Shown here: positions 1 through 64,000 of the stretch, one piece after another
Layout: every line of letters begins with the position of its first letter
Numbering within the stretch: position 1 is the first letter of the stretch
Virus record (IMG/VR): IMGVR_UViG_3300034091_000306
DNA: 64,000 bases
DNA from: an uncultured virus (IMG/VR IMGVR_UViG_3300034091_000306)
Taxonomy: Duplodnaviria; Heunggongvirae; Uroviricota; Caudoviricetes
Direction: 5' to 3' (one strand)
Notes under the pieces: model-generated
What the model saw: only the letters and a program-made list of their open reading frames with translations
What the model was told of the DNA's origin: nothing
Database searches by the model: none
Made by a program: the position numbers and the translations under genes

Positions 1-1
1 C

Positions 2-781
2 GGAAAACGAAAGCTCGTCCCGGAGATCTTGCAGGTACTCCCGCTCACGTTCGGCACCTACCACGAGCCATTCCTCGGCGGAGGAGCGCTCTTCTTTGCG
101 TTGAAGCCGGAGAAGGAAATCCTATCCGATCTCAACGGCAAGCTCATCAACGTCTACAAGGTGATCCGAAACGACGTCGATTCGCTCATCCGGCACCTGA
201 AGAAATATAAGAACAGCGAGAAGTTCTACTATAAGATCCGTGCACGCAACTTCGACGTCGGGACTCCGGTGGAGCGGGCCGCCGACTACATCTACTGCAA
301 CCGTACCGGCTTCAACGGCATGTTCCGCGAGAACCGAGACGGACAATTCAACATCCCCTTCGGTAGCTACGCCAATCCGACGATCTGTGACGAAGTCAAC
401 CTGCGAAATGTATCGCGGGCCTTGAAGGGCGTCACGATCCTGCATGAGAGCTTTATGAAGCTCACGGATCGCGGTGCGAAGTCGCCGAAGGCCGACGATC
501 TGGTCTATTTCGATCCCCCCTATGAGCCTATAAGTGAGACGAGCAGTTTTGTCGGCTTCACGAAAGCCGGTTTCGGGCGCGAGGACCAAATCAAGCTTCG
601 CGACCTCGCCCTGACACTGAAACGAAAAGGTGTCCACGTCGTCCTGTCTCACAGCAGCGCCGACTACATTCGCGGGCTCTATTCATCACCTGAATTCACG
701 ATCACTGAAGTCCAAGCGGCGAGGGCGGTGAATAGTGACGGAGCCGGCCGAGGGAAGATTACCGAGCTGCTCATTTATTGA
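2..781 (+). CDS. dam: DNA adenine methyltransferase, Dam/D12 class (5' end truncated by window edge)
   Basis: Frame is open from base 2 (GKRKLVPEIL); has EPFLGGGA motif I, N-x3-FNG-x-FR-x-N-x2-G-x-FN-x-PFG and YFDPPY motif IV. Confidence 0.9.
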   Translation, partial: GKRKLVPEILQVLPLTFGTYHEPFLGGGALFFALKPEKEILSDLNGKLINVYKVIRNDVDSLIRHLKKYKNSEKFYYKIRARNFDVGTPVERAADYIYCNRTGFNGMFRENRDGQFNIPFGSYANPTICDEVNLRNVSRALKGVTILHESFMKLTDRGAKSPKADDLVYFDPPYEPISETSSFVGFTKAGFGREDQIKLRDLALTLKRKGVHVVLSHSSADYIRGLYSSPEFTITEVQAARAVNSDGAGRGKITELLIY

Positions 782-796
782 GGAAAGGGAAAAGTA

Positions 797-1207
797 ATGG
801 AGAAAGACTGCGGCAACTGCGGCAATCGCTGCATGGATATGGACATGGATCCTTACTGCGCGGCAGTGAACAAGCCTCATGGATTGAATCTATCGCGAGG
901 GAAACCGGAAGCGTGCGGACCCTCAAGCCTGCTATGGACAGAGGATGTGCGAGGGAAGAAACTATCTTCGACGGAGAAGCGTGCTGTCCTTGAAGCATTT
1001 GGAGGCATCGACGCGAAGGTGCTCGCGCGAATCACGCCGCCCTTCAGCTACGAAACCTTTTCTGAACGCGGACCGCAAGGGCAACAGTACACACGCTATC
1101 GCATCCGTGACGCGAACGACGATGCGCTCGCAAGTAGTTACGACAAGGTGTACGCCGATCTCATCGTTGCGGCCTTGAATCAATACATGCGCACGTCACG
1201 GAAATGA
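797..1207 (+). CDS. hypothetical protein, Cys-rich N-terminus
   Basis: 136-aa ORF with purine-rich RBS; CxxCxxxC motif; ATGA overlap with next gene. Confidence 0.55.
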   Translation: MEKDCGNCGNRCMDMDMDPYCAAVNKPHGLNLSRGKPEACGPSSLLWTEDVRGKKLSSTEKRAVLEAFGGIDAKVLARITPPFSYETFSERGPQGQQYTRYRIRDANDDALASSYDKVYADLIVAALNQYMRTSRK

Positions 1208-1389
1208 AGACGATCAAGTTCAAGCAGATCCTCGCCGCGCCCTTCACGACGGTCACGGGCTCTTCCTACTCCATGTTCGGGCTCGGGACGGATGGCGTGG
1301 TTTACCGCTACGATCCGCAATGCGAAGGCTGGATCCCGTGGAGCACGAAGGTCGCCTCGTGCAAGGCTCAGCACAAGGCGAAGCGTTGA
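1204..1389 (+). CDS. hypothetical protein
   Basis: 61-aa ORF translationally coupled to the upstream gene. Confidence 0.5.
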   Translation: MKTIKFKQILAAPFTTVTGSSYSMFGLGTDGVVYRYDPQCEGWIPWSTKVASCKAQHKAKR

Positions 1390-1403
1390 GGTAAGCTTCC
1401 TGT

Positions 1404-2048
1404 ATGGAAATCCAGGTCGCCAAGGAACGCACCCCCGTCGCCGCGTCCGACGTCTACGCAGCCCTATCGCAAGCCTGGTCGAGCGTCGTCGGCGGGACGC
1501 CTAGCCGATCGTCTCTCCTCGTCCTCCTCGCGCAGACCGCCTTCGAGACGGGACAGTGGGCGTCGATGTGGAACTACAATCTTGGCAACATCAAACACGT
1601 CACAGGGGACGGCAACACCTACATCGAGCTCACCTGCACGGAGTACGACTCGAGCGGCAATCCATACTCCTCACCGTGTTACTTCCGAGCGTACAACGAT
1701 CTCACATCCGGTGCCGCAGCGTTCATCCAGTTCCTGAGCAAGTCGTCGAGATACAGTAGCGCGTGGGCGGCTGTTTTGGACGGCGATCCCCATACATTCG
1801 TTCAACAGCTGAAGGCTGACGGGTATTTCACTGGATCAGAGGCGTCATACGAATCGCAGGTTGTTTCCTACTTCACGAAATTCAACGGACAGTTGCCAAG
1901 CACCGTTCCTAACGGAATGCAAACGCCGACAGGCCCAAGCATCTGGATAACTTTGCTAGGCGGGCTCGCGCTAGGCGGTGCGGCGTACCTCGCCTACGAA
2001 ACGTACGCGCTGAAGCCGTCGCCTGTTCGTAGACGTCGAGTTGCATAA
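1404..2048 (+). CDS. glucosaminidase/FlgJ-like (GH73-like) peptidoglycan hydrolase with C-terminal TM anchor and basic tail
   Basis: AQTAFETG...YNLGNIK...FRAY...GYFT motif order; C-terminal WITLLGGLALGGAAYLAY followed by RRRR. Confidence 0.7.
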   Translation: MEIQVAKERTPVAASDVYAALSQAWSSVVGGTPSRSSLLVLLAQTAFETGQWASMWNYNLGNIKHVTGDGNTYIELTCTEYDSSGNPYSSPCYFRAYNDLTSGAAAFIQFLSKSSRYSSAWAAVLDGDPHTFVQQLKADGYFTGSEASYESQVVSYFTKFNGQLPSTVPNGMQTPTGPSIWITLLGGLALGGAAYLAYETYALKPSPVRRRRVA

Positions 2049-3716
2049 ATGATCTCCGCTCGTCTGAAAAAACTCGACGATAAGCACTTCGGAATTAGCA
2101 CGAGGTACGACACGCGCGTCGTCGATCTCGCTCATCAACTCCCCGGGCTTCACTTTCACAAGCCCACGAAGATGTGGATTGGCTACGCCGATAGCATGGC
2201 GCTCCTCGTCGATCGACTATCAAAGCAGGGCATCGCGAAGACCTACGGCGACAAACTACCTTTGCCAATCAGTGACCTAAAGGTCCCTGATAATTCGATC
2301 TACCGCAGGATCCACGATGAGATGAAGCGGGACTATCAGGTCCTCGGCGTTCATTTCATCGCAGAGAAGGCAAAGGAAGGTTGCCTCCTCGCCGATGCGA
2401 CTGGGCTAGGCAAGACGAAACAGTCTCTTATCGCGATTCGCGAATTCCTAGGCTATCCAACCGTCGTCGTCTGTCCGGCCTACTTGAAAAGCACGTGGGT
2501 AACTGAAGGCACGAAATGTGGTCTCGATGTCTTTCCCCTCAAGGGTGTGAAACCGCCAGTATCGGAGGACGGAACGCACGAAAAGATCTGTGTGGAGGAC
2601 GGTATCGTCGTCATAAATTATGACATCCTGTTTGCGTGGCTTCCGTATTTGATAGGCGCCAAAAACATATTTTTCGATGAGTGCCAGTTTCTCATCGGAG
2701 ACAAGTCACGCCGCAGCGCCGTGTGCAAGGAGCTGTCGAAGGAAGCAGAGAATGTCGTGGGCCTATCGGCTACGCCATTCACAAACAATACGAAGCAGCT
2801 ACACAACATCGTAGACATCATCAGTCCTGGACGTATGGGTCCATTTTTTTCTTTCGGAATCCGCTACTGCGAAGGGCACACTAAAACAATCGAGTTCGCG
2901 GACGGAGAAACAAAATCAGTCTATGACTGGTCGGGCTCCTCGCACCTAGACGAGCTACAAGAGCGTATGCGATACTTCAGCCTCCGACGAACGAAGGCTG
3001 ACGTGAAGCTCGAGATCCCGCCGAAGACGCGCCAAGTCATCGAGATCGACATTCCCGACACGGCGATCGATCTCTCCTGGGAGGATTGGGTCGCCGACGG
3101 GATGAAGACCAAGGCAATGCGCGCCTTGAACATGAGCGCCAGGGCTAAAATTCCAAGCACCGTTAGCCTTGCGCTCGAGAGGATGAACGAAGGCTCGAGT
3201 GTGATCGTCTTCTGCTACCAGAAGAACATCGCGAAGGAGCTTCAGAAGGCGTTCCAAGAAAAGGGTCACGATGCCTTCATGGCGACGGGCGACGAGACCG
3301 TCGAACGCCGGTTGAAGAACGCTTCTGTAGCACGCAAACAGACTGAAGGCGGCACGCCTTCTGTCTTGATCGGAACCATCGACGCGATCGGGAACGGCGT
3401 GGATCTCAGCTACGCGGACATCACGATCTTCTGCGAGCTGCACTACTCGCCCCTGCTACTCGTGCAGTGCGAAGGAAGAAGTGATAGGTACGGCCAGAAG
3501 CGGACGATGACGATCTACTTCATGATCGGCATCGGCAGCATCGACGAGAAGATCCGAGACGTCATCTTGACCAAACTCGAGAACTTCGAGAAGGTGATCG
3601 GATCGATGGGGGATGGCTTTACCGCCGACTTGAGAGGACAGAGCGAGGAAGACGCGCTGGCGGAGCTTCGCGAGGCGCTTCGTGCGGCGGCGAGGGAAGA
3701 GGAAATGACAACATGA
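2049..3716 (+). CDS. SNF2-family (SF2) helicase
   Basis: LLADATGLGKT, VVCPA, FFDECQ, GLSATP, LRRTK, GNGVDL, QCEGRSDRYGQ. Confidence 0.92.
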   Translation: MISARLKKLDDKHFGISTRYDTRVVDLAHQLPGLHFHKPTKMWIGYADSMALLVDRLSKQGIAKTYGDKLPLPISDLKVPDNSIYRRIHDEMKRDYQVLGVHFIAEKAKEGCLLADATGLGKTKQSLIAIREFLGYPTVVVCPAYLKSTWVTEGTKCGLDVFPLKGVKPPVSEDGTHEKICVEDGIVVINYDILFAWLPYLIGAKNIFFDECQFLIGDKSRRSAVCKELSKEAENVVGLSATPFTNNTKQLHNIVDIISPGRMGPFFSFGIRYCEGHTKTIEFADGETKSVYDWSGSSHLDELQERMRYFSLRRTKADVKLEIPPKTRQVIEIDIPDTAIDLSWEDWVADGMKTKAMRALNMSARAKIPSTVSLALERMNEGSSVIVFCYQKNIAKELQKAFQEKGHDAFMATGDETVERRLKNASVARKQTEGGTPSVLIGTIDAIGNGVDLSYADITIFCELHYSPLLLVQCEGRSDRYGQKRTMTIYFMIGIGSIDEKIRDVILTKLENFEKVIGSMGDGFTADLRGQSEEDALAELREALRAAAREEEMTT

Positions 3717-3913
3717 AGCGCGTCATCGAAATAGAACGTCCGATACCAGCTCAAACTGAACGAATGACTCTCGCAGGTCCCACAAGACAATGGTGGCAGA
3801 CATGCGGGATCGATGAATTCAAAGCGCGCGCTCGAGAAGCTCTTACTAGCGGAAATATTGCAGAAGCTCTTTCCTATGTCATCGATATTTTGGATCGAAA
3901 AGTCGAGACATGA
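3713..3913 (+). CDS. hypothetical protein
   Basis: 66-aa ORF with ATGA overlap and RBS. Confidence 0.5.
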   Translation: MKRVIEIERPIPAQTERMTLAGPTRQWWQTCGIDEFKARAREALTSGNIAEALSYVIDILDRKVET

Positions 3914-3939
3914 CAGGAGGCAGGCCACAGAAGACTAGC

Positions 3940-3966
3940 TGACCGACGAGGCTCCCACAGTGGGGG
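3940..3966 (+). repeat. 27-bp dispersed repeat, copy 1
   Basis: TGACCGACGAGGCTCCCACAGTGGGGG, intergenic. Confidence 0.9.
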
Positions 3967-4032
3967 TTGATTTGGGTGACGCTGGGCCTCTTCCGTGTAG
4001 ACTAGTCTCTCCAACCCTCGAAGGAGAGCATC

Positions 4033-5082
4033 ATGACTACTCAAAAGACGGCGTCCACACGGAAAGTTTGGTTGCCGAAACATCAGAAGTGGGTGCATTT
4101 TTCGCATCGAGATGCCATGCGCCGCAAGCGGCCCATGAAGAAGGCGGTGCTTCCGAAGGCCGTTCCAGCGACATCGCTCCCCGTCGATTGCACAGGCAAC
4201 CAGACGGTATCCTGTCCCATGGATGCGAACGACACGTTGGGGATCTGCGGCCCTGCGATGTGTGATCACGTCGACGGCATCCGAACATACGGTCAGGGAC
4301 AGGCCGGCTTTGCGGAGATCCATGCGAATCTTGCCGCACTCGTCGCTCAGTATGAACAGGTGAGCGGCGGCGACAACGGCACCGACGAAGACATGCTCGT
4401 CGGCACGAACGGTATCTGGATGACCGGTCTCGCGAACGATCCTACGGCCGTAGTCGTCGATCATCTCGACGTGGACATCACTGACGTCGCGCTCGCGCAA
4501 TACTGCATGGATCAGTTCTATCACGTGAATATGGCTTGGAGCGTCCCTGACGATTTCATTCAGAAGTTCACGACCGGCGTTGTCTTCGCTGACGCCGATA
4601 CACCTAATCCGAACAACGGCCATTTCACGACTAACGCGGACGTCGGGGGGCCGACCACACTCTCCAGTGCCGGCGAATCGCTCAACGGCTTCATGTCTCT
4701 CTGGACGTGGGGGAGTTTCTGTTGGGTCTCTCCCGCGTTCGTCGCGAGCGTCGACCCCGAGTGCTTCGTCACGTTCTCCCCTCTTCAGTTCAACAAGGCG
4801 AGCGGCTACGATTCGCATGGCCGCCACGTGAGCGACCAGGCTGCAAAGTGGGTCGCCCTCGGCGGCAACGCTTCACTCGTCAATGCTGTCGTGGCGCAGT
4901 TCCCTCCGAAGACCGCGCCTCCCGCACCTCCCACGCCCCCGACGCCGCCGGCACCTCCCACGCCCCCGACGCCGCCGGCACCTCCCGCGCCTCCTGTAGC
5001 AGCGCCGACGCTCGCCCAGGTCGTGGCGGCCATCACGCCTCTCTGGCCCGCCGCATCATCCGCGAAGTCCGCGAAACCCTGA
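4033..5082 (+). CDS. putative papain-like cysteine peptidase with Pro-rich C-terminal tail
   Basis: MDANDTLGICGPA (candidate catalytic Cys), GGDNG, NGHF (candidate His), TWG; PPAPPTPPT repeats; GGAGAG RBS. Confidence 0.55.
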   Translation: MTTQKTASTRKVWLPKHQKWVHFSHRDAMRRKRPMKKAVLPKAVPATSLPVDCTGNQTVSCPMDANDTLGICGPAMCDHVDGIRTYGQGQAGFAEIHANLAALVAQYEQVSGGDNGTDEDMLVGTNGIWMTGLANDPTAVVVDHLDVDITDVALAQYCMDQFYHVNMAWSVPDDFIQKFTTGVVFADADTPNPNNGHFTTNADVGGPTTLSSAGESLNGFMSLWTWGSFCWVSPAFVASVDPECFVTFSPLQFNKASGYDSHGRHVSDQAAKWVALGGNASLVNAVVAQFPPKTAPPAPPTPPTPPAPPTPPTPPAPPAPPVAAPTLAQVVAAITPLWPAASSAKSAKP

Positions 5083-5103
5083 ACGAAGACGAAGCGACAC
5101 AAG

Positions 5104-5136
5104 AGGGGGGATGGGGCTTCCAGCCTCGTCCCCCCT
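5104..5136 (+). terminator. GC-rich hairpin, possible terminator
   Basis: AGGGGGGATGGGGCT-TCC-AGCCTCGTCCCCCCT just after the stop at 5082; U-tract is weak. Confidence 0.4.
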
Positions 5137-5138
5137 TC

Positions 5139-5157
5139 TGCTATACGTCGTAGTGCA
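5139..5157 (+). promoter_or_regulatory. 19-bp near-palindromic operator/promoter motif
   Basis: TGCTATACGTCGTAGTGCA upstream of the glycosylation operon. Confidence 0.7.
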
Positions 5158-5179
5158 TCATCAAAAGGAGCGCACGCCG

Positions 5180-5431
5180 TTGAAATACGCGATCCCCATC
5201 TACCCCATCATCGAGATCCAGGACGCGGCACAGGCCGAACAACTCCGAGCGAAGCTCGAGTACCTCCTCAACCAGCCGCAGATCAAGATGCTCCTGATGT
5301 CTCAGGGCGTGCCTGGGATCGTGAGCACGACGGTAGGCCCTCCCTACCTCGTCGACGAGCGCGCGATGGCTGCGCAGCAGGGACAGCAGCCGCCGCAAAT
5401 GCCGCAACAGGTCGCGCCGCGTCGTCGTTAG
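5180..5431 (+). CDS. hypothetical protein
   Basis: TTG start after AAGGAG; Gln/Pro-rich tail. Confidence 0.55.
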   Translation: MKYAIPIYPIIEIQDAAQAEQLRAKLEYLLNQPQIKMLLMSQGVPGIVSTTVGPPYLVDERAMAAQQGQQPPQMPQQVAPRRR

Positions 5432-5440
5432 GAGAAACAA

Positions 5441-5902
5441 ATGCATCCTGGAGCTACCCACATCGCGCTACTCGCGGCGGCAGTCGCACGTTCAACGGGC
5501 TCGGTCATCGAGCTCGGATGCGGCCACTTCTCGACGCCGCTTCTCCACCATCTCTGCAAGGGTAGACGACTCGTAAGCATCGACCACGATCCTGAATGGG
5601 TCGATCAGTTCCGTGATCTGGAGTCGCCGCTCCACACGCTCATCTGCGTTCCACGCTGGGCAGAGGTGAAGTTTCCGCTCGATTCATGGGATGTCGCGTT
5701 CGTTGATTGCGCGCCTGCTGAAGCGCGCGTGCCGCTCATTGAGCAGTTTCTTTCGACGACGAAGCAGTTCGTCATCCACGACACGGAGCATCCCCTCTAC
5801 GGCTACGATCGCATCTGGCCGAAGTTCAAATTTAGGTACGACGATAAGCGGCTCGGGCCCTGGACGTCGGTAGTTAGCAACGTCGTGGAGTTCGTGCCGT
5901 GA
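5441..5902 (+). CDS. class I SAM-dependent methyltransferase-like protein
   Basis: VIELGCGHFST glycine loop, VSIDHD, DVAFVD, VIHD. Confidence 0.7.
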   Translation: MHPGATHIALLAAAVARSTGSVIELGCGHFSTPLLHHLCKGRRLVSIDHDPEWVDQFRDLESPLHTLICVPRWAEVKFPLDSWDVAFVDCAPAEARVPLIEQFLSTTKQFVIHDTEHPLYGYDRIWPKFKFRYDDKRLGPWTSVVSNVVEFVP

Positions 5903-6588
5903 AATCCCTTAGTGAAGTCGTCTACAAGGGCGATCTCGTTTCGAGGTTCTTCTGTACATCCGACACATCGACTGACGATTATGTTCTCCCGCTGCCTACA
6001 CCGTGGTGGAGCCGGCGGTATGAATATCCGTGGGCGGGGTCGTTTCTTGAAACGGGTTATCGCGTCCTCGATGCTGCGTGTGGAATCAGCCATCCATTCA
6101 AGTTCTGTATCGCCGCAGCGTGTGATGCGTACGCATGTGATCTCGATACACGTATCACAGATGAGGACGCGATCATCCGTGATGTAATCGCCGACTTCGG
6201 ATCGTGCAACAATGGGTTGCCTGGTAATGATGCACAAGAAGATCTGCGTCGTTCAATACGTAAACTCAATCGCACGCAGGCGAACATCACAGCATTGCCG
6301 TACGAAGATAAATTCTTCAATCGCGTCTTTTGTATTTCTGTTCTCGAGCATATGCCGAGAGAGGATATGCTCAAGGCCCTCAAGGAGTTCAGGCGCGTCC
6401 TCAAGCCCGACGGTCTAATAATCCTCACCTTCGACGTCCCTACGATAAGCACCGCGCTATTCGCGAACATCGTTCAGGCAAGCGATCTGTCTTTCGCCGG
6501 AGCATTCGATCCGCAGGTGACCAAAGATACGGTAACCACGAATATGTATGGCGGGCTGTCCTGCTTTCGCGCGGTGCTCAAATGCTAG
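5899..6588 (+). CDS. class I SAM-dependent methyltransferase (Methyltransf_11-like)
   Basis: VLDAACG, ITALPY-x-DKFF, ISVLEH, RVLKPDG. Confidence 0.88.
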   Translation: MKSLSEVVYKGDLVSRFFCTSDTSTDDYVLPLPTPWWSRRYEYPWAGSFLETGYRVLDAACGISHPFKFCIAAACDAYACDLDTRITDEDAIIRDVIADFGSCNNGLPGNDAQEDLRRSIRKLNRTQANITALPYEDKFFNRVFCISVLEHMPREDMLKALKEFRRVLKPDGLIILTFDVPTISTALFANIVQASDLSFAGAFDPQVTKDTVTTNMYGGLSCFRAVLKC

Positions 6589-8030
6589 CGTCCATGAGAG
6601 TCATGCTTGGTTGTCCCGTGCGGCAGAACCCAAAAATCTTGGCACGGTTCCTCGATTCCCTCGAGAAGCAGACCGTGAAGATGGATTACGTGTTCGTCGA
6701 CGACAATACGGCCATCGAATCGTCGAAGATGCTTCGCGATATAGGCGCGCAAATCGTTCCGGGCTATCAGCCACACAATGACGGCAACTATGCGCGTACT
6801 GACAATACGCACCACTGGGATGACTCTTCCATCTGGAAGGTGGCGCGTTTCAAGGATCTCTTGATCGATCGCGCATTGGAGCTCGACTACGACTATCTCT
6901 TCCTGGCCGACTCCGACCTCATCCTTCATCCCAAGACGGTAGAGCAGCTACTCGAAGCGAAGAAGGATATCATCTCGAATATCTTCTGGACCGCGTGGCA
7001 GCCAGGCACAGTGCCGATGCCCAATGTGTGGCTCAGCGACGAGTATGATATGTTCCTCGGCAGGAACCTGTCGGAAGAGGAAAAGAACAAACGCGGATCC
7101 GCGTTCCTTGCGCGTCTGCAGGTTCCCGGCGTGTACACGGTCGGTGGGCTAGGCGCCTGCACACTGCTCTCCAAGCACGCCCTCCTGAAAGGAGCGCGCT
7201 TCGCCCAAATCCCGAGCCTGAACTTCTGGGGAGAGGACAGACACTTCTCGGTTCGTGCGCAGGCTCTCGGCCTCGATCTCTATGTCGACACCCACCATCC
7301 AGCGAAGCACCTCTACCGAGATTCCGATCTCGATGATCTCGATGCAGCGCTCCCACGCATCACCCTTTCGATGATCGTTCACAACGAAGGAGGCCGCTAC
7401 CTGCGGCAGGTTCTCGAGTCGGCAAAGTGCTACATCTCCAATGCCGTGATCATCGACGACGCGAGCGATGACGACACATTGAAGGTCGTCTGCGAGGTTC
7501 TACAAGGCATCCCGTTCAAGATTGTCCACAACGCCGTCTCGAAGTTCTCGAACGAAATTGAATTGCGAAAGCAACAGTGGAAGGAGACGCTCGATACGAA
7601 CCCTGAGTGGATCTTGAACCTGGACGCCGACGAAATGTTCGACGGCGATCTTCGTACGCTCGATCTGAGCGATCCGGCCGTCGACGCCTACTACTTCCGC
7701 CTCTACGATATGTGGAATGACTTCAGTTACAGAGACGATCAGTTCTGGTCGGCGCACAATTCATATCGACCGTTCTTGGTCAGGTATAATCCCGAACTGA
7801 CCTACGCATGGAAGGAGACCGCGCAACACTGCGGTCGGTTCCCGCTCACGATCAGCAATCTATCCTACCGAACGTCCGACATTCGCCTGAAACATCTCGG
7901 TTGGATGAAGGCCGAGGATCGAGAGGCGAAATACGATCGCTACATGAAGCTCGATCCAGCCTGCGCGTTCGGTTGGAAGGCGCAGTACGAATCCATTCTA
8001 GACGAAGCGCCAAATCTGGTGGCATTTTGA
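6582..8030 (+). CDS. glycosyltransferase with two tandem GT2 (GT-A) domains
   Basis: Domain 1 FVDDN, LADSD, GEDRHF; domain 2 IIDDASDD, LDADE, HLGW. Start moved from 6330 to the ATG overlapping the upstream gene end. Confidence 0.85.
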   Translation: MLASMRVMLGCPVRQNPKILARFLDSLEKQTVKMDYVFVDDNTAIESSKMLRDIGAQIVPGYQPHNDGNYARTDNTHHWDDSSIWKVARFKDLLIDRALELDYDYLFLADSDLILHPKTVEQLLEAKKDIISNIFWTAWQPGTVPMPNVWLSDEYDMFLGRNLSEEEKNKRGSAFLARLQVPGVYTVGGLGACTLLSKHALLKGARFAQIPSLNFWGEDRHFSVRAQALGLDLYVDTHHPAKHLYRDSDLDDLDAALPRITLSMIVHNEGGRYLRQVLESAKCYISNAVIIDDASDDDTLKVVCEVLQGIPFKIVHNAVSKFSNEIELRKQQWKETLDTNPEWILNLDADEMFDGDLRTLDLSDPAVDAYYFRLYDMWNDFSYRDDQFWSAHNSYRPFLVRYNPELTYAWKETAQHCGRFPLTISNLSYRTSDIRLKHLGWMKAEDREAKYDRYMKLDPACAFGWKAQYESILDEAPNLVAF

Positions 8031-9049
8031 TTGCCGTCATCTACGGGACGAGGCCGGAAGCGATCAAGCTCGCCTCTGTCGTAGAGGCGCTCGAGGAGCG
8101 CAAGATCAAATACTTCACGCTCTGCACGGGACAGCATCTCGAGCTGCTCGACGGCTTGATGAGGCCTGACTTCAATTTACGATTGATGGAGCCCAAGCAG
8201 ACCGCCTCCGAGTTCATAGCGAAGGCTCTTCCACTCATCGACGCCTTCATCGAGGCGCGAGGTATCGAGCAGGTGATCGTCCAAGGCGACACCGCTTCCG
8301 CCTTCGCAGGCGCTCTCGCAGCCTTCCATCGAAAGATCCCCATTGCTCACGTCGAGGCCGGGCTCCGTACGTACGATCTAAATGCCCCGTTCCCAGAAGA
8401 GGGATACCGGCAGATGATCGATCGGATCGCAACGCAGCTGTACCCGCCGACGGAGGACGCCTCGAAGAATCTCCTCAAAGAAAGGCTGACGCATCACAGT
8501 CCTACCGGCAACACCGGCATCGACGCAGCGTTCAACGTCGTCCAAAAGAATCTCGGCCGATCGATCATCGAAGACGAGCCGTTCGTGCTCGCCACGCTGC
8601 ATCGAAGGGAAGCGACCGGCAGACCGGCCGAGGCTGTACATCGAGCCCTCAAACGCATCAGCAAGGACATTCCGGTCATCCTGCCGGTTCACCCCAACGG
8701 AATCCTGCCGGAAGCGCGATCGAAGGAGATCCTCTACGTAGCGCCGCTCAACTACCCAGACCTCATCCAAACGGTGCGCAAGGCGGCTTTCATCATCACC
8801 GACTCTGGCGGCATCCAAGAGGAGGCCGCGACGTTCGGGATTCCACTATTGATTACGAGAACGACGACGGAGCGAAACGAGATCGTCCGCATCGGCGGTG
8901 CAAAATTAGTCGGATTCGACGAAGACAAGATCGTCGAAGAAGCGCTGAAGCTGCTCAATCCAGTCACACGCGCAGCGATGTCGGTGCCCACGAATTACTA
9001 CGGCGATGGGAAGGCCGGGAAGCGGATCGTGGAGGATCTGCTCAGATGA
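8027..9049 (+). CDS. wecB: UDP-N-acetylglucosamine 2-epimerase (non-hydrolysing)
   Basis: GTRPEAIK, TGQH, VQGDT, HVEAGLRT, PEE, GNTGID, TLHRRE, TDSGGIQEEA, YGDG; TTGA overlap start. Confidence 0.93.
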   Translation: MIAVIYGTRPEAIKLASVVEALEERKIKYFTLCTGQHLELLDGLMRPDFNLRLMEPKQTASEFIAKALPLIDAFIEARGIEQVIVQGDTASAFAGALAAFHRKIPIAHVEAGLRTYDLNAPFPEEGYRQMIDRIATQLYPPTEDASKNLLKERLTHHSPTGNTGIDAAFNVVQKNLGRSIIEDEPFVLATLHRREATGRPAEAVHRALKRISKDIPVILPVHPNGILPEARSKEILYVAPLNYPDLIQTVRKAAFIITDSGGIQEEAATFGIPLLITRTTTERNEIVRIGGAKLVGFDEDKIVEEALKLLNPVTRAAMSVPTNYYGDGKAGKRIVEDLLR

Positions 9050-9205
9050 AACCGCAAGATACGTGGGGAATACGCTGGACCAGCGGAAACGGTACGAACA
9101 TCTTGGCGAGATCGGTCTCGGCACTGAATCAGATGCAAAGGACAAAGCCGATCGACTGAACGACAAAGACGTTGAAGGACGATATTACAGAGCTGAGCGA
9201 TACCT

Positions 9206-10363
9206 ATGAGTGGCGTGTGTCTTGTCATGATCGTGAAGAACGAAAAGCACTGCATCGAGCGGTGTCTGCGGTCCACCTTTCCCATCATCGATTCCTGGTC
9301 GATCGTCGACACCGGCAGTACCGATGGGACGCAGGATCTTATCAAGGAGATCATGAAAGGCATCCCCGGCACGCTCCACGAGCGTCCGTGGCGAAACTTC
9401 GCGTTCAACCGCACGGAATCCATCGAGCTCGCGAGGAAATTCGCGGAGACCTCGTATGGTCTCGTTATCGATGCCGACGACGTACTGGAGATTCCAGACG
9501 ACTACAAACTGCCTATTCTAACCGCAAATACATACCGGCTTCGAATCGAATACGGCGGAACCGTCTACTACAGACCGCATCTCTTCCAGCTTTCAAGGCC
9601 GTTCAAGTACGAAAGCATTCTGCACGAATACCTGATGTGCGAAGGGCTCGACATCAGCAATGATCCAATCCTCAAAGGGATTATCTATCGCTGCTTCGCC
9701 GAGGGAAGCCGGAGCACCGACCCGAACAAATTCCTGAAAGATGCCGACCTACTCCGTGAAGCACTGAGAAAGGAACCCGATAATCGTCGGTATATGTTCT
9801 ATCTCGCGCAATCTTTGAAAGACGCCGGGAAGATCGAGAAGGCAATCACCGCGTACGAGCGTCGTTCCAACGTCTCAGGCTGGGACGAAGAGACGTGGAT
9901 GTCGATGCAAGAGGCGGCAAGGTTGAAGGAGTGGATCAATCAACCTGAGCAGACCATCGTTCATAGCTATTTGAGAGCATACGAGTTTCGGCCTACAAGA
10001 GTCGAACCTCTCTACGAGCTTGCGCGCTATTACCGAACAAAGAAGAATCGCCCCACGATTGCGTATATATATGCCGCGGCCGGCTACAGAGCCGTTCGAC
10101 CAACCGACCAGCTCATGCTCGACGAGAGTATCTATCAATGGCGGATGAGTTATGAATTCGCGATTTCGAGTTGGTACGCCGGAAAGATCGAGGAGAGCCG
10201 AGAGGCGCATCTGCTGCTACTCAACAATGAATTTGTGCCTGTAGAAGAGCGCGTCCGACTCGTCGATAACATGAAGTTTTTCACTAACACGAAAGACGAC
10301 GCGGTGACCGACGAGGCACCCACAGTTGGGGGGGCGGTTGCGCTACCGGCGGCTCCGCGATGA
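9206..10363 (+). CDS. GT2 glycosyltransferase with C-terminal TPR-like helical repeats
   Basis: CLVMIVKNE, IVDTGSTDGT, WRNFAFNR, IDADD, LHE, then RYMFYLAQS and YLRAYEFRPTRVEPLY. Confidence 0.88.
   Translation: MSGVCLVMIVKNEKHCIERCLRSTFPIIDSWSIVDTGSTDGTQDLIKEIMKGIPGTLHERPWRNFAFNRTESIELARKFAETSYGLVIDADDVLEIPDDYKLPILTANTYRLRIEYGGTVYYRPHLFQLSRPFKYESILHEYLMCEGLDISNDPILKGIIYRCFAEGSRSTDPNKFLKDADLLREALRKEPDNRRYMFYLAQSLKDAGKIEKAITAYERRSNVSGWDEETWMSMQEAARLKEWINQPEQTIVHSYLRAYEFRPTRVEPLYELARYYRTKKNRPTIAYIYAAAGYRAVRPTDQLMLDESIYQWRMSYEFAISSWYAGKIEESREAHLLLLNNEFVPVEERVRLVDNMKFFTNTKDDAVTDEAPTVGGAVALPAAPR
10305..10334 (+). repeat. 27-bp dispersed repeat, copy 2 (inside the 3' end of the GT gene, read as TDEAPTVGG)
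   Basis: TGACCGACGAGGCACCCACAGTTGGGGGGG. Confidence 0.9.
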
Positions 10364-10554
10364 TGCTTCTCGCGGTCCTCTACTTCGTGGCCGGGCTCCT
10401 CGCCGGACTGTTCCTCACTTCGCTCGCCGCGATCTCGTGGGTCGTGCGTCGCCTGCGCCCGGCGCGCCTCAAAGGGACCCCGCTCGAGGAGGTCATCGCG
10501 GAGATGGGGACGATCGCGCAGCGGCTCGATTTCGCGGCAGGACGCCGCCGGTAG
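10360..10554 (+). CDS. small membrane protein
   Basis: N-terminal hydrophobic helix followed by RRLRP; ATGA overlap. Confidence 0.6.
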   Translation: MMLLAVLYFVAGLLAGLFLTSLAAISWVVRRLRPARLKGTPLEEVIAEMGTIAQRLDFAAGRRR

Positions 10555-10555
10555 A

Positions 10556-10581
10556 CCCCCCATCTGTGGGTGCCTCGTCGG
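10556..10581 (-). repeat. 27-bp dispersed repeat, copy 3
   Basis: Reverse complement CCGACGAGGCACCCACAGATGGGGGG, right after the stop at 10554. Confidence 0.88.
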
Positions 10582-10632
10582 GCACTTGGATGTCGGGAGG
10601 ACAGCCGTTCAGCGTCCTGGTAGACTAGGCGG

Positions 10633-12546
10633 ATGCGATCGTACGTGCAGAGACAGCTGGGGTTGGGCGCTGCGCCGCCCAGCGCAAATTCCACTCTTTC
10701 TGAGGGGCAGATTCTGTTCTCCGGACAGAGTCTGTGTTCTCCATCAGGGCACTTCACGCTCGTGATGCAGACGGACGCAAATCTTGTCCTCTACGATGTG
10801 AATGGGAAGGCAATCTGGGCGACTGGTACGAATACTGGCGACATCGCATACGCCATTCTTCAAACAGATCTAAATTTCGTTGTCTACGCGACGGGGACTC
10901 ATCGATGGGCCTCGAAGGATCACGGCGGCATTATAGAGAACGGTGTAATCGGTGCGTATGTAACGCTGCAAGATGACGGTAATCTAGTCGAGTACATTCC
11001 TCCCCAATACGGTATCCCTTCCCAAAGCGCTGTATGGTCTACGAATACACAAGGATCGGCCGGAGCGCAGATTGTAACGCATACGACGCCTGCGATTTCG
11101 CCTGCGATGCTTCGTGCGCGTCTTATAGAGGCTCAGCGAATTATCGCTCAAACCTCTTCGTGTACATCCGCGGCCTTGTCTACGTATTCTCAGACTACTG
11201 ATGACAGCACTTATGTCACTCAGGTCGCTGGATGCGCACAATCTATTGCGGCCAATAGTTCCGGAACACTTTCGCAAACAGCTTCTCAGATTGAAACAAT
11301 CATCGATCTTATGCTTACAGGCGTAATTGATTTCTATCTGACTACTGCTATATGCTATACGTTGGGTATCGGAGTCGCCACTATTGGCGGTGCCGCTATT
11401 GGGTCGGCTGTGGGACTTGGTGTAGGCGCTATCGTAGGAGCGATTATTGGCGCTATTGTTGGCGGTATAAATTCTCTTTTGAATCCGCCACCAACTTGTA
11501 ATATCACACTGAATGATCTTTCGCTGCGCGGCAATCCTATCTCGACGTGTGCTGAGTACATCTCGAATTTGACCGCGGCGGCGGCCTGGATTCAAGCAAA
11601 TCCTGGTCAGTTGGCTGGCATGACGGCTGTATGTCTAGCGAAGAATTTCAATATCGCTGTAGCAAATGTCATGTGGGAGGCGGCGAATAGTAGCAACTTC
11701 GGTCTGTCGTACACTCTATCGACAGCGGGCGCCGATGGAAGTCTATTCAATATGCCTGGCGCATTCGAATTACTGAATCGCGCACAGCTTGGGCATGCGG
11801 TAGGTGTAGTAAGCGCACTAGCTACTCAGCTTTCGTTCTTCCAAACGGTTGTAAATCCTATAACGACTACGCATGACGGGCTCTATCAGGACACCAACAC
11901 TTGGGCCCCTATCACGCCGGTCAACGGACAAAATATATTTCCGGGATTCCCGGGTACCGGTGTTGCCGGAGGAGGTCTCGTATACAGCGCTCCGCAAAAT
12001 CTATTTACAAATGACATCATCTGGTCTTCTTGTGCAAGCGGTAAGCAATCAAACATGCCGCAAGGCATCTACATGCTTCAAGCCATGTATCCGATGCTTA
12101 CGAGAGCGCAGTGCGAGCTAGTCTTCGCTACAGCTGAGCCGGTTTATCAACAGAATCTGCAGGATGCGCAGAATTGGGCTAATCAACAGTGCCCGATTCC
12201 TACTGTGTCGCAGTTGCGTTCGGCGTCGTCCTTCAATCTAACAGCCGCAGATGCTGCCGCGGTCATTGCGGCATGGAATCCGGTAACAACTAATTTGACG
12301 GGACAAAAAGTGAACAACTGTCCTGCGGGCGGTGCTGGAGGAGGTGGAGGACCAGGCACAGGCACAACAAGCACCGCCGTCACTGTCGTAAAGGGCGCCT
12401 CCGTCGTCGGCGGTCTAGGTCTAATCAGTCTCGCTCTCTTCGCGGCGCACAGCGGCGTCAGCGTCCCCGTCGCCGCCAAGACGCTCTTCAGCAAGGCAAA
12501 GAATCTGTTACCCAAGCGTGTAACGAGAACGACGAGGCGCCGATGA
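10633..12546 (+). CDS. bulb-type (B/GNA) lectin domain protein with glycine-zipper segment and C-terminal TM anchor
   Basis: Three QxDxNxVxY motifs (QTDANLVLY, QTDLNFVVY, QDDGNLVEY); GAAIGSAVGLGVGAIVGAIIG; C-terminal hydrophobic helix and RRR tail. Confidence 0.82.
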   Translation: MRSYVQRQLGLGAAPPSANSTLSEGQILFSGQSLCSPSGHFTLVMQTDANLVLYDVNGKAIWATGTNTGDIAYAILQTDLNFVVYATGTHRWASKDHGGIIENGVIGAYVTLQDDGNLVEYIPPQYGIPSQSAVWSTNTQGSAGAQIVTHTTPAISPAMLRARLIEAQRIIAQTSSCTSAALSTYSQTTDDSTYVTQVAGCAQSIAANSSGTLSQTASQIETIIDLMLTGVIDFYLTTAICYTLGIGVATIGGAAIGSAVGLGVGAIVGAIIGAIVGGINSLLNPPPTCNITLNDLSLRGNPISTCAEYISNLTAAAAWIQANPGQLAGMTAVCLAKNFNIAVANVMWEAANSSNFGLSYTLSTAGADGSLFNMPGAFELLNRAQLGHAVGVVSALATQLSFFQTVVNPITTTHDGLYQDTNTWAPITPVNGQNIFPGFPGTGVAGGGLVYSAPQNLFTNDIIWSSCASGKQSNMPQGIYMLQAMYPMLTRAQCELVFATAEPVYQQNLQDAQNWANQQCPIPTVSQLRSASSFNLTAADAAAVIAAWNPVTTNLTGQKVNNCPAGGAGGGGGPGTGTTSTAVTVVKGASVVGGLGLISLALFAAHSGVSVPVAAKTLFSKAKNLLPKRVTRTTRRR

Positions 12547-12887
12547 TGCTTCAATACAATCCCAATCCGCTCTCGCCATCGACCATGCGATACATTGGCA
12601 TCGGCGTCACTCTCGCAGCCGGGTTGCTCGCGATCTATCTCGGTCTGAAATCTAGTTCTAGTTCGAACAGTGCTGTCATTCAGCCGGGCACCCAAACAAT
12701 CACGATTCCAGCGACAGGCGGTTTCACCCTCTTCTTGCCGCCCGGCGGCGTTTGGGCGAACGGTACGTCCATTCCGTTTGTTCTCACAAGCACGAGCTTC
12801 GCGGCCGGTACCGGAACACTGCAGCTTGGATGGACCCTGAACGGAAAAGCGCAGACGACGAATCTAACCATCACTGCCGTGGCCTAA
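12543..12887 (+). CDS. small membrane protein (N-terminal YNPNP, TM helix, beta-rich domain)
   Basis: YIGIGVTLAAGLLAIYLGL hydrophobic helix; coupled to neighbouring genes. Confidence 0.6.
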   Translation: MMLQYNPNPLSPSTMRYIGIGVTLAAGLLAIYLGLKSSSSSNSAVIQPGTQTITIPATGGFTLFLPPGGVWANGTSIPFVLTSTSFAAGTGTLQLGWTLNGKAQTTNLTITAVA

Positions 12888-12888
12888 T

Positions 12889-13713
12889 ATGGACCGCTTC
12901 GAACGCTATATGCATCAGGCCAATACGGCGCCGGTTCTATCGAGAGATGAAGAACTGCACCTCATCGAGAAGGCCCAGCAAGGCGACAAAAAATCTTGTA
13001 ATAGGCTAATGGCATCTAATCTTCGCTACGTGCTTCAACTTGCCTTCATGCATCGCGGCTACGGAATCTCCGTTGAAGATCTCGTAGGTGAAGGCAACAT
13101 CGGACTGCTCGAAGCCTTGAAGAAATTCGATCTGACGCGGAAGCTTCGTTTCATCTCCTACGCCTCGCACTGGGTTCGGGCGCGCATCGGCGAGTACGTG
13201 CGCGTGAAGAAAGACGGCTTCTTGGGCGGAATGGGCACCGGAAAAGTGCGCTACCAAGCGTTTTACAAGTTTGAATCGAGACGCGCGAAATTGGAATCGG
13301 AAGGCGTTCCAAGAGATGAGATCATGGCAACGCTGGCAACCGAATTCGGAACGACCGAGGAGCGCTTAGCAACCAGCGTACAGCGTCATGCTGTAAGTGT
13401 CGTTTCGCTCGAAGATGTTCGCCGTGAAGGCGAGATACCGCTGTCGGAGAAGCTCTGCGGCAATGATGCGAACGCAGAAGAGCAGCTCGTCGCCTTCGAA
13501 TCCTCGACGAAGCTGAAGGCTCAGGTTTCAAAATCGCTTCGTAAGTTGGACGTACGAGAGCGAGAGATCGTTCGCACAAGGATCATGTCGGAGGAGAAAG
13601 CGACACTCGACGCGCTCGGGAGTGTCTTTCAGGTGTCGCGTGAGCGTGCGAGGCAGCTGGAAGCTCGAGCGCTCGACAAGTTGCGTGGTCTTCTTGCAGA
13701 ACATGCGGCATAG
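12889..13713 (+). CDS. sigma-70 family RNA polymerase sigma factor, RpoH/sigma32-like
   Basis: Region 1.2 LSRDEE, region 2 SNLRYV...DLVGEGNIGLLEA..KFD...RFISYASHWVRA, region 4 TLDALG..FQVSRERARQLE. Confidence 0.9.
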   Translation: MDRFERYMHQANTAPVLSRDEELHLIEKAQQGDKKSCNRLMASNLRYVLQLAFMHRGYGISVEDLVGEGNIGLLEALKKFDLTRKLRFISYASHWVRARIGEYVRVKKDGFLGGMGTGKVRYQAFYKFESRRAKLESEGVPRDEIMATLATEFGTTEERLATSVQRHAVSVVSLEDVRREGEIPLSEKLCGNDANAEEQLVAFESSTKLKAQVSKSLRKLDVREREIVRTRIMSEEKATLDALGSVFQVSRERARQLEARALDKLRGLLAEHAA

Positions 13714-13721
13714 AGAGCGCC

Positions 13722-14624
13722 ATGACTAACAGGTACGCTGACAAGGCCTCCATCTACGTAGCTGCGTATACGAAAGTGTTTGGCGGCGCTCCGTCGAAGC
13801 ACGATGTCCTCTTCGGGCTAAGTGTTGCGCAGCATGAGACAGAATGCGGCGATGCTCTCGGAGGCAACTGGGGCGGCACTACGGCGAAGCAGGTCAATGC
13901 GGTCGATCGGACGACGTTGGCGAACGCTGGGTTGAGTGCTGTTGATCCAGACGATTTGACGAAGGCTCAGGCATTGCTCGGCGATCAGCCTGGACTGATC
14001 TTGTGGCGAGACTACTCCGCGCAAAGCGGGTGGTACTTCATTTGGTTCTATAAGCCGGATTCGCCAGTCGACGGTGCTGTCTACTTCGTTCGCGTGCTTG
14101 TTTCACAGCGTCCTGCATGCAAAGCGATCATGGATGATCCTTCCGGCACACTAGATGGCTTAGCGAGAGCTATGTACGCATCAGCGTATTATCTTGGGGA
14201 ATTCAACCCTCATCTAATGGTGACCTACAACGGCAAGCAGATGAGCGGTGACGAGGCGAACATCGAAGCCTATCGTGATGCACTCGCATCGATCGAAGAG
14301 GTGATCGCAGAAAGCCTCGCGGGATGGACACCAAGCGCGCTTCCCCCGACGAATTCGCTACTGCCTCCATTCGATCTCTACGACATCGCGGGCTATCAGG
14401 CTGCGCTCACGTTTCTCGCATCGAAACTGGGACATCCTGAGTTCGATCCGAATGGGATCGACGGGATCGTCGGGCCCAACACGAAGGCCGCGGTGAGCGC
14501 GTTTCAGAACTACGCGCAGCTCGGTGTAGACGGCGACGTCGGCGAAGAGACGCGAAGCGCGCTTCTTCAGGCCATCGAGTACGGCTCGCCATCAACGGAG
14601 CCTGCCCCTCCCGCTTCGTCGTAG
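13722..14624 (+). CDS. putative peptidoglycan hydrolase with C-terminal PG-binding domain
   Basis: C-terminal IDGIVGPNTKAAVSAFQ...LGVDGDVGEET (PG_binding_1-like); N-terminal AQHET...NWGG lysozyme-like segment. Confidence 0.7.
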   Translation: MTNRYADKASIYVAAYTKVFGGAPSKHDVLFGLSVAQHETECGDALGGNWGGTTAKQVNAVDRTTLANAGLSAVDPDDLTKAQALLGDQPGLILWRDYSAQSGWYFIWFYKPDSPVDGAVYFVRVLVSQRPACKAIMDDPSGTLDGLARAMYASAYYLGEFNPHLMVTYNGKQMSGDEANIEAYRDALASIEEVIAESLAGWTPSALPPTNSLLPPFDLYDIAGYQAALTFLASKLGHPEFDPNGIDGIVGPNTKAAVSAFQNYAQLGVDGDVGEETRSALLQAIEYGSPSTEPAPPASS

Positions 14625-14683
14625 TGCAGAAGCAAAGCTGTAGTGCAGAAGCCGCAGTCGTTTTTGCAAGGCACTTCGGGTAG

Positions 14684-17197
<2,514 letters not shown>

Positions 17198-17216
17198 AAA
17201 GCTAGGGAGAGAAAAC

Positions 17217-17576
17217 ATGCGCTACATCGTCATTCTCGAGAGCATCAAGATCAAAGAGCAGTCAGACCCTATTACGTTCAACACAATGATCGAGAACTGG
17301 ACGAACGATAACAAGTTCGGTGCACTCGGCCTCGCCGGCACCAAGATGAGCATCGCCATTCATTCGCGTTTCGCGAAAGCGAAGGTCGGCGATGAAGTTC
17401 CGCTCGAAGACCGAGAGTGGACGCAGCTCTGCGACGTCGTGAACAATCCGACGGGCGGTTACGTCACGAGCGTTGCAAGACAGCTCATTCCGTTTTGCGA
17501 TGCGGTGATCGAAGCCCCGACGACGGCGAGGAAGACGGCGAACGGTTCAAGTGTAAGCGAGGAGAAGCGTCCATGA
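17217..17576 (+). CDS. hypothetical protein (possible fibre chaperone)
   Basis: GGGAGAG RBS; directly follows the fibre gene. Confidence 0.55.
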   Translation: MRYIVILESIKIKEQSDPITFNTMIENWTNDNKFGALGLAGTKMSIAIHSRFAKAKVGDEVPLEDREWTQLCDVVNNPTGGYVTSVARQLIPFCDAVIEAPTTARKTANGSSVSEEKRP

Positions 17577-17983
17577 AACTGATCACATTGACTCTGGCCT
17601 GCGTTCTCGCTGTTGGCGGCTGTCACCTGACGCCGGCCCAGCAAGCCGAAGAGACACAGATCGAGAACACCATTCTCGCTGATCTCGCCGCCGGGAAGAC
17701 GCTTCAACAGATCGAGGCTGACGTAGGAAAGATCGTCGCGGGACAGCCGGGCGTCGATGTCGTCGTCATCGTGAATGACGCTCTGCAGCTGCTCATCGAT
17801 CTCGGTGTCATCCCAACAAACGAGCTCCCACAAGCGAAGTCGATGATCGCGGTGCTCCATACGTCGATCCTGTCGCGAGGCGTTGACTCGGGTATCACCG
17901 CTCCAACGACTCACGCACCTGCGGTTGCTGTTGTGACAGATGCAGGCGCTTCTGCGGATGCTGCCGCTGCGCCAAAACACTGA
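17573..17983 (+). CDS. putative lipoprotein
   Basis: MKLITLTLACVLAVGGC signal peptide ending in Cys; ATGA overlap. Confidence 0.65.
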   Translation: MKLITLTLACVLAVGGCHLTPAQQAEETQIENTILADLAAGKTLQQIEADVGKIVAGQPGVDVVVIVNDALQLLIDLGVIPTNELPQAKSMIAVLHTSILSRGVDSGITAPTTHAPAVAVVTDAGASADAAAAPKH

Positions 17984-18008
17984 CCGACGGGGCGCCCACA
18001 GTGGTGGG
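17981..18008 (+). repeat. 27-bp dispersed repeat, copy 4 (its TGA is the lipoprotein stop codon)
   Basis: TGACCGACGGGGCGCCCACAGTGGTGGG. Confidence 0.82.
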
Positions 18009-18273
18009 TTCATACGGTTCATACAACGGTGACACGTTCGTTGAGGCGCTTCGGGACGCCTTGGCCGCGCGCGAGATGAAGCTTGTCTCCGCGACGCTGG
18101 GGCGCGCCGACGGCTTCGCCTCGTGGATCTTCAGCGTGCATCTGCCGAACGGCCAAGTCACGACCCTTCACGCGCCCGTGAAGGACGGGTGCGATCCCCA
18201 CGATGTCGAGCTTGCAGAGCCGATCGCCGAGCGCGCCGCGGCGTGGTGGCATCTACGTCGGAACAAGACGTAG
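18001..18273 (+). CDS. hypothetical protein
   Basis: 90-aa ORF; start uncertain because it lies within the repeat. Confidence 0.45.
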   Translation: MVGSYGSYNGDTFVEALRDALAAREMKLVSATLGRADGFASWIFSVHLPNGQVTTLHAPVKDGCDPHDVELAEPIAERAAAWWHLRRNKT

Positions 18274-18462
18274 ATGCTTGGGTTCGACGGTTGAAATAGT
18301 TTCCCATCCGCACGCCGGGTCGTAGCACGTGAGTCTCTTTCCGCTGAGGGACGCACTTTCGATGAGGTGTTGGCCGCATTCGGGACAGTTTCCCGTCGCA
18401 ACAGCGTGATCCAGCTTCCGGCGCCAGTCCGCACGTGAGTCTCGCATGGCGTAGGCCTCCAT
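18253..18462 (-). CDS. small zinc-ribbon protein
   Basis: CPECG...CYDPAC. Confidence 0.5.
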   Translation of the reverse strand: MEAYAMRDSRADWRRKLDHAVATGNCPECGQHLIESASLSGKRLTCYDPACGWETISTVEPKHLRLVPT

Positions 18463-18510
18463 GACGTTCAAGTAGAGACCCTTCGAGGGACTTGCGCTAG
18501 CCTGAGAAGC

Positions 18511-18825
18511 ATGAAGCTCACCTACGCGCAGAAACAGCGTCTCCCCAACTCTGCCTTCGCCATCCCTGAGCTTCGGTGGGGCCCGTTGGTTGATCGGTCG
18601 CATGTAGCGAATGCTGCGTCGCGTCTCGAGGCCGAGCATCATGCCGGGAGGATGACGGGGAGACACTACGCCATCGGCAAGAGGCGCATCGCGCGCGCTG
18701 CGCGGCACTACGGCATCCACAGCATGTACCTACACGAATCATATGAGGCGAATCCGCGTTCGTGGAAAGATCCTGCGGTCCTTGGCGCCGCGGCGGCTGG
18801 CGCTGTCGCGATGATCCTTCTCTAA
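18511..18825 (+). CDS. DUF6582-like protein with C-terminal hydrophobic anchor
   Basis: LTYAQKQRLPNSAFAIP...PLVDRSHVANAASRL...RIARAARHYGI, then YEANP and AVLGAAAAGAVAMILL. Confidence 0.6.
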   Translation: MKLTYAQKQRLPNSAFAIPELRWGPLVDRSHVANAASRLEAEHHAGRMTGRHYAIGKRRIARAARHYGIHSMYLHESYEANPRSWKDPAVLGAAAAGAVAMILL

Positions 18826-19748
18826 GTACGGGCTCGAGATCGTAGGCGTTTCGGTCTGAGTAGTGCGAGTCCACCCAAAAATCCTCCAACTGTCGCCGCG
18901 AGCGCGATGCCTCCGGCGATAACGACAGGGATGCTCGGCCGCTCCGGCTCCTCAGGCTCGTAGGATACGAGCGTTGGACAGTTAGGTCCCACGCACGGAA
19001 TCGAGTGCCCCAAAAAAGGGCTGACCGGCACTCCAGGCTGCCGGAGGATTTTCAACGGACCTTCAGCACTCACAAGCGCCGAAAGCGTTGGATCCTGAAA
19101 GATGTCATTGATGTCGCGGCTTACGCCGTCGACGAAGCACGTGCGGGCGACGAGCACGCAGTTCTGGCTGTAGTCGACTTCTTGATCGGCGTGAGCAAAT
19201 CCTGGATTTTGGATGACATGCACGCCTGGAATGGTAACGGACATCGGCCATACGGTTCCCTGAAATGCGGTCCCATTGTAATGCCAGCCGTAGTTGCAGG
19301 CTTTATTGACATGAGTAAGAAGACCGTTCGTGAGAACCCATGACTTACCGACCGTCTGAATGATGCCTTGCGGACTTCCGGCCGCAGCGATCTGCGAATC
19401 GATCCACTGACTCTGCGCGATCATCGCTGCTGTGCCGACCATAGCACTGGTCGCCGGCTGTGTATGCGGTTGAAGCGTGACGACACGCTGAGCGTAGAGG
19501 AGATCGGCAATCTTGGTCGTGAGGAGCGTAGCTCCGAGCATGTCCGCAACCGTCTGTTCGAGGTAAGCGCTCATCGTGATGCGAACGCCCTCGATCATGA
19601 GCGCGTCCGCGAACACGCGGAACGTGCCGGTGTGCGCACCGACGGTGCTTGTCACCTCCGCCCACGAGACGGCGTAGTCCCCGTCCTTGATGTAGGCAAG
19701 GATTGCAGCGTCACGTGCAGGCCCCGGTTGCGGCGGCAGGTCGAGCAT
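18822..19748 (-). CDS. hypothetical protein with C-terminal TM anchor and basic tail
   Basis: 308 aa; GKSWVL, NYGWH and VDYSQ motifs; VVIAGGIALAATVGGFLGGLALL-RPKRLR. Confidence 0.7.
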   Translation of the reverse strand: MLDLPPQPGPARDAAILAYIKDGDYAVSWAEVTSTVGAHTGTFRVFADALMIEGVRITMSAYLEQTVADMLGATLLTTKIADLLYAQRVVTLQPHTQPATSAMVGTAAMIAQSQWIDSQIAAAGSPQGIIQTVGKSWVLTNGLLTHVNKACNYGWHYNGTAFQGTVWPMSVTIPGVHVIQNPGFAHADQEVDYSQNCVLVARTCFVDGVSRDINDIFQDPTLSALVSAEGPLKILRQPGVPVSPFLGHSIPCVGPNCPTLVSYEPEEPERPSIPVVIAGGIALAATVGGFLGGLALLRPKRLRSRART

Positions 19749-19769
19749 TAGAAGGAGTGTAGCACCACT

Positions 19770-20084
19770 TCACACGCGAATCATCGCATCCGCATGACGC
19801 AGACACGTCGGCGCATCCACACCTTCCTTCGTATGGATGCGAATCGGACATCCCCAAAGACGACACTTCCACTCGACGGCGTGCTCCTCTGCGTGCTCGG
19901 CGTAGACGATGAGCTTCTGCGCGATCTCGCGCGCCTGCGCGGCCGTCAACGCGGCCATCGGAACATCAATCGTCGGTTTTCCGGCGCCGTCGCTATAGCC
20001 CATAGGTACGAACTTCTTGAAATGAACCCAGACCTCTTTGAGGATACCTTCCACATCAAGAGGGTTTTCATCGGAGGTTGTCAT
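19770..20084 (-). CDS. hypothetical protein
   Basis: 104-aa ORF in a minus-strand block. Confidence 0.5.
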   Translation of the reverse strand: MTTSDENPLDVEGILKEVWVHFKKFVPMGYSDGAGKPTIDVPMAALTAAQAREIAQKLIVYAEHAEEHAVEWKCRLWGCPIRIHTKEGVDAPTCLRHADAMIRV

Positions 20085-20117
20085 GGACGCATCTCTTCCG
20101 TTCGTTACGGCTCATGA

Positions 20118-20516
20118 TCATTCCACATGCTTTGCGAGCAGAAACTCTTTGACCTTGATCCCAAGAAACGCTTTGAACTTCGGCACCGTGGTCACGACCG
20201 TCTTCCACATCATCTCAGCGGTGCGCGAATCGGGATTGTAGTTGTGTTTCAGCGCCCACTTCTCGAATGACCCTGCGGTACCTTCGAGTCCTCGCGCTTC
20301 CTGACATAGATTCCAGATGACATCGGCGACTTGCGGCCCGAGACCGTTCATCGTGAAGAAGGGCGTCGCGTAGCGGCGCTTGTTGTAGAGGAGCGTCACC
20401 GTCCACGTGGTCATGCCTGGAGGCGGTTGCAACGCCGTATCGGGTTTCTCGCTCCCCGGGGAGATAGCGATCGAAATGTGTTCGCGGCGGATCAGGCGTT
20501 CGAGCTCGGTCGTCAT
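20118..20516 (-). CDS. hypothetical phage protein
   Basis: 132-aa ORF with phage-like WTVTL...FF-x2-G...P...DV...F..W...Y..DSR pattern. Confidence 0.6.
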   Translation of the reverse strand: MTTELERLIRREHISIAISPGSEKPDTALQPPPGMTTWTVTLLYNKRRYATPFFTMNGLGPQVADVIWNLCQEARGLEGTAGSFEKWALKHNYNPDSRTAEMMWKTVVTTVPKFKAFLGIKVKEFLLAKHVE

Positions 20517-20518
20517 CC

Positions 20519-20537
20519 TGCACTACGGCGTATAGCA
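20519..20537 (-). promoter_or_regulatory. 19-bp near-palindromic operator/promoter motif
   Basis: Reverse complement TGCTATACGCCGTAGTGCA, 2 nt before the ATG at 20516. Confidence 0.7.
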
Positions 20538-20583
20538 GAATGGTCCCGCGGTCAACGACGACGCAGAAACCCCGCGAAATCGT

Positions 20584-21768
20584 TCAGGTACCGCCTACCT
20601 TTACGATTCGCACCGAGCAGTTGATGTTGGTGGCGTAGGGCGATTCGCCTGTCGTGAATACAACGGTGACGTCGCTTCCGCTGATCGATGTTACTAGCGT
20701 CCAGTCGTCGACGGCCGGACTTCCGAACTGCGGAACGATTGGACCGACGCCTTCAATCGTCGGCACACCCGCCACTTGCATAAGACAGTAACTCTGCACG
20801 AATGCCTGAGCAACCTGAATGCCTGTAGTGCCGATGACGATGCACTCGATGGTGATGAGATAGGCGAACGCATCTTGAAGCGTGAAGTTCTGAATCTTAC
20901 CGATTAGCAGCGTGACAGTCTCTCCTGCAACGATACCGGGCGTTTGCCCCATCAAGGCAATATTGCTTTTCTGACAATCACCGTTACTAGCGTAGCTCGC
21001 AGGTTCATGCGCTTCTTCACCGTAATAGGTCGTAATGCTTTGACCGCCTGTAGCGACGCTATTCTCTGTAGTTGCGGCAGATCCAGCTCCGAGAGCTACG
21101 GCACCGATAGCACTCGCACTGCTTGCAAAGCCGCCGGCAAAGGCGCCCTCAAAATCGGCAGAGCAATTATCCCCCAAGGCAACGGCACCTTTGCCTGTTG
21201 CAATACAGGCATTACCGGCACTTACGGCGCCAAGACCGCCGCCATTCGCAGAGCAGTTTGGTCCGAACGCGAAGTCTCCAGCTCCGGTAGCCGATGCGCC
21301 AGTGTCTGCGCTAGCGAATGGTGTTTTGAGGAAAATGTTGGCTGTCCCAGCAGCTCCAGTCGCTCCGAATCCGACATTGTTGGTATTGACTGTCGAAAAC
21401 GGACCGCCGCTTACGGCCGCGCCATTGTTCGTAACAATGATTGTGTCGGGTGCTACGCCCGTCGATCCGGTCACGCCCGTCGGACCGGTCGATCCAGCGA
21501 CTCCTGTGATTCCTGTGATTCCGGTAGCGCCTGTGACTCCGGTAGCGCCTGTGACTCCGGTAGCGCCTGTGACTCCGATCGATCCAGTTGACCCGGTCGG
21601 ACCCGTAATTCCTGTCGATCCGGTAGATCCGGTCGTACCGGTCGGACCCGCTGATCCACCCGTGGCGCCCGTGGAACCTGTAGGACCGGTCGCCCCGCCG
21701 CCCCCACCAACGCTCTGGCGCTGACCGTAGGTGCTGAAGCGGCCGTTTCTTCCAGCGATGTCGCCCAT
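20584..21768 (-). CDS. collagen-like fibre protein 2 with YadA-head-like (Hep/Hag) repeats
   Basis: G-X-T stretch followed by 14-aa repeats [42 protein letters not shown]. Confidence 0.78.
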
Positions 21769-21792
21769 CGAGAAACCCCTCCTTGAGGAAAG

Positions 21793-21820
21793 CCCCCAAC
21801 TGTGGGTGCCTCGTCGGTCA
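21793..21820 (-). repeat. 27-bp dispersed repeat, copy 5
   Basis: Reverse complement TGACCGACGAGGCACCCACAGTTGGGGG, between divergent genes. Confidence 0.9.
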
Positions 21821-21856
21821 GATTGTCACGATCGTCTCGCGCAAGCAAATTCGCCG

Positions 21857-21875
21857 TGTTGCACGTTGTAGTGCA
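21857..21875 (+). promoter_or_regulatory. 19-bp operator motif, degenerate copy
   Basis: TGTTGCACGTTGTAGTGCA. Confidence 0.5.
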
Positions 21876-21921
21876 AAACGCGCTTGCCTCTCCGACCTCC
21901 GGTAGGCAAGGTGCGCGATCC

Positions 21922-22665
21922 ATGCGAACCCTTTTCACCATCGCTGCCGCACTCGGGCTCTTCACGTTCCTTTCTACGCCTTCTTTCTCAGAGGCATCGA
22001 TGATCGAAGCACCTCCGATCAAGGAGGTGATCTTGAAACAACTCATCGAAGAGACGTCGCCGCTCGAGGACGCGCATCATCGACAGCTCACTGTGTACAT
22101 TCTCGAATCGATGCGATCATGGGCGCCGCCTTCGACGATCGTGCAGACGCATTCCACAGCTTCGTACGCATCGATCGCGAAGGACATCGTGGATACGGTG
22201 CTCGATCCCGGCGAACCTAGTCTGTGGAAGGACGACAAACAGAAGACGAAGACCGCCGTTCTTTCCGCAACGATGGCTCTCTTCGAAGGTCACTACTGGA
22301 AGTACGTCGAAGACGGGACCTGCAACGCGAAGGATCGTTCGAACCCGGTTCTGAAAAATGGAACCTGTGACGGCGGCGCCGCCTACTCACTCTGGCAGGT
22401 CCATCCCATGCGCGGATTGGTATTGCTCGACAACGGCCTCTGGGGTTGGGCGGTCGATACGAAGAGATCGGACGTAGTCACGGGCGAGAAGCTCCTCGCC
22501 GATCGTCGCTTAGCAGCGAAGACCGCGCTTCATTTCCTTCGTGCGTCGATCAAACGTGATGGAACACTCTGCGAATACACGGGCGAATCGAAACCGTGCA
22601 AGAAGGCAGAACAGCGGATGAAATTCGCCGTCAACTGGCTCGAAAAACACCCGTTCGATCGTTGA
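21922..22665 (+). CDS. secreted protein, possible lysozyme-like fold
   Basis: Signal peptide MRTLFTIAAALGLFTFL; LFEGH and CDGGAAYSLWQV resemble the catalytic Glu and GLxQ motifs. Confidence 0.55.
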   Translation: MRTLFTIAAALGLFTFLSTPSFSEASMIEAPPIKEVILKQLIEETSPLEDAHHRQLTVYILESMRSWAPPSTIVQTHSTASYASIAKDIVDTVLDPGEPSLWKDDKQKTKTAVLSATMALFEGHYWKYVEDGTCNAKDRSNPVLKNGTCDGGAAYSLWQVHPMRGLVLLDNGLWGWAVDTKRSDVVTGEKLLADRRLAAKTALHFLRASIKRDGTLCEYTGESKPCKKAEQRMKFAVNWLEKHPFDR

Positions 22666-22757
22666 AAACAGCTCTTTTCGAAGGGAGCATGACCGGTCTT
22701 GGCGGTTGTCAAGACGCGACGTAGACAGACGCCAAGTTCCTGGGTACGCTGTACTCC

Positions 22758-23630
22758 ATGGACAAGGAATTCTGGAAAAGCTGGCCGGGCGTCGCAACCA
22801 TCACCGGCATCGGAGTCGCCGTCGCGGCGGGTCTGGCCTGGGCTGTCTCGAAGGCGTCAGGAACAGCTACTCCTTCAGGCGGCGGCGGTGTAACTCCGGG
22901 AGCTCCGGCAGCCACGCAGAATTACTACCTTTTCACTCTGACGACGCCGTATCTGAATACGGATGCGGCCGGAGTTGCTCAGGGAACAGCCTACGCGGCG
23001 ACCTTGGCAGCACTCAATCAGGCCGGCTTCGCGCAGGTCCAGCTCGAAGAAGATCCCCTCAGCACGACTGGTTGGATCGGAACCGGCCTCTGGACAGCTG
23101 CCGGTACGCCAAGTTCTACAACACTTCCTGCCGGTGGGTACGCATTCGCAGCGCTTCCGGTGAACAACGGTTCGCTCGCCAGCCCCTCGACCACTCCAGG
23201 CCTCACCTCATTGGGACTGCGTCCGCCTACTGTCGCAACGCCGTGCGCCATCGCGAATCTCGGCAACTGGTACACCTTCACCGTGCAGACATCCTTCATT
23301 TCGGGCGTTGCGCCCGCGACGGCGATTGCCATGGCGGCTGTACAGAACGTTCTCGGTCAGATGGGGTGGTCGAGCCCTACCGGCAGCGCCGGTATTTTGG
23401 TCTCAGGATCTTCGAGCAACAATCAACGGTGGAACGTCGCCGCGCAGTGGGCAGGTACAGGTGCGGTGGGTACGCCGGGAAGCGTCGGCTATCAGGCTGC
23501 GACCTCGACAACCTCGCAGGATCGGCCGCCGCTCCTCATTTTCGTGCCGCCGGTCGGATCTGCTACGACAAATCCCTGTCCGGTGGATACGGGATCGACG
23601 TCTACGCCGACGTCCGTCTCGAGCGCCTGA
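22758..23630 (+). CDS. membrane-anchored protein (N-terminal TM, Thr/Gly-rich ectodomain)
   Basis: VATITGIGVAVAAGLAWAV helix; two similar YxFTxxT modules. Confidence 0.65.
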   Translation: MDKEFWKSWPGVATITGIGVAVAAGLAWAVSKASGTATPSGGGGVTPGAPAATQNYYLFTLTTPYLNTDAAGVAQGTAYAATLAALNQAGFAQVQLEEDPLSTTGWIGTGLWTAAGTPSSTTLPAGGYAFAALPVNNGSLASPSTTPGLTSLGLRPPTVATPCAIANLGNWYTFTVQTSFISGVAPATAIAMAAVQNVLGQMGWSSPTGSAGILVSGSSSNNQRWNVAAQWAGTGAVGTPGSVGYQAATSTTSQDRPPLLIFVPPVGSATTNPCPVDTGSTSTPTSVSSA

Positions 23631-23642
23631 GGAGAACCGCAG

Positions 23643-23819
23643 GTGACAGCTCCGTCGACACCGCCGCAGGGACCCTCTACGGCGGCGTTCACGCAGAGCA
23701 TGATGATTCTCTTTGCGGTGATGCTCGGCACGGGACTCAGCGTGGGGACAACCATTTTTCGTGCTACCACCAGGCCGAATCCCACGCTTCTTGAGCGCGT
23801 TCCACGTCGCCGACATTGA
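23643..23819 (+). CDS. 58-aa membrane protein (below the ORF-track cutoff)
   Basis: GAGGAG RBS and GTG start; MTAPSTPPQGPSTAAFTQSMMILFAVMLGTGLSVGTTIFRATTRPNPTLLERVPRRRH. Confidence 0.6.
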   Translation: MTAPSTPPQGPSTAAFTQSMMILFAVMLGTGLSVGTTIFRATTRPNPTLLERVPRRRH

Positions 23820-23823
23820 AAAC

Positions 23824-23842
23824 TGCACTACGTCGTAATGCA
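23824..23842. promoter_or_regulatory. 19-bp near-palindromic operator motif
   Basis: TGCACTACGTCGTAATGCA, 3 nt before repeat copy 6. Confidence 0.7.
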
Positions 23843-23845
23843 GAG

Positions 23846-23872
23846 TGACTGACGGGGCATCCACGGTGGGTG
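23846..23872 (+). repeat. 27-bp dispersed repeat, copy 6 (degenerate)
   Basis: TGACTGACGGGGCATCCACGGTGGGTG. Confidence 0.7.
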
Positions 23873-23925
23873 TGACTGCGCTCATGGGGTCGTGTAGCCT
23901 TCTCTTGACGTTCAGAGAGAGGTAA

Positions 23926-26964
<3,039 letters not shown>

Positions 26965-26981
26965 AAAACAGGAGACCAATC

Positions 26982-27266
26982 ATGGCTGATTTGAACGCTC
27001 TCGCTGCTGCCGCTGGTTCTGCGAAGACGGCATGGCTCGCCACAAAGAAAACACGCGAGGCTTACGAGCCGACCTGGGATGCTGCCTTGAACGCATGGGG
27101 CATCGGAAAAGGACCTGTGCCGAATCCGCTCCCGAGTCCGATGCCTGATCTCCAAACGATTGGAGCGCAACACTCGGCGAACAAAAGCGCAGAAACAAGC
27201 GCTCGAACAGTGTGGCAAGCCGCGGAAGCCGCCGTGAAGGCCGCTGAAAAAGCTGCTGGAATGTAA
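26982..27266 (+). CDS. Ala-rich 94-aa protein, paralog of 32120-32407
   Basis: AGGAG RBS; AKTAWLA...AYEPTWDAALNA...PMPDLQTIGAQHSANK. Confidence 0.75.
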   Translation: MADLNALAAAAGSAKTAWLATKKTREAYEPTWDAALNAWGIGKGPVPNPLPSPMPDLQTIGAQHSANKSAETSARTVWQAAEAAVKAAEKAAGM

Positions 27267-27267
27267 T

Positions 27268-27286
27268 TGCACTACGCCGTAATGCA
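27268..27286. promoter_or_regulatory. 19-bp near-palindromic operator motif
   Basis: TGCACTACGCCGTAATGCA, 4 nt before repeat copy 7. Confidence 0.7.
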
Positions 27287-27290
27287 AAAT

Positions 27291-27322
27291 TGACCGACGA
27301 GGCCCCCACAGTTGGGGGGGGG
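27291..27322 (+). repeat. 27-bp dispersed repeat, copy 7
   Basis: TGACCGACGAGGCCCCCACAGTT followed by a G9 run. Confidence 0.9.
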
Positions 27323-27411
27323 TCGTGGCCTTTTATCTTCGAAGGACCGAACAGAACGGGAGCGTGGTAAGATCTCGTGGCGAACGTCAAGATCTGATCG
27401 ACCGTTTCTGA

Positions 27412-28572
<1,161 letters not shown>

Positions 28573-28601
28573 TCTAACTACCCATTAGAGGAGGGCCGAA
28601 G

Positions 28602-29003
28602 ATGAAATTGTTCCCGTTCAGCAACTGGCAGGAAAACACGTTCCCGTTTCTGTCAGCCATCGTGGATGAAAGCCTGATCCCGGCGCTGCCTCCACCGATC
28701 GACACAGCATTCTTGGATTCATTGGCAGCAGCTAATCCTGTTCAAGTCTACCCTACAGTTCAAGGAACGTATCTCGCCGGACAGAGCGTAGACGCCACTA
28801 GCATCAGCGTATTTGCAGTGGCGGTATCTCTAGGCCAATCATGGCTAGGGTATCTAAACGGATCCTCGTTTAGTAACGTGCCTCAGGCGTACGGATCTCC
28901 GGCGAACTATACATTCAACGGTGTCGTGTATTCGATGCAGGTGTTCTTCCTTGGATCGGCAGGAATCGGCAGTCTCGGTACCGGGTGGTTGCTCAAGCCT
29001 TGA
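28602..29003 (+). CDS. hypothetical protein
   Basis: GAGGAGG RBS; 133 aa. Confidence 0.6.
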
Positions 29004-29019
29004 TCGAGGAATTTTAGCT

Positions 29020-32000
29020 ATGTCTGGACAACCTAATGTCACCGGTCTTCCCTCCCCGGCAGGCGCCCTAAACGATGCCGCGTTTCTAGGATCCAGCACG
29101 GCCGCCCCCACACTTGTGTTCAAGCCGGGGGTCACGTTCAGCAATAACGGACCGATCCGTCAGAATACATACACATCTCCAAACAGCACTGGAATTGATG
29201 GACTTGTTCTTCTCCAGAATACCCTCCTAGGGAAGGCGTTCTTTCCGAACCTCCCGCTCCCCTCCAGCATCGTCGAGCTCGACTTCAGCGCCAATTCCGA
29301 CATCTTCTCGCTCACCGCCAATCTCAATTTCGGAAAAAACTGCACGCTCAAAGGTCTCATCAATCAGACAAATGGCGTTGTGCCGAGTCTGAGGACGAGC
29401 ACCTTCACCGTCGTTCCGCCGCTCGAAATCAAAAACGTTCAACTTCAGGGACAAGCGACAAGCGGACAGGTTTTCACGGCGACGCCGGAATCGATCACAT
29501 TTAGCGGTCAAACTGCCGTTAGCACTCCGAATGGCTTCCCGCTCTACGCGATGTCAAGTGGGACAAGCACCATCACGTTGAGGGATACAGCGACACTCGG
29601 CGACGGCGCGAATCCAGTCGTCGATGTCACGGGCGGGACATTGACTGTCAACCTATTTGACGGCGCAACTATCAGTGCGATTGCATTGGCGCCTACCGCG
29701 CCAGGTACGATTGTCCTCAACGTCTATTCGTCAGCCGTGTCAATCGATCCGAGCTACAAGACGAACCCGCGAGTCACAATCAACAGCTTCGCTACAGGCG
29801 GCGGTACCGGCCCCACAGGCGCAACAGGTCCTACGGGTCCTACAGGGGGTATGGGAGGTACGGGTCCTACCGGTTCCACAGGCGTGACGGGTCCGACAGG
29901 TTTCACGGGCACTACTGGGTTCACGGGCGCTACTGGGTTCACGGGCGCTACTGGGTTCACGGGCGTGACGGGCGCCACAGGTCCTACTGGACCAGCTCTC
30001 CCCTTCGACGTGACATTCCAGCCTGGCGGCACGGCCGGTACGGACGTTTATACAACAGAAGCGACTCTCATTGCGGCCCTTTCAGGGATGACCTCCGAGC
30101 ATCGGGTCTACATAGATCTAAGCCATCATGGCGACGATTTCAGCCTAACGCAGAACTGGAATTTGGGATCCAACGCGCGGCTTATCGGAGTTGTAAATCA
30201 GTCCGACGCCGCATTTCCTGAATTGGACTTCGGCGTGCACACAATGACGCCGCCGCCCATTGAAACTCAAAGTCTCGTCATCACTACGGGCGGAAGCGGC
30301 CCCACATTTACAATCCCTCCTGGATCAATTCAGATATCCGGCTACACGGACATTGCAACAAGTCCGGGAAATCCATTGTATGCCGTAACTAATGTCGATT
30401 ACTGCTACATCTCTGATCAGGCTTCAATCGGTGACGACGTCAATGCAGTCATGACGATTGGCGTAAGCGCAACGCTCGTCGTTTCTATTGTCGCAAGTGC
30501 CGGTCAAACCTTTGGCGTACAGAACATTGCAGCCAATGCCTTCTCTATTACGGCTGGCGGCTCCGTCCTTATTTACGCACAGTTCGCGTCGCAGATTGAT
30601 AGTAGTTATTTTACGATGGCTGGAGTCACAGTCTATCTGTCCGACACGCAACCCGGCAATACGGTCATCTTTCAGCCTAGCGGTACGCCGAAGACGAATC
30701 AGTACACAACACAGACTGCCGCCGCATCAGCTGTATCGGGTTTGAATGGCATCTCGATACTCGAACTAGATTTCAGTACAGTAAGCGATGACTATGCTCT
30801 CAGCGCAAATCTCACGCTCGGGAACACAACCACGCTGCAGGGCATTATCGATACGGCAACCGGCATCGTTCCGATTTTCGAGACCAACGGGTTTACCGTT
30901 ACACCACTCATCGAGATCAGAGACGTTCAGTTCGAGTCAGAGGACGGCACTACATTCACGAGTGTCCCCACGAATTTGACAATTTCTGGGCGTTCGACGG
31001 TCACCGCAGACGGAATCGCGCCCCTATATACGGTCCCCTCTACAGGCCCGAATTGCGTTCTATTCCTACAGGACGAAAGCGTTCTAGGAGATGACGCAAA
31101 CAACGTCATCACAGTCGAGGGTAGACTCTTGGTATACGTCAACGATTTTGCTTCGCTTGAAGCGTTCGCCATCGCGCCGTCGGGTGCGGGTCAAATCTTC
31201 ATCTACGCGACGCAGTCTGCTTCCGTCGATCCGTCCTACGAGATGCTTGCGGGTGTGCAGCTGTTCGTCTTGAATCCGATGAGTCCGATCTTCGCGCCCG
31301 GATTGGACACCTCCCTATACGAGATCGGTACTAAGAACATAGTCACGACGGAGACCGCGTTTATCGGGCTCATCCTCGCCGCAAATGAGAGCTCGAACCT
31401 TCCTCCGACGTACTATTTCGACTTCTCGTCGAATGGTGGTGTGTATACGCAAACGACGAATTGGGCATCCGCTCGATTCTGGACTGGAGCTACGTGGGTA
31501 GGCGTTCTCGATTCCTACTTTGCCGGGAGTACCGTCACAGCTCCGCCCGTACTCACGTTGACAACACTCAATGCAGTGCCATTTGAAATTCGAGATCTCC
31601 AGGTTCAGTGCGCAACTGGATCACGCTTCGATTCGAGCACAAGCTTCTTCCGCCTAAGTGGGTACGCATCGTTGATCGCGCAGGTCAACGCAAGTTTGTG
31701 GACGGATGTTCCTAGTCTTACGATCGATCTTCGCGATGCATCTACGTTGGGAGACGGCACACACTATCTCTACGAAGCTCCCTCGAGCTCTACGGCAATC
31801 GTCAATCTCTATGACGGCGCAACGTTGAACAATGGTGCGTTCGATCTATCAAACGCGGGTGCCACACTCGTCATCAACGTCTATTCATCTGGGGCACAAA
31901 TAGACCCCAGCTATTTCACGCTTGCAAATTGCACCGTAACCTATCTGCCAGGGGTAGTTTCGCACGGCGCGGGTTCCCCAAATGGTGTCGTTACCGCAAG

Positions 32001-32100
32001 TCCGGGAGCCCTATACGTGAGCACGACCGGCGGTGCGGGAACAACACTCTGGGTGAAGGAGACGGGTACGAGCACCAACACAGGGTGGGTCGGCAAATAA
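29020..32100 (+). CDS. large modular fibre/spike protein with short collagen linker
   Basis: Four homologous ~200-aa modules (FxPG...TT...DFS...xD[PS]SY), GPT/GFT linker, C-terminal [17 protein letters not shown]...LWVKETG..NTGW fibre/spike-type motif; GAGGA RBS. Confidence 0.8.
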
Positions 32101-32119
32101 ACAACTTTAGGAGAAAATC

Positions 32120-32407
32120 ATGGCCACTGACATCAATCCTCTCGTCGCAGCGGCCAGCGCCGCAAAAACCGCGTGGCTCGCCGCAAGAGCGACACGCACT
32201 GCCTACGAGCCGACCTGGGATGCAGCTCTGAATGCGTACGGTCTCGGCAAAGTAAAGATTCCGAGTCCGCTTCCCAACCCGATGCCCAATCTCCAGACAA
32301 TCGGAGCGCAGCATTCAGCGAACAAACAAGCAGAAGCCGCTACTTGGACGACTTGGCGAGCTGCAGAAGCCGCCGTGAAGGCCGCTGAAGCCGCTGCCGG
32401 AATGTGA
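32120..32407 (+). CDS. Ala-rich 95-aa protein, paralog of 26982-27266
   Basis: AGGAG RBS; long identical peptide blocks shared with 26982. Confidence 0.75.
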   Translation: MATDINPLVAAASAAKTAWLAARATRTAYEPTWDAALNAYGLGKVKIPSPLPNPMPNLQTIGAQHSANKQAEAATWTTWRAAEAAVKAAEAAAGM

Positions 32408-32413
32408 AAATAT

Positions 32414-32867
32414 TTAGCGAAGATGACTCGGTAGTGTACGACGAGCGCCAGGATAGAAGTAGGCTGTCAGACAAAATGGTTCTACGCCTACGACGAAAAA
32501 ATGTCCTCCGCTAATTCGTCTGATTTCAAATAATGCCGCATCGACGTCGTCCACGTATTCGAGGACGCAAGAGACAAAGACGACGCAGCTATCGTCGGCG
32601 ATCGGGATCACTTTCGTCACGTCACACCGCAGATGATTCGGGCAGAAGGATGGTGCGAGATCGATCGACTGGTCGCCGCACCCATAGCCCGACGTAACAC
32701 CGCCATCAGGGGGCGCCCACGACGACGAGAGGGCGTCCCAGCGCAGCAGCGTGCGCGGACGCCTGCTTGTACACCGACGCTCGACGGATGCGCCTACGAG
32801 CCCACCAGGCAGCCTCCCAGGCCGCCACGACGGCGGCGGCCTTCACGATCAAAGGACCGGCAGACAT
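32414..32867 (-). pseudogene. methyltransferase-like membrane-associated protein, frameshifted at a G5 run (32709-32713)
   Basis: MSAGPLIVKAAAVVAAWE...RPLVVVGAP joins DGGVTSGYGCGD...CVLEYVDD if one G is removed. Confidence 0.55.
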
Positions 32868-32887
32868 ACGCTACAGTATACCTGTAC

Positions 32888-32915
32888 TGACCGACGAGGC
32901 ACCCACAGTGGGGGG
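32888..32915 (+). repeat. 27-bp dispersed repeat, copy 8
   Basis: TGACCGACGAGGCACCCACAGTGGGGGG, between divergent genes. Confidence 0.92.
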
Positions 32916-32934
32916 CCTCTGGTACGCTTGGGCT

Positions 32935-33480
32935 ATGACGGAGAACCCTGATCCCGGGCCGTTCGGCGCGCCTGAGCCAGATTCGATGGTGGAGATCCTG
33001 AAAGAACTCCGGGACGAGCTACGCGCCGCGCGAGCGGTACGTCATGCGCCGCGTCCTTGGTACGTTCGGGAGCCGGCCAAGGGGGTCCTCACGCACACCC
33101 TGGCGGTCCTTGTGGCCTTGTCGCTCGGCTTCGTCTTGCATGCCCTCACGGGAGCGTCGATCACGATCGAGGCGAAGGGCGAGAAGCAGGGGGAGCATGT
33201 GGAGACCGTCGGCATCGCCCCGCCGCCAGCCACCGCAGCGCCAAGCATCGACCTTCCCTCCGCGTTCGCCTACGTGCCGCCTCCTCCTTCGCCTCCTCCA
33301 GCGCCGAACGTGAAGGTCCGCGGCCGAGCTATCCCGCAAGCTATCGCGGCAGCGCCGGCAGCGGCTCCTCCGCCGGCTGCGACGACGCTTTCCGTGCCTA
33401 TTCCGGGACCCGAAGAGCCCAAGCCGCCCATGATGACAGCCTCGCCGCCAGCTGCGCCGGCCAGCGCCGCTACGAAGTAG
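32935..33480 (+). CDS. Pro/Ala-rich single-pass membrane protein
   Basis: MTENPDPGP start preceded by TGGTACGCT; TM helix TLAVLVALSLGFVLHAL. Confidence 0.6.
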   Translation: MTENPDPGPFGAPEPDSMVEILKELRDELRAARAVRHAPRPWYVREPAKGVLTHTLAVLVALSLGFVLHALTGASITIEAKGEKQGEHVETVGIAPPPATAAPSIDLPSAFAYVPPPPSPPPAPNVKVRGRAIPQAIAAAPAAAPPPAATTLSVPIPGPEEPKPPMMTASPPAAPASAATK

Positions 33481-33760
33481 GCACCCCCACCCCCACTGTG
33501 GGTGCCTCGTCGGTCTCCTTGAGTGCAAGCGCTCGAGATTTGCCGCCGAGTCGTCCGATCGCGCGCATGTGCTCACGGTCTTGCGAGACCGTCTTACCGC
33601 CTTTCTTGCCGGCCTCACGCGCCTCTGCGGGATTGAATGTGTGCGCCGATCCGCGCTCATGAACAGCAATGCCGCCTTTACGCGCGGTCTCGCGTTGCTT
33701 CTCGGGATCCCACGACGCAAATCCGCGTTTCGACTTCTTCTTCTTCTCTTCAAGAGTCAT
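33470..33760 (-). CDS. KGG-repeat stress-induced protein (YciG/Con-10-like)
   Basis: RGFASWDPEKQRETARKGG, HTFNPAEAREAGKKGG, DREHMRAIGRLGG. Confidence 0.88.
   Translation of the reverse strand: MTLEEKKKKSKRGFASWDPEKQRETARKGGIAVHERGSAHTFNPAEAREAGKKGGKTVSQDREHMRAIGRLGGKSRALALKETDEAPTVGVGVPTS
33490..33515 (-). repeat. 27-bp dispersed repeat, copy 9 (in the KGG gene tail, read as TDEAPTVG)
   Basis: Reverse complement GACCGACGAGGCACCCACAGTGGGGG. Confidence 0.9.
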
Positions 33761-34911
33761 TGATTCACCATCTTCAAAGCTTCAAACTCGATCTCTTCGA
33801 TGCACCCGGCCTCGCGAAGCTGCTGAATGACATCGTTGCCTTGCACCAATCCCAAGGCCCTCTTGATAGATGCTTGGCTCAAGTTACTCATTTTACCGGG
33901 AACGATCTTCGCGTACTTGCCGTTATCCAATTCCAACGGCCCGTTGTCTTTTACGTACTGCGTGATCCGTTCGCGGACTTTCTTTACGAGATTCTCAGCG
34001 GCTAATAGCCGCCCATAGACCATCCCCATTTGATCTCGATCGAGTGCGCCGTCGACGAAGTCTCTTAGTAGCAACGGAGCGTTATAGGCGCCGGCTTGCG
34101 CGGGACATACTTCCAAGGCATTGCACCAGTTGCAGTATGTCCCCGGCACCATTGCTGGATTCTTGCTGAGCATGCTCCGCATCGCAATTTTCAGTTTGTC
34201 TCGATGCGCTTCTATCTCCTCGATCGTTGTAGCAGCCTCGTAGGGCTCCATGAAGTCGTCGTCGATTCGAACGATGACGCGAATGGGCGGTAATCGCCCT
34301 CGAATTTTGTGGCTAGCACAGGACAAAGAGAGCATCTGTTCGTTGACGTCGATGTCGTAGGCCTTCTGGCCTGTCTTCCAGTCGAAGAGGACATCGCGCT
34401 TTGAGTCTAATATCCCGAGATCGACTGTCCCGGGCAATTCGGTAATGCGCTTACCGCTATAGTCGCGCTCTCCCTTCGACTGCAGCACTCGTCCAGTGTC
34501 GGCGAAGGGGTCGTACGCCAATTTTGTCTCGACCCAGCGCTCCTCGTCCCACCACGATCGTTTCTTCAACAGCTTCTCCACAGCCTCGCTGCCGCGGCGG
34601 AAGTAGTCATCGAGACGCTCACGGTCGACCGCGAACTCCTTCGCGATTTTCACGAGCGGAGGGCGCTTGCGAAGAAGAAAGAGCTCCATGGCCTTGTGAA
34701 AGGCTCGACCGAAGCGGGGCGCGTCAGGTACCTTGCGGATGTCTTGCGCCTCGGGAGGGAGACGCACGGCGGGATTTCCCCACCACTGGCAGCGGAGAAG
34801 CAAATCCGTCTTGCTGGCTGAGGCGTTGTGCTTCCCCGTCGCTACCTGAGTCATTTCCACCGCTTGTGCTCTTGTCGCCACCATCACCATGTTCTCCTTC
34901 CCCACGTCCAA
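33757..34911 (-). CDS. PD-(D/E)xK exonuclease (Cas4/RecB-like)
   Basis: SAS...C, GRAFH, VETK, GTVD, DWKTG, Q, PGTYCNWC...CP. Confidence 0.8.
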   Translation of the reverse strand: MDVGKENMVMVATRAQAVEMTQVATGKHNASASKTDLLLRCQWWGNPAVRLPPEAQDIRKVPDAPRFGRAFHKAMELFLLRKRPPLVKIAKEFAVDRERLDDYFRRGSEAVEKLLKKRSWWDEERWVETKLAYDPFADTGRVLQSKGERDYSGKRITELPGTVDLGILDSKRDVLFDWKTGQKAYDIDVNEQMLSLSCASHKIRGRLPPIRVIVRIDDDFMEPYEAATTIEEIEAHRDKLKIAMRSMLSKNPAMVPGTYCNWCNALEVCPAQAGAYNAPLLLRDFVDGALDRDQMGMVYGRLLAAENLVKKVRERITQYVKDNGPLELDNGKYAKIVPGKMSNLSQASIKRALGLVQGNDVIQQLREAGCIEEIEFEALKMVNQ

Positions 34912-35248
34912 CGCGCTGCATTACGAGAGCCCGGATCCACGGGCTCGGGATTGTTCCCTCCTTGTCCGCTGCGCGTACGACGAGGAGCCAGTCGGCGGGG
35001 CGGAAGCGGATGCAGATCTGGGAGCCTGTTCCACGCTTCGTCTTGTCGAGGGCAAGAGGGACGACGTCGGAACGATGGTTCCCGAGCACGAGAGCGGCCC
35101 TGGCAAGGGCGACCTCTCGAATCCAGACGGAACGTGCGAGACCGTCCATCTCTGCGACGCGGTCGATCCTGTGCAGGTCTCCTTCGTGGAAGCGCACGCA
35201 GAGAGGATCGGCGTGCGCGAGCGTCGCAGCTTCCTTGTCCTTCGCCAT
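34724..35248 (-). CDS. tandem ribbon-helix-helix DNA-binding protein
   Basis: Two repeats: LCVRF...IDRVAEMDGLARSVWIR and ICIRF...VVRAADKEGTIPSPWIR; the C-terminal overlap with the nuclease gene may be artefactual. Confidence 0.65.
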   Translation of the reverse strand: MAKDKEAATLAHADPLCVRFHEGDLHRIDRVAEMDGLARSVWIREVALARAALVLGNHRSDVVPLALDKTKRGTGSQICIRFRPADWLLVVRAADKEGTIPSPWIRALVMQRVGRGEGEHGDGGDKSTSGGNDSGSDGEAQRLSQQDGFASPLPVVGKSRRASPSRGARHPQGT

Positions 35249-35278
35249 GACCGCAGAGTATCAGACTGCCGTACATTT

Positions 35279-35297
35279 TGCTATACGGCGTAGTGCA
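35279..35297 (+). promoter_or_regulatory. 19-bp near-palindromic operator motif between divergent RHH and helicase genes
   Basis: TGCTATACGGCGTAGTGCA. Confidence 0.72.
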
Positions 35298-35325
35298 ACG
35301 AGAAATCAGGGGAGATCAAGAGAAA

Positions 35326-36492
35326 ATGAGCGAACAGAGGAAGCCGGGAACATCACCGATCATGCGCGGCGCCGCCGCGCCGGTTACGCGAGGTATCAGC
35401 GCACCATCCGTCACGCAGATAGGCGATCTTCAACGCAGAATTGCGGAGAACTACTCCATCCACATCTCGAAGTTCTTGGATGAAGAGATCGCAGAAGTTC
35501 CGTTTCTCGTTGCGGGGTGCATCCCGCGAGGGTGTATCGCACTTCTCACTGGGGAGAGCGGCGCCGGGAAGAGCTTCGTCGCCTACGATCTGGCGCGCGC
35601 CGTTGCGACAGGCGGCTCATGGTTGAACCGCGGAATCCCTCTCGCAGCGCCCGAGAATGTACTCATTTTGAACTATGACAATCCTAGCGACGAGCTAAAG
35701 CGGCGAATAATCAAGCTCGGTTTCCCGCACGATGCAAATTGTTACATTCATTCACAGGGAATGACGATGCCTGTGAAGGGTGCTCCCGAGATGCTCAGAA
35801 TCCCGGATGAGCAATCGAAACTGAAATACATGATTATGGAGCGTCGTCCTGCTGTCATCATCTTTGACTCTCTTCGTCAGGGGCAGACGAAGGACGAGAA
35901 TGACAATAAGGCGATGGCAGATGTCTGGCAAATATACAAATCTTGGACCGAGCTAGACTTCAAGCCGACGGTCATCCCGCTACACCACACATCCAAAAGC
36001 AGTCAGAACAATGATTGGAGCTCCAATGCGCGAGGTTCTGGGGAAATCATCTCGAGCTCGGATGTCGTCATCGAAGTGCGCGTTGATAAGGACAAGAATC
36101 ACACGCTCCACTGGACGAAGAACCGCCTGTGGGAAATCGGGCAGACATCTTCCACGAAGTTCAACATCGTCGACAAGTATTCTGACGGCGACGAAAGCGT
36201 CGATGTCGATAAAGATATTGACGATGAAGAACTTGGCATGATGCACACGATCGTGACTGCGCTGAGTCCTCTTCCCGGTGAGGGTGAACGCAAGGTCGTA
36301 GAGCGCGTCGTCAACTTCATCCGAAGTCGTGATCCCCTCGTGAAGGTGACGACGCTCGCGGAAATCCACAAGGAAATTCCCATGGCGAAAACCGCTATCG
36401 TAGAGGCGGTTCAACGTGCTCGCGCTCAGCGGCTCATCAAGTTCAAGCATACGAACAACGCGAAGGGCTACGTTCTCGCGGACAAGCCGTGA
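35326..36492 (+). CDS. RepA-like/AAA_25 (RecA-fold) replicative helicase with C-terminal wHTH-like domain
   Basis: GESGAGKS, IIFDSL, DEND, LHHTSK, ARGSG. Confidence 0.85.
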   Translation: MSEQRKPGTSPIMRGAAAPVTRGISAPSVTQIGDLQRRIAENYSIHISKFLDEEIAEVPFLVAGCIPRGCIALLTGESGAGKSFVAYDLARAVATGGSWLNRGIPLAAPENVLILNYDNPSDELKRRIIKLGFPHDANCYIHSQGMTMPVKGAPEMLRIPDEQSKLKYMIMERRPAVIIFDSLRQGQTKDENDNKAMADVWQIYKSWTELDFKPTVIPLHHTSKSSQNNDWSSNARGSGEIISSSDVVIEVRVDKDKNHTLHWTKNRLWEIGQTSSTKFNIVDKYSDGDESVDVDKDIDDEELGMMHTIVTALSPLPGEGERKVVERVVNFIRSRDPLVKVTTLAEIHKEIPMAKTAIVEAVQRARAQRLIKFKHTNNAKGYVLADKP

Positions 36493-36704
36493 TCGAGCTC
36501 ATCGGCGACTCGCCTTGCATCAAGGGCATCCGTGTTTGCCGCATTTTCATGTGGGAGATGCGGGGCGAGTCGATGCGGGATCTCGAGAAGATGTATCCGT
36601 CGCTGACGAAGGGAGAGATCCTTGATGCTCTCACCTTCGCCGCGAAGAATCCTGCGCTCATGAAAGCGGAAATCGCCAAGGAACACATGGCGGTAAGGCT
36701 GTGA
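36489..36704 (+). CDS. DUF433-family protein
   Basis: PCIKGIRV...GES...YPSLT...I.DAL.FA. Confidence 0.75.
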   Translation: MIELIGDSPCIKGIRVCRIFMWEMRGESMRDLEKMYPSLTKGEILDALTFAAKNPALMKAEIAKEHMAVRL

Positions 36705-36717
36705 TACGCTTTGGTTC

Positions 36718-37494
36718 ATGAACGACAACAATGACAACGCTGAAGCGTCTGAAGACATCCACATCGTAGCGAAGCCCAAGCTAGAGCTAGTGAAGCCTGC
36801 GGCTATCGTCGCGCTTGCGCCTACGCCTGCGATCATTGAGCAGAAATCCGTTCAAGCGACGATAGAGAAGGTCTTCGATCAGAGGATGAAAGGCTTGGGG
36901 GCGCCTCCGGCACCGCCACCAGGACTCCCCGTCAACATCCAAGCGGACTGGACGATCCTTACCAACCTTCAGCTGTATCTGAATCAGGTCAACACAGACG
37001 CCAGCCGCCTGTTGGACGATGCCTCTGTTCTTCAGAGTCTTGCCGGAAGCCCGACAGCTGAGGTACAGGACATCAACAAGGCGTACGCCACCCTCTATAC
37101 GTCTTTCGGGATGACACCAGGGCAGCAAGCGACGGCCATCCAGTCGGCCGTCAACGATCTCGTCACGCAGGCGAATACGATCACGACGCAGGCGGCGACT
37201 ATTGCTCAGATGACCGCCAACGATGCGAAATCCACCGCAGACGTGATCGCCTACGAAAGTACCCTGAAGAGTCAGATCGCTGCCCTGCAAGCGCAGGTTA
37301 CTGTCTTACAGCACAACGCTTCAACACCTGCCGCGCCGCCTGTACAGAGCACTCCTGCAGCATCGATAAGCAATACAACGACGTTCCTCGTCGGAACGGT
37401 AGCGGTCCTCGGGATCATCGGAGCGGCCTGGTACCTCTCGAAGAACCGTCCAAGCGAGAGCCCGATGCCGCGCCGGTTGCCTGTTACACACTAA
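36718..37494 (+). CDS. coiled-coil protein with C-terminal TM anchor
   Basis: Gln/Ala heptads; FLVGTVAVLGIIGAAWYL followed by basic residues. Confidence 0.65.
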   Translation: MNDNNDNAEASEDIHIVAKPKLELVKPAAIVALAPTPAIIEQKSVQATIEKVFDQRMKGLGAPPAPPPGLPVNIQADWTILTNLQLYLNQVNTDASRLLDDASVLQSLAGSPTAEVQDINKAYATLYTSFGMTPGQQATAIQSAVNDLVTQANTITTQAATIAQMTANDAKSTADVIAYESTLKSQIAALQAQVTVLQHNASTPAAPPVQSTPAASISNTTTFLVGTVAVLGIIGAAWYLSKNRPSESPMPRRLPVTH

Positions 37495-37799
37495 GAAGCA
37501 GCGCGTCTAGCGCGCGCCTTCTCGGCGTGCGCCGCGCGGCACGCCTCGCAGCGACAGCCGTTGCGGTACATGGAGTTCGATCCGTGTGTTGCACGCTCCT
37601 GTCCTCGAGACGCGATGAGTTGATCGACCTTGTCCGGCTGCTGCGCGCCCGCCCACGCCGCCGCGTGCGGCTTTCCGCAGAACGGACCGTGCTTGCCCTG
37701 CGTGCGGTTGTGACGCTCGAGACGCGCCTCACGTTCGAAGACCTTGCCGCAATGCAAACACGTGAGCGACCACATCTCGCGAGCCATTCGCGTGGTCAC
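37491..37799 (-). CDS. zinc-finger protein
   Basis: CLHCGKVFER...FCG and HG...YRNGCRCEACRAAH; GTGA overlap start. Confidence 0.65.
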   Translation of the reverse strand: MTTRMAREMWSLTCLHCGKVFEREARLERHNRTQGKHGPFCGKPHAAAWAGAQQPDKVDQLIASRGQERATHGSNSMYRNGCRCEACRAAHAEKARARRAAS

Positions 37800-38176
37800 G
37801 ACGGCTCTTCGCCGCTCGTCATTAGCGGAGCAACGCTGCAGGTTACACAAAAACGTGAGTCGTCGTTGTCGCACAGGAGAACGACCCATCGCGCGCTTGT
37901 CGATCCAGGCAGCTCCTCAATCCGATTGGCGGTATCGTTGAACATTGTTCCGATACACTTACGTAAGTATTGAATTACCGCCTTTCGAGGCATCGTGCGA
38001 ATGATGGATTCGTCACTCTTACGCATGGCGAGGCAGACAACGTCTGCGAACGGATCATTTTTGAGCGTATGCGCTAATACCGCAGTGATCGCATCTTCTA
38101 CTTCTTCGAAGTAGGTCTTGGCCGCTGCGACAGCCGCTTCGTCATTTAGGAATTTGCTCACGATTTTTCCCTCCAT
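37796..38176 (-). CDS. hypothetical protein
   Basis: 126-aa ORF coupled to the downstream gene. Confidence 0.5.
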   Translation of the reverse strand: MEGKIVSKFLNDEAAVAAAKTYFEEVEDAITAVLAHTLKNDPFADVVCLAMRKSDESIIRTMPRKAVIQYLRKCIGTMFNDTANRIEELPGSTSARWVVLLCDNDDSRFCVTCSVAPLMTSGEEPS

Positions 38177-38233
38177 TGGTCGGAGATGGATGTGTAGCAG
38201 ACGAAGCTTGCTCTGTCACGCATTTCGTGGCAT

Positions 38234-38416
38234 ATGTCGGACATGCCGAAGGAAAACATGGACGCCGCCTTTACGATCCGCCTGACCTCCGAGGAACATA
38301 CGAAGCTCGAGGCACTCGCTGAGTTGGATCACGTCTCGAAGAGTCACATAATCCGCGTCGGGCTACGAAGCCTATACGCGCAACGCTTCCCGGAGAAGAA
38401 GGTGAAGCGTGGCTGA
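38234..38416 (+). CDS. CopG-like ribbon-helix-helix regulator
   Basis: FTIRLTSEEHTKLEALAELDHVSKSHIIRVGL. Confidence 0.75.
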   Translation: MSDMPKENMDAAFTIRLTSEEHTKLEALAELDHVSKSHIIRVGLRSLYAQRFPEKKVKRG

Positions 38417-39237
38417 GGAGATCAACTCCGAGATGACCGAGGCTCTGCAGCTTGCCATCGAACTATTCGAGCAGCGTTAGCGAACCGCGCGATGCGTTTG
38501 GAATTGTGAAGGCGATAATCATCGTTGGGAGTGTGCTTGTCGCACGATGGGCGGCGGCTTTATGCATGATGAAATCTTCGAATTATTTTCAAAAGCTAAA
38601 TGCCAATCGTAAGAAGTGGCGCATCATCCGAGAGCGTGCGGCAGCCAAACAACTCAGAGAAGAAGGCATTCCTCCTAACGAGGAGGAGAAGAATACATCC
38701 AAGAAGAAGGCCGAATCCATATATCCGGGTGATGTCTACGACAAGTTGACGGTCATCGAACAGCGTCCATCCAAAAGAGGATATGCCATGGCGCTCTTTC
38801 GATGCTCTGGCACGTCCGTCGACTGCGCTGAGGAGGTCGTCATGCGTGTCTCGTCAGCGCGTTACAACTTGAAAAAATCGGGGTGGTGCTCGTGCGCGCC
38901 GTGTTATCACGCAGCAGGCGGGGCTGGAATCATCTGGAAGCAGAAGGCGGTACAAAAGAAGACGCCTCAACTTCCCACACGCGCAACAGAAGACGAACAG
39001 TCAACAGCGATCGATCTCGAGCGCCTCGTGAAACAGCGTGTCGTTGCATTCATCGAGGGGCGTCCTTCGTTCGTGAAGATCACGACGCTCGATGAGCTAC
39101 GAGAGACTCTCAAGGAGCCGCGTCCAAAGCTGATCAAAGCTCTCTTACAAGCGCAGGCTGACAGATCCATCGAGCGCAAACGCACTCGTTGGGCGACTGG
39201 TTACGTCCTCTCAAAGGCGCCGACGAATTCTTCTTGA
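38409..39237 (+). CDS. Cys-rich DNA-binding protein with C-terminal wHTH-like domain (probable frameshift near 38470)
   Basis: GDVYDKLTVIE...FRC...C...CSCAPC segment as seen in phage HNH-associated domains; C-terminus paralogous to the helicase C-terminus. Confidence 0.5.
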
Positions 39238-40207
39238 CGCCGTAGAGCACTTGATCGTGAACGCCCGTTTTGACCCTCAAAAAATAAATTTTCGATGATC
39301 AGATTTCGCATACTTAGCGTCTCTTGCTATACAGCTTCTAGACAGGCTGTTTTAGGCCCTCAGATTTCGTCGGGTGGTAAGAAAGTGTGTCATTTCGGGG
39401 ATGTAGATTGTACCCCACCATCATGCGCCCCCTTCATAGAAGGGCGGGGCCGCGTGGCGGGGGAAATTCTAACACCCCGTTGACCTGACGCAGCACCCCG
39501 GTGTACTTGTGGACCTCCACCCTGAAGCACGTCTCCATGAAGCCGGCCCTGGTCCTGAAAAAGGATCAGGGCCGTTTCGCATTTCTAACCATCATCATCT
39601 CATCACAGTCATTTTGAACATGAAACTTGGCCTCGGTTCGACCATGAGAAATCTTGACGACCGGCAAGTTTTCTTCAAATCAATCGTCAACGAACCTGTC
39701 GATCAAATCCTCACGAATCTGCAACGCGCGTCCTCGTCGATCTACGTTCCCGAGTTCCTCTTGAATCATCGCGGCAACCGTCACAACAATCCGAGTTGAC
39801 GCACGGCAGGTCGTCCGCTACCTTCTCATCACCTCGAGCAACCCTCCCCCCGCTCGGTCGCGCCCTCGGATCGCCCCACGGTTCGAGGGCGCTTTCTTTT
39901 CGGGCTCATTTCGCCGGGCTTCTTCGGGTGTGATCGCTGAGATCCCGAGAAAATAGCGGTGAAATCGTCGTGTGCCGGGCGCACGTACGAAATATCTGTG
40001 GGTGTTCGCGGACCTGCAGGTCTTCGATTCCAATTTGTTGACGAGGCGCCATGCCGTCGGCTACAGCTCGGATCTCACTCGATCGCCGGTTTCCGTGTGG
40101 GGATGTTCAAGCGGAACCGATGACGCGGTGAGCCACAGAGCAGGGGCAGGAGGGACGACCGATGAGAGCTTCGGCGGCAGAGTTGCGTTCGTTGTGCGGG
40201 GTGACCT

Positions 40208-41098
40208 ATGCCCTATAGTGCGAAGGACGTCCGCGCTCGCGAGCGGATCTTACAAGTCCTCCTCCTTGGACCCCCGAAATCGGGAAAAACGGTCGCGGCC
40301 GTCCTTAGCCTGCCGTCGCCGGTCTTCGTGCTCAACACGGACGGTCCCGGCGCTCTCGACTACGTCGCATCAGAGTGCGCCGACGATGACGAACGCTTCA
40401 TGGCCGAGGATGTCTCGGGAACACCGGGCTACGAAAAGGGACTCGCGTATCTCCGCGCCAATCGCAACAAGTTCAAGTCCATCGTCTTCGACAACGTCAC
40501 GTTCTTCGTCGAATCGCTTTACAAGGAGGTCCGCGCCGAAGTAGGTCGTGACGACCCCCGAGCTATCTATCCCGAGATCACACGAAAGCTCCTCGGAGTG
40601 ATCCGCGAGCTTCGTGATCTCAAGAAGCACTTCGTGTGCATCAGCCAGTCCGATCCTGGCGACACCAACATCGCAGGTTCCTTCGGACATCTCGTCGCGG
40701 TGAGCGGTAAGGCAAAAATATTGTTGCCTGCGATGTTCCAGGATCTCCTGTGGCTTGAGACCTCGGTGAACGACGCCGGCATCGCGAAGCGTGAGTTCCT
40801 CCTCGCGCCCGCCGGCAACTGGACCAAAGGCGCGCGATCGGTGCAAGGCCTCCCTCGCATGGAAGCCGACTTCACCGAGTTCTTACGCCTTGCGAACGCG
40901 GGCGCGTTGCCGAAGAAAAAGGTCGTCGCGAAGCCGGCACCTGCGGCGAAGGTCGCAGCTCCGCCGCACACGATGCCTGTTCGCAAGGTTGCGCCGTCAC
41001 CTATACCAGTACGAGCAGCGGCAGCGACGAACGGCGCAATGTCGAGGCCCGGAGGCTGGAAGCCCAATGTTACTGCGCAGGCGAGGCCGCGGCAGTGA
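40208..41098 (+). CDS. AAA_24/Sak4-like ATPase
   Basis: LLLGPPKSGKT, SIVFDNVT; lies upstream of an SSB-like gene. Confidence 0.75.
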   Translation: MPYSAKDVRARERILQVLLLGPPKSGKTVAAVLSLPSPVFVLNTDGPGALDYVASECADDDERFMAEDVSGTPGYEKGLAYLRANRNKFKSIVFDNVTFFVESLYKEVRAEVGRDDPRAIYPEITRKLLGVIRELRDLKKHFVCISQSDPGDTNIAGSFGHLVAVSGKAKILLPAMFQDLLWLETSVNDAGIAKREFLLAPAGNWTKGARSVQGLPRMEADFTEFLRLANAGALPKKKVVAKPAPAAKVAAPPHTMPVRKVAPSPIPVRAAAATNGAMSRPGGWKPNVTAQARPRQ

Positions 41099-41306
41099 CT
41101 CCGACCAAGCTGATCGAGATCGCTCGGCGTAGAGGCATCGTTCGCTGGCTGAAATCGGATCTCGTCGAACGTGTATCCATTAGCGAAGGCGGATGGGTAC
41201 GAACGAGAAGCACTCCTCACAAACCGAATGAATAGTATCGTGCATTGAAACTCGTAGCGGATTACTGCTGCGAAGAAGTTACTATTTCAACGGAGAGACA
41301 AACATC

Positions 41307-41951
41307 ATGAGCAAGACAGAGCAGCAGCAACAGTACGCAGAAGAGCCGATGGGCGGCGAAGCCGAATACGAGATGAACTGGGACGAAGTCGGCAGCCTTT
41401 GCCCCAAGGGCCTCTTCGACTTCAAGGTCGTCGACGCCAAGTACCAGCTCTCCAAGTCGCAGAAGCACATGGTCGTCGTACGCTTTGCCGTTGAGGGCGC
41501 CCACGACGAGGCGAACATGGAATCCAGCAAGAACAAGAGCGTCTTCGAGAACTTTCTCTTCACGACGTCGGCCGGCTTCCGCGTGAAGGGCTTCGCGAAG
41601 GCGACCGGGATCGAACTCCCGCCGCTCATCAACAAGGACATCCTCGAGCAGTGGGCGGCGAGCATCCATGACGTTATGGTGGCCGGCCTCGTCGACTACC
41701 AGGACTTCAACGGCGAGCCCAAGGCGACGATCAAGAAGTTCATCACCTATGGCACCGCTACGGAGGATCAGCCGCAGGAAGAGGAGGCGCCTCCGCCGCC
41801 AGCTCGTACAAACGGTACGACCGCCAAGGGCATCCGCGCCGCGGTGAACGGCGCAGCGAACGGCAAGGTCAACGGACACGCGAACGGCGCCAAGGCGAGC
41901 CCGCCCGCGAAGAAGACCGCCATCGGTCAGAAGGCGCAGGCGCGAAAGTAA
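41307..41951 (+). CDS. DUF669-like single-stranded DNA-binding protein
   Basis: PKGLFDFKVVDA...SKS..HMVVVRFAV...VFENF...F.KA.G...V....FNGE. Confidence 0.7.
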   Translation: MSKTEQQQQYAEEPMGGEAEYEMNWDEVGSLCPKGLFDFKVVDAKYQLSKSQKHMVVVRFAVEGAHDEANMESSKNKSVFENFLFTTSAGFRVKGFAKATGIELPPLINKDILEQWAASIHDVMVAGLVDYQDFNGEPKATIKKFITYGTATEDQPQEEEAPPPPARTNGTTAKGIRAAVNGAANGKVNGHANGAKASPPAKKTAIGQKAQARK

Positions 41952-41963
41952 GGGCGGCCTCCA

Positions 41964-43172
41964 ATGAGTGCCACGCCCAGTCGGGTTTCTTCGGTTCAGC
42001 TGTACCAACGACTGCACTGGTCAATGCTCCCAGTAGATGGGGAGTCAAAGGAGCCTCTCTGCGCGTGGCGCGCATTCACCGAACGCCTTCCTGACGCATT
42101 CGACATTCACAACTGGACGATGCGCTTCCCGAAGGCAGGAATCGCAGTCATTACAGGCCCGATCAGTGACCTACTTGTCCTAGACGCCGATGGACCCGAT
42201 GCAATCGCTGAAATCGAACGGAGAGGAATTCCGAAAACTCCGATGGTTCGAACGCCTGGGAATCCTGCGAAAGGAAGACCCGAGGGACTTCATTGCTACT
42301 TCAAACACCCAAAGGATCTCCCACCGTTCAAATCGTCTACGAAGCTCGGCGATTCCAAAAAGCTCGACGTACGAGGCGCGGGCTCTTACGTCGTGGCTCC
42401 GTACACTCGACGACGAGACGGACGAGCCTACCGCTGGATCGCACATCCCGATCGCACGCCGCTCGCCTACCCCCCGGCGTGGTTCCTTGGGATGCTGAAG
42501 GCCGCAGCCAAAGACCACCCTGCCCCCCACTGTGGGGGCCCCGTCGGTCAATCTACATCGAGCGGATCGAGCTCAAAACCTACGCACAAGGGACCGACGA
42601 GGCCCCCACAGAGGGGGGTCGAGGCCCTTGTCGAGGGGTTGCCGCCACGACTCAAGGGGCTCATCGAGCAGGTACTCTACAAGCCGTATCGGAGTGAGCG
42701 CGATTTCGACGCCGTCGTAGGCATGCTCGCGAATGGTCTCAACGAGGAGATGATCGAATCGATTTTCGATGCGTATCCCGTCGGGGACAAGTACCGCGAT
42801 GACGGTCAGCGCTATCTCGAGCGTACGATTTCGCTCGCGTACGATTGTGTGAAGGTCGTTCACATCAAGTACGCCGACATGAATTCGTATTCTTCTCGAA
42901 TGACCGACGGAACGGATCATCGACTTCAGCTCTGCTTTGAAGTTGAGGATGGTGGCGCGCTGATTCGATGCGGCATCACCGTTCCCAGCGGAGTCGAGGA
43001 CGGAGCAGAGCGATGGATCAAGTTCTTCGAAGCTGTGGGCCTCGCGCCTCCGTTCGGGGAGCGAGCGCTTTCTGTGGGACAACGTCTGATCGGAAGAAAG
43101 TTGCGCTTGGAGGTTGACAACAGAGGTAGGCGGCAGAACCCTGTTGCGGCCTTCTACAAAATACAGGAGTGA
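41964..43172 (+). CDS. bifunctional primase/polymerase (Prim-Pol) protein
   Basis: GIAVITG..SDLLVLDADG, VRT, GLHCYF, DVRGAGSYVVAP, YRW. Confidence 0.88.
   Translation: MSATPSRVSSVQLYQRLHWSMLPVDGESKEPLCAWRAFTERLPDAFDIHNWTMRFPKAGIAVITGPISDLLVLDADGPDAIAEIERRGIPKTPMVRTPGNPAKGRPEGLHCYFKHPKDLPPFKSSTKLGDSKKLDVRGAGSYVVAPYTRRRDGRAYRWIAHPDRTPLAYPPAWFLGMLKAAAKDHPAPHCGGPVGQSTSSGSSSKPTHKGPTRPPQRGVEALVEGLPPRLKGLIEQVLYKPYRSERDFDAVVGMLANGLNEEMIESIFDAYPVGDKYRDDGQRYLERTISLAYDCVKVVHIKYADMNSYSSRMTDGTDHRLQLCFEVEDGGALIRCGITVPSGVEDGAERWIKFFEAVGLAPPFGERALSVGQRLIGRKLRLEVDNRGRRQNPVAAFYKIQE
42523..42550 (-). repeat. 27-bp dispersed repeat, copy 10 (inside Prim-Pol)
   Basis: Reverse complement TGACCGACGGGGCCCCCACAGTGGGGGG. 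Confidence 0.85.
42592..42618 (+). repeat. 27-bp dispersed repeat, copy 11 (inside Prim-Pol)
   Basis: GACCGACGAGGCCCCCACAGAGGGGGG. Confidence 0.85.
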
Positions 43173-43465
43173 TTATGTTTGATTTGAAGGTATATCTCGA
43201 CGCTGGGTACAACTTGATCGCGCGTGCGGTGGATCTCTATGAACGACACGTAGTCGTGGAAGAGAAACAGCTGGCGCTTGATATCGAGAATACGAAGTTT
43301 ATGCGTGAGCGCAATCTTCTCGAAGCCGAGGAGTCAAAAGAAGCGGCAGAAGCCTCTCAGCGAACCGCCGCCAACGCGATGGCTGCGATGACCGAGATGA
43401 TCGCTGCGGCAACGCGAGGAGACGGTATGAATCTGCCTTGGGTGAAGACACCAAAACCGGAGTAG
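43169..43465 (+). CDS. hypothetical coiled-coil protein
   Basis: AGGAG RBS; coupled to Prim-Pol. Confidence 0.55.
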   Translation: MIMFDLKVYLDAGYNLIARAVDLYERHVVVEEKQLALDIENTKFMRERNLLEAEESKEAAEASQRTAANAMAAMTEMIAAATRGDGMNLPWVKTPKPE

Positions 43466-43471
43466 TAGTTC

Positions 43472-43735
43472 ATGTTCTCGTTCGAGATTTCGTTCGAGGA
43501 GTTTATCGAAGGTAGGAATCTTCGATGCCAATGTAAGCGGATGGCGCCGACATGCGCAGAGTATGTGCATGCGTTCCATTGTCCCATCGGCGTTGCGAAG
43601 GAAGAGTGGACCGCCAACGGTCGGAAGCTCTGGGATACGATCCAGAAGCGCGAGCATCTGGAGCTCAAAAAGGTGAAAGCACTTTCTGCTGCGGCAGCGG
43701 CAATGATGCGCCATAACGATTACGTGGGGGTATGA
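43472..43735 (+). CDS. hypothetical protein
   Basis: 87-aa ORF with GGAG RBS. Confidence 0.45.
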   Translation: MFSFEISFEEFIEGRNLRCQCKRMAPTCAEYVHAFHCPIGVAKEEWTANGRKLWDTIQKREHLELKKVKALSAAAAAMMRHNDYVGV

Positions 43736-43756
43736 GGCAATGGAGAGGAGGAAGCT

Positions 43757-44670
43757 ATGTCACTCGAATCGGACAAGCCTTCGGTCGAGCATCTGCTAGC
43801 CAAGATTACTCGCGCAAAAGCGGGCCCGCTAACGGATGTTCCTGTCATAGATTATGTCAGTTACCGCATTCAGCTTCCGACACCAAAAGAGCAGCTCGAG
43901 AAGGCGTTCGATTCTAGCATCAGTTTGTGTCATGCGACGTCGTCCCTTATCGAAATCTCTGAAGATGTCGAATCAACATTCGTCGTCAACGGTGTATCTC
44001 AATGTGACTATCTGCTGCTCGGTGTGCGGCTTCAGTTGAGCGGAGATCCGACGCGATTCGTTATTGGTGGCGAAGACGAGCAGGGACGTGCCGCCATACT
44101 CGAGTGGGGATCGAGTGACCCGCTGCGCCATTTTGCAGCGGCTTACAATCTTCATCTGATTGCTCAGCTTCATCTGATTGCTCAGCAGCGGTACATTCTG
44201 ATCAACATTTAGTTTCGGATATCGCAGAGTTTAGCCTGCAAGATCCTGTCGATGGTGATGTGTCGGCTGTTCGTCAAGTGGCGCGATTGAATGCGCTTTT
44301 GCAGGAACGTCAAATGTCTCGGTTCAAGCCGCCGTCTTCTTGGGGTAAAGGCGTATCGGAGAAGCGTGTGCTTGCGCCGATGACGCCTCCCGCCGATACT
44401 ATTCCGTTTGGTGTGTTCGTGGAAGCGGGCGTTCTCAATGCAACACTCGACTGCGTCAGCCTTGCCGAACGCGCACGCATGATCGAAGCGATGACGATCA
44501 TGAATACGTCGCCTATCGCCTATAGCGGCGGATCGTTCGCTATGCGTCTATCTTTTCACGGTTATGAACTGTCGCATCCGTGGAAGGAGTTGGTGCTCAA
44601 AAACGCGAACACGCTGCGTGAGGCAGGCCTAGCGTTTGCGCAGCCTATAGGAATGAGGGCACTCCGATGA
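43757..44670 (+). pseudogene. beta-rich protein apparently split by a frameshift near 44200
   Basis: ORF 43757-44212 ends QRYILINI*; the -1 frame reads DQHLVSDIAEF... into ORF 44260-44670; 18-bp tandem duplication (LHLIAQ x2) just upstream. Confidence 0.5.
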
Positions 44671-44897
44671 CGTTGTCGCATGAAGTTCAGTCGAAGCTCG
44701 CGCGTGTCGTGCTTCAACGCGGATTCGACTTTCTCGAACCGATTTTGAAGATGAATCGATCGACTATCGAGAAGGCAGCGGCTTTCGGGCAGTGCACCGA
44801 AATGCAGGCGAAGATCATCACCGTATTTGTTCAAGAGCGCGTCTTCGATAGCGTGCCCATCAGTAAGGTCAGACTAGAACCAATTTCAGAGAAGTAA
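44667..44897 (+). CDS. hypothetical protein
   Basis: 76-aa ORF with ATGA overlap. Confidence 0.5.
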   Translation: MTLSHEVQSKLARVVLQRGFDFLEPILKMNRSTIEKAAAFGQCTEMQAKIITVFVQERVFDSVPISKVRLEPISEK

Positions 44898-44925
44898 TTT
44901 ACGTAGTAGGATAGGAGAGAGAAAA

Positions 44926-45336
44926 ATGGATCTGCATCCAGTGCTTGTACGTGTACTGAAGTTCAAACTCGGGGAGGTGAAGTTGTCCGCGGCGGCAGAG
45001 AAAGCGCTCGCGCTGGACTACTATCGTTATGTGACGGGCGACGATCTTTTTGGCGGTTCGTCTGACGATGGATCCGATCAACCGGCTAATGCGTTGTCGA
45101 CCGCCTGCGCTGCCGCAACGGTCAAGAACTAGACCTGGGAGCCTGGTCACCTCATTGATGGAGTCATCAATGTGATGGGCAATAGGCGTGTCAATACGGT
45201 TTGGGTGTATGAGCAGTTTCAGTCGCTTGGATGGAAAGGAACGAAGACCTCCATTCGAAAGACTATGTACAAGGGCGTAGATCTCGGCATGCTTAGGCGT
45301 GTGGGAGGCGGCCTTTACGAACTTACGACGAAATAG
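44926..45336 (+). pseudogene. wHTH-like protein with in-frame TAG at 45130-45132
   Basis: The same frame continues TWEPGHLIDGV...SIRKTM...GMLRRVGGGLYEL up to the base before the next ATG. Confidence 0.45.
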
Positions 45337-45564
45337 ATGAAGACGATCATCGTCAACGGTGTGAAGAAGCAGGTTGGCGCTCTCACACTCTCATTCGAGC
45401 AGCTAGTACGTTTGGCATTTGGAGACATAGCCGATCCAGACGCCTACGCAATTCGGTACGTCGGGCACATGGATGGGACGTACGAAGGCTACGGCAACGC
45501 GGTCTCCGGAGACAGGATCGTTGTCGTCAGCGGACTAACTTTTACGGTCAAGTTGAAGCCGTGA
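45337..45564 (+). CDS. ubiquitin-like (multiubiquitin/beta-grasp) domain protein
   Basis: IIVNG..K.V....LSFEQLVRLAF...Y.I.Y...G....G..I.V..G..F.V pattern. Confidence 0.65.
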   Translation: MKTIIVNGVKKQVGALTLSFEQLVRLAFGDIADPDAYAIRYVGHMDGTYEGYGNAVSGDRIVVVSGLTFTVKLKP

Positions 45565-46094
45565 AGCTCGTCGTCGTTGAATCTCCGTACGCAGGAGAAA
45601 TCGAAAAGAACCTCACCTATGTGCGAGCGGCGATGGCGGATTGTCTTCGTCGAGGAGAATTTCCGTTTGCGTCGCATGCCTTGTACACCCAGCCGGGTGT
45701 CCTCGACGACGCAATCCCCGCTGAACGAAAGCTAGGCATCGCCGCCGGCTTTGCTTGGGGAGAAAAAGCAGAACTGATCATCTTCTATGTCGATCTCGGT
45801 TGGAGCCGAGGGATGACGCTCGGTCTCGAGCGCGCAGGCACTCGAAACGCGAAGATTCGAACGCGGACGCTTGGGACGCCGTGGTCCGATGCGGTACCGT
45901 CGGATGCGGAGATGGACTTCGCGGTCAAGCGCGCGTTTTGTACAAATGGCATTCATCTTCCATACGAGGTACCGGTTCGCGTGAAGTCGCCCGGACATTG
46001 TTCAGACTCTGTCGAATGTGGTTGGCACTGCCCCCACTGCCTAAATCACGTACCTCTGCAAGAAAAAGACCTTCGAATGTTGGGTCCGCGTTGA
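45561..46094 (+). CDS. conserved phage protein, nucleoside deoxyribosyltransferase-like fold
   Basis: VVVESPYAGEIEKN...CLRRGE.PFASH.LYTQ..VLDD..P.ER.LGI.AG...YVDLG.S.GM. Confidence 0.7.
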   Translation: MKLVVVESPYAGEIEKNLTYVRAAMADCLRRGEFPFASHALYTQPGVLDDAIPAERKLGIAAGFAWGEKAELIIFYVDLGWSRGMTLGLERAGTRNAKIRTRTLGTPWSDAVPSDAEMDFAVKRAFCTNGIHLPYEVPVRVKSPGHCSDSVECGWHCPHCLNHVPLQEKDLRMLGPR

Positions 46095-46171
46095 TTATCT
46101 ATTGACGCACCGATATGACGATGTATGCATGGTGATGACCGAGTGGGGTCCTAGAGAAAGAGAGTTCGATC

Positions 46172-46720
46172 ATGAGCGATTTGAAGAACAAGATCAGTGA
46201 GCTGGCCGATCAGTTTTCGGAGGGGGTTCTCGCGGCCATCCGTACTGTGTCTCTCGATGAGCTGAGCGGCGAAGGATCCGAGGCGCCTGCCGCGCCGCGT
46301 CGCGGCCGTCCGCCGGGACCGGCCAAGGTTGCCAAGGCGGCCGGAGGCGGCTCTCCTGGGCGTCTTGCGCGTCGGAGCCCGGAGCAGATCGAGGCCACCA
46401 TCGAGAGCATCGTGGGAGCGCTCAAGAAGGCTCCTGACGGGCTCGGGAGCGAGGCCCTGCAGTCGATGCTGGGCATCGAGAAGAAGGAGATCACGGGGCC
46501 GCTCAACCAGGCGCTCGCTTCCCGCGTGCTCAAGAAGAGCGGGAACAAGAGGGCAACGCGCTACTTCCTCGGTGGCGGCGGATCGTCCAAGACGACCAAG
46601 AGCCCGAAGAAGAGCCCGGGCAAGGTCTCCTCGAAGAAGACGGCGTCGAAAAAGACGAAGAAGGCGGCTCCAAAGAAGAAGCCGGCGGAGAAGGCCGAGG
46701 CTGCCGCTTCGAAGGAGTAA
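46172..46720 (+). CDS. histone-like DNA-binding protein (AT-hook-like RRGRP, wHTH-like core, Lys-rich tail)
   Basis: PRRGRPPG; RRSPEQIEA...GLGSEAL...G.KRATRYF; KSPKKSP/KKAAPKKK tail. Confidence 0.7.
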   Translation: MSDLKNKISELADQFSEGVLAAIRTVSLDELSGEGSEAPAAPRRGRPPGPAKVAKAAGGGSPGRLARRSPEQIEATIESIVGALKKAPDGLGSEALQSMLGIEKKEITGPLNQALASRVLKKSGNKRATRYFLGGGGSSKTTKSPKKSPGKVSSKKTASKKTKKAAPKKKPAEKAEAAASKE

Positions 46721-47077
46721 GACCTCGGGAGACCGCTGGTCGACGTGAGGATGCGGCGTTACCTTTCCGCCGCGTTTTCTTCGTTACATCGGTGCGGACC
46801 TTCTTGCTCGGCGAGGGCTCCCCGGGAAGCCGAGCACTTTTTTCGCGATGGGGAACACGTCCGCATGTGTTCCCCATCGCTTTTGCGTTTCGTAGGGAGG
46901 AGTAGTTCATGGTTGATGTTGAAAGTTTCGACGAAGTGATTCTCGATGTCCCTTCGGGAGCCTGCCCGGAGTGTGGCGGTACTGGATACAGCGTTGTCGA
47001 TGATGGAGCGGATACATATCCCTGCACCATATGCGCAGGGACCGGAAACGCGGACGTTTCGCAGCGGGACGCCTAAA

Positions 47078-48643
47078 ATGGCCGCTCTACAGTGGAGCGG
47101 CATGCAGCGTGCTGTCTTCGATGACGTGCGTGACGGGACAGGTCATACGTGCGTCGAGGCTCTGGCGGGATGTGCGAAGTCGACGTCGCTCATTGAGTCT
47201 CTCAAATACGTTCCGGAGAAGGCGGCGAGCTCCATTCTCGTGACGAGCTTCTCGGTCGCCTGCGTCGCGGACCTCAAGAAGAAGGATCCGCCGTGGGCGG
47301 TTGATCTGCGCACGATGAACTCGCTCGGCAATCGAGCCCTTCGCGAAGGCGTAGAGGGCGCCCTGAAACTCGACAACGATCGCGTTTGGCACATCCTCGA
47401 CGATCTGATGCCGATGCCGAAAAATATGTCTCGCGAGAATCGACGCGGCTTCAACGCTGTTCGCGAGTCAGCAAAGAAGCTTGTTGATCTAGCTAAGGGA
47501 CAGCTCGCAGACGATTCGGAACTGCTCTATGAAATCTGTGATGAGTTCCATATTGAATACGAGGTTCCAGACTGGCTTGCGCCTGCTTTGCAGGATCGTT
47601 TTGGCGCGGATCCGGGCGCGGAGATGCTCAATATCGTTTTCAGCGTCTTGGAGGCGTGCAAAGATCTAAGTAATGGGATCATCGACTACAACGATCAGTT
47701 GTGGCTCCCCATCGTCTACGATTTGCCGTTCGAATCGTACGAGCGAATCTTCCTCGATGAGGCGCAAGATACTTCGACGGTTCAGATCGAGATGCTCTGT
47801 CGATGCATGACAGATACAACGCGCGTGTGCATGTTCGGTGACAGATTTCAGGCGCTCTACCACTTCAGAGGCGCCGGCATGGGAATGGAGCCTTTCGCCA
47901 ATCGATTGGATGCGAAGCGTTTGCCGTTATCTGTAAGCTACAGATGTCCTCGTTTAGTCGTGGAACTAGTACATCGAATCGTCCCTGAAATTCAAGCGGC
48001 GCCGGGCGCGCCTGATGGCATTGTCGATGAGATTAGTTATGCCTCGATGCTTCAAGATCTTCGGATTGGCGACACTGTTCTCTCACGAAGAAATTCGTCA
48101 CTCATTCGTCTCTTCATGACGCTTCTCCGCCTGCGTATCCCGGTCGGAGTGCTTGGCAATGATATCGGAAAGGTGTTGACAGCGTTCATCACGAAGACAG
48201 ATTCGAAAGACGCTGCCGATCTAAAAGAGAAGACGAAAGTGTGGGCTGAGAAGGAAACTGCGCGGCGATTGCGGAATGATCCCGACGCGAAATTGGATTT
48301 CGTCAATGATCGGGTTGAGTGTATTGACGTTCTTTGCGAGAACACGCGGTCTTTGCAGGATGTCTTCGACAAACTGGAGAAGCTGCTCGTCATGCCTGTA
48401 GGCGGCAAGGTACTCTTGAGTACCGTTCATAAATCGAAAGGTCTCGAATGGGATCGCGTGTTCATGCTCGACTTCACGTTCCCGATCAATAAGAGCTTCT
48501 GGCTTCAGTATGCGAACGGAGATACTGTGTGGGCGGCTGCGATGGCGAAGAAGATCTTCGATGAGGACCAGGCAGAGAGGGCGGTATACTATGTCGGAGT
48601 AACACGTTCGAAACGGGAACTGTATTTGGTAGGCGCTCCATAG
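47078..48643 (+). CDS. UvrD/Rep-like SF1A helicase
   Basis: ALAGCAKST, FLDEAQD, GDRFQALYHFRGA, SYRCP, STVHKSKGLEW, YVGVTRSK. Confidence 0.9.
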   Translation: MAALQWSGMQRAVFDDVRDGTGHTCVEALAGCAKSTSLIESLKYVPEKAASSILVTSFSVACVADLKKKDPPWAVDLRTMNSLGNRALREGVEGALKLDNDRVWHILDDLMPMPKNMSRENRRGFNAVRESAKKLVDLAKGQLADDSELLYEICDEFHIEYEVPDWLAPALQDRFGADPGAEMLNIVFSVLEACKDLSNGIIDYNDQLWLPIVYDLPFESYERIFLDEAQDTSTVQIEMLCRCMTDTTRVCMFGDRFQALYHFRGAGMGMEPFANRLDAKRLPLSVSYRCPRLVVELVHRIVPEIQAAPGAPDGIVDEISYASMLQDLRIGDTVLSRRNSSLIRLFMTLLRLRIPVGVLGNDIGKVLTAFITKTDSKDAADLKEKTKVWAEKETARRLRNDPDAKLDFVNDRVECIDVLCENTRSLQDVFDKLEKLLVMPVGGKVLLSTVHKSKGLEWDRVFMLDFTFPINKSFWLQYANGDTVWAAAMAKKIFDEDQAERAVYYVGVTRSKRELYLVGAP

Positions 48644-48651
48644 GACTTATT

Positions 48652-49263
48652 ATGCCTTCACTGACACACGGACATTCTAGGGATGGTGTCCTAACACGAA
48701 CATATAGGGCATGGAAGGCGATCAAGACGCGATGCACGAATCCTAACCAGAAACAGTGGAAGGATTATGGCGGACGCGGCATACGCATGTGTCAAGAATG
48801 GACGGATTCATTCGAAGCTTTCTACGCGCATATTGGACCGGCGCCTAGCGATCAGCACACAATAGAGCGCAAAGAAACGTCTAAGGGATACGAACCCGGA
48901 AACGTCAGGTGGGCGACAAAATTGGAGCAGGCGAGAAATAAGCGTTCTAACCGAATGCTGACTTTCAATGGACAAACGAGGTGCGTAACAGAATGGGGCG
49001 AGATAACCGGTATCGGAGGACGTACGCTAGCTAAGCGCTTGCATGACGGCTGGTCCATCAATGATGCGCTCACAATTCCTAAAGGATGCAGCGTAGGCGC
49101 TCTGAGATTGATCACTTTTGATGGAAAAACTAGGGCTTTGCACGAATGGGGTGTAGAGACAACGTTGGGCGGCGCTGTAATAGGTGAGCGTTTACGTCTT
49201 GGATGGTCTGTTGAAGAAGCTCTAACGCTACCCAAAGGTACTCGACGAAGGGTGTTGCCATGA
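48652..49263 (+). CDS. HNH-like (homing-type) endonuclease-related protein
   Basis: YRAWKAIKTRC.NP...YGGRGI.MC.EW..SF..F...TIER....GYEPGNVRWAT..Q..N, plus two TF.G.T....EW repeats; more AT-rich than its neighbours. Confidence 0.8.
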   Translation: MPSLTHGHSRDGVLTRTYRAWKAIKTRCTNPNQKQWKDYGGRGIRMCQEWTDSFEAFYAHIGPAPSDQHTIERKETSKGYEPGNVRWATKLEQARNKRSNRMLTFNGQTRCVTEWGEITGIGGRTLAKRLHDGWSINDALTIPKGCSVGALRLITFDGKTRALHEWGVETTLGGAVIGERLRLGWSVEEALTLPKGTRRRVLP

Positions 49264-50657
49264 ATAGTAGCGACAAGCAACTCACTGTAAGCGACCTGAG
49301 TGCCGACCAACGCGAAGCGCATGATCGAGTCCTTGCGTGGATTCGTGATATCAATGCGAGTCCGATTCTTACACTTGGCGGACTGGCGGGTTGCGGCAAG
49401 ACAGCTTTACTCGGTGTAATTGGCAGATCGTGTGGCGTGAGTCCAATCGCCTACGCTACGTACACCGGCAAGGCTGCTAGCGTTTTGAAGCGCAAGTTGA
49501 TTGCCGCCGGCATCAACACCACCGGCAGGATGCAGAGTGCTGAAGACAAAGAGGAGAGCGTCAACGTCATTCCCGACAACATTCCGTACTGCGGAACCAT
49601 CCACGGGCTCATCTACGCACCTATCGAGGATGCAGAGTGCGCGACGTGCGGCCATGTCGAAAGACGCCACAACCGAAATAACAACACAGGTATTCTCGAT
49701 GCGTGTGAAGGGTGCCCGTGTAAGCTGTATGTTGCCAAAAGCACCGGTCGTGTAAACGGTTGGCGTCGTCGCGACACGTTAGATCGGGCGTACAAGCTCA
49801 TAGCGCTCGACGAAGCGTCAATGATCTCGGACGATATTCTAGAAGACCTCCAGAGCTTCAACATACCTCTGCTGGCTGTCGGTGATCATGGACAGCTGCC
49901 GCCTGTTGGCGGGCTTGGCACACTCGTTCAGAATCCAGACATACGTTTGGAGAAAATTCATCGTCAAGCGGAAGGAAGTCCGATCATTCGCATGAGTCGA
50001 ATGATCCGTGACACGGGAAAACTGAATCCGGCAACTATGCGTCATGGGGACACGATCGTCTTCGATCGCATAGCGAATTTGCAGAAACACATTGAACAGC
50101 GCTACAAGGGGGCGTCGACGGCAAGACTGTTCGAGCTAGGTCTTATCTCCGGCACCAACAAGCGCAGAATTTCGCTCAACCAAGCCGTCCGTAAGGCGCT
50201 TGGAAGATCGGGGCCGCCCACGCCTGGAGAGCAGGTGATTTGTCTTCGTAACATGCGTGAGCGCGGCATCTACAACGGGATGCGAGGAGTGATCGAGGAG
50301 GTCACTTCGATGTCGGAAATGGGTCGCCCTTGGTGTATGACTGCCGAGGTTCGATTTCCTGAGGAAGGCATCACCGATACCGTTTCCATGTGCATGCGAC
50401 AGTTCAATCGAGAGAAGGCATTCAATTCGTTCGAAGAATTAGCTGAGTTCAATATCTTCCCGGCAAAATGGGATGACGTCGGCGGCCTGTTCGACTTCGG
50501 ATATGCTCTCACCGCACATCGATGCCAGGGATCGAGCTATGAAGATGCAATGGTCATCGCGGCAGATTGGATGGGCAACGACGCAGACACGAAGGCTAGG
50601 TGGCTGTACACAAGCGCGACCCGCGCGGTGAGCAAATTGACGATCCTGACGCCATAA
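49260..50657 (+). CDS. RecD/Dda-like SF1B helicase with Zn-finger insertion
   Basis: GLAGCGKT, TYTGKAA, TIH, LDEASM, VGDHGQLPPV, IHRQ, YALTAHRCQGS, YTSATRA; CATCGH...CEGCPC insert. Confidence 0.9.
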   Translation: MNSSDKQLTVSDLSADQREAHDRVLAWIRDINASPILTLGGLAGCGKTALLGVIGRSCGVSPIAYATYTGKAASVLKRKLIAAGINTTGRMQSAEDKEESVNVIPDNIPYCGTIHGLIYAPIEDAECATCGHVERRHNRNNNTGILDACEGCPCKLYVAKSTGRVNGWRRRDTLDRAYKLIALDEASMISDDILEDLQSFNIPLLAVGDHGQLPPVGGLGTLVQNPDIRLEKIHRQAEGSPIIRMSRMIRDTGKLNPATMRHGDTIVFDRIANLQKHIEQRYKGASTARLFELGLISGTNKRRISLNQAVRKALGRSGPPTPGEQVICLRNMRERGIYNGMRGVIEEVTSMSEMGRPWCMTAEVRFPEEGITDTVSMCMRQFNREKAFNSFEELAEFNIFPAKWDDVGGLFDFGYALTAHRCQGSSYEDAMVIAADWMGNDADTKARWLYTSATRAVSKLTILTP

Positions 50658-50672
50658 GATAGGAAGCGAGAA

Positions 50673-50942
50673 ATGAAAGAGCACATCGAGCAGTTCTTCG
50701 CATATGAACACCTTCCGCCGCATCTGCAGGAGGTAAGCATCCCGTTCGCGGCTCTCGCGCAGGTCATCCTCGATACGCTGCCGCGAAATCCGGAGCGCAC
50801 TGTCGCGTTGCGGAAGCTACTCGAAGCGAAGGACGCTGCGGTACGGGCGAAGATCGCGAAGGAAATACCGGCTGACGATAGGCGCCCTCCGGCCAAGCCG
50901 CCGGGACAGGCCGCTCCGCCAACAGATCGACAAGACTCGTAA
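50673..50942 (+). CDS. small helical-hairpin protein, Acb2/Tad1-like candidate
   Basis: FAYEHLPPHLQEVS.PF..LA......LP..PERTVALRKLLEAKDAAVRA. Confidence 0.55.
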   Translation: MKEHIEQFFAYEHLPPHLQEVSIPFAALAQVILDTLPRNPERTVALRKLLEAKDAAVRAKIAKEIPADDRRPPAKPPGQAAPPTDRQDS

Positions 50943-50965
50943 ACACATCAACTTAGGAGAGAAAA

Positions 50966-51298
50966 ATGCGAACCGCGGATCAGATTCAGGCCAACATCAA
51001 CGATGACAAGAATCGACTCGCCTGCATCAAGGGCGAGCTGCGAGACGAGAAAGATCAGCTCAAGGAGGCCCGCAATACCGTCAAGGAGAGCGAGAAAGAT
51101 ATCATCAAGCTCGAGAACGAGACCGAGCGCCTCAAGGCCGGACTGCTCAAGCTGAAGGATCACCTCACCGCCGCGAAGAAGCGTGAGAAGGCGGAGGCGA
51201 AGAAAGCGGCGAAGGAAGCCAAGGTTGCAGCAAAGGCGGCGCCAAAGACCGTCAAGTCTACGTCGAAGCCCAAGGGCGCCGACGAAGAGAGCGAGTAG
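50966..51298 (+). CDS. Lys/Glu-rich coiled-coil protein
   Basis: AGGAGAG RBS; heptad pattern. Confidence 0.6.
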   Translation: MRTADQIQANINDDKNRLACIKGELRDEKDQLKEARNTVKESEKDIIKLENETERLKAGLLKLKDHLTAAKKREKAEAKKAAKEAKVAAKAAPKTVKSTSKPKGADEESE

Positions 51299-51303
51299 TC
51301 ATC

Positions 51304-51564
51304 GTGGCCGACGCGCTGCTCGACATTATGACACTGAAGTATGTCATCGGGTACGCGAACACCGAAGACGGGTGGCGCGTCGGCCTCTTTGGTGACGAGG
51401 AGGGAGAGCGTGTTCCCCTCTTCACCTTTCCGCTTCGAGGCGAGATCACCGAGGAGCGCAAGATACAAATCTCGAAGGCGCTCACCGAATTCGTAGCCGC
51501 CTGCGAGCAACCGGACTACATCTCTCTTCAGAAATACGACCAAGACAACACAACAAGGAATTGA
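51304..51564 (+). CDS. hypothetical protein
   Basis: 86-aa ORF within an operon. Confidence 0.5.
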   Translation: MADALLDIMTLKYVIGYANTEDGWRVGLFGDEEGERVPLFTFPLRGEITEERKIQISKALTEFVAACEQPDYISLQKYDQDNTTRN

Positions 51565-51566
51565 TT

Positions 51567-51932
51567 ATGGCCCTCAAACTCGAATGCGAATACAAGGCAT
51601 ACAGCGGCTACGTCCTCGTCGAGCGCGGCTTCGGCGCGAAGACGGATACAGGCCTCATCATCCCGGGATCCACGACGGGCGAGAAGTTCTCTCTCGTCCT
51701 CAGCGCCGGGCCTGACTGCAAGCATGGCATCAAGCAAGGGGACCTCTGCACCTATGCTCAGGGCGTGGACATCCAGACGCGCGGTCCCAACGGCGGACAG
51801 TTGTTCACTGTTCCCGAGAACATGATCGGATGCGTCAAGCCGGTCGATGGCGTCTACCCGAGAACGAAGATCACTGCCGGACCCGTCGGCAGTAAGGTAC
51901 AATCCGAAGCCGCCGGAGCGAACGGTAGCTAG
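51567..51932 (+). CDS. groES: GroES-like co-chaperonin
   Basis: YVLVER...KTDTGLIIP...VLSAGP...IKQGD...G..I...L..V.E..I. Confidence 0.7.
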   Translation: MALKLECEYKAYSGYVLVERGFGAKTDTGLIIPGSTTGEKFSLVLSAGPDCKHGIKQGDLCTYAQGVDIQTRGPNGGQLFTVPENMIGCVKPVDGVYPRTKITAGPVGSKVQSEAAGANGS

Positions 51933-51934
51933 CG

Positions 51935-52519
51935 ATGGGCTTCACACTCAGCCAGCTTCAGAAGGAGAACCTCGTGTGGGTGGAGAAGAACTTTCCCCAT
52001 ACGAGAATCCCCTTCGACGGCATCGTGGAGGAGACGGGCGAGCTGGCCGAGGCGATCGACGTCTGGACGCCCGACGCTCCGCAGGAGATCCACGATCGCG
52101 TCGCCGACGCCATCGCCGACGCGGTTGTGTACATGAGCGATTTCTGCAATTTGAACGGCTTCGATCTCGATACGATCGTCGAGATGGCGGAGCCGTTGGT
52201 GCTAGACACCGTCGATCCGTTCATGACGGGGATGAAGATCCTCGGACAGGCAGCACATTCCAAGCTGAAGCTCCATCAGGGCATCCGCGGGAAGGCGGAG
52301 GTACATCGCGAGTTCTTGCAGCATCATCTCGGGCAGCTGTATCGCTTCTACGAGGTCATCGCCCTCAAGCATCTTGCGGGATACGAGATACTTCGTGATA
52401 GCAAGGGCGTCGGGATCATTTACGTGAGCAATCAGTCACTGATCCAGGTCATCGAGCACGTCTGGGAACAAGTATCCAAACGTGACTGGACAGCCAATCG
52501 TCTCACTGGAGTAGTGTAA
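51935..52519 (+). CDS. MazG-like NTP pyrophosphohydrolase (apparent internal domain duplication)
   Basis: LQ.E...W...NFP...GIVEETGELAEA...DAIADAVVY; second half AHSKLKLHQGIRG...WEQVSKRDW. Confidence 0.75.
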   Translation: MGFTLSQLQKENLVWVEKNFPHTRIPFDGIVEETGELAEAIDVWTPDAPQEIHDRVADAIADAVVYMSDFCNLNGFDLDTIVEMAEPLVLDTVDPFMTGMKILGQAAHSKLKLHQGIRGKAEVHREFLQHHLGQLYRFYEVIALKHLAGYEILRDSKGVGIIYVSNQSLIQVIEHVWEQVSKRDWTANRLTGVV

Positions 52520-52836
52520 TGAATACAACAAGTAGTGCGGAGAAGGAAGCGATCATCCAGAAGACGCTTCACTACATGCTCAGCATCATCTCTCAGTCTA
52601 CAGGAGAGACGCCGGTAGCAGCGATCTTCGTGGTGCAGTTCAACCGGCCGCAAGACGCCTACGCATCGATCACGACCGCCAATCTGGATGTGCCTGGCGC
52701 TACGCCAACACAAGGATTGGATCTGCTACCGATTCCTCTTGCGCTCAAGGTACTCGACAATCTCGCCGAGAGAATCCTGGCTGAGATCCGCGTCGCGAAG
52801 GTCCATATCAATACCGTTAGAAGCTCAGATGCATGA
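52519..52836 (+). CDS. hypothetical protein
   Basis: 105-aa ORF with TAATG overlap. Confidence 0.5.
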   Translation: MNTTSSAEKEAIIQKTLHYMLSIISQSTGETPVAAIFVVQFNRPQDAYASITTANLDVPGATPTQGLDLLPIPLALKVLDNLAERILAEIRVAKVHINTVRSSDA

Positions 52837-53018
52837 ATACACAAATGTGCTCCGCGAACTGCCGACGTCCCTACAACACGCCGCCTTGTCGATTTCCAAA
52901 GCGGCATCAACGATTGCACCTCGATGCGTAGTTTTTGGATTTTGGCAACAATCATCTTGATAACGGGTGTCATCGCACTCATCGCATTGCTGCGCGCAAT
53001 CAACATGCTGGATATTAC

Positions 53019-53570
53019 ATGAACAGACGCATCGCCGTTACCGGAGCTAGCGGCACGGGCAAAAGCCGCGTCGTCGAGCACCTCTACAGCCGCTTGCAGC
53101 TCCCCATCAACCCGGTGGGCAGCCGCTCCATCGCAAAGTCCCTCGGCTTCGACAGAGTCTATGACGTCGACAAGCACAACCTCCGCGGCGTGTTCCAGCG
53201 GAAGCTCTTCGCCGAGAAATCAAATTGGGAAGCTGCAAACGACGACTTCCTCACCGATCGGACTGTCTTCGACAACCTCGCCTACACGATGGTCCATGGC
53301 GGTACCGAGACGATGAGACTCGAAGAGCTATCCGGTTACATCGAGGCAGTGAAGCGATACACGACGATAATTTACTTACCGGTCTACGTCTTCCAGAAGC
53401 TTGGAGACGATCCCTCCCGCTCGCAGAGTGAGGTTTATCACCAAATGTATGACATGGTCATTCGCGCGCTATTCATCGAATACAAGATTCCGAACGTGCT
53501 TACACTTCACTGCCCGCTCGAGGAGCGCATCAAGATCATCGACAGTCTACTAGACGAAAAGTGTATTTGA
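53019..53570 (+). CDS. AAA_28/NadR-like P-loop nucleotide kinase
   Basis: RIAVTGASGTGKS, FLTDRTVFDNLAY, DDPSR. Confidence 0.78.
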   Translation: MNRRIAVTGASGTGKSRVVEHLYSRLQLPINPVGSRSIAKSLGFDRVYDVDKHNLRGVFQRKLFAEKSNWEAANDDFLTDRTVFDNLAYTMVHGGTETMRLEELSGYIEAVKRYTTIIYLPVYVFQKLGDDPSRSQSEVYHQMYDMVIRALFIEYKIPNVLTLHCPLEERIKIIDSLLDEKCI

Positions 53571-53782
53571 ACACCATGGACCGAGGAAGCAAAATCGAAG
53601 CGTGTCTCGGCTGCAGGGGAATGATGACACTGGCCTGCTTGAAGAGTGGTAGCTCTGAACGAGAAATGCTCTCCCACTACAAGGGCGCTTGGTTCGGCCT
53701 AAGGCAAGACGAGGAGGGCATTGTGTCGCTCGTCATCGCCTGCTCCCAGGCATGTGCTGAGAAGTTGCTCGATACTTGAAGT

Positions 53783-54163
53783 GTGGTTATGAGAGATGGA
53801 ATGAACCAGGCACACAAAATCACGTGCGATCTCGACGAGGACTGTTCGTGCGAAGATGCTGCACCTGCACCGATGACCGACGTGGCACCCACAGATGGGG
53901 TTGAGCCGCTGGGTGCGCTCGAGGCTCGCCTGAAGCTGGTCACGGATGAGGAGTTCGCGTCCTTCGTTCACCGCGTCACGATGCGCGCGGGCGTTTCTCC
54001 CAAAGGAATTTTAGCTGTCGTCCATTGGGGCGCGCGCGCTGACGTGAACGTGCTTCTGCCGACCGTCGAGGATCCGGGTGAAGCCGCCGAGATATTGCAA
54101 GAGCTGCGGGGAAGCGCCGAACTGTCGGTGGACGATTTGTTCAGGACGAAGGGGGATGCATGA
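53783..54163 (+). CDS. hypothetical protein
   Basis: HKITCDLDEDCSC N-terminus; contains repeat copy 12 in frame. Confidence 0.5.
   Translation: MVMRDGMNQAHKITCDLDEDCSCEDAAPAPMTDVAPTDGVEPLGALEARLKLVTDEEFASFVHRVTMRAGVSPKGILAVVHWGARADVNVLLPTVEDPGEAAEILQELRGSAELSVDDLFRTKGDA
53874..53900 (+). repeat. 27-bp dispersed repeat, copy 12 (read as TDVAPTDG)
   Basis: TGACCGACGTGGCACCCACAGATGGGG. Confidence 0.85.
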
Positions 54164-54480
54164 ACAAGATGACCAAGCGCGCATTGGACGTCGCCACTAC
54201 CGCGCTGAGAGCGAAGAAACCTAAGGACTTCCAGAAGCAGATCGTCGCCGAGGCAAAGCGCATCGGCATCGACATGAACGATGCGGATGCGATGGTCGAT
54301 AGCGGAGTGATGTACGGCATCCGCATCACTGAGGCGCTGCACGAGCTGGTCGCGGTGTGCCACGACATGGAGAAGCGACCCACGAAGAAATTGCTCGATC
54401 GCTACGCTCGATGCATCGCCAACGCCGAAGATGTGCTCGCGAACCCGTTCGGCGAGACCTTGCCGCGCAGGGTGCAGTGA
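54160..54480 (+). CDS. hypothetical protein
   Basis: 106-aa ORF with ATGA overlap. Confidence 0.55.
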   Translation: MNKMTKRALDVATTALRAKKPKDFQKQIVAEAKRIGIDMNDADAMVDSGVMYGIRITEALHELVAVCHDMEKRPTKKLLDRYARCIANAEDVLANPFGETLPRRVQ

Positions 54481-54926
54481 TGACGGGCGGGTTGTTTTGC
54501 ACGAGATGTAACCTGCGATGGGTAGATTGTCCGTGTCCGCCGGGAGTGGATTGCATCGATGCCCCAGATTCCGAGCCTGCGCCTGGGCGTATGCAGATGT
54601 CTGAGATCGGCCCCGTCCAGCACGCGGAAAATACCGAGCCCTACACTCCGACGGACGAAGACTACGCCGCGATGATGAACGACGGCATCATCCCTTCCAA
54701 GCCACGAGAGCGCTTCAAGCTCACTCTCAAGGCGCCGTACCCGCAGACGCACCCGCTCGCGCGTCAGCCCGGCAACGTCGCCGTCTATGTGTACGGCGAA
54801 GAGACCGAAGACGCGATCGTCATCTCCGCGCCCATCGATCCGAACGACGTCCTCGAGATCGAGCGCGCCGGCCGCTACGACGCTGCTACGAACAGCATCG
54901 TCGACGACCCCGAGCCACGTCCATGA
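54480..54926 (+). CDS. hypothetical protein with N-terminal Cys cluster
   Basis: TGATG overlap; CTRC...CPC. Confidence 0.5.
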   Translation: MTGGLFCTRCNLRWVDCPCPPGVDCIDAPDSEPAPGRMQMSEIGPVQHAENTEPYTPTDEDYAAMMNDGIIPSKPRERFKLTLKAPYPQTHPLARQPGNVAVYVYGEETEDAIVISAPIDPNDVLEIERAGRYDAATNSIVDDPEPRP

Positions 54927-54949
54927 TCGATCGACAAATCTCGGCCTGA

Positions 54950-54977
54950 CCCCCATCTGTGGGTGCCTCGTCGGTCA
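54950..54977 (-). repeat. 27-bp dispersed repeat, copy 13
   Basis: Reverse complement TGACCGACGAGGCACCCACAGATGGGGG, intergenic. Confidence 0.92.
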
Positions 54978-55130
54978 TCCGTGTCAGTAGGAGGATCAGA
55001 TGGAAAAGATCGATATCAACAAGTCGCCGGCAAAGCTCGAAGACATAACTCTACAGCCTAACGAGAAGATTGATCTCGACCTAGACCTATCAATCGCTCT
55101 CACTATGACGCCGGAAAGAGAGATAGAAAC

Positions 55131-55343
55131 ATGATGAGTGATGAATGGAAGCCGACCAATTTCGTCAAGGATCCGATCGCGAATGCGATTTTGAATGTCG
55201 CAGCTGAATTGAATCTGCTTGCGACAAAAACAGGCGGTCTGTTGTATGGTCTGAAGTACGACAAAGACAGCGGCATGAGTATCGCTGAGGCCATTGAAGT
55301 AGGTCTCGATAAAATCGCTTCGTCTATTCCAGATAATGTGTGA
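55131..55343 (+). CDS. hypothetical protein
   Basis: 70-aa ORF coupled to the next gene. Confidence 0.5.
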   Translation: MMSDEWKPTNFVKDPIANAILNVAAELNLLATKTGGLLYGLKYDKDSGMSIAEAIEVGLDKIASSIPDNV

Positions 55344-55534
55344 CCGTGCGCCCCGATACGATCGAAGACGTCGTGACAGCCTTCAGGTACTTTCCTCAAG
55401 GCGTCACGGTCTTCAAATTGGCTAAAGCTTCTGGTCGTAGTAGAGACGTCGTCGCGCGGGTCCTCCATCGGCTCTGGGAACGTGGAGAAGCCTTGCAGCT
55501 TGGTAGAGACACTTGGAGGCCGTGGGGGACGTGA
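55340..55534 (+). CDS. small wHTH protein
   Basis: GVTVFKLAKASGRSRDVVARVLHRL...G. Confidence 0.55.
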   Translation: MTVRPDTIEDVVTAFRYFPQGVTVFKLAKASGRSRDVVARVLHRLWERGEALQLGRDTWRPWGT

Positions 55535-58020
55535 GCGAAGCGAAGGCGAAGTCGTTCCTCCTGAAGGGTCTACCCGCCCCGAAGCAGGCTGATACGCCTG
55601 CGAAGGCGAAGGCTCGTCAGAACGAGTTCAACTTCCCGCGGCGTCTTCCGCTTATCAAATACGATCCTAGAGCGAACGGCGCCAACTGCGACGAGTGCCC
55701 GCTCAACGGCTATCCGGTCATTCCGCCTACATTCGTTAGCAAAAGTATAGGAACACCCGATGCGATCTTTGTGGGTCAAGAGCCTGGCTACGAAGAAATT
55801 CGTATGGGAGAGGCCTTCGTTGGGAAGAGTGGGCGGAAGGTCAATGAGGTTCTGAAGAAGAACGGTTTGGATCGAAAACGGATCCACATCACCAATGCGG
55901 CGCTTTGCAAGTTTCGAAAGCCGAAGGATCAAGTCAAGGCGATGGCGTGCTGCGCGCCGCGATTGCAGAAGGAGCTGGAGGCCTTTCCAACGTCTGTGCC
56001 CATCATCCCGATGGGATCGTTTGCGATGCGATCGGCTTACGGGAGAAAGATTCCGATCACGCTGGGCCGCGGCTTCGTCTTCAAGAAGGACGACGGACGG
56101 ACATTCCTACCGACGCTGCACCCGGCGTATACGCTCCACGACGGCCTCCAGACGCCGCTCTTCAATCGCGATTTCCGCCGAATCGGCGAGTTCATCAAGG
56201 GTACATTACGACTTGACGCGCCGCCTTCATACGTCGTTCCGAAAAATCTAGCTGAAGTAACGAAGGTCCTTCACAAGTTCGCTAAATTGGTAGCGGCTGA
56301 CATTGAAACAAGTGAAGATCAGCCGACTTTAGCAACGCTCGATTGCATCGGCATCAGTGATGGCGTCACCACTGCGGTCATCCCGTGGATGGTCGAATAC
56401 AAGGACGCTCTGAACGTTTTCTTTCGTAAGCGTACGGCGGTCTTTCACAACGGCTACGCCTTCGACTCGATCGTCCTCGAGAAACACGGTGTAAAGCTTG
56501 GGAAGGTCGAAGATACGCTCATCGCGCACCATGTCTTCGCTTCGCATTTTCCGCAGCGGCTTGATCATCTCGTCTCTGTCTACTGCGACGCGGAGCCTTG
56601 GAAGATTCAGTTCGGCAAGCGTGTGAGCGATGAGAAAGGCCGCGCGAAGGTCCCGCAGGATCTCGAGCAGCTCTACAAGTATAACGCGCTCGATGCCTAC
56701 CTTACGTTCCGCGTGTGGGAGCGAATGCAGAAAGATCTCTCCAAATGGAGAGATCTGTATGAGGAGGACAAGGAGCTCGCCGAGTTCTGCCGGCATATGC
56801 AGCTTAGTGGTGTGCAGGTCGATATCGAACTGAAGGAGCAACTGTCGAGGGAGATCGTCGCGAAGGAAGCGCGCCTGCTGAAGGAGATGTTCGAGCTCGT
56901 TGGACACGAGTTCGCCCCGACGAAGCTCGTCGACATTCGCAAGATCCTCTTCGAGGAGTTCAAGGCGCCGATCCGAAAGCGGACGGAGACAGGCCTCCCA
57001 GCGGTCGACAAGGAGGTTCTCCAGGGCTTTGGTGCTCTCAAAGATCGCGAATACGGCAAGTTCTGCCTGAAGCTTGTCGAGTGGCGTAGCGCCGGGAAGA
57101 TGCGCTCGACGTACCTCGACAACATCATCATCGAGCCGGACGGGCGTGTCCATCCGAGCTGGCGATCGTTCGGTACGGTGACCGGGCGCTTGGCTGTTCG
57201 GAAGCCGAATCTGCAGAACCTGAAGCGTATTGACAAGAAATATAAGGACGAGCCGGAACAGCAGATCCGGAAAATCTACATCCCTCGGAAGGGATGTCGA
57301 TTTGTTGGATTCGATCTTTCGCAGGTAGAAATGCGGACGGCTGCGTTCTTGTCGGGTGATCCCGTATTCATCGCAAACGTCGTCGGCGGTGACATGCACA
57401 CCGCAAATGCACGTCTAATCTTCGGCGATCTCCCTGAGCTTGTAGACATCAAGCGCGCCAAAGAAGGTGATGGGAAGCGGATGCGGGACATCTCGAAGAA
57501 CGTCGGATTCGCGGTCAATTACATGGCCGTTGCCGAGACGCTCCTGAAGACGTTACAGGCTCAGGGGTTCACAGACGTTCGTTATACAGCGGTGGTCGCT
57601 ATGCTGAATAAGGTCAAGAAGGCATATGCGATTTATTTTTCCTTCGTCGAGTCCAACGTGGAAGCGACACGGAAGACCGGTTATCTGAAGGTTGGTTGGA
57701 TCACAGGACGCATTCGTTGGATTGGTCGTGCGCCTTCGCCGTCTGACTGCGCGAATGGTCCGAACCAGGGAACGGCTGCCGACATCATGAATCGTGCGTG
57801 CATTCGCATTCGAAAGAGATTCAAGGCAAAATGGGGTGATGATCTCGTTCGCATTGTCGCGCAAGTTCACGATTCGTGCATCGCTGAGGTGCCCGATCAG
57901 TTGGTGGACGAGGTGAAGGCGGTCATCGAAGAGGAGATGGCGAAAAAAGTGATGGTGTTGGGAATTGAGCGACAGTTTCCGATCGATCTGAAAGACGGTG
58001 TGCGGTGGAGCGAGGTGTGA
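55531..58020 (+). CDS. polA: family A DNA polymerase with N-terminal family-4 uracil-DNA-glycosylase-like domain and 3'-5' exonuclease
   Basis: UDG: CDECPL, FVGQEPG.EE, FVGKSG, ITNA..C, TLHPAY; exonuclease: DIET, HNGYAFD, YNALDA; polymerase: TGRL, PNLQN, DLSQVEMR, K.VGFAVNY, QGTAAD, QVHDS. Confidence 0.93.
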   Translation: MSEAKAKSFLLKGLPAPKQADTPAKAKARQNEFNFPRRLPLIKYDPRANGANCDECPLNGYPVIPPTFVSKSIGTPDAIFVGQEPGYEEIRMGEAFVGKSGRKVNEVLKKNGLDRKRIHITNAALCKFRKPKDQVKAMACCAPRLQKELEAFPTSVPIIPMGSFAMRSAYGRKIPITLGRGFVFKKDDGRTFLPTLHPAYTLHDGLQTPLFNRDFRRIGEFIKGTLRLDAPPSYVVPKNLAEVTKVLHKFAKLVAADIETSEDQPTLATLDCIGISDGVTTAVIPWMVEYKDALNVFFRKRTAVFHNGYAFDSIVLEKHGVKLGKVEDTLIAHHVFASHFPQRLDHLVSVYCDAEPWKIQFGKRVSDEKGRAKVPQDLEQLYKYNALDAYLTFRVWERMQKDLSKWRDLYEEDKELAEFCRHMQLSGVQVDIELKEQLSREIVAKEARLLKEMFELVGHEFAPTKLVDIRKILFEEFKAPIRKRTETGLPAVDKEVLQGFGALKDREYGKFCLKLVEWRSAGKMRSTYLDNIIIEPDGRVHPSWRSFGTVTGRLAVRKPNLQNLKRIDKKYKDEPEQQIRKIYIPRKGCRFVGFDLSQVEMRTAAFLSGDPVFIANVVGGDMHTANARLIFGDLPELVDIKRAKEGDGKRMRDISKNVGFAVNYMAVAETLLKTLQAQGFTDVRYTAVVAMLNKVKKAYAIYFSFVESNVEATRKTGYLKVGWITGRIRWIGRAPSPSDCANGPNQGTAADIMNRACIRIRKRFKAKWGDDLVRIVAQVHDSCIAEVPDQLVDEVKAVIEEEMAKKVMVLGIERQFPIDLKDGVRWSEV

Positions 58021-58023
58021 TTC

Positions 58024-58231
58024 ATGAAGATCGTAAATACAGACAATCTGGGCGGCGACTACCCTGACGAGTTCTTCGTCGCGGAGGGGATCAGAGAACA
58101 AGAGATGGCGGAGATCATGGCGAAGGCGCTCAATGATTCATCCGAAGTATTGTGGTGGGCGCCCTAATGCGTCGCGATATTACAAGGTCGTTCCCGACGA
58201 TTACGTCCTCGTTCCGGGCTTCGAGCCGTGA
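58024..58231 (+). pseudogene. small phage protein, frameshifted near 58140
   Basis: MKIVNTDNLGGDYPDE...ALN continues in the +1 frame as KYCGG...RYYKVVPDDYVLVPGFEP*, ending in a GTGA overlap with the next gene. Confidence 0.5.
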
Positions 58232-58968
58232 TTGAAAAGAAATACAAGGACGGTCTCGTCATCGTCGGTGACGCCTTCAGCAACTCGGTCGGCTCGGCGA
58301 TACGAGCTCGCTTCGACCGCTTCCCGCTCATCATCTGCGATCCGCCCTACGGGAAGATCGTCAAGTCGAAGAACTGGGATGACATCGCTGAGTACAACCG
58401 ATGGTTCGCGCACTGTGTCGAACACGCCGCCGACTTCGCGACCATCGTGATGTGGGGCGGCGCCGGGAAGCCAGGACATCGACCGTTTCTCGAATGGGTA
58501 GCGACCGTCGAGACGGCGTATCCGGAGTGGGAAGGAATGTTATGCACGTGGGCGAAAAAGCGTGCCTACGGCGTCCCTGACGACTACCTGTACTGCCGCG
58601 AGGAGGTGTTCATCTTGTATCGCGGGCCGCGCGGGAAGACGGGTAAGCCCGCGTTCAACATTCCGTTGCTCGAGAAGCTAAGAGGCTACGCCGGCTACAA
58701 CGAAAAATATCCGGCGAAAAGTGAGTTCCTGCGTAGGACAAACGTGTGGACCGACATCACGGAGATATTCAAAGGCAAGATCCACGAAGCGCAGAAGCCG
58801 GATCCGCTCTACAAAGTCCTCGTCGAGACGCATTCGAACAAGGGCGACATGGTCTACGACCCGTGTGCAGGAAGTGGAACGACGGCTCGGGCCTGTATTG
58901 CGACGGGAAGGAAGTTCGTCATCGTCGAGCAGTCACGTGGATATCTGGAGAAAGCGGGACTCGTATGA
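58228..58968 (+). CDS. N6/N4 amino-DNA methyltransferase (beta-class order)
   Basis: IICDPPY near the N-terminus; H..QKP, VYDPCAGSGTT near the C-terminus. Confidence 0.88.
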   Translation: MIEKKYKDGLVIVGDAFSNSVGSAIRARFDRFPLIICDPPYGKIVKSKNWDDIAEYNRWFAHCVEHAADFATIVMWGGAGKPGHRPFLEWVATVETAYPEWEGMLCTWAKKRAYGVPDDYLYCREEVFILYRGPRGKTGKPAFNIPLLEKLRGYAGYNEKYPAKSEFLRRTNVWTDITEIFKGKIHEAQKPDPLYKVLVETHSNKGDMVYDPCAGSGTTARACIATGRKFVIVEQSRGYLEKAGLV

Positions 58969-59166
58969 GCTATCGTTACTATCCGACCGAAGGCAGCTGT
59001 AGAGGAACCCGAGTGCGACAACTGCGGCATGATTGATGTCCCGTTGAGCGACGGTTACTGCGCCGGCTGCATCTGTCTCCGGTGCAAGAAGAACGCGGGC
59101 GAGGTCGGCCAGTCGATGACGGACATGGGCTTCTGCGACAAGTGTGAGACAGAGATCTACCTATAA
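58965..59166 (+). pseudogene. Cys-rich zinc-finger protein, apparent frameshift near 58990
   Basis: ATGA-coupled start MSYRYYPT; the +1 frame reads EEPECDNCG...CAGC.CLRC...CDKC. Confidence 0.4.
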
Positions 59167-59174
59167 AAGCGAGG

Positions 59175-59625
59175 ATGATAATGAAAAAGATCGAAGATGC
59201 GATCGTGAAGCTGGTGAAAGAAAGACAACACGTAACATTTATCGAGATTCGTAAACTGCTCGATGATTCTGGTGTGTCTACGAAGGGAGGCTACGCCTTT
59301 TTTTCCGATCAGAATAGCGTTCGAAGCGGGCCCAGGTCATGGCTGGAGTTCCGGTGGGAATAGAGGCGATTCCTGTTTGAATGAAAACCTCATTTACTGG
59401 GTTGGCATGAGTAAGGAGTTCTCCTCGCTTATGCAAAAATTGATGGGTAAGCGCATTTACCCGCACCCCGCTAGCCAACTGACATACATGATTGATGGCG
59501 GCGGAATTCCGAACTTACCGATCATCAAGTCTATACGTGGAATTGATACGAAAAAACCGCACTGGTTGCCTGTCTGTTTCTGCAGTTATCCAATTCCTGG
59601 TGAGAAGCGAAAGAAAGCAGGATGA
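59175..59625 (+). pseudogene. conserved phage protein interrupted by a 67-bp insertion
   Basis: Removing 59316-59382 fuses ...GGYAFFSDQN to ENLIYWVGMSKEF...Y.IDG...LP...KP.WLPV in frame. Confidence 0.55.
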
Positions 59626-60089
59626 TCGTCAGCGTCACCGCCCACCGCGATCTCTCTGTGAAGGATGTCGAAGTCATCCGCAAGACGATGACGGATCTCG
59701 TCCGCGATCCGCTCGTTCGCGCGATTCACTTCGGCGGCGCTCGCGGCGGCGACACCGAAGCTCTCAAGGCGGCTCTATCTGCGCGTGTCAATGAACGCTC
59801 CTCCATACCGAAGCTCGTCGTCATCGTCCCCGATACGGTTGCCTGCCAACCCGCCGAAGCGCGTAAGTGGATCGCCAAAGCCGACGAGGTCATCGAGCTG
59901 AAGGAGACCATATCGAGATCTGATGGCTACGCGAGCTACACGAACCGAGATCACTATCTCGTAGAGGTCTGTGACAAGCTTGTTGCGTTCTGTAGATCAG
60001 ATGCGGATACAGGCGGCACGCTGAAGACGATTCGTATCGCTATTTTTCAAGGTAAAGAAGTGATGACCGTCACCCTGCCGGGGGATTGA
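59622..60089 (+). CDS. SLOG-superfamily (YspA/DprA-like) protein
   Basis: VSVTAHR, FGGARGGDT, YTNRDHYLV..CD.LVAF, GGT..TIR.A. Confidence 0.75.
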   Translation: MIVSVTAHRDLSVKDVEVIRKTMTDLVRDPLVRAIHFGGARGGDTEALKAALSARVNERSSIPKLVVIVPDTVACQPAEARKWIAKADEVIELKETISRSDGYASYTNRDHYLVEVCDKLVAFCRSDADTGGTLKTIRIAIFQGKEVMTVTLPGD

Positions 60090-60334
60090 TCATGAGTTTC
60101 ACATGGCATGGTATCGCCGACTGCGACGAGTGCGGCGAAATGGTAGCGGTATCGTTTCGACTCGAAGCCGAGCGCAAAATCGTGGTCGTACACAACGCTC
60201 CAGGATGGACTGTTCGACAAATGGGGAACGACGATTCGGGTAGAGATGTAGACGCAGTGGACTTGAATGGCGATTCGTTCGCGGTCTACTGTCCTCGGCA
60301 CGGAATTCTATCCTCTCGACGCAACAAGGATTAG
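60086..60334 (+). CDS. small Cys-containing protein
   Basis: CDECG...PGW...YCPRH. Confidence 0.55.
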   Translation: MIMSFTWHGIADCDECGEMVAVSFRLEAERKIVVVHNAPGWTVRQMGNDDSGRDVDAVDLNGDSFAVYCPRHGILSSRRNKD

Positions 60335-60341
60335 GTCAAAA

Positions 60342-61751
60342 ATGTTGAAACAAGAGCTTCCCGGCACAAATCTGTTCATCGTTGATGATGTTGCTCCTGA
60401 GGACTTAGCAATGCTTCAAGCTCTCTATTCTCGGAGCGCCGACAGTGTTGAAAGCCACCTAGAGAAGGTGAAAAGAACAGGCTCAGCCAGATTTTGTCAG
60501 CAGTATTTCATAGGATATAACCACAAGAGTATTGCTGACTGCGGAACGACGACGATGTTCATCGAAGGCATTAGCACGCTCGGCGCGAAGGCGATCCAGG
60601 ACTGGCCACTCTACTCGGGTCAGGAGACCTCGACACGCTACATCGACATGAGCAAGCAGCGCATCGTCGATCCGATTGGAACGAAGGCGTCCAAGGCAAT
60701 CCTAGATCGGTGGATGTCTTTTTACACAACGTATCAAGTACGTGTCGCGGAGACGGTTCGCGAGCGCTACCCGATCACGCTCGAGGAGAAGTCAGACGAG
60801 AAGAAAGCGGCTGCGTACGAGGGCGCCGTGAAGGCGCGTACGTTCGACATCCTTCGCGGGTTCCTGCCGGCCGGCATTACGACGCAGCTCTCTTGGCATA
60901 CGAATCTGCGACAGGCGGGTGACCATCTGAATGCGCTCGCAATTCATCCGACGGAGGAAGTAAGTACGATCGGGCTCGCGCTTCAGGGCATGATGGCGAA
61001 GCAGTATCCATCAAGCAATGCAATCGGACAGGCTGCGGTCAGCGCCGTCGTCGATGACAAAGAAGAGAAACGTCGAGCTCTTCAACGACTCGAGCGCGCT
61101 ACGTGGGAGAAGAAGATCGCGGAGCGGTATACATATACGAGTGCGATGGGATCGTTTCCGCATAGTCTACGCAGTGTAGGGGATGTCGTTCTTCGATCTA
61201 CTATCCTGCTCGGTGAACTCAGTCATTACTCCGAATGTCTTGCCGCGCGTCCTCGTGGATGTGTGCTTCCGCACTTCATGACTGACTTTGGACAGCTACA
61301 GTTTGCGTTCTTGCTCGACTTTGGGTCTTTCCGCGACATTCAGCGGCATCGCAACGGCGTCTGCCGGATGCCGCTACTGACAACAGAACTAGGATTCGAG
61401 CCCTGGTACCTGGATCAACTCGACGACAGTTTGAGGGAAGAGGCAGAGATAATGATCGACAACCAATGCGCTCGAATCAGAGAGCTTTCAATGAGTGATG
61501 TCGACCAGCAATACTACACCGCACTTGGCTTCCGCGTAGCGTGTGAGGTGACCTACGCCCTGCCGGCAGCGGTCTACGTGATGGAGCTACGATCAAACAA
61601 GACGGTGCACCCGACACTACGGCGTATTGTCCATGGCATGATCGGAGAGTTCCGCATTAGAATGGGAGATCGTGTTGCGCTTCACGTCGACATGGATCCA
61701 GACTCGTGGACTGTTCGTCGCGGCATGCAGACAATCACGGAGAAGCGATGA
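60342..61751 (+). CDS. thyX: flavin-dependent thymidylate synthase, long two-domain type
   Basis: YSRS, GYNHKSIADCG, ETSTRY, FDILRGFLPAG, NLRQ, LDFGSFRDIQRHR, ELRS...HP..R. Confidence 0.85.
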   Translation: MLKQELPGTNLFIVDDVAPEDLAMLQALYSRSADSVESHLEKVKRTGSARFCQQYFIGYNHKSIADCGTTTMFIEGISTLGAKAIQDWPLYSGQETSTRYIDMSKQRIVDPIGTKASKAILDRWMSFYTTYQVRVAETVRERYPITLEEKSDEKKAAAYEGAVKARTFDILRGFLPAGITTQLSWHTNLRQAGDHLNALAIHPTEEVSTIGLALQGMMAKQYPSSNAIGQAAVSAVVDDKEEKRRALQRLERATWEKKIAERYTYTSAMGSFPHSLRSVGDVVLRSTILLGELSHYSECLAARPRGCVLPHFMTDFGQLQFAFLLDFGSFRDIQRHRNGVCRMPLLTTELGFEPWYLDQLDDSLREEAEIMIDNQCARIRELSMSDVDQQYYTALGFRVACEVTYALPAAVYVMELRSNKTVHPTLRRIVHGMIGEFRIRMGDRVALHVDMDPDSWTVRRGMQTITEKR

Positions 61752-62185
61752 CAGAGCGTCCATCCTTCGAATCGATCTGCATGCGGCAAGCGCTCGACGT
61801 CAGCCGGCGTTCCACGTGTCGTCGTCTCCAAGTCGGTTGCGTGATCTACTCCGCTGACTTCCAACGCATGATTGCGTGGGGGTACAACGGTAACGCGAGG
61901 GGTTTACCGAATGACTGCGATAGTGACGCCGTCGGGGCATGCGGATGCGTGCACTCAGAGATGAACGCGATCATCAAATGCCGTGAACCCGCGGAGACGC
62001 CGAAGGTTGTTCTCTGCACAAACCTGCCATGCAAAATGTGCTCGAAGGCGATCGTCAACCTCGGCGGCGTTACGCGCGTCATCTACGCGAGGGACTACCG
62101 CCTCAAGGATGGCCTCGAGATCTTGAAGCATGTCGGCATCGAAACGATTTGCATGATGCCGGAGGCGTTCGCGTTCGAGCCATGA
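61748..62185 (+). CDS. dCMP deaminase
   Basis: RSTC.R.QVG, GYNG, HSEMNA, PCKMC. Confidence 0.9.
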   Translation: MTERPSFESICMRQALDVSRRSTCRRLQVGCVIYSADFQRMIAWGYNGNARGLPNDCDSDAVGACGCVHSEMNAIIKCREPAETPKVVLCTNLPCKMCSKAIVNLGGVTRVIYARDYRLKDGLEILKHVGIETICMMPEAFAFEP

Positions 62186-62396
62186 CACGCCTCGTCCGAG
62201 ACATGGAGACGAGGCGCTACCGCGTGACGGCGTTCGGTCTATACGGAGAGCGCGTCCTCGCAGAGGTGAACGATCTCGAGGCTCTCGTCGCAGTGTGCGG
62301 CTCCTCGACATCTGCGGTCGGGCCTCGGTCGAGGAGCTTACGAAGCGATGGTGGGGAGAGGACGAGCAGCAGATCCTGGTGTAGGCTTCTGTCACC

Positions 62397-62951
62397 GTGA
62401 CCTTCCTTCGGTGGCAGCGGAACCCTCAGACGCCAGCGGCGAACGTCGTGGTAGCGCTTCTCACCGACACGTCGATGTCGCTCGAGGATGTCAAGCAGGC
62501 GGTCGAACAGGGGCCGCCCGAGCTCTGGGATGCGGTCACACGCACGATGGTCCCTCGCAAGGACGTCCTCCGCGCCCTTGCCGCGATCGTCCCACCTCCG
62601 CTGATTCCCATCGGCGAGACCCTCGTCGTCTACCACGCGACGGACGGCGAGACGGCGAAGCAGCTCCTCCAGCGCGGATTCATCCCTGAGACAAAGCCAA
62701 GGCGACGGGAGGGCTTCGACTACGCGCCCGGACGAGGCCTCGACGAGGGGCTGTACGTAGGCGCGACACCACGATCGGTGGATAGCTATGGCCGCGTGAT
62801 ACTCGCCATCGAGATCCCTACGTCATGGTTGCACGTTCCTCAGGAGCTGGCGCAACTCGGCGAGCGCGATCCGTTGAGGGCGCTACGTTCCCACGACGGT
62901 GCAGTCATCCGGACGAGGATCCCGGCGATGCTCTTCATGAGGGTTCGATGA
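62397..62951 (+). CDS. ADP-ribosyltransferase-fold protein (H-type) with FLR..NP leader
   Basis: VYHAT...LLQRGF...GLYV...YG..IL.I pattern. Confidence 0.6.
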   Translation: MTFLRWQRNPQTPAANVVVALLTDTSMSLEDVKQAVEQGPPELWDAVTRTMVPRKDVLRALAAIVPPPLIPIGETLVVYHATDGETAKQLLQRGFIPETKPRRREGFDYAPGRGLDEGLYVGATPRSVDSYGRVILAIEIPTSWLHVPQELAQLGERDPLRALRSHDGAVIRTRIPAMLFMRVR

Positions 62952-63250
62952 GCAATACAAGCGACATAGTGATTGGTCTACTGGTTGTAAGTGTCGCTGG
63001 AGCCGCTTTCGCCTATATCACCCAAAATAATTGGCGTACTGGTGTGCCCAAAGTTGAATTGCAGCTGATTTCGACTCCTCCGGAATGGTATTCCGTCCTT
63101 TCACGACAGCGTACTCAAAAAGCAGCGATCATCGACGCCGCTAACCGCAAATTGGCGGCGCGAGAAAAACAGGGCTTCGATGATCCGATCGTAATAATCA
63201 AACCCAAAAAAAGGGGCGGCCGATGGCTTGTAGTGCGGAGAGATCTATGA
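62948..63250 (+). CDS. small membrane protein
   Basis: IVIGLLVVSVAGAAFAYI helix; ATGA overlaps at both ends. Confidence 0.6.
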   Translation: MSNTSDIVIGLLVVSVAGAAFAYITQNNWRTGVPKVELQLISTPPEWYSVLSRQRTQKAAIIDAANRKLAAREKQGFDDPIVIIKPKKRGGRWLVVRRDL

Positions 63251-63696
63251 ACTTCCTCCGCTTCCAATCCAATCCCGTGATGCTTCGTGATCGTATCGCA
63301 CTCGACGGCGCGAAGGCGAAGCTCTGGGAACCGATCATGGATTGGATTCAGCGACCAAGCGAGGGAAAGGCGAACCTGATCGCAACGTACGAGAGTCTCA
63401 GCGATCGAGAGAAGTATCTACTCGATGAAGACATCCTCCATGTCTTCGAGAGGGAGTACGGCGCCGATACAGTGATCGTCTACCGTTACAGGACTCGTGA
63501 AGGAAACATGAGCGGCATGAGCGTGTCAGACGTCGAGCCGAAGTATCTTGGTACGAGCGGCTACAGAGCATTTCGCATCCATGCTTCCGATGTCCTCGCA
63601 CATTACGGACAAGACGGAGTGCCTCTCGGCAACAGACAGTTCAGGCACGAGAAGGAAATCATTCTGAAGCCTGATGCGAGGCCGGAGGCGCTATGA
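63247..63696 (+). CDS. ADP-ribosyltransferase-fold protein (R-S-E type) with FLR..NP leader
   Basis: VYR, MSVS and HEKEIIL in the canonical R-S-ExE order. Confidence 0.55.
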   Translation: MNFLRFQSNPVMLRDRIALDGAKAKLWEPIMDWIQRPSEGKANLIATYESLSDREKYLLDEDILHVFEREYGADTVIVYRYRTREGNMSGMSVSDVEPKYLGTSGYRAFRIHASDVLAHYGQDGVPLGNRQFRHEKEIILKPDARPEAL

Positions 63697-64000
63697 GCAA
63701 ATTCCTTCGCTTCACGAAGCGTAATCCAATCGAAGACGAGTACCTGTACCACGTGACGTACTATGGCCGCCTCGCGCCCATTGCGGCTAGAGGTCTTCGT
63801 CCAGGCCAACCCAGATCTATCGGCGGCGAGGTCTACGATTCGCATCGCAAGCGTAGAGTCTTTCTAACAGAAGGTGGTGGTGTCTTCTTCTGGCATAGCA
63901 GGACAGAAGCGTTCGCTGAGCACAACTCCGACAACGTCATCGAGGACGGACTAGTGCCCGTCGTTCTACGTGTTCGCAGAGCGATGCTCGAAGAGGACAA
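63693..64000 (+). CDS. ADP-ribosyltransferase-fold protein (H-type, KptA/DarT-like pattern), truncated by window end
   Basis: Translated by hand: MSKFLRFTKRNPIEDEYLYHVT...LAPIAARGLRP...RVFLT...VVLRV. Confidence 0.6.
   Translation, partial: MSKFLRFTKRNPIEDEYLYHVTYYGRLAPIAARGLRPGQPRSIGGEVYDSHRKRRVFLTEGGGVFFWHSRTEAFAEHNSDNVIEDGLVPVVLRVRRAMLEED

Follow-up and report, generated by a model that had tools for sequence, protein, structure and literature searches.

A dispersed, asymmetric 27-28-bp repeat in a large uncultured phage and its possible link to a primase-polymerase gene

The window, that is, the whole stretch of 64,000 nucleotides analysed here, is part of a large uncultured phage of ~140 kb. 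A sequence-only reading had described in it a repeat dispersed in at least 13 copies on both strands, and had proposed a role in protein recognition or recombination. The question raised by this locus is whether such a repeat is real and selected and, if so, what it may be doing.

The repeat and its copies

The dispersed repeat is real. The 28-mer gave 11 matches at up to 3 mismatches in the window and 0 in shuffled sequences (n = 100). The 20-nt core GACCGACGAGGCACCCACAG was present at up to 4 mismatches in 13/13 copies (0 expected by chance), five of them exact, and the copy at 23846 (+) was the most diverged, with 4 mismatches to this core. A profile built from the copies recovered the same 13 at E <= 1e-6 in the window search, with the next match at E = 3.8; since weaker matches were absent from this search, the window copies are either intact or absent. 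Ten of the start positions given earlier were right and three were off by one (corrected to 10557, 33489 and 42591). The copies and the genes associated with them are as follows.

3940..3967, plus: copy 1, intergenic, 65 nt before the ATG of gene 4033-5082; this gene has a Shine-Dalgarno sequence of its own
10305..10332, plus: copy 2, in the non-conserved C-terminal tail of GT2-TPR gene 9206-10363
10363..10554, plus: bracketed gene, 63-aa membrane protein
10557..10584, minus: copy 3, 2 nt past the stop of 10363-10554, inward-facing partner of copy 2
17981..18008, plus: copy 4, in which a TGA is the stop of ORF 17573-17983
21793..21820, minus: copy 5, divergent intergenic region, 25 nt upstream of collagen-like fibre gene 20584-21768 (minus)
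23846..23873, plus: copy 6, most diverged, upstream of collagen-like gene 23929-26964
27291..27318, plus: copy 7, upstream of collagen-like gene 27424-28572
32888..32915, plus: copy 8, between a methyltransferase-like gene (minus, start ~32864) and ORFan gene 32908/32935-33480 (plus)
32908..33480 (start 32908/32935), plus: bracketed ORFan gene, membrane helix and Pro/Ala-rich tail; a search found only itself
33489..33516, minus: copy 9, 8 nt past the ORFan stop, in the non-conserved C-terminal tail of KGG-repeat gene 33470-33760 (minus)
41964..43172, plus: Prim-Pol gene, with AEP domain, disordered linker, helix bundle and OB-like domain; candidate reader of the motif
42523..42550, minus: copy 10, disordered linker of Prim-Pol, peptide APHCGGPVGQ
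42591..42618, plus: copy 11, disordered linker of Prim-Pol, peptide GPTRPPQRG
53874..53901, plus: copy 12, start of unsupported ORF 53783/53873-54163
54950..54977, minus: copy 13, 23 nt past the stop of 54591-54926, inward-facing partner of copy 12

The motif is asymmetric and 27-28 bp long, and dyad symmetry of the motif as a whole is not significant. The palindromic right arm described earlier is reduced to a short stem of 4-6 bp, and ssDNA folding of 12 of the 13 copies found none clearly stabler than its shuffled sequences (z from -1.73 to +0.45). The outer end of the motif starts with TG, and the motif contains GAGG, then nine bases, then a start codon. It has no match in Rfam and is not a known RNA family.

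Conserved or folded protein segments contain 0/13 of the window copies. Five copies had been placed inside genes, with peptides that were quoted correctly. These copies are read there, but only in non-conserved C-terminal tails, in a disordered linker and at an unsupported ORF start. Copy 2 also lies 30 nt upstream of the small membrane-protein gene 10363-10554, gene 18001-18273, of which G001 (a distant relative) has a homolog, has its earliest possible start at a GTG within copy 4, and a 20-nt upstream hairpin is common to copies 6 and 7.

Conservation in relatives and checks for artefacts

Two distant relatives, G001 (GC 67%) and the AT-rich G002 (38%), have Prim-Pol proteins 42-44% and PolA proteins 49-50% identical, and each carries ~20 copies of its own variant of the motif. 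In G001, 11 copies were found against 0 in the control, in addition to a 'long form'; the G002 count was 14, with none in the control, and a profile search raised it to 22. ORFs cover 93.6% of the G002 record, yet 15 of these 22 copies are largely outside them. At its 3' end the motif has (G/T/A)TGG in the window, TTGGTT in G002 and GTGG in G001, and the spacing of the two conserved blocks varies by 1-2 bp among lineages. The copies are divided between strands as 8 plus and 5 minus in the window, and as 11 plus and 11 minus, and 8 plus and 11 minus, in the two distant relatives.

In close relatives the copy positions are retained whereas the flanking sequence has diverged. Copies 10 and 11 are kept in the Prim-Pol of relatives at 77% and 71% identity, with the 14 residues between them unalike, and relatives at 80% and 73% identity still have copy 2 after the GT2-TPR gene; GT2-TPR homologs at 60-65% identity end before copy 2, and the flanks are unalike. 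The earlier claim of conservation at the DNA level is upheld by these observations, by the several frames and strands in which the motif is read and by the variants of the distant relatives. Near-identical copies at gene borders, together with a diverged form in distant relatives, point to a working signal. The repeat is thus real and selected, with variants across the clade and with the placement and orientation pattern described here, and it is very probably a DNA signal read by a protein, clade-specific and co-evolving with the phage clade. Conservation and variants support the earlier proposal of a recognition or recombination role, and that interpretation as a whole stands in part.

The motif is not an assembly artefact, because independently assembled metagenome contigs have the same copies with the same flanks (12/50 loci) and Logan contigs from two runs bridge copies in the reference arrangement. 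An adapter origin was also rejected. A host REP/MITE was rejected on 28 single matches in 185,579 species genomes, compatible with chance and none with the G-run. Neither of the two explanations that the sequence-only reading had set against its own claim, a host repeat and an artefact, therefore applies to the motif.

The primase-polymerase gene and a possible replication signal

The Prim-Pol protein has a pRN1/RepB'-type fold. In the PDB it is matched best by pRN1 primase (E 2.5e-10), NrS-1 prim-pol and RepB' (E 3e-3); its C-terminal part resembles the OB-fold protein PrgE (E 1e-3). The disordered linker (pLDDT below 50, residues 188-215) carries a sense, in-frame copy in three genomes, which is the only position common to all of them (copy 11 in the window). 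This linker copy fits its own consensus in the window (E 9e-8) and in G002 (E 0.0019), and in G001 it is found at E 2e-5 with a profile built without that copy. In the window, copies 10 and 11 form an inverted pair, 40 bp apart, with their 5' ends facing each other. Both the link to this gene and the related variants had been overlooked earlier.

As the best explanation, we tentatively suggest that the motif may be a signal for replication that the phage reads with its own pRN1/RepB'/ColE2-Rep-type primase-polymerase, the primase being assigned by association. The inverted pair inside the Prim-Pol gene would be an origin-like site, where each strand would receive a primer to be elongated over the 40-bp spacer, in the manner of RSF1010 ssiA/ssiB. 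Copies elsewhere, found on either strand at intervals of about 3-5 kb, would serve as further entry or priming sites, tolerated only where they are harmless to proteins, that is, at gene borders, in tails and in linkers. As a by-product, identical 28-bp words might act as recombination points, leaving new genes bracketed by inward-facing copies. We infer all three steps: that the primase reads the motif, that it primes there and that cassettes form by recombination. The asymmetry and the strand balance of the copies suit a process that needs both strands.

The templates for RepB' priming are two inverted repeats of 40 nt that lie on complementary strands and include a hairpin, a specific 5' part and a GTG start (PMC8567376), NrS-1 recognises TTTGGTTA and GTGG (PMC8718748), and the ColE2 origin is bound specifically by ColE2 Rep (PMC4538821). 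Both RepB' and ColE2 Rep are AEP primases in which a flexible linker connects the helix-bundle domain, with GTG-type initiation near the 3' end of the site (PMC8567376, PMC4538821). The ssiA/ssiB sites resemble the motif in being asymmetric, a few tens of bases long and inverted on complementary strands (PMC8567376). In comparison with ssiA/ssiB and the ColE2 origin, the phage encodes such a primase and the motif lies in that very gene. On the other hand, those sites occur once, at one origin, whereas the phage motif is present in 13 or more copies genome-wide and its hairpin is weak and not conserved, being missing from the G001 and G002 variants, which argues against a replication signal. 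Also against it, the primase sites known to us are short or single-origin, and we know of no precedent for dispersed 27-nt priming signals.

The minimum of the cumulative GC skew, calculated for the window (64 kb of ~140 kb), is at position 42609 and moves to 42475 when the copies are masked, in either case at the inverted pair, which has plus-strand genes to its left and right. For G002 the minimum coincides with a different copy, located where genes diverge. In G001 it coincides with neither a copy nor Prim-Pol. An origin at Prim-Pol is thus backed by skew in the window alone, which speaks against the replication signal, as do the lack of polarity in copy orientation around the putative origin and the abutting divergent doublets at 27.1 kb in G001 and 42.1 kb in G002, neither of which lies in Prim-Pol. 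Alternatively, the linker copy could be the relic of a gene fusion across an intergenic copy. Moreover, priming does not by itself explain the close inward pairs hugging the starts and stops of small genes.

Transcriptional, mobile and RNA alternatives

It is doubtful that the motif is an operator, insulator or roadblock, at which a sequence-specific DNA-binding protein of the phage would control or block transcription at gene or module borders. The binder would possibly be monomeric and two-domained, by analogy with the Cluster A stoperators or Cluster O 17-bp repeats of mycobacteriophages. Selection, clade-wide variants and intergenic placement are equally consistent with this role. Further, 10/13 window copies are co-oriented with local genes, and 8 of these 10 lie 0-110 nt upstream of a gene start. 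In G001 the abutting doublet sits next to an XRE-type HTH gene that points leftward, in a gap of ~0.8 kb; the stretch at 17-35 kb is poor in sigma-70-like promoters (1 against 6.2 expected), and a block-spacing shift of 1-2 bp would be tolerable for a flexible two-domain binder (PMC9283540). The site is asymmetric, yet its orientation in G002 is not tied to transcription (5 sense-upstream, 7 antisense and 2 at convergent gene ends among 14 strong copies). Stoperators are likewise asymmetric and dispersed in short intergenic gaps with lineage-specific variants, but they are 13-14 bp long and oriented with transcription (PMC4351075, PMC9283540), whereas the motif orientation is mixed. Cluster O repeats share with the motif tens of dispersed copies, mostly intergenic and about a third coding, and no link to transcription direction (PMC4351075); these are, however, perfect 7-bp inverted repeats. 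No candidate regulator is common to the three genomes, and a copy kept in the Prim-Pol reading frame of all three is not expected of an operator.

Rather unlikely is a terminal inverted repeat (TIR) or REP/REPIN-like unit of mobilisable cassettes, moved or recombined by some enzyme, in which inward pairs would be cassette ends, doublets empty cassettes and single copies relics. In its favour, orientation alternates between neighbouring copies in 37/51 cases (p = 0.0009), and small genes lie between close copies that face inward, at 249-1074 bp in the window, at 350 bp in G002 and, in three cases, at 514-565 bp in G001. The cargo is unrelated, the one cargo protein searched (ORFan gene 32908..33480) having no homolog but itself. 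Alternation can arise otherwise, because direct repeats cause deletions and get purged. GC3 is higher in the bracketed genes (0.79 vs 0.66, p = 0.0003, with gene calls chosen partly by GC3), the copies lie in stop-free frames inside tails and linkers, and the outer TG end would suit a mobile unit. In one contig of run X1, 32914 is fused to 33487, so that the inner ends of copies 8 and 9 meet in a weak deletion joint whose short side of 28 letters is below the tool's own reliability mark; inversion joints at copies were not seen.

A TnpB-like gene is present in G001 and a serine recombinase in G002, but no recombinase or transposase common to all three genomes was found, Y1/RAYT was found in neither G001 nor G002, and a resolvase was found only in G002. 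The earlier statement that the window has no cognate recombinase agrees with a scan of 120 window ORF queries, which gave none. Target duplications are not visible in the flanks of four window pairs, and partner copies are no more alike than non-partners. Positions are stable in close relatives, one of them clade-wide, and there are no decayed copies in the window or copies in host genomes. In G002, inward gaps (median 1796 bp) are about as long as outward gaps (median 1848 bp), and the larger brackets hold core genes. The proposed cassette shuffling finds some backing in the bracketing of genes, including one ORFan by search, and in the weak joint.

REP/REPIN elements are also short extragenic repeats on both strands, often in inverted doublets and with lineage-specific sequences, but the motif is without a stable palindrome, RAYT or bacterial-genome copies, and its positions are stable. 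PeSL of T4-type phages are short conserved repeats bordering ORFan genes, with indels and module shuffling (PMC2839356, PMC4122927); they consist of a sigma-70 promoter and a terminator stem-loop in direct orientation, whereas the motif has neither and its copies face each other.

A phage-specific promoter, used by a phage sigma factor or an unrecognised phage RNA polymerase and starting at the G-run, is very unlikely. Single-subunit-polymerase promoters have ~22 bp followed by a G-run, which the motif resembles in size and shape; the eight sense copies close to gene starts include those of three collagen-like fibre genes, and a sigma factor is encoded in the window. However, the genes around the G002 copies form a one-directional array into which about half of the copies would fire antisense, and transcription activation, as proposed earlier, is poorly supported for this reason. 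Three window copies are also antisense (10557, 42523 and 54950), no start codon follows the Prim-Pol copy in the window, and G001 and G002 carry the motif without a Sigma70_r2 match. A T7-type polymerase search gave no match in any genome, its control likewise matching nowhere. The start-associated sequences (SAS/ESAS) of Cluster K mycobacteriophages are similarly conserved words near gene starts, and gene 18001-18273 can start only at copy 4; SAS, though, are 13 bp long, immediately precede start codons and with few exceptions point the same way (PMC3203893), whereas most sense copies of the motif have a separate Shine-Dalgarno sequence and start codon after them.

It is highly improbable that the motif works as RNA, with 5' sense and 3' antisense copies pairing into a 27-bp stem that RNase III would cleave or that would keep the mRNA locked, by analogy with hok-type fold-back or the stems of rRNA processing: many copies stand without a partner over several kb, the Prim-Pol mRNA would not survive such a stem within it, and partners, besides the missing Rfam match, are without private compensatory changes, although inward-facing pairs always place the sense motif 5' and the complement 3' of the enclosed genes, on either strand, and the smallest such unit, 10305-10584, encodes the 63-aa membrane protein.

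The word, its copies and its variants in relatives

In uncultured phage genomes few regulatory features can be read, and short dispersed repeats belong to them. The motif described here is unusually tractable, as it is long, asymmetric and bimodal (intact or absent), and moreover comes in three variants which co-evolve with genomes of 38-67% GC, and a primase gene has one copy fixed in its linker. In the window it is the 28-bp word TGACCGACGAGGCACCCACAG[W]TGGGGG, present at the following positions.

Copies of the word in the window
Copy 1, 3940+
Copy 2, 10305+: in a C-terminal tail absent from homologs
Copy 3, 10557-
Copy 4, 17981+: provides the stop codon of one ORF and the sole possible start for the following gene, a homolog of which is present in the relative G001
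Copy 5, 21793-
Copy 6, 23846+
Copy 7, 27291+
Copy 8, 32888+
Copy 9, 33489-: in a C-terminal tail absent from homologs
Copy 10, 42523-: in a primase-polymerase linker that is disordered in the structural model (residues 188-215 have pLDDT below 50)
Copy 11, 42591+: in the same linker
Copy 12, 53874+: at the start of an unsupported ORF
Copy 13, 54950-

All 13 copies named in the sequence-only reading, 8 plus-strand and 5 minus-strand, were recovered with a 20-nt core when up to 4 mismatches were allowed; three of the earlier starts were off by one. The word itself was matched 11 times at up to 3 mismatches, and 100 shuffles gave no match. A profile made from the copies, used in a scan of the kind which that reading had proposed, returned exactly the 13 copies in the window (E <= 1e-6), and since the next match appeared only at E = 3.8, the copies are intact or absent and none is decaying. 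The right arm had been described as palindromic. A stem of 4-6 bp was indeed formed in all 12 of the copies that were folded as single-stranded DNA (of 13), but it was no stabler than in shuffled sequence (z from -1.73 to +0.45). Significant dyad symmetry of the whole word was not found in the window, the best value being 8/13 in the relative G002 (p about 0.06), and no Rfam family matched the window at the gathering threshold.

The WTG of the motif was also seen to start an ORF of at least 80 codons at 9 of the 13 copies, against 8.4% of random positions; in this frame the motif reads as a TGA stop followed by GAGG, 9 nt and a start codon. A role in translation start was rejected, as most such ORFs look spurious: by codon-position GC, better genes run antisense to them or in another frame.

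Relatives were found by searching IMG/VR with the primase-polymerase (Prim-Pol) and the DNA polymerase A (PolA) of the window phage. Two distant relatives, G001 and G002, have Prim-Pol 42-44% and PolA 49-50% identical to it. G001 (105.5 kb with terminal repeats, 67% GC) contains 11 copies of GAACGNNGGGGNNCACNG, with 0 for a reversed-pattern control, and also a long form, GAACGWCGRGGCTCCCACTGGTGGGG, which is nearer to the window word. G002 (a 59.3-kb fragment, 38% GC) yields 14 copies of TCCGACAAGGATTCACTG when up to 3 mismatches are allowed, against none for the control, and a profile search raises the number to 22. Alignment of the three consensus words gave GA(T)CCGAC-R-AGG, 1-3 bases, YCAC-W-G and KTGG; the small hairpin of the window word is absent from both variants. 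In still more distant relatives, a loose pattern was absent from all five partial loci scanned (L081-L083, L106 and L107).

A host repeat or an assembly artefact can be ruled out. In an exact scan for the 18 fixed bases of the core over one genome per species (185,579 species), 28 single matches were obtained, with about 17 expected by chance from our own arithmetic; none of the 28 carried the G-run after the core, and none was repeated on a contig. Metagenome contigs gave 50 loci with the core, 12 of them, on ten short contigs, with the full word. Seven of these ten contigs have flanks identical to window copies, and the remaining three (L015, L017 and L020) lie beyond the window and add four copies from the same phage. 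Further, Logan contigs of two runs bridged the reference arrangement across copies 4, 5, 8 and 9. Thus the objection that the motif might be a host REP/MITE or an artefact, which the sequence-only reading had raised against itself, does not hold, as repeated host matches were lacking and the copies recur with their flanks. Unlike REP/REPIN elements, the motif has no stable palindrome, is not repeated in bacterial genomes, and no RAYT was found with it: the Y1 transposase (PF01797) was absent from G001 and G002, with a control found in 6 of 14 genomes, and from 120 ORF queries scanned from the window, itself 64 kb of the ~140-kb genome. The IMG/VR collection, which does not include the window's own record, gave 0 matches in a motif scan. 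None of four motif strings occurs in the papers that were searched, and literature searches returned analogues only.

The window belongs to a large uncultured phage; its proteins are also on record from a 140,646-bp contig, and those of close relatives from contigs of 159,591 bp (P0003/P0018) and 111,743 bp (P0004). The window encodes Dam- and N4/N6-type methylases, a SNF2 helicase, glycosyltransferases, a sigma factor (12889-13713, regions 2 and 4, best matches RpoH-like), five collagen-like fibre genes, a PD-(D/E)XK nuclease, AAA_24 and AAA_25 ATPases, Prim-Pol, UvrD-type helicases, a UDG-PolA fusion, ThyX and dCMP deaminase. Small DNA-binding proteins are encoded as well, namely an RHH protein at 38234-38416, an RHH-like ORF at 34724-35248 and the protein of 46172-46720. 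No tRNA gene was found in the window, and no near relative among GenBank phages or in INPHARED. PolA (55513-58020) has an N-terminal uracil-DNA-glycosylase domain, a fusion kept in G001 and G002, and near it lie an oversized ThyX (494 aa), the dCMP deaminase and several methylases and glycosyltransferases; these surroundings may point to modified DNA. A membrane-anchored methyltransferase-like gene at 32414-32870 (-), 61% identical to G002 23878-24450, is split over two frames near 32710, which is a frameshift or an assembly error.

Placement and conservation of the copies

The positions of the copies, together with their persistence, indicate that the word is very probably a selected, protein-read DNA signal of this phage clade. 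In G002 the ORFs make up 93.6% of the record, yet 15 of the 22 copies lie mostly outside them. Seven window copies are intergenic and none falls in a conserved or folded protein segment. Both linker copies persist as recognisable peptides in Prim-Pol relatives at 77% and 71% identity, in which the 14 residues separating them are unalike. Similarly, the copy behind a GT2-TPR gene persists in relatives at 80% and 73% identity, with unlike sequence on both sides, and GT2-TPR homologs at 60-65% identity stop just before it.

Dispersed repeats are already known from phages: stoperators, Cluster O repeats and SAS/ESAS are described in PMC4351075 and PMC3203893, and PeSLs in PMC2839356 and PMC4122927. 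The present motif is distinguished by its length and asymmetry, combined with an orientation that does not follow transcription, by its strand alternation, by its co-variation across a deep clade and by its anchoring in a primase gene. To our knowledge, a function for Cluster O repeats and SAS is still lacking.

Prim-Pol as candidate reader of the signal

The only copy position common to all three genomes is in the linker of Prim-Pol (41964..43172, + in the window), where the word stands sense and in frame.

Copies in the Prim-Pol linker
Window, 42591+, plus the inverted 42523-
G001, 53148+
G002, 47149-

Each linker copy fits the consensus of its own genome; for the one in G001, a profile from which it had been left out still gives E 2e-5. 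In the window the inverted pair, 42523-42550 (-) and 42591-42618 (+), is separated by 40 bp, and both members are kept in two close relatives. Read from the protein alignment, the linker peptide of one relative (P0006) tentatively back-translates to the motif, and two others (P0005 and P0007) may carry a copy in another frame.

Prim-Pol has 402 aa and matches the Pfam Prim-Pol family at E 7.9e-27. In its structural model (mean pLDDT 80.7) an AEP domain is followed by a disordered linker, a helix bundle and a beta-rich domain; the best PDB matches by Foldseek are to the primase of pRN1 (E 2.5e-10), to NrS-1 prim-pol and to RepB', and the C-terminal part is similar to PrgE, an OB-fold protein. 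A PDB sequence search with the C-terminal half (residues 217-402) and with a 214-aa neighbour protein found nothing below E 0.3. Enzymes of the pRN1, NrS-1 and RepB' type are the AEP primases known as sequence-specific. The priming sites of RepB' are two inverted repeats of 40 nt, one on each complementary strand, where it starts in a GTG (PMC8567376), NrS-1 recognises TTTGGTTA and GTGG (PMC8718748), and ColE2 Rep binds its origin (PMC4538821). The 3' block of the motif is (G/T/A)TGG in the window, GTGG in G001 and TTGGTT in G002, and its likeness to GTG and GTGG primase sites is a resemblance only. Like the replicons with RepB' ssiA/ssiB and the ColE2 origin, this phage encodes an AEP primase with a helix-bundle domain, and like RSF1010-type ssiA/ssiB, the inverted copies at 42523-/42591+ lie on complementary strands at one locus. 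The RepB' sites have a structured hairpin, a specific 5' part and a GTG-type start; here a weak stem forms in the folded copies, no better than in shuffles and absent from the G001 and G002 variants, and (G/T/A)TGG stands at the 3' end.

The identity of the protein reading the motif is what we infer from this material, and Prim-Pol is the candidate. The reading that we prefer, though only tentatively, is that the word is a replication signal of Prim-Pol: the inverted pair in its own gene would act as an origin-like site, the dispersed copies would be further entry sites for replication, and recombination at identical words would be a by-product. The minimum of the cumulative GC skew in the window lies at this pair, at 42609 (42475 with the copies masked), with genes on the plus strand either side. 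Within 38000-47000 the curve runs flat at its lowest level between about 38 and 43 kb and climbs steadily beyond that point. In G002 the minimum is at a different copy, at a divergent gene junction and not at Prim-Pol, and in G001 it is neither at Prim-Pol nor at a copy. Hence the skew fits in one of three genomes only, which stands against the Prim-Pol reading, as do the lack of polarity in copy orientation, the weak and non-conserved hairpin, the want of a known precedent for dispersed 27-nt primase signals, and the tight bracketing of small genes, for which priming does not account.

A wider form of this reading, which we regard as doubtful, is that the clade replicates with a sequence-specific primase-polymerase requiring a signal of ~27 nt, so that copies occur on both strands at intervals of about 3-5 kb along the genome, with an origin-like inverted pair within the primase gene, and that the same words serve as joints for swapping ORFan genes in and out. 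If Prim-Pol binds or primes on the word, this would show how sequence-specific AEP primases can serve large genomes, and studies of specificity would gain three matched pairs of enzyme and signal. Signals dispersed in this sense would make this the first primase-signal system that is both dispersed and co-evolving, and would extend the one-origin principle of ssiA/ssiB and ColE2 to a whole genome of the 100-kb class.

Orientation, bracketed genes and other explanations

Neighbouring copies tend to have opposite orientation (window 7/12, G002 17/21 and G001 13/18; in total 37/51, p = 0.0009, where the G001 and G002 lists include weak profile matches), and neighbours of the same orientation are always at least 3.2 kb apart. 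This alternation could simply arise because direct repeats are prone to deletion and are purged. A site for an operator or insulator would also be a protein-read word, and we consider this reading only somewhat less likely than that of a Prim-Pol signal: unlike that of stoperators, the orientation of the motif is not tied to transcription, the 14 strong copies of G002 being sense-upstream in 5 cases, antisense in 7 and at convergent ends in 2.

Close pairs with the G-run ends inside surround small genes in all three genomes, with the sense copy 0-31 nt before the start and its partner 1-24 nt after the stop.

Inward-facing pairs and abutting doublets
Window 10305/10557, inward pair around a 63-aa membrane protein gene
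Window 17981/21793, inward pair
Window 32888/33489, inward pair
Window 53874/54950, inward pair around three genes
L020 (same phage, beyond the window) 797/1604, inward pair
G001, three inward pairs of 514-565 bp
G002 1836/2216 and 22222/23841, inward pairs
G002 15796/15853, abutting doublet, inward-facing
G002 42100/42104 and G001 27109/27113, abutting doublets, outward-facing

These pairs, an arrangement shared with MITE/TIR transposons, speak for TIR/REP-like cassette ends, and if the copies were such ends they would provide a handle on the entry of ORFan genes into phage genomes. Such an origin is nevertheless unlikely. No direct repeats flank the four window pairs, as target-site duplication would leave; the nine pair interiors that were compared show no similarity and no shared cargo; and no transposase is common to the three genomes. 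Partner-specific similarity of paired copies was not found, and inward and outward gaps are alike in G002. Bracketed genes have a GC3 of 0.79 against 0.66 (p = 0.0003), in gene calls chosen partly by GC3. For the gene 32908-33480, the 8000 candidates with most shared words out of 5.8 billion clusters were scored, and the protein matched no homolog other than itself. In one Logan contig of the sequencing run X1, position 32914 is fused to 33487, so that the inner ends of copies 8 and 9 meet; the shorter side is only 28 letters long, and the joint is only a hint of a deletion between these copies. Most of the Logan joints listed fall in collagen-repeat genes and represent repeat noise. The inversion at copies envisaged in the earlier reading did not appear, as no strand-change joint is among those listed. 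Moreover, unlike gix/hix serine-invertase sites, the motif has no dyad-symmetric half-sites in the window, and Resolvase is found in G002 only.

A phage promoter, served by the sigma factor of the phage or by a single-subunit polymerase, is very unlikely: the window does encode a sigma factor, but copies are antisense in the window (3/13) and in G002, neither relative has a Sigma70_r2 match, and a PF00940 search found no polymerase, though its control matched in no genome. Unlike T4-type PeSLs, the folded copies form no stable stem, and those between 17 and 35 kb have no sigma-70 promoter. RNA stems are highly improbable. In 17000-35000, sigma-70-type promoter matches numbered 1 against 6.2 expected from shuffles, with none at a copy, which suggests a host or phage promoter type outside the range of the scan.

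The smallest bracketed unit, 10305-10584, comprises 280 bp with the gene of a 63-aa single-helix membrane protein between 28-nt inverted copies, and resembles fold-back-locked type I toxin mRNAs. In G001 (L095), a 643-aa TnpB-like protein with OrfB_IS605 and Cas12f-like TNB domains is encoded at 3737-5668, near the left end of the record and beside motif copies 2843-2871 (-) and 3370-3397 (+). A small ribbon-helix-helix-like gene at L017 119-304 ends inside a motif copy, and its upstream flank (ATGGTGA...GCCGCAGG) recurs at L020, before the copy at 797. Copies 6 and 7 are each immediately preceded, at 23823-23843 and 27268-27288, by a shared 20-nt hairpin, TGCACTACG(Y)CGTAATGCA, and stand before two paralogous collagen-like fibre genes.
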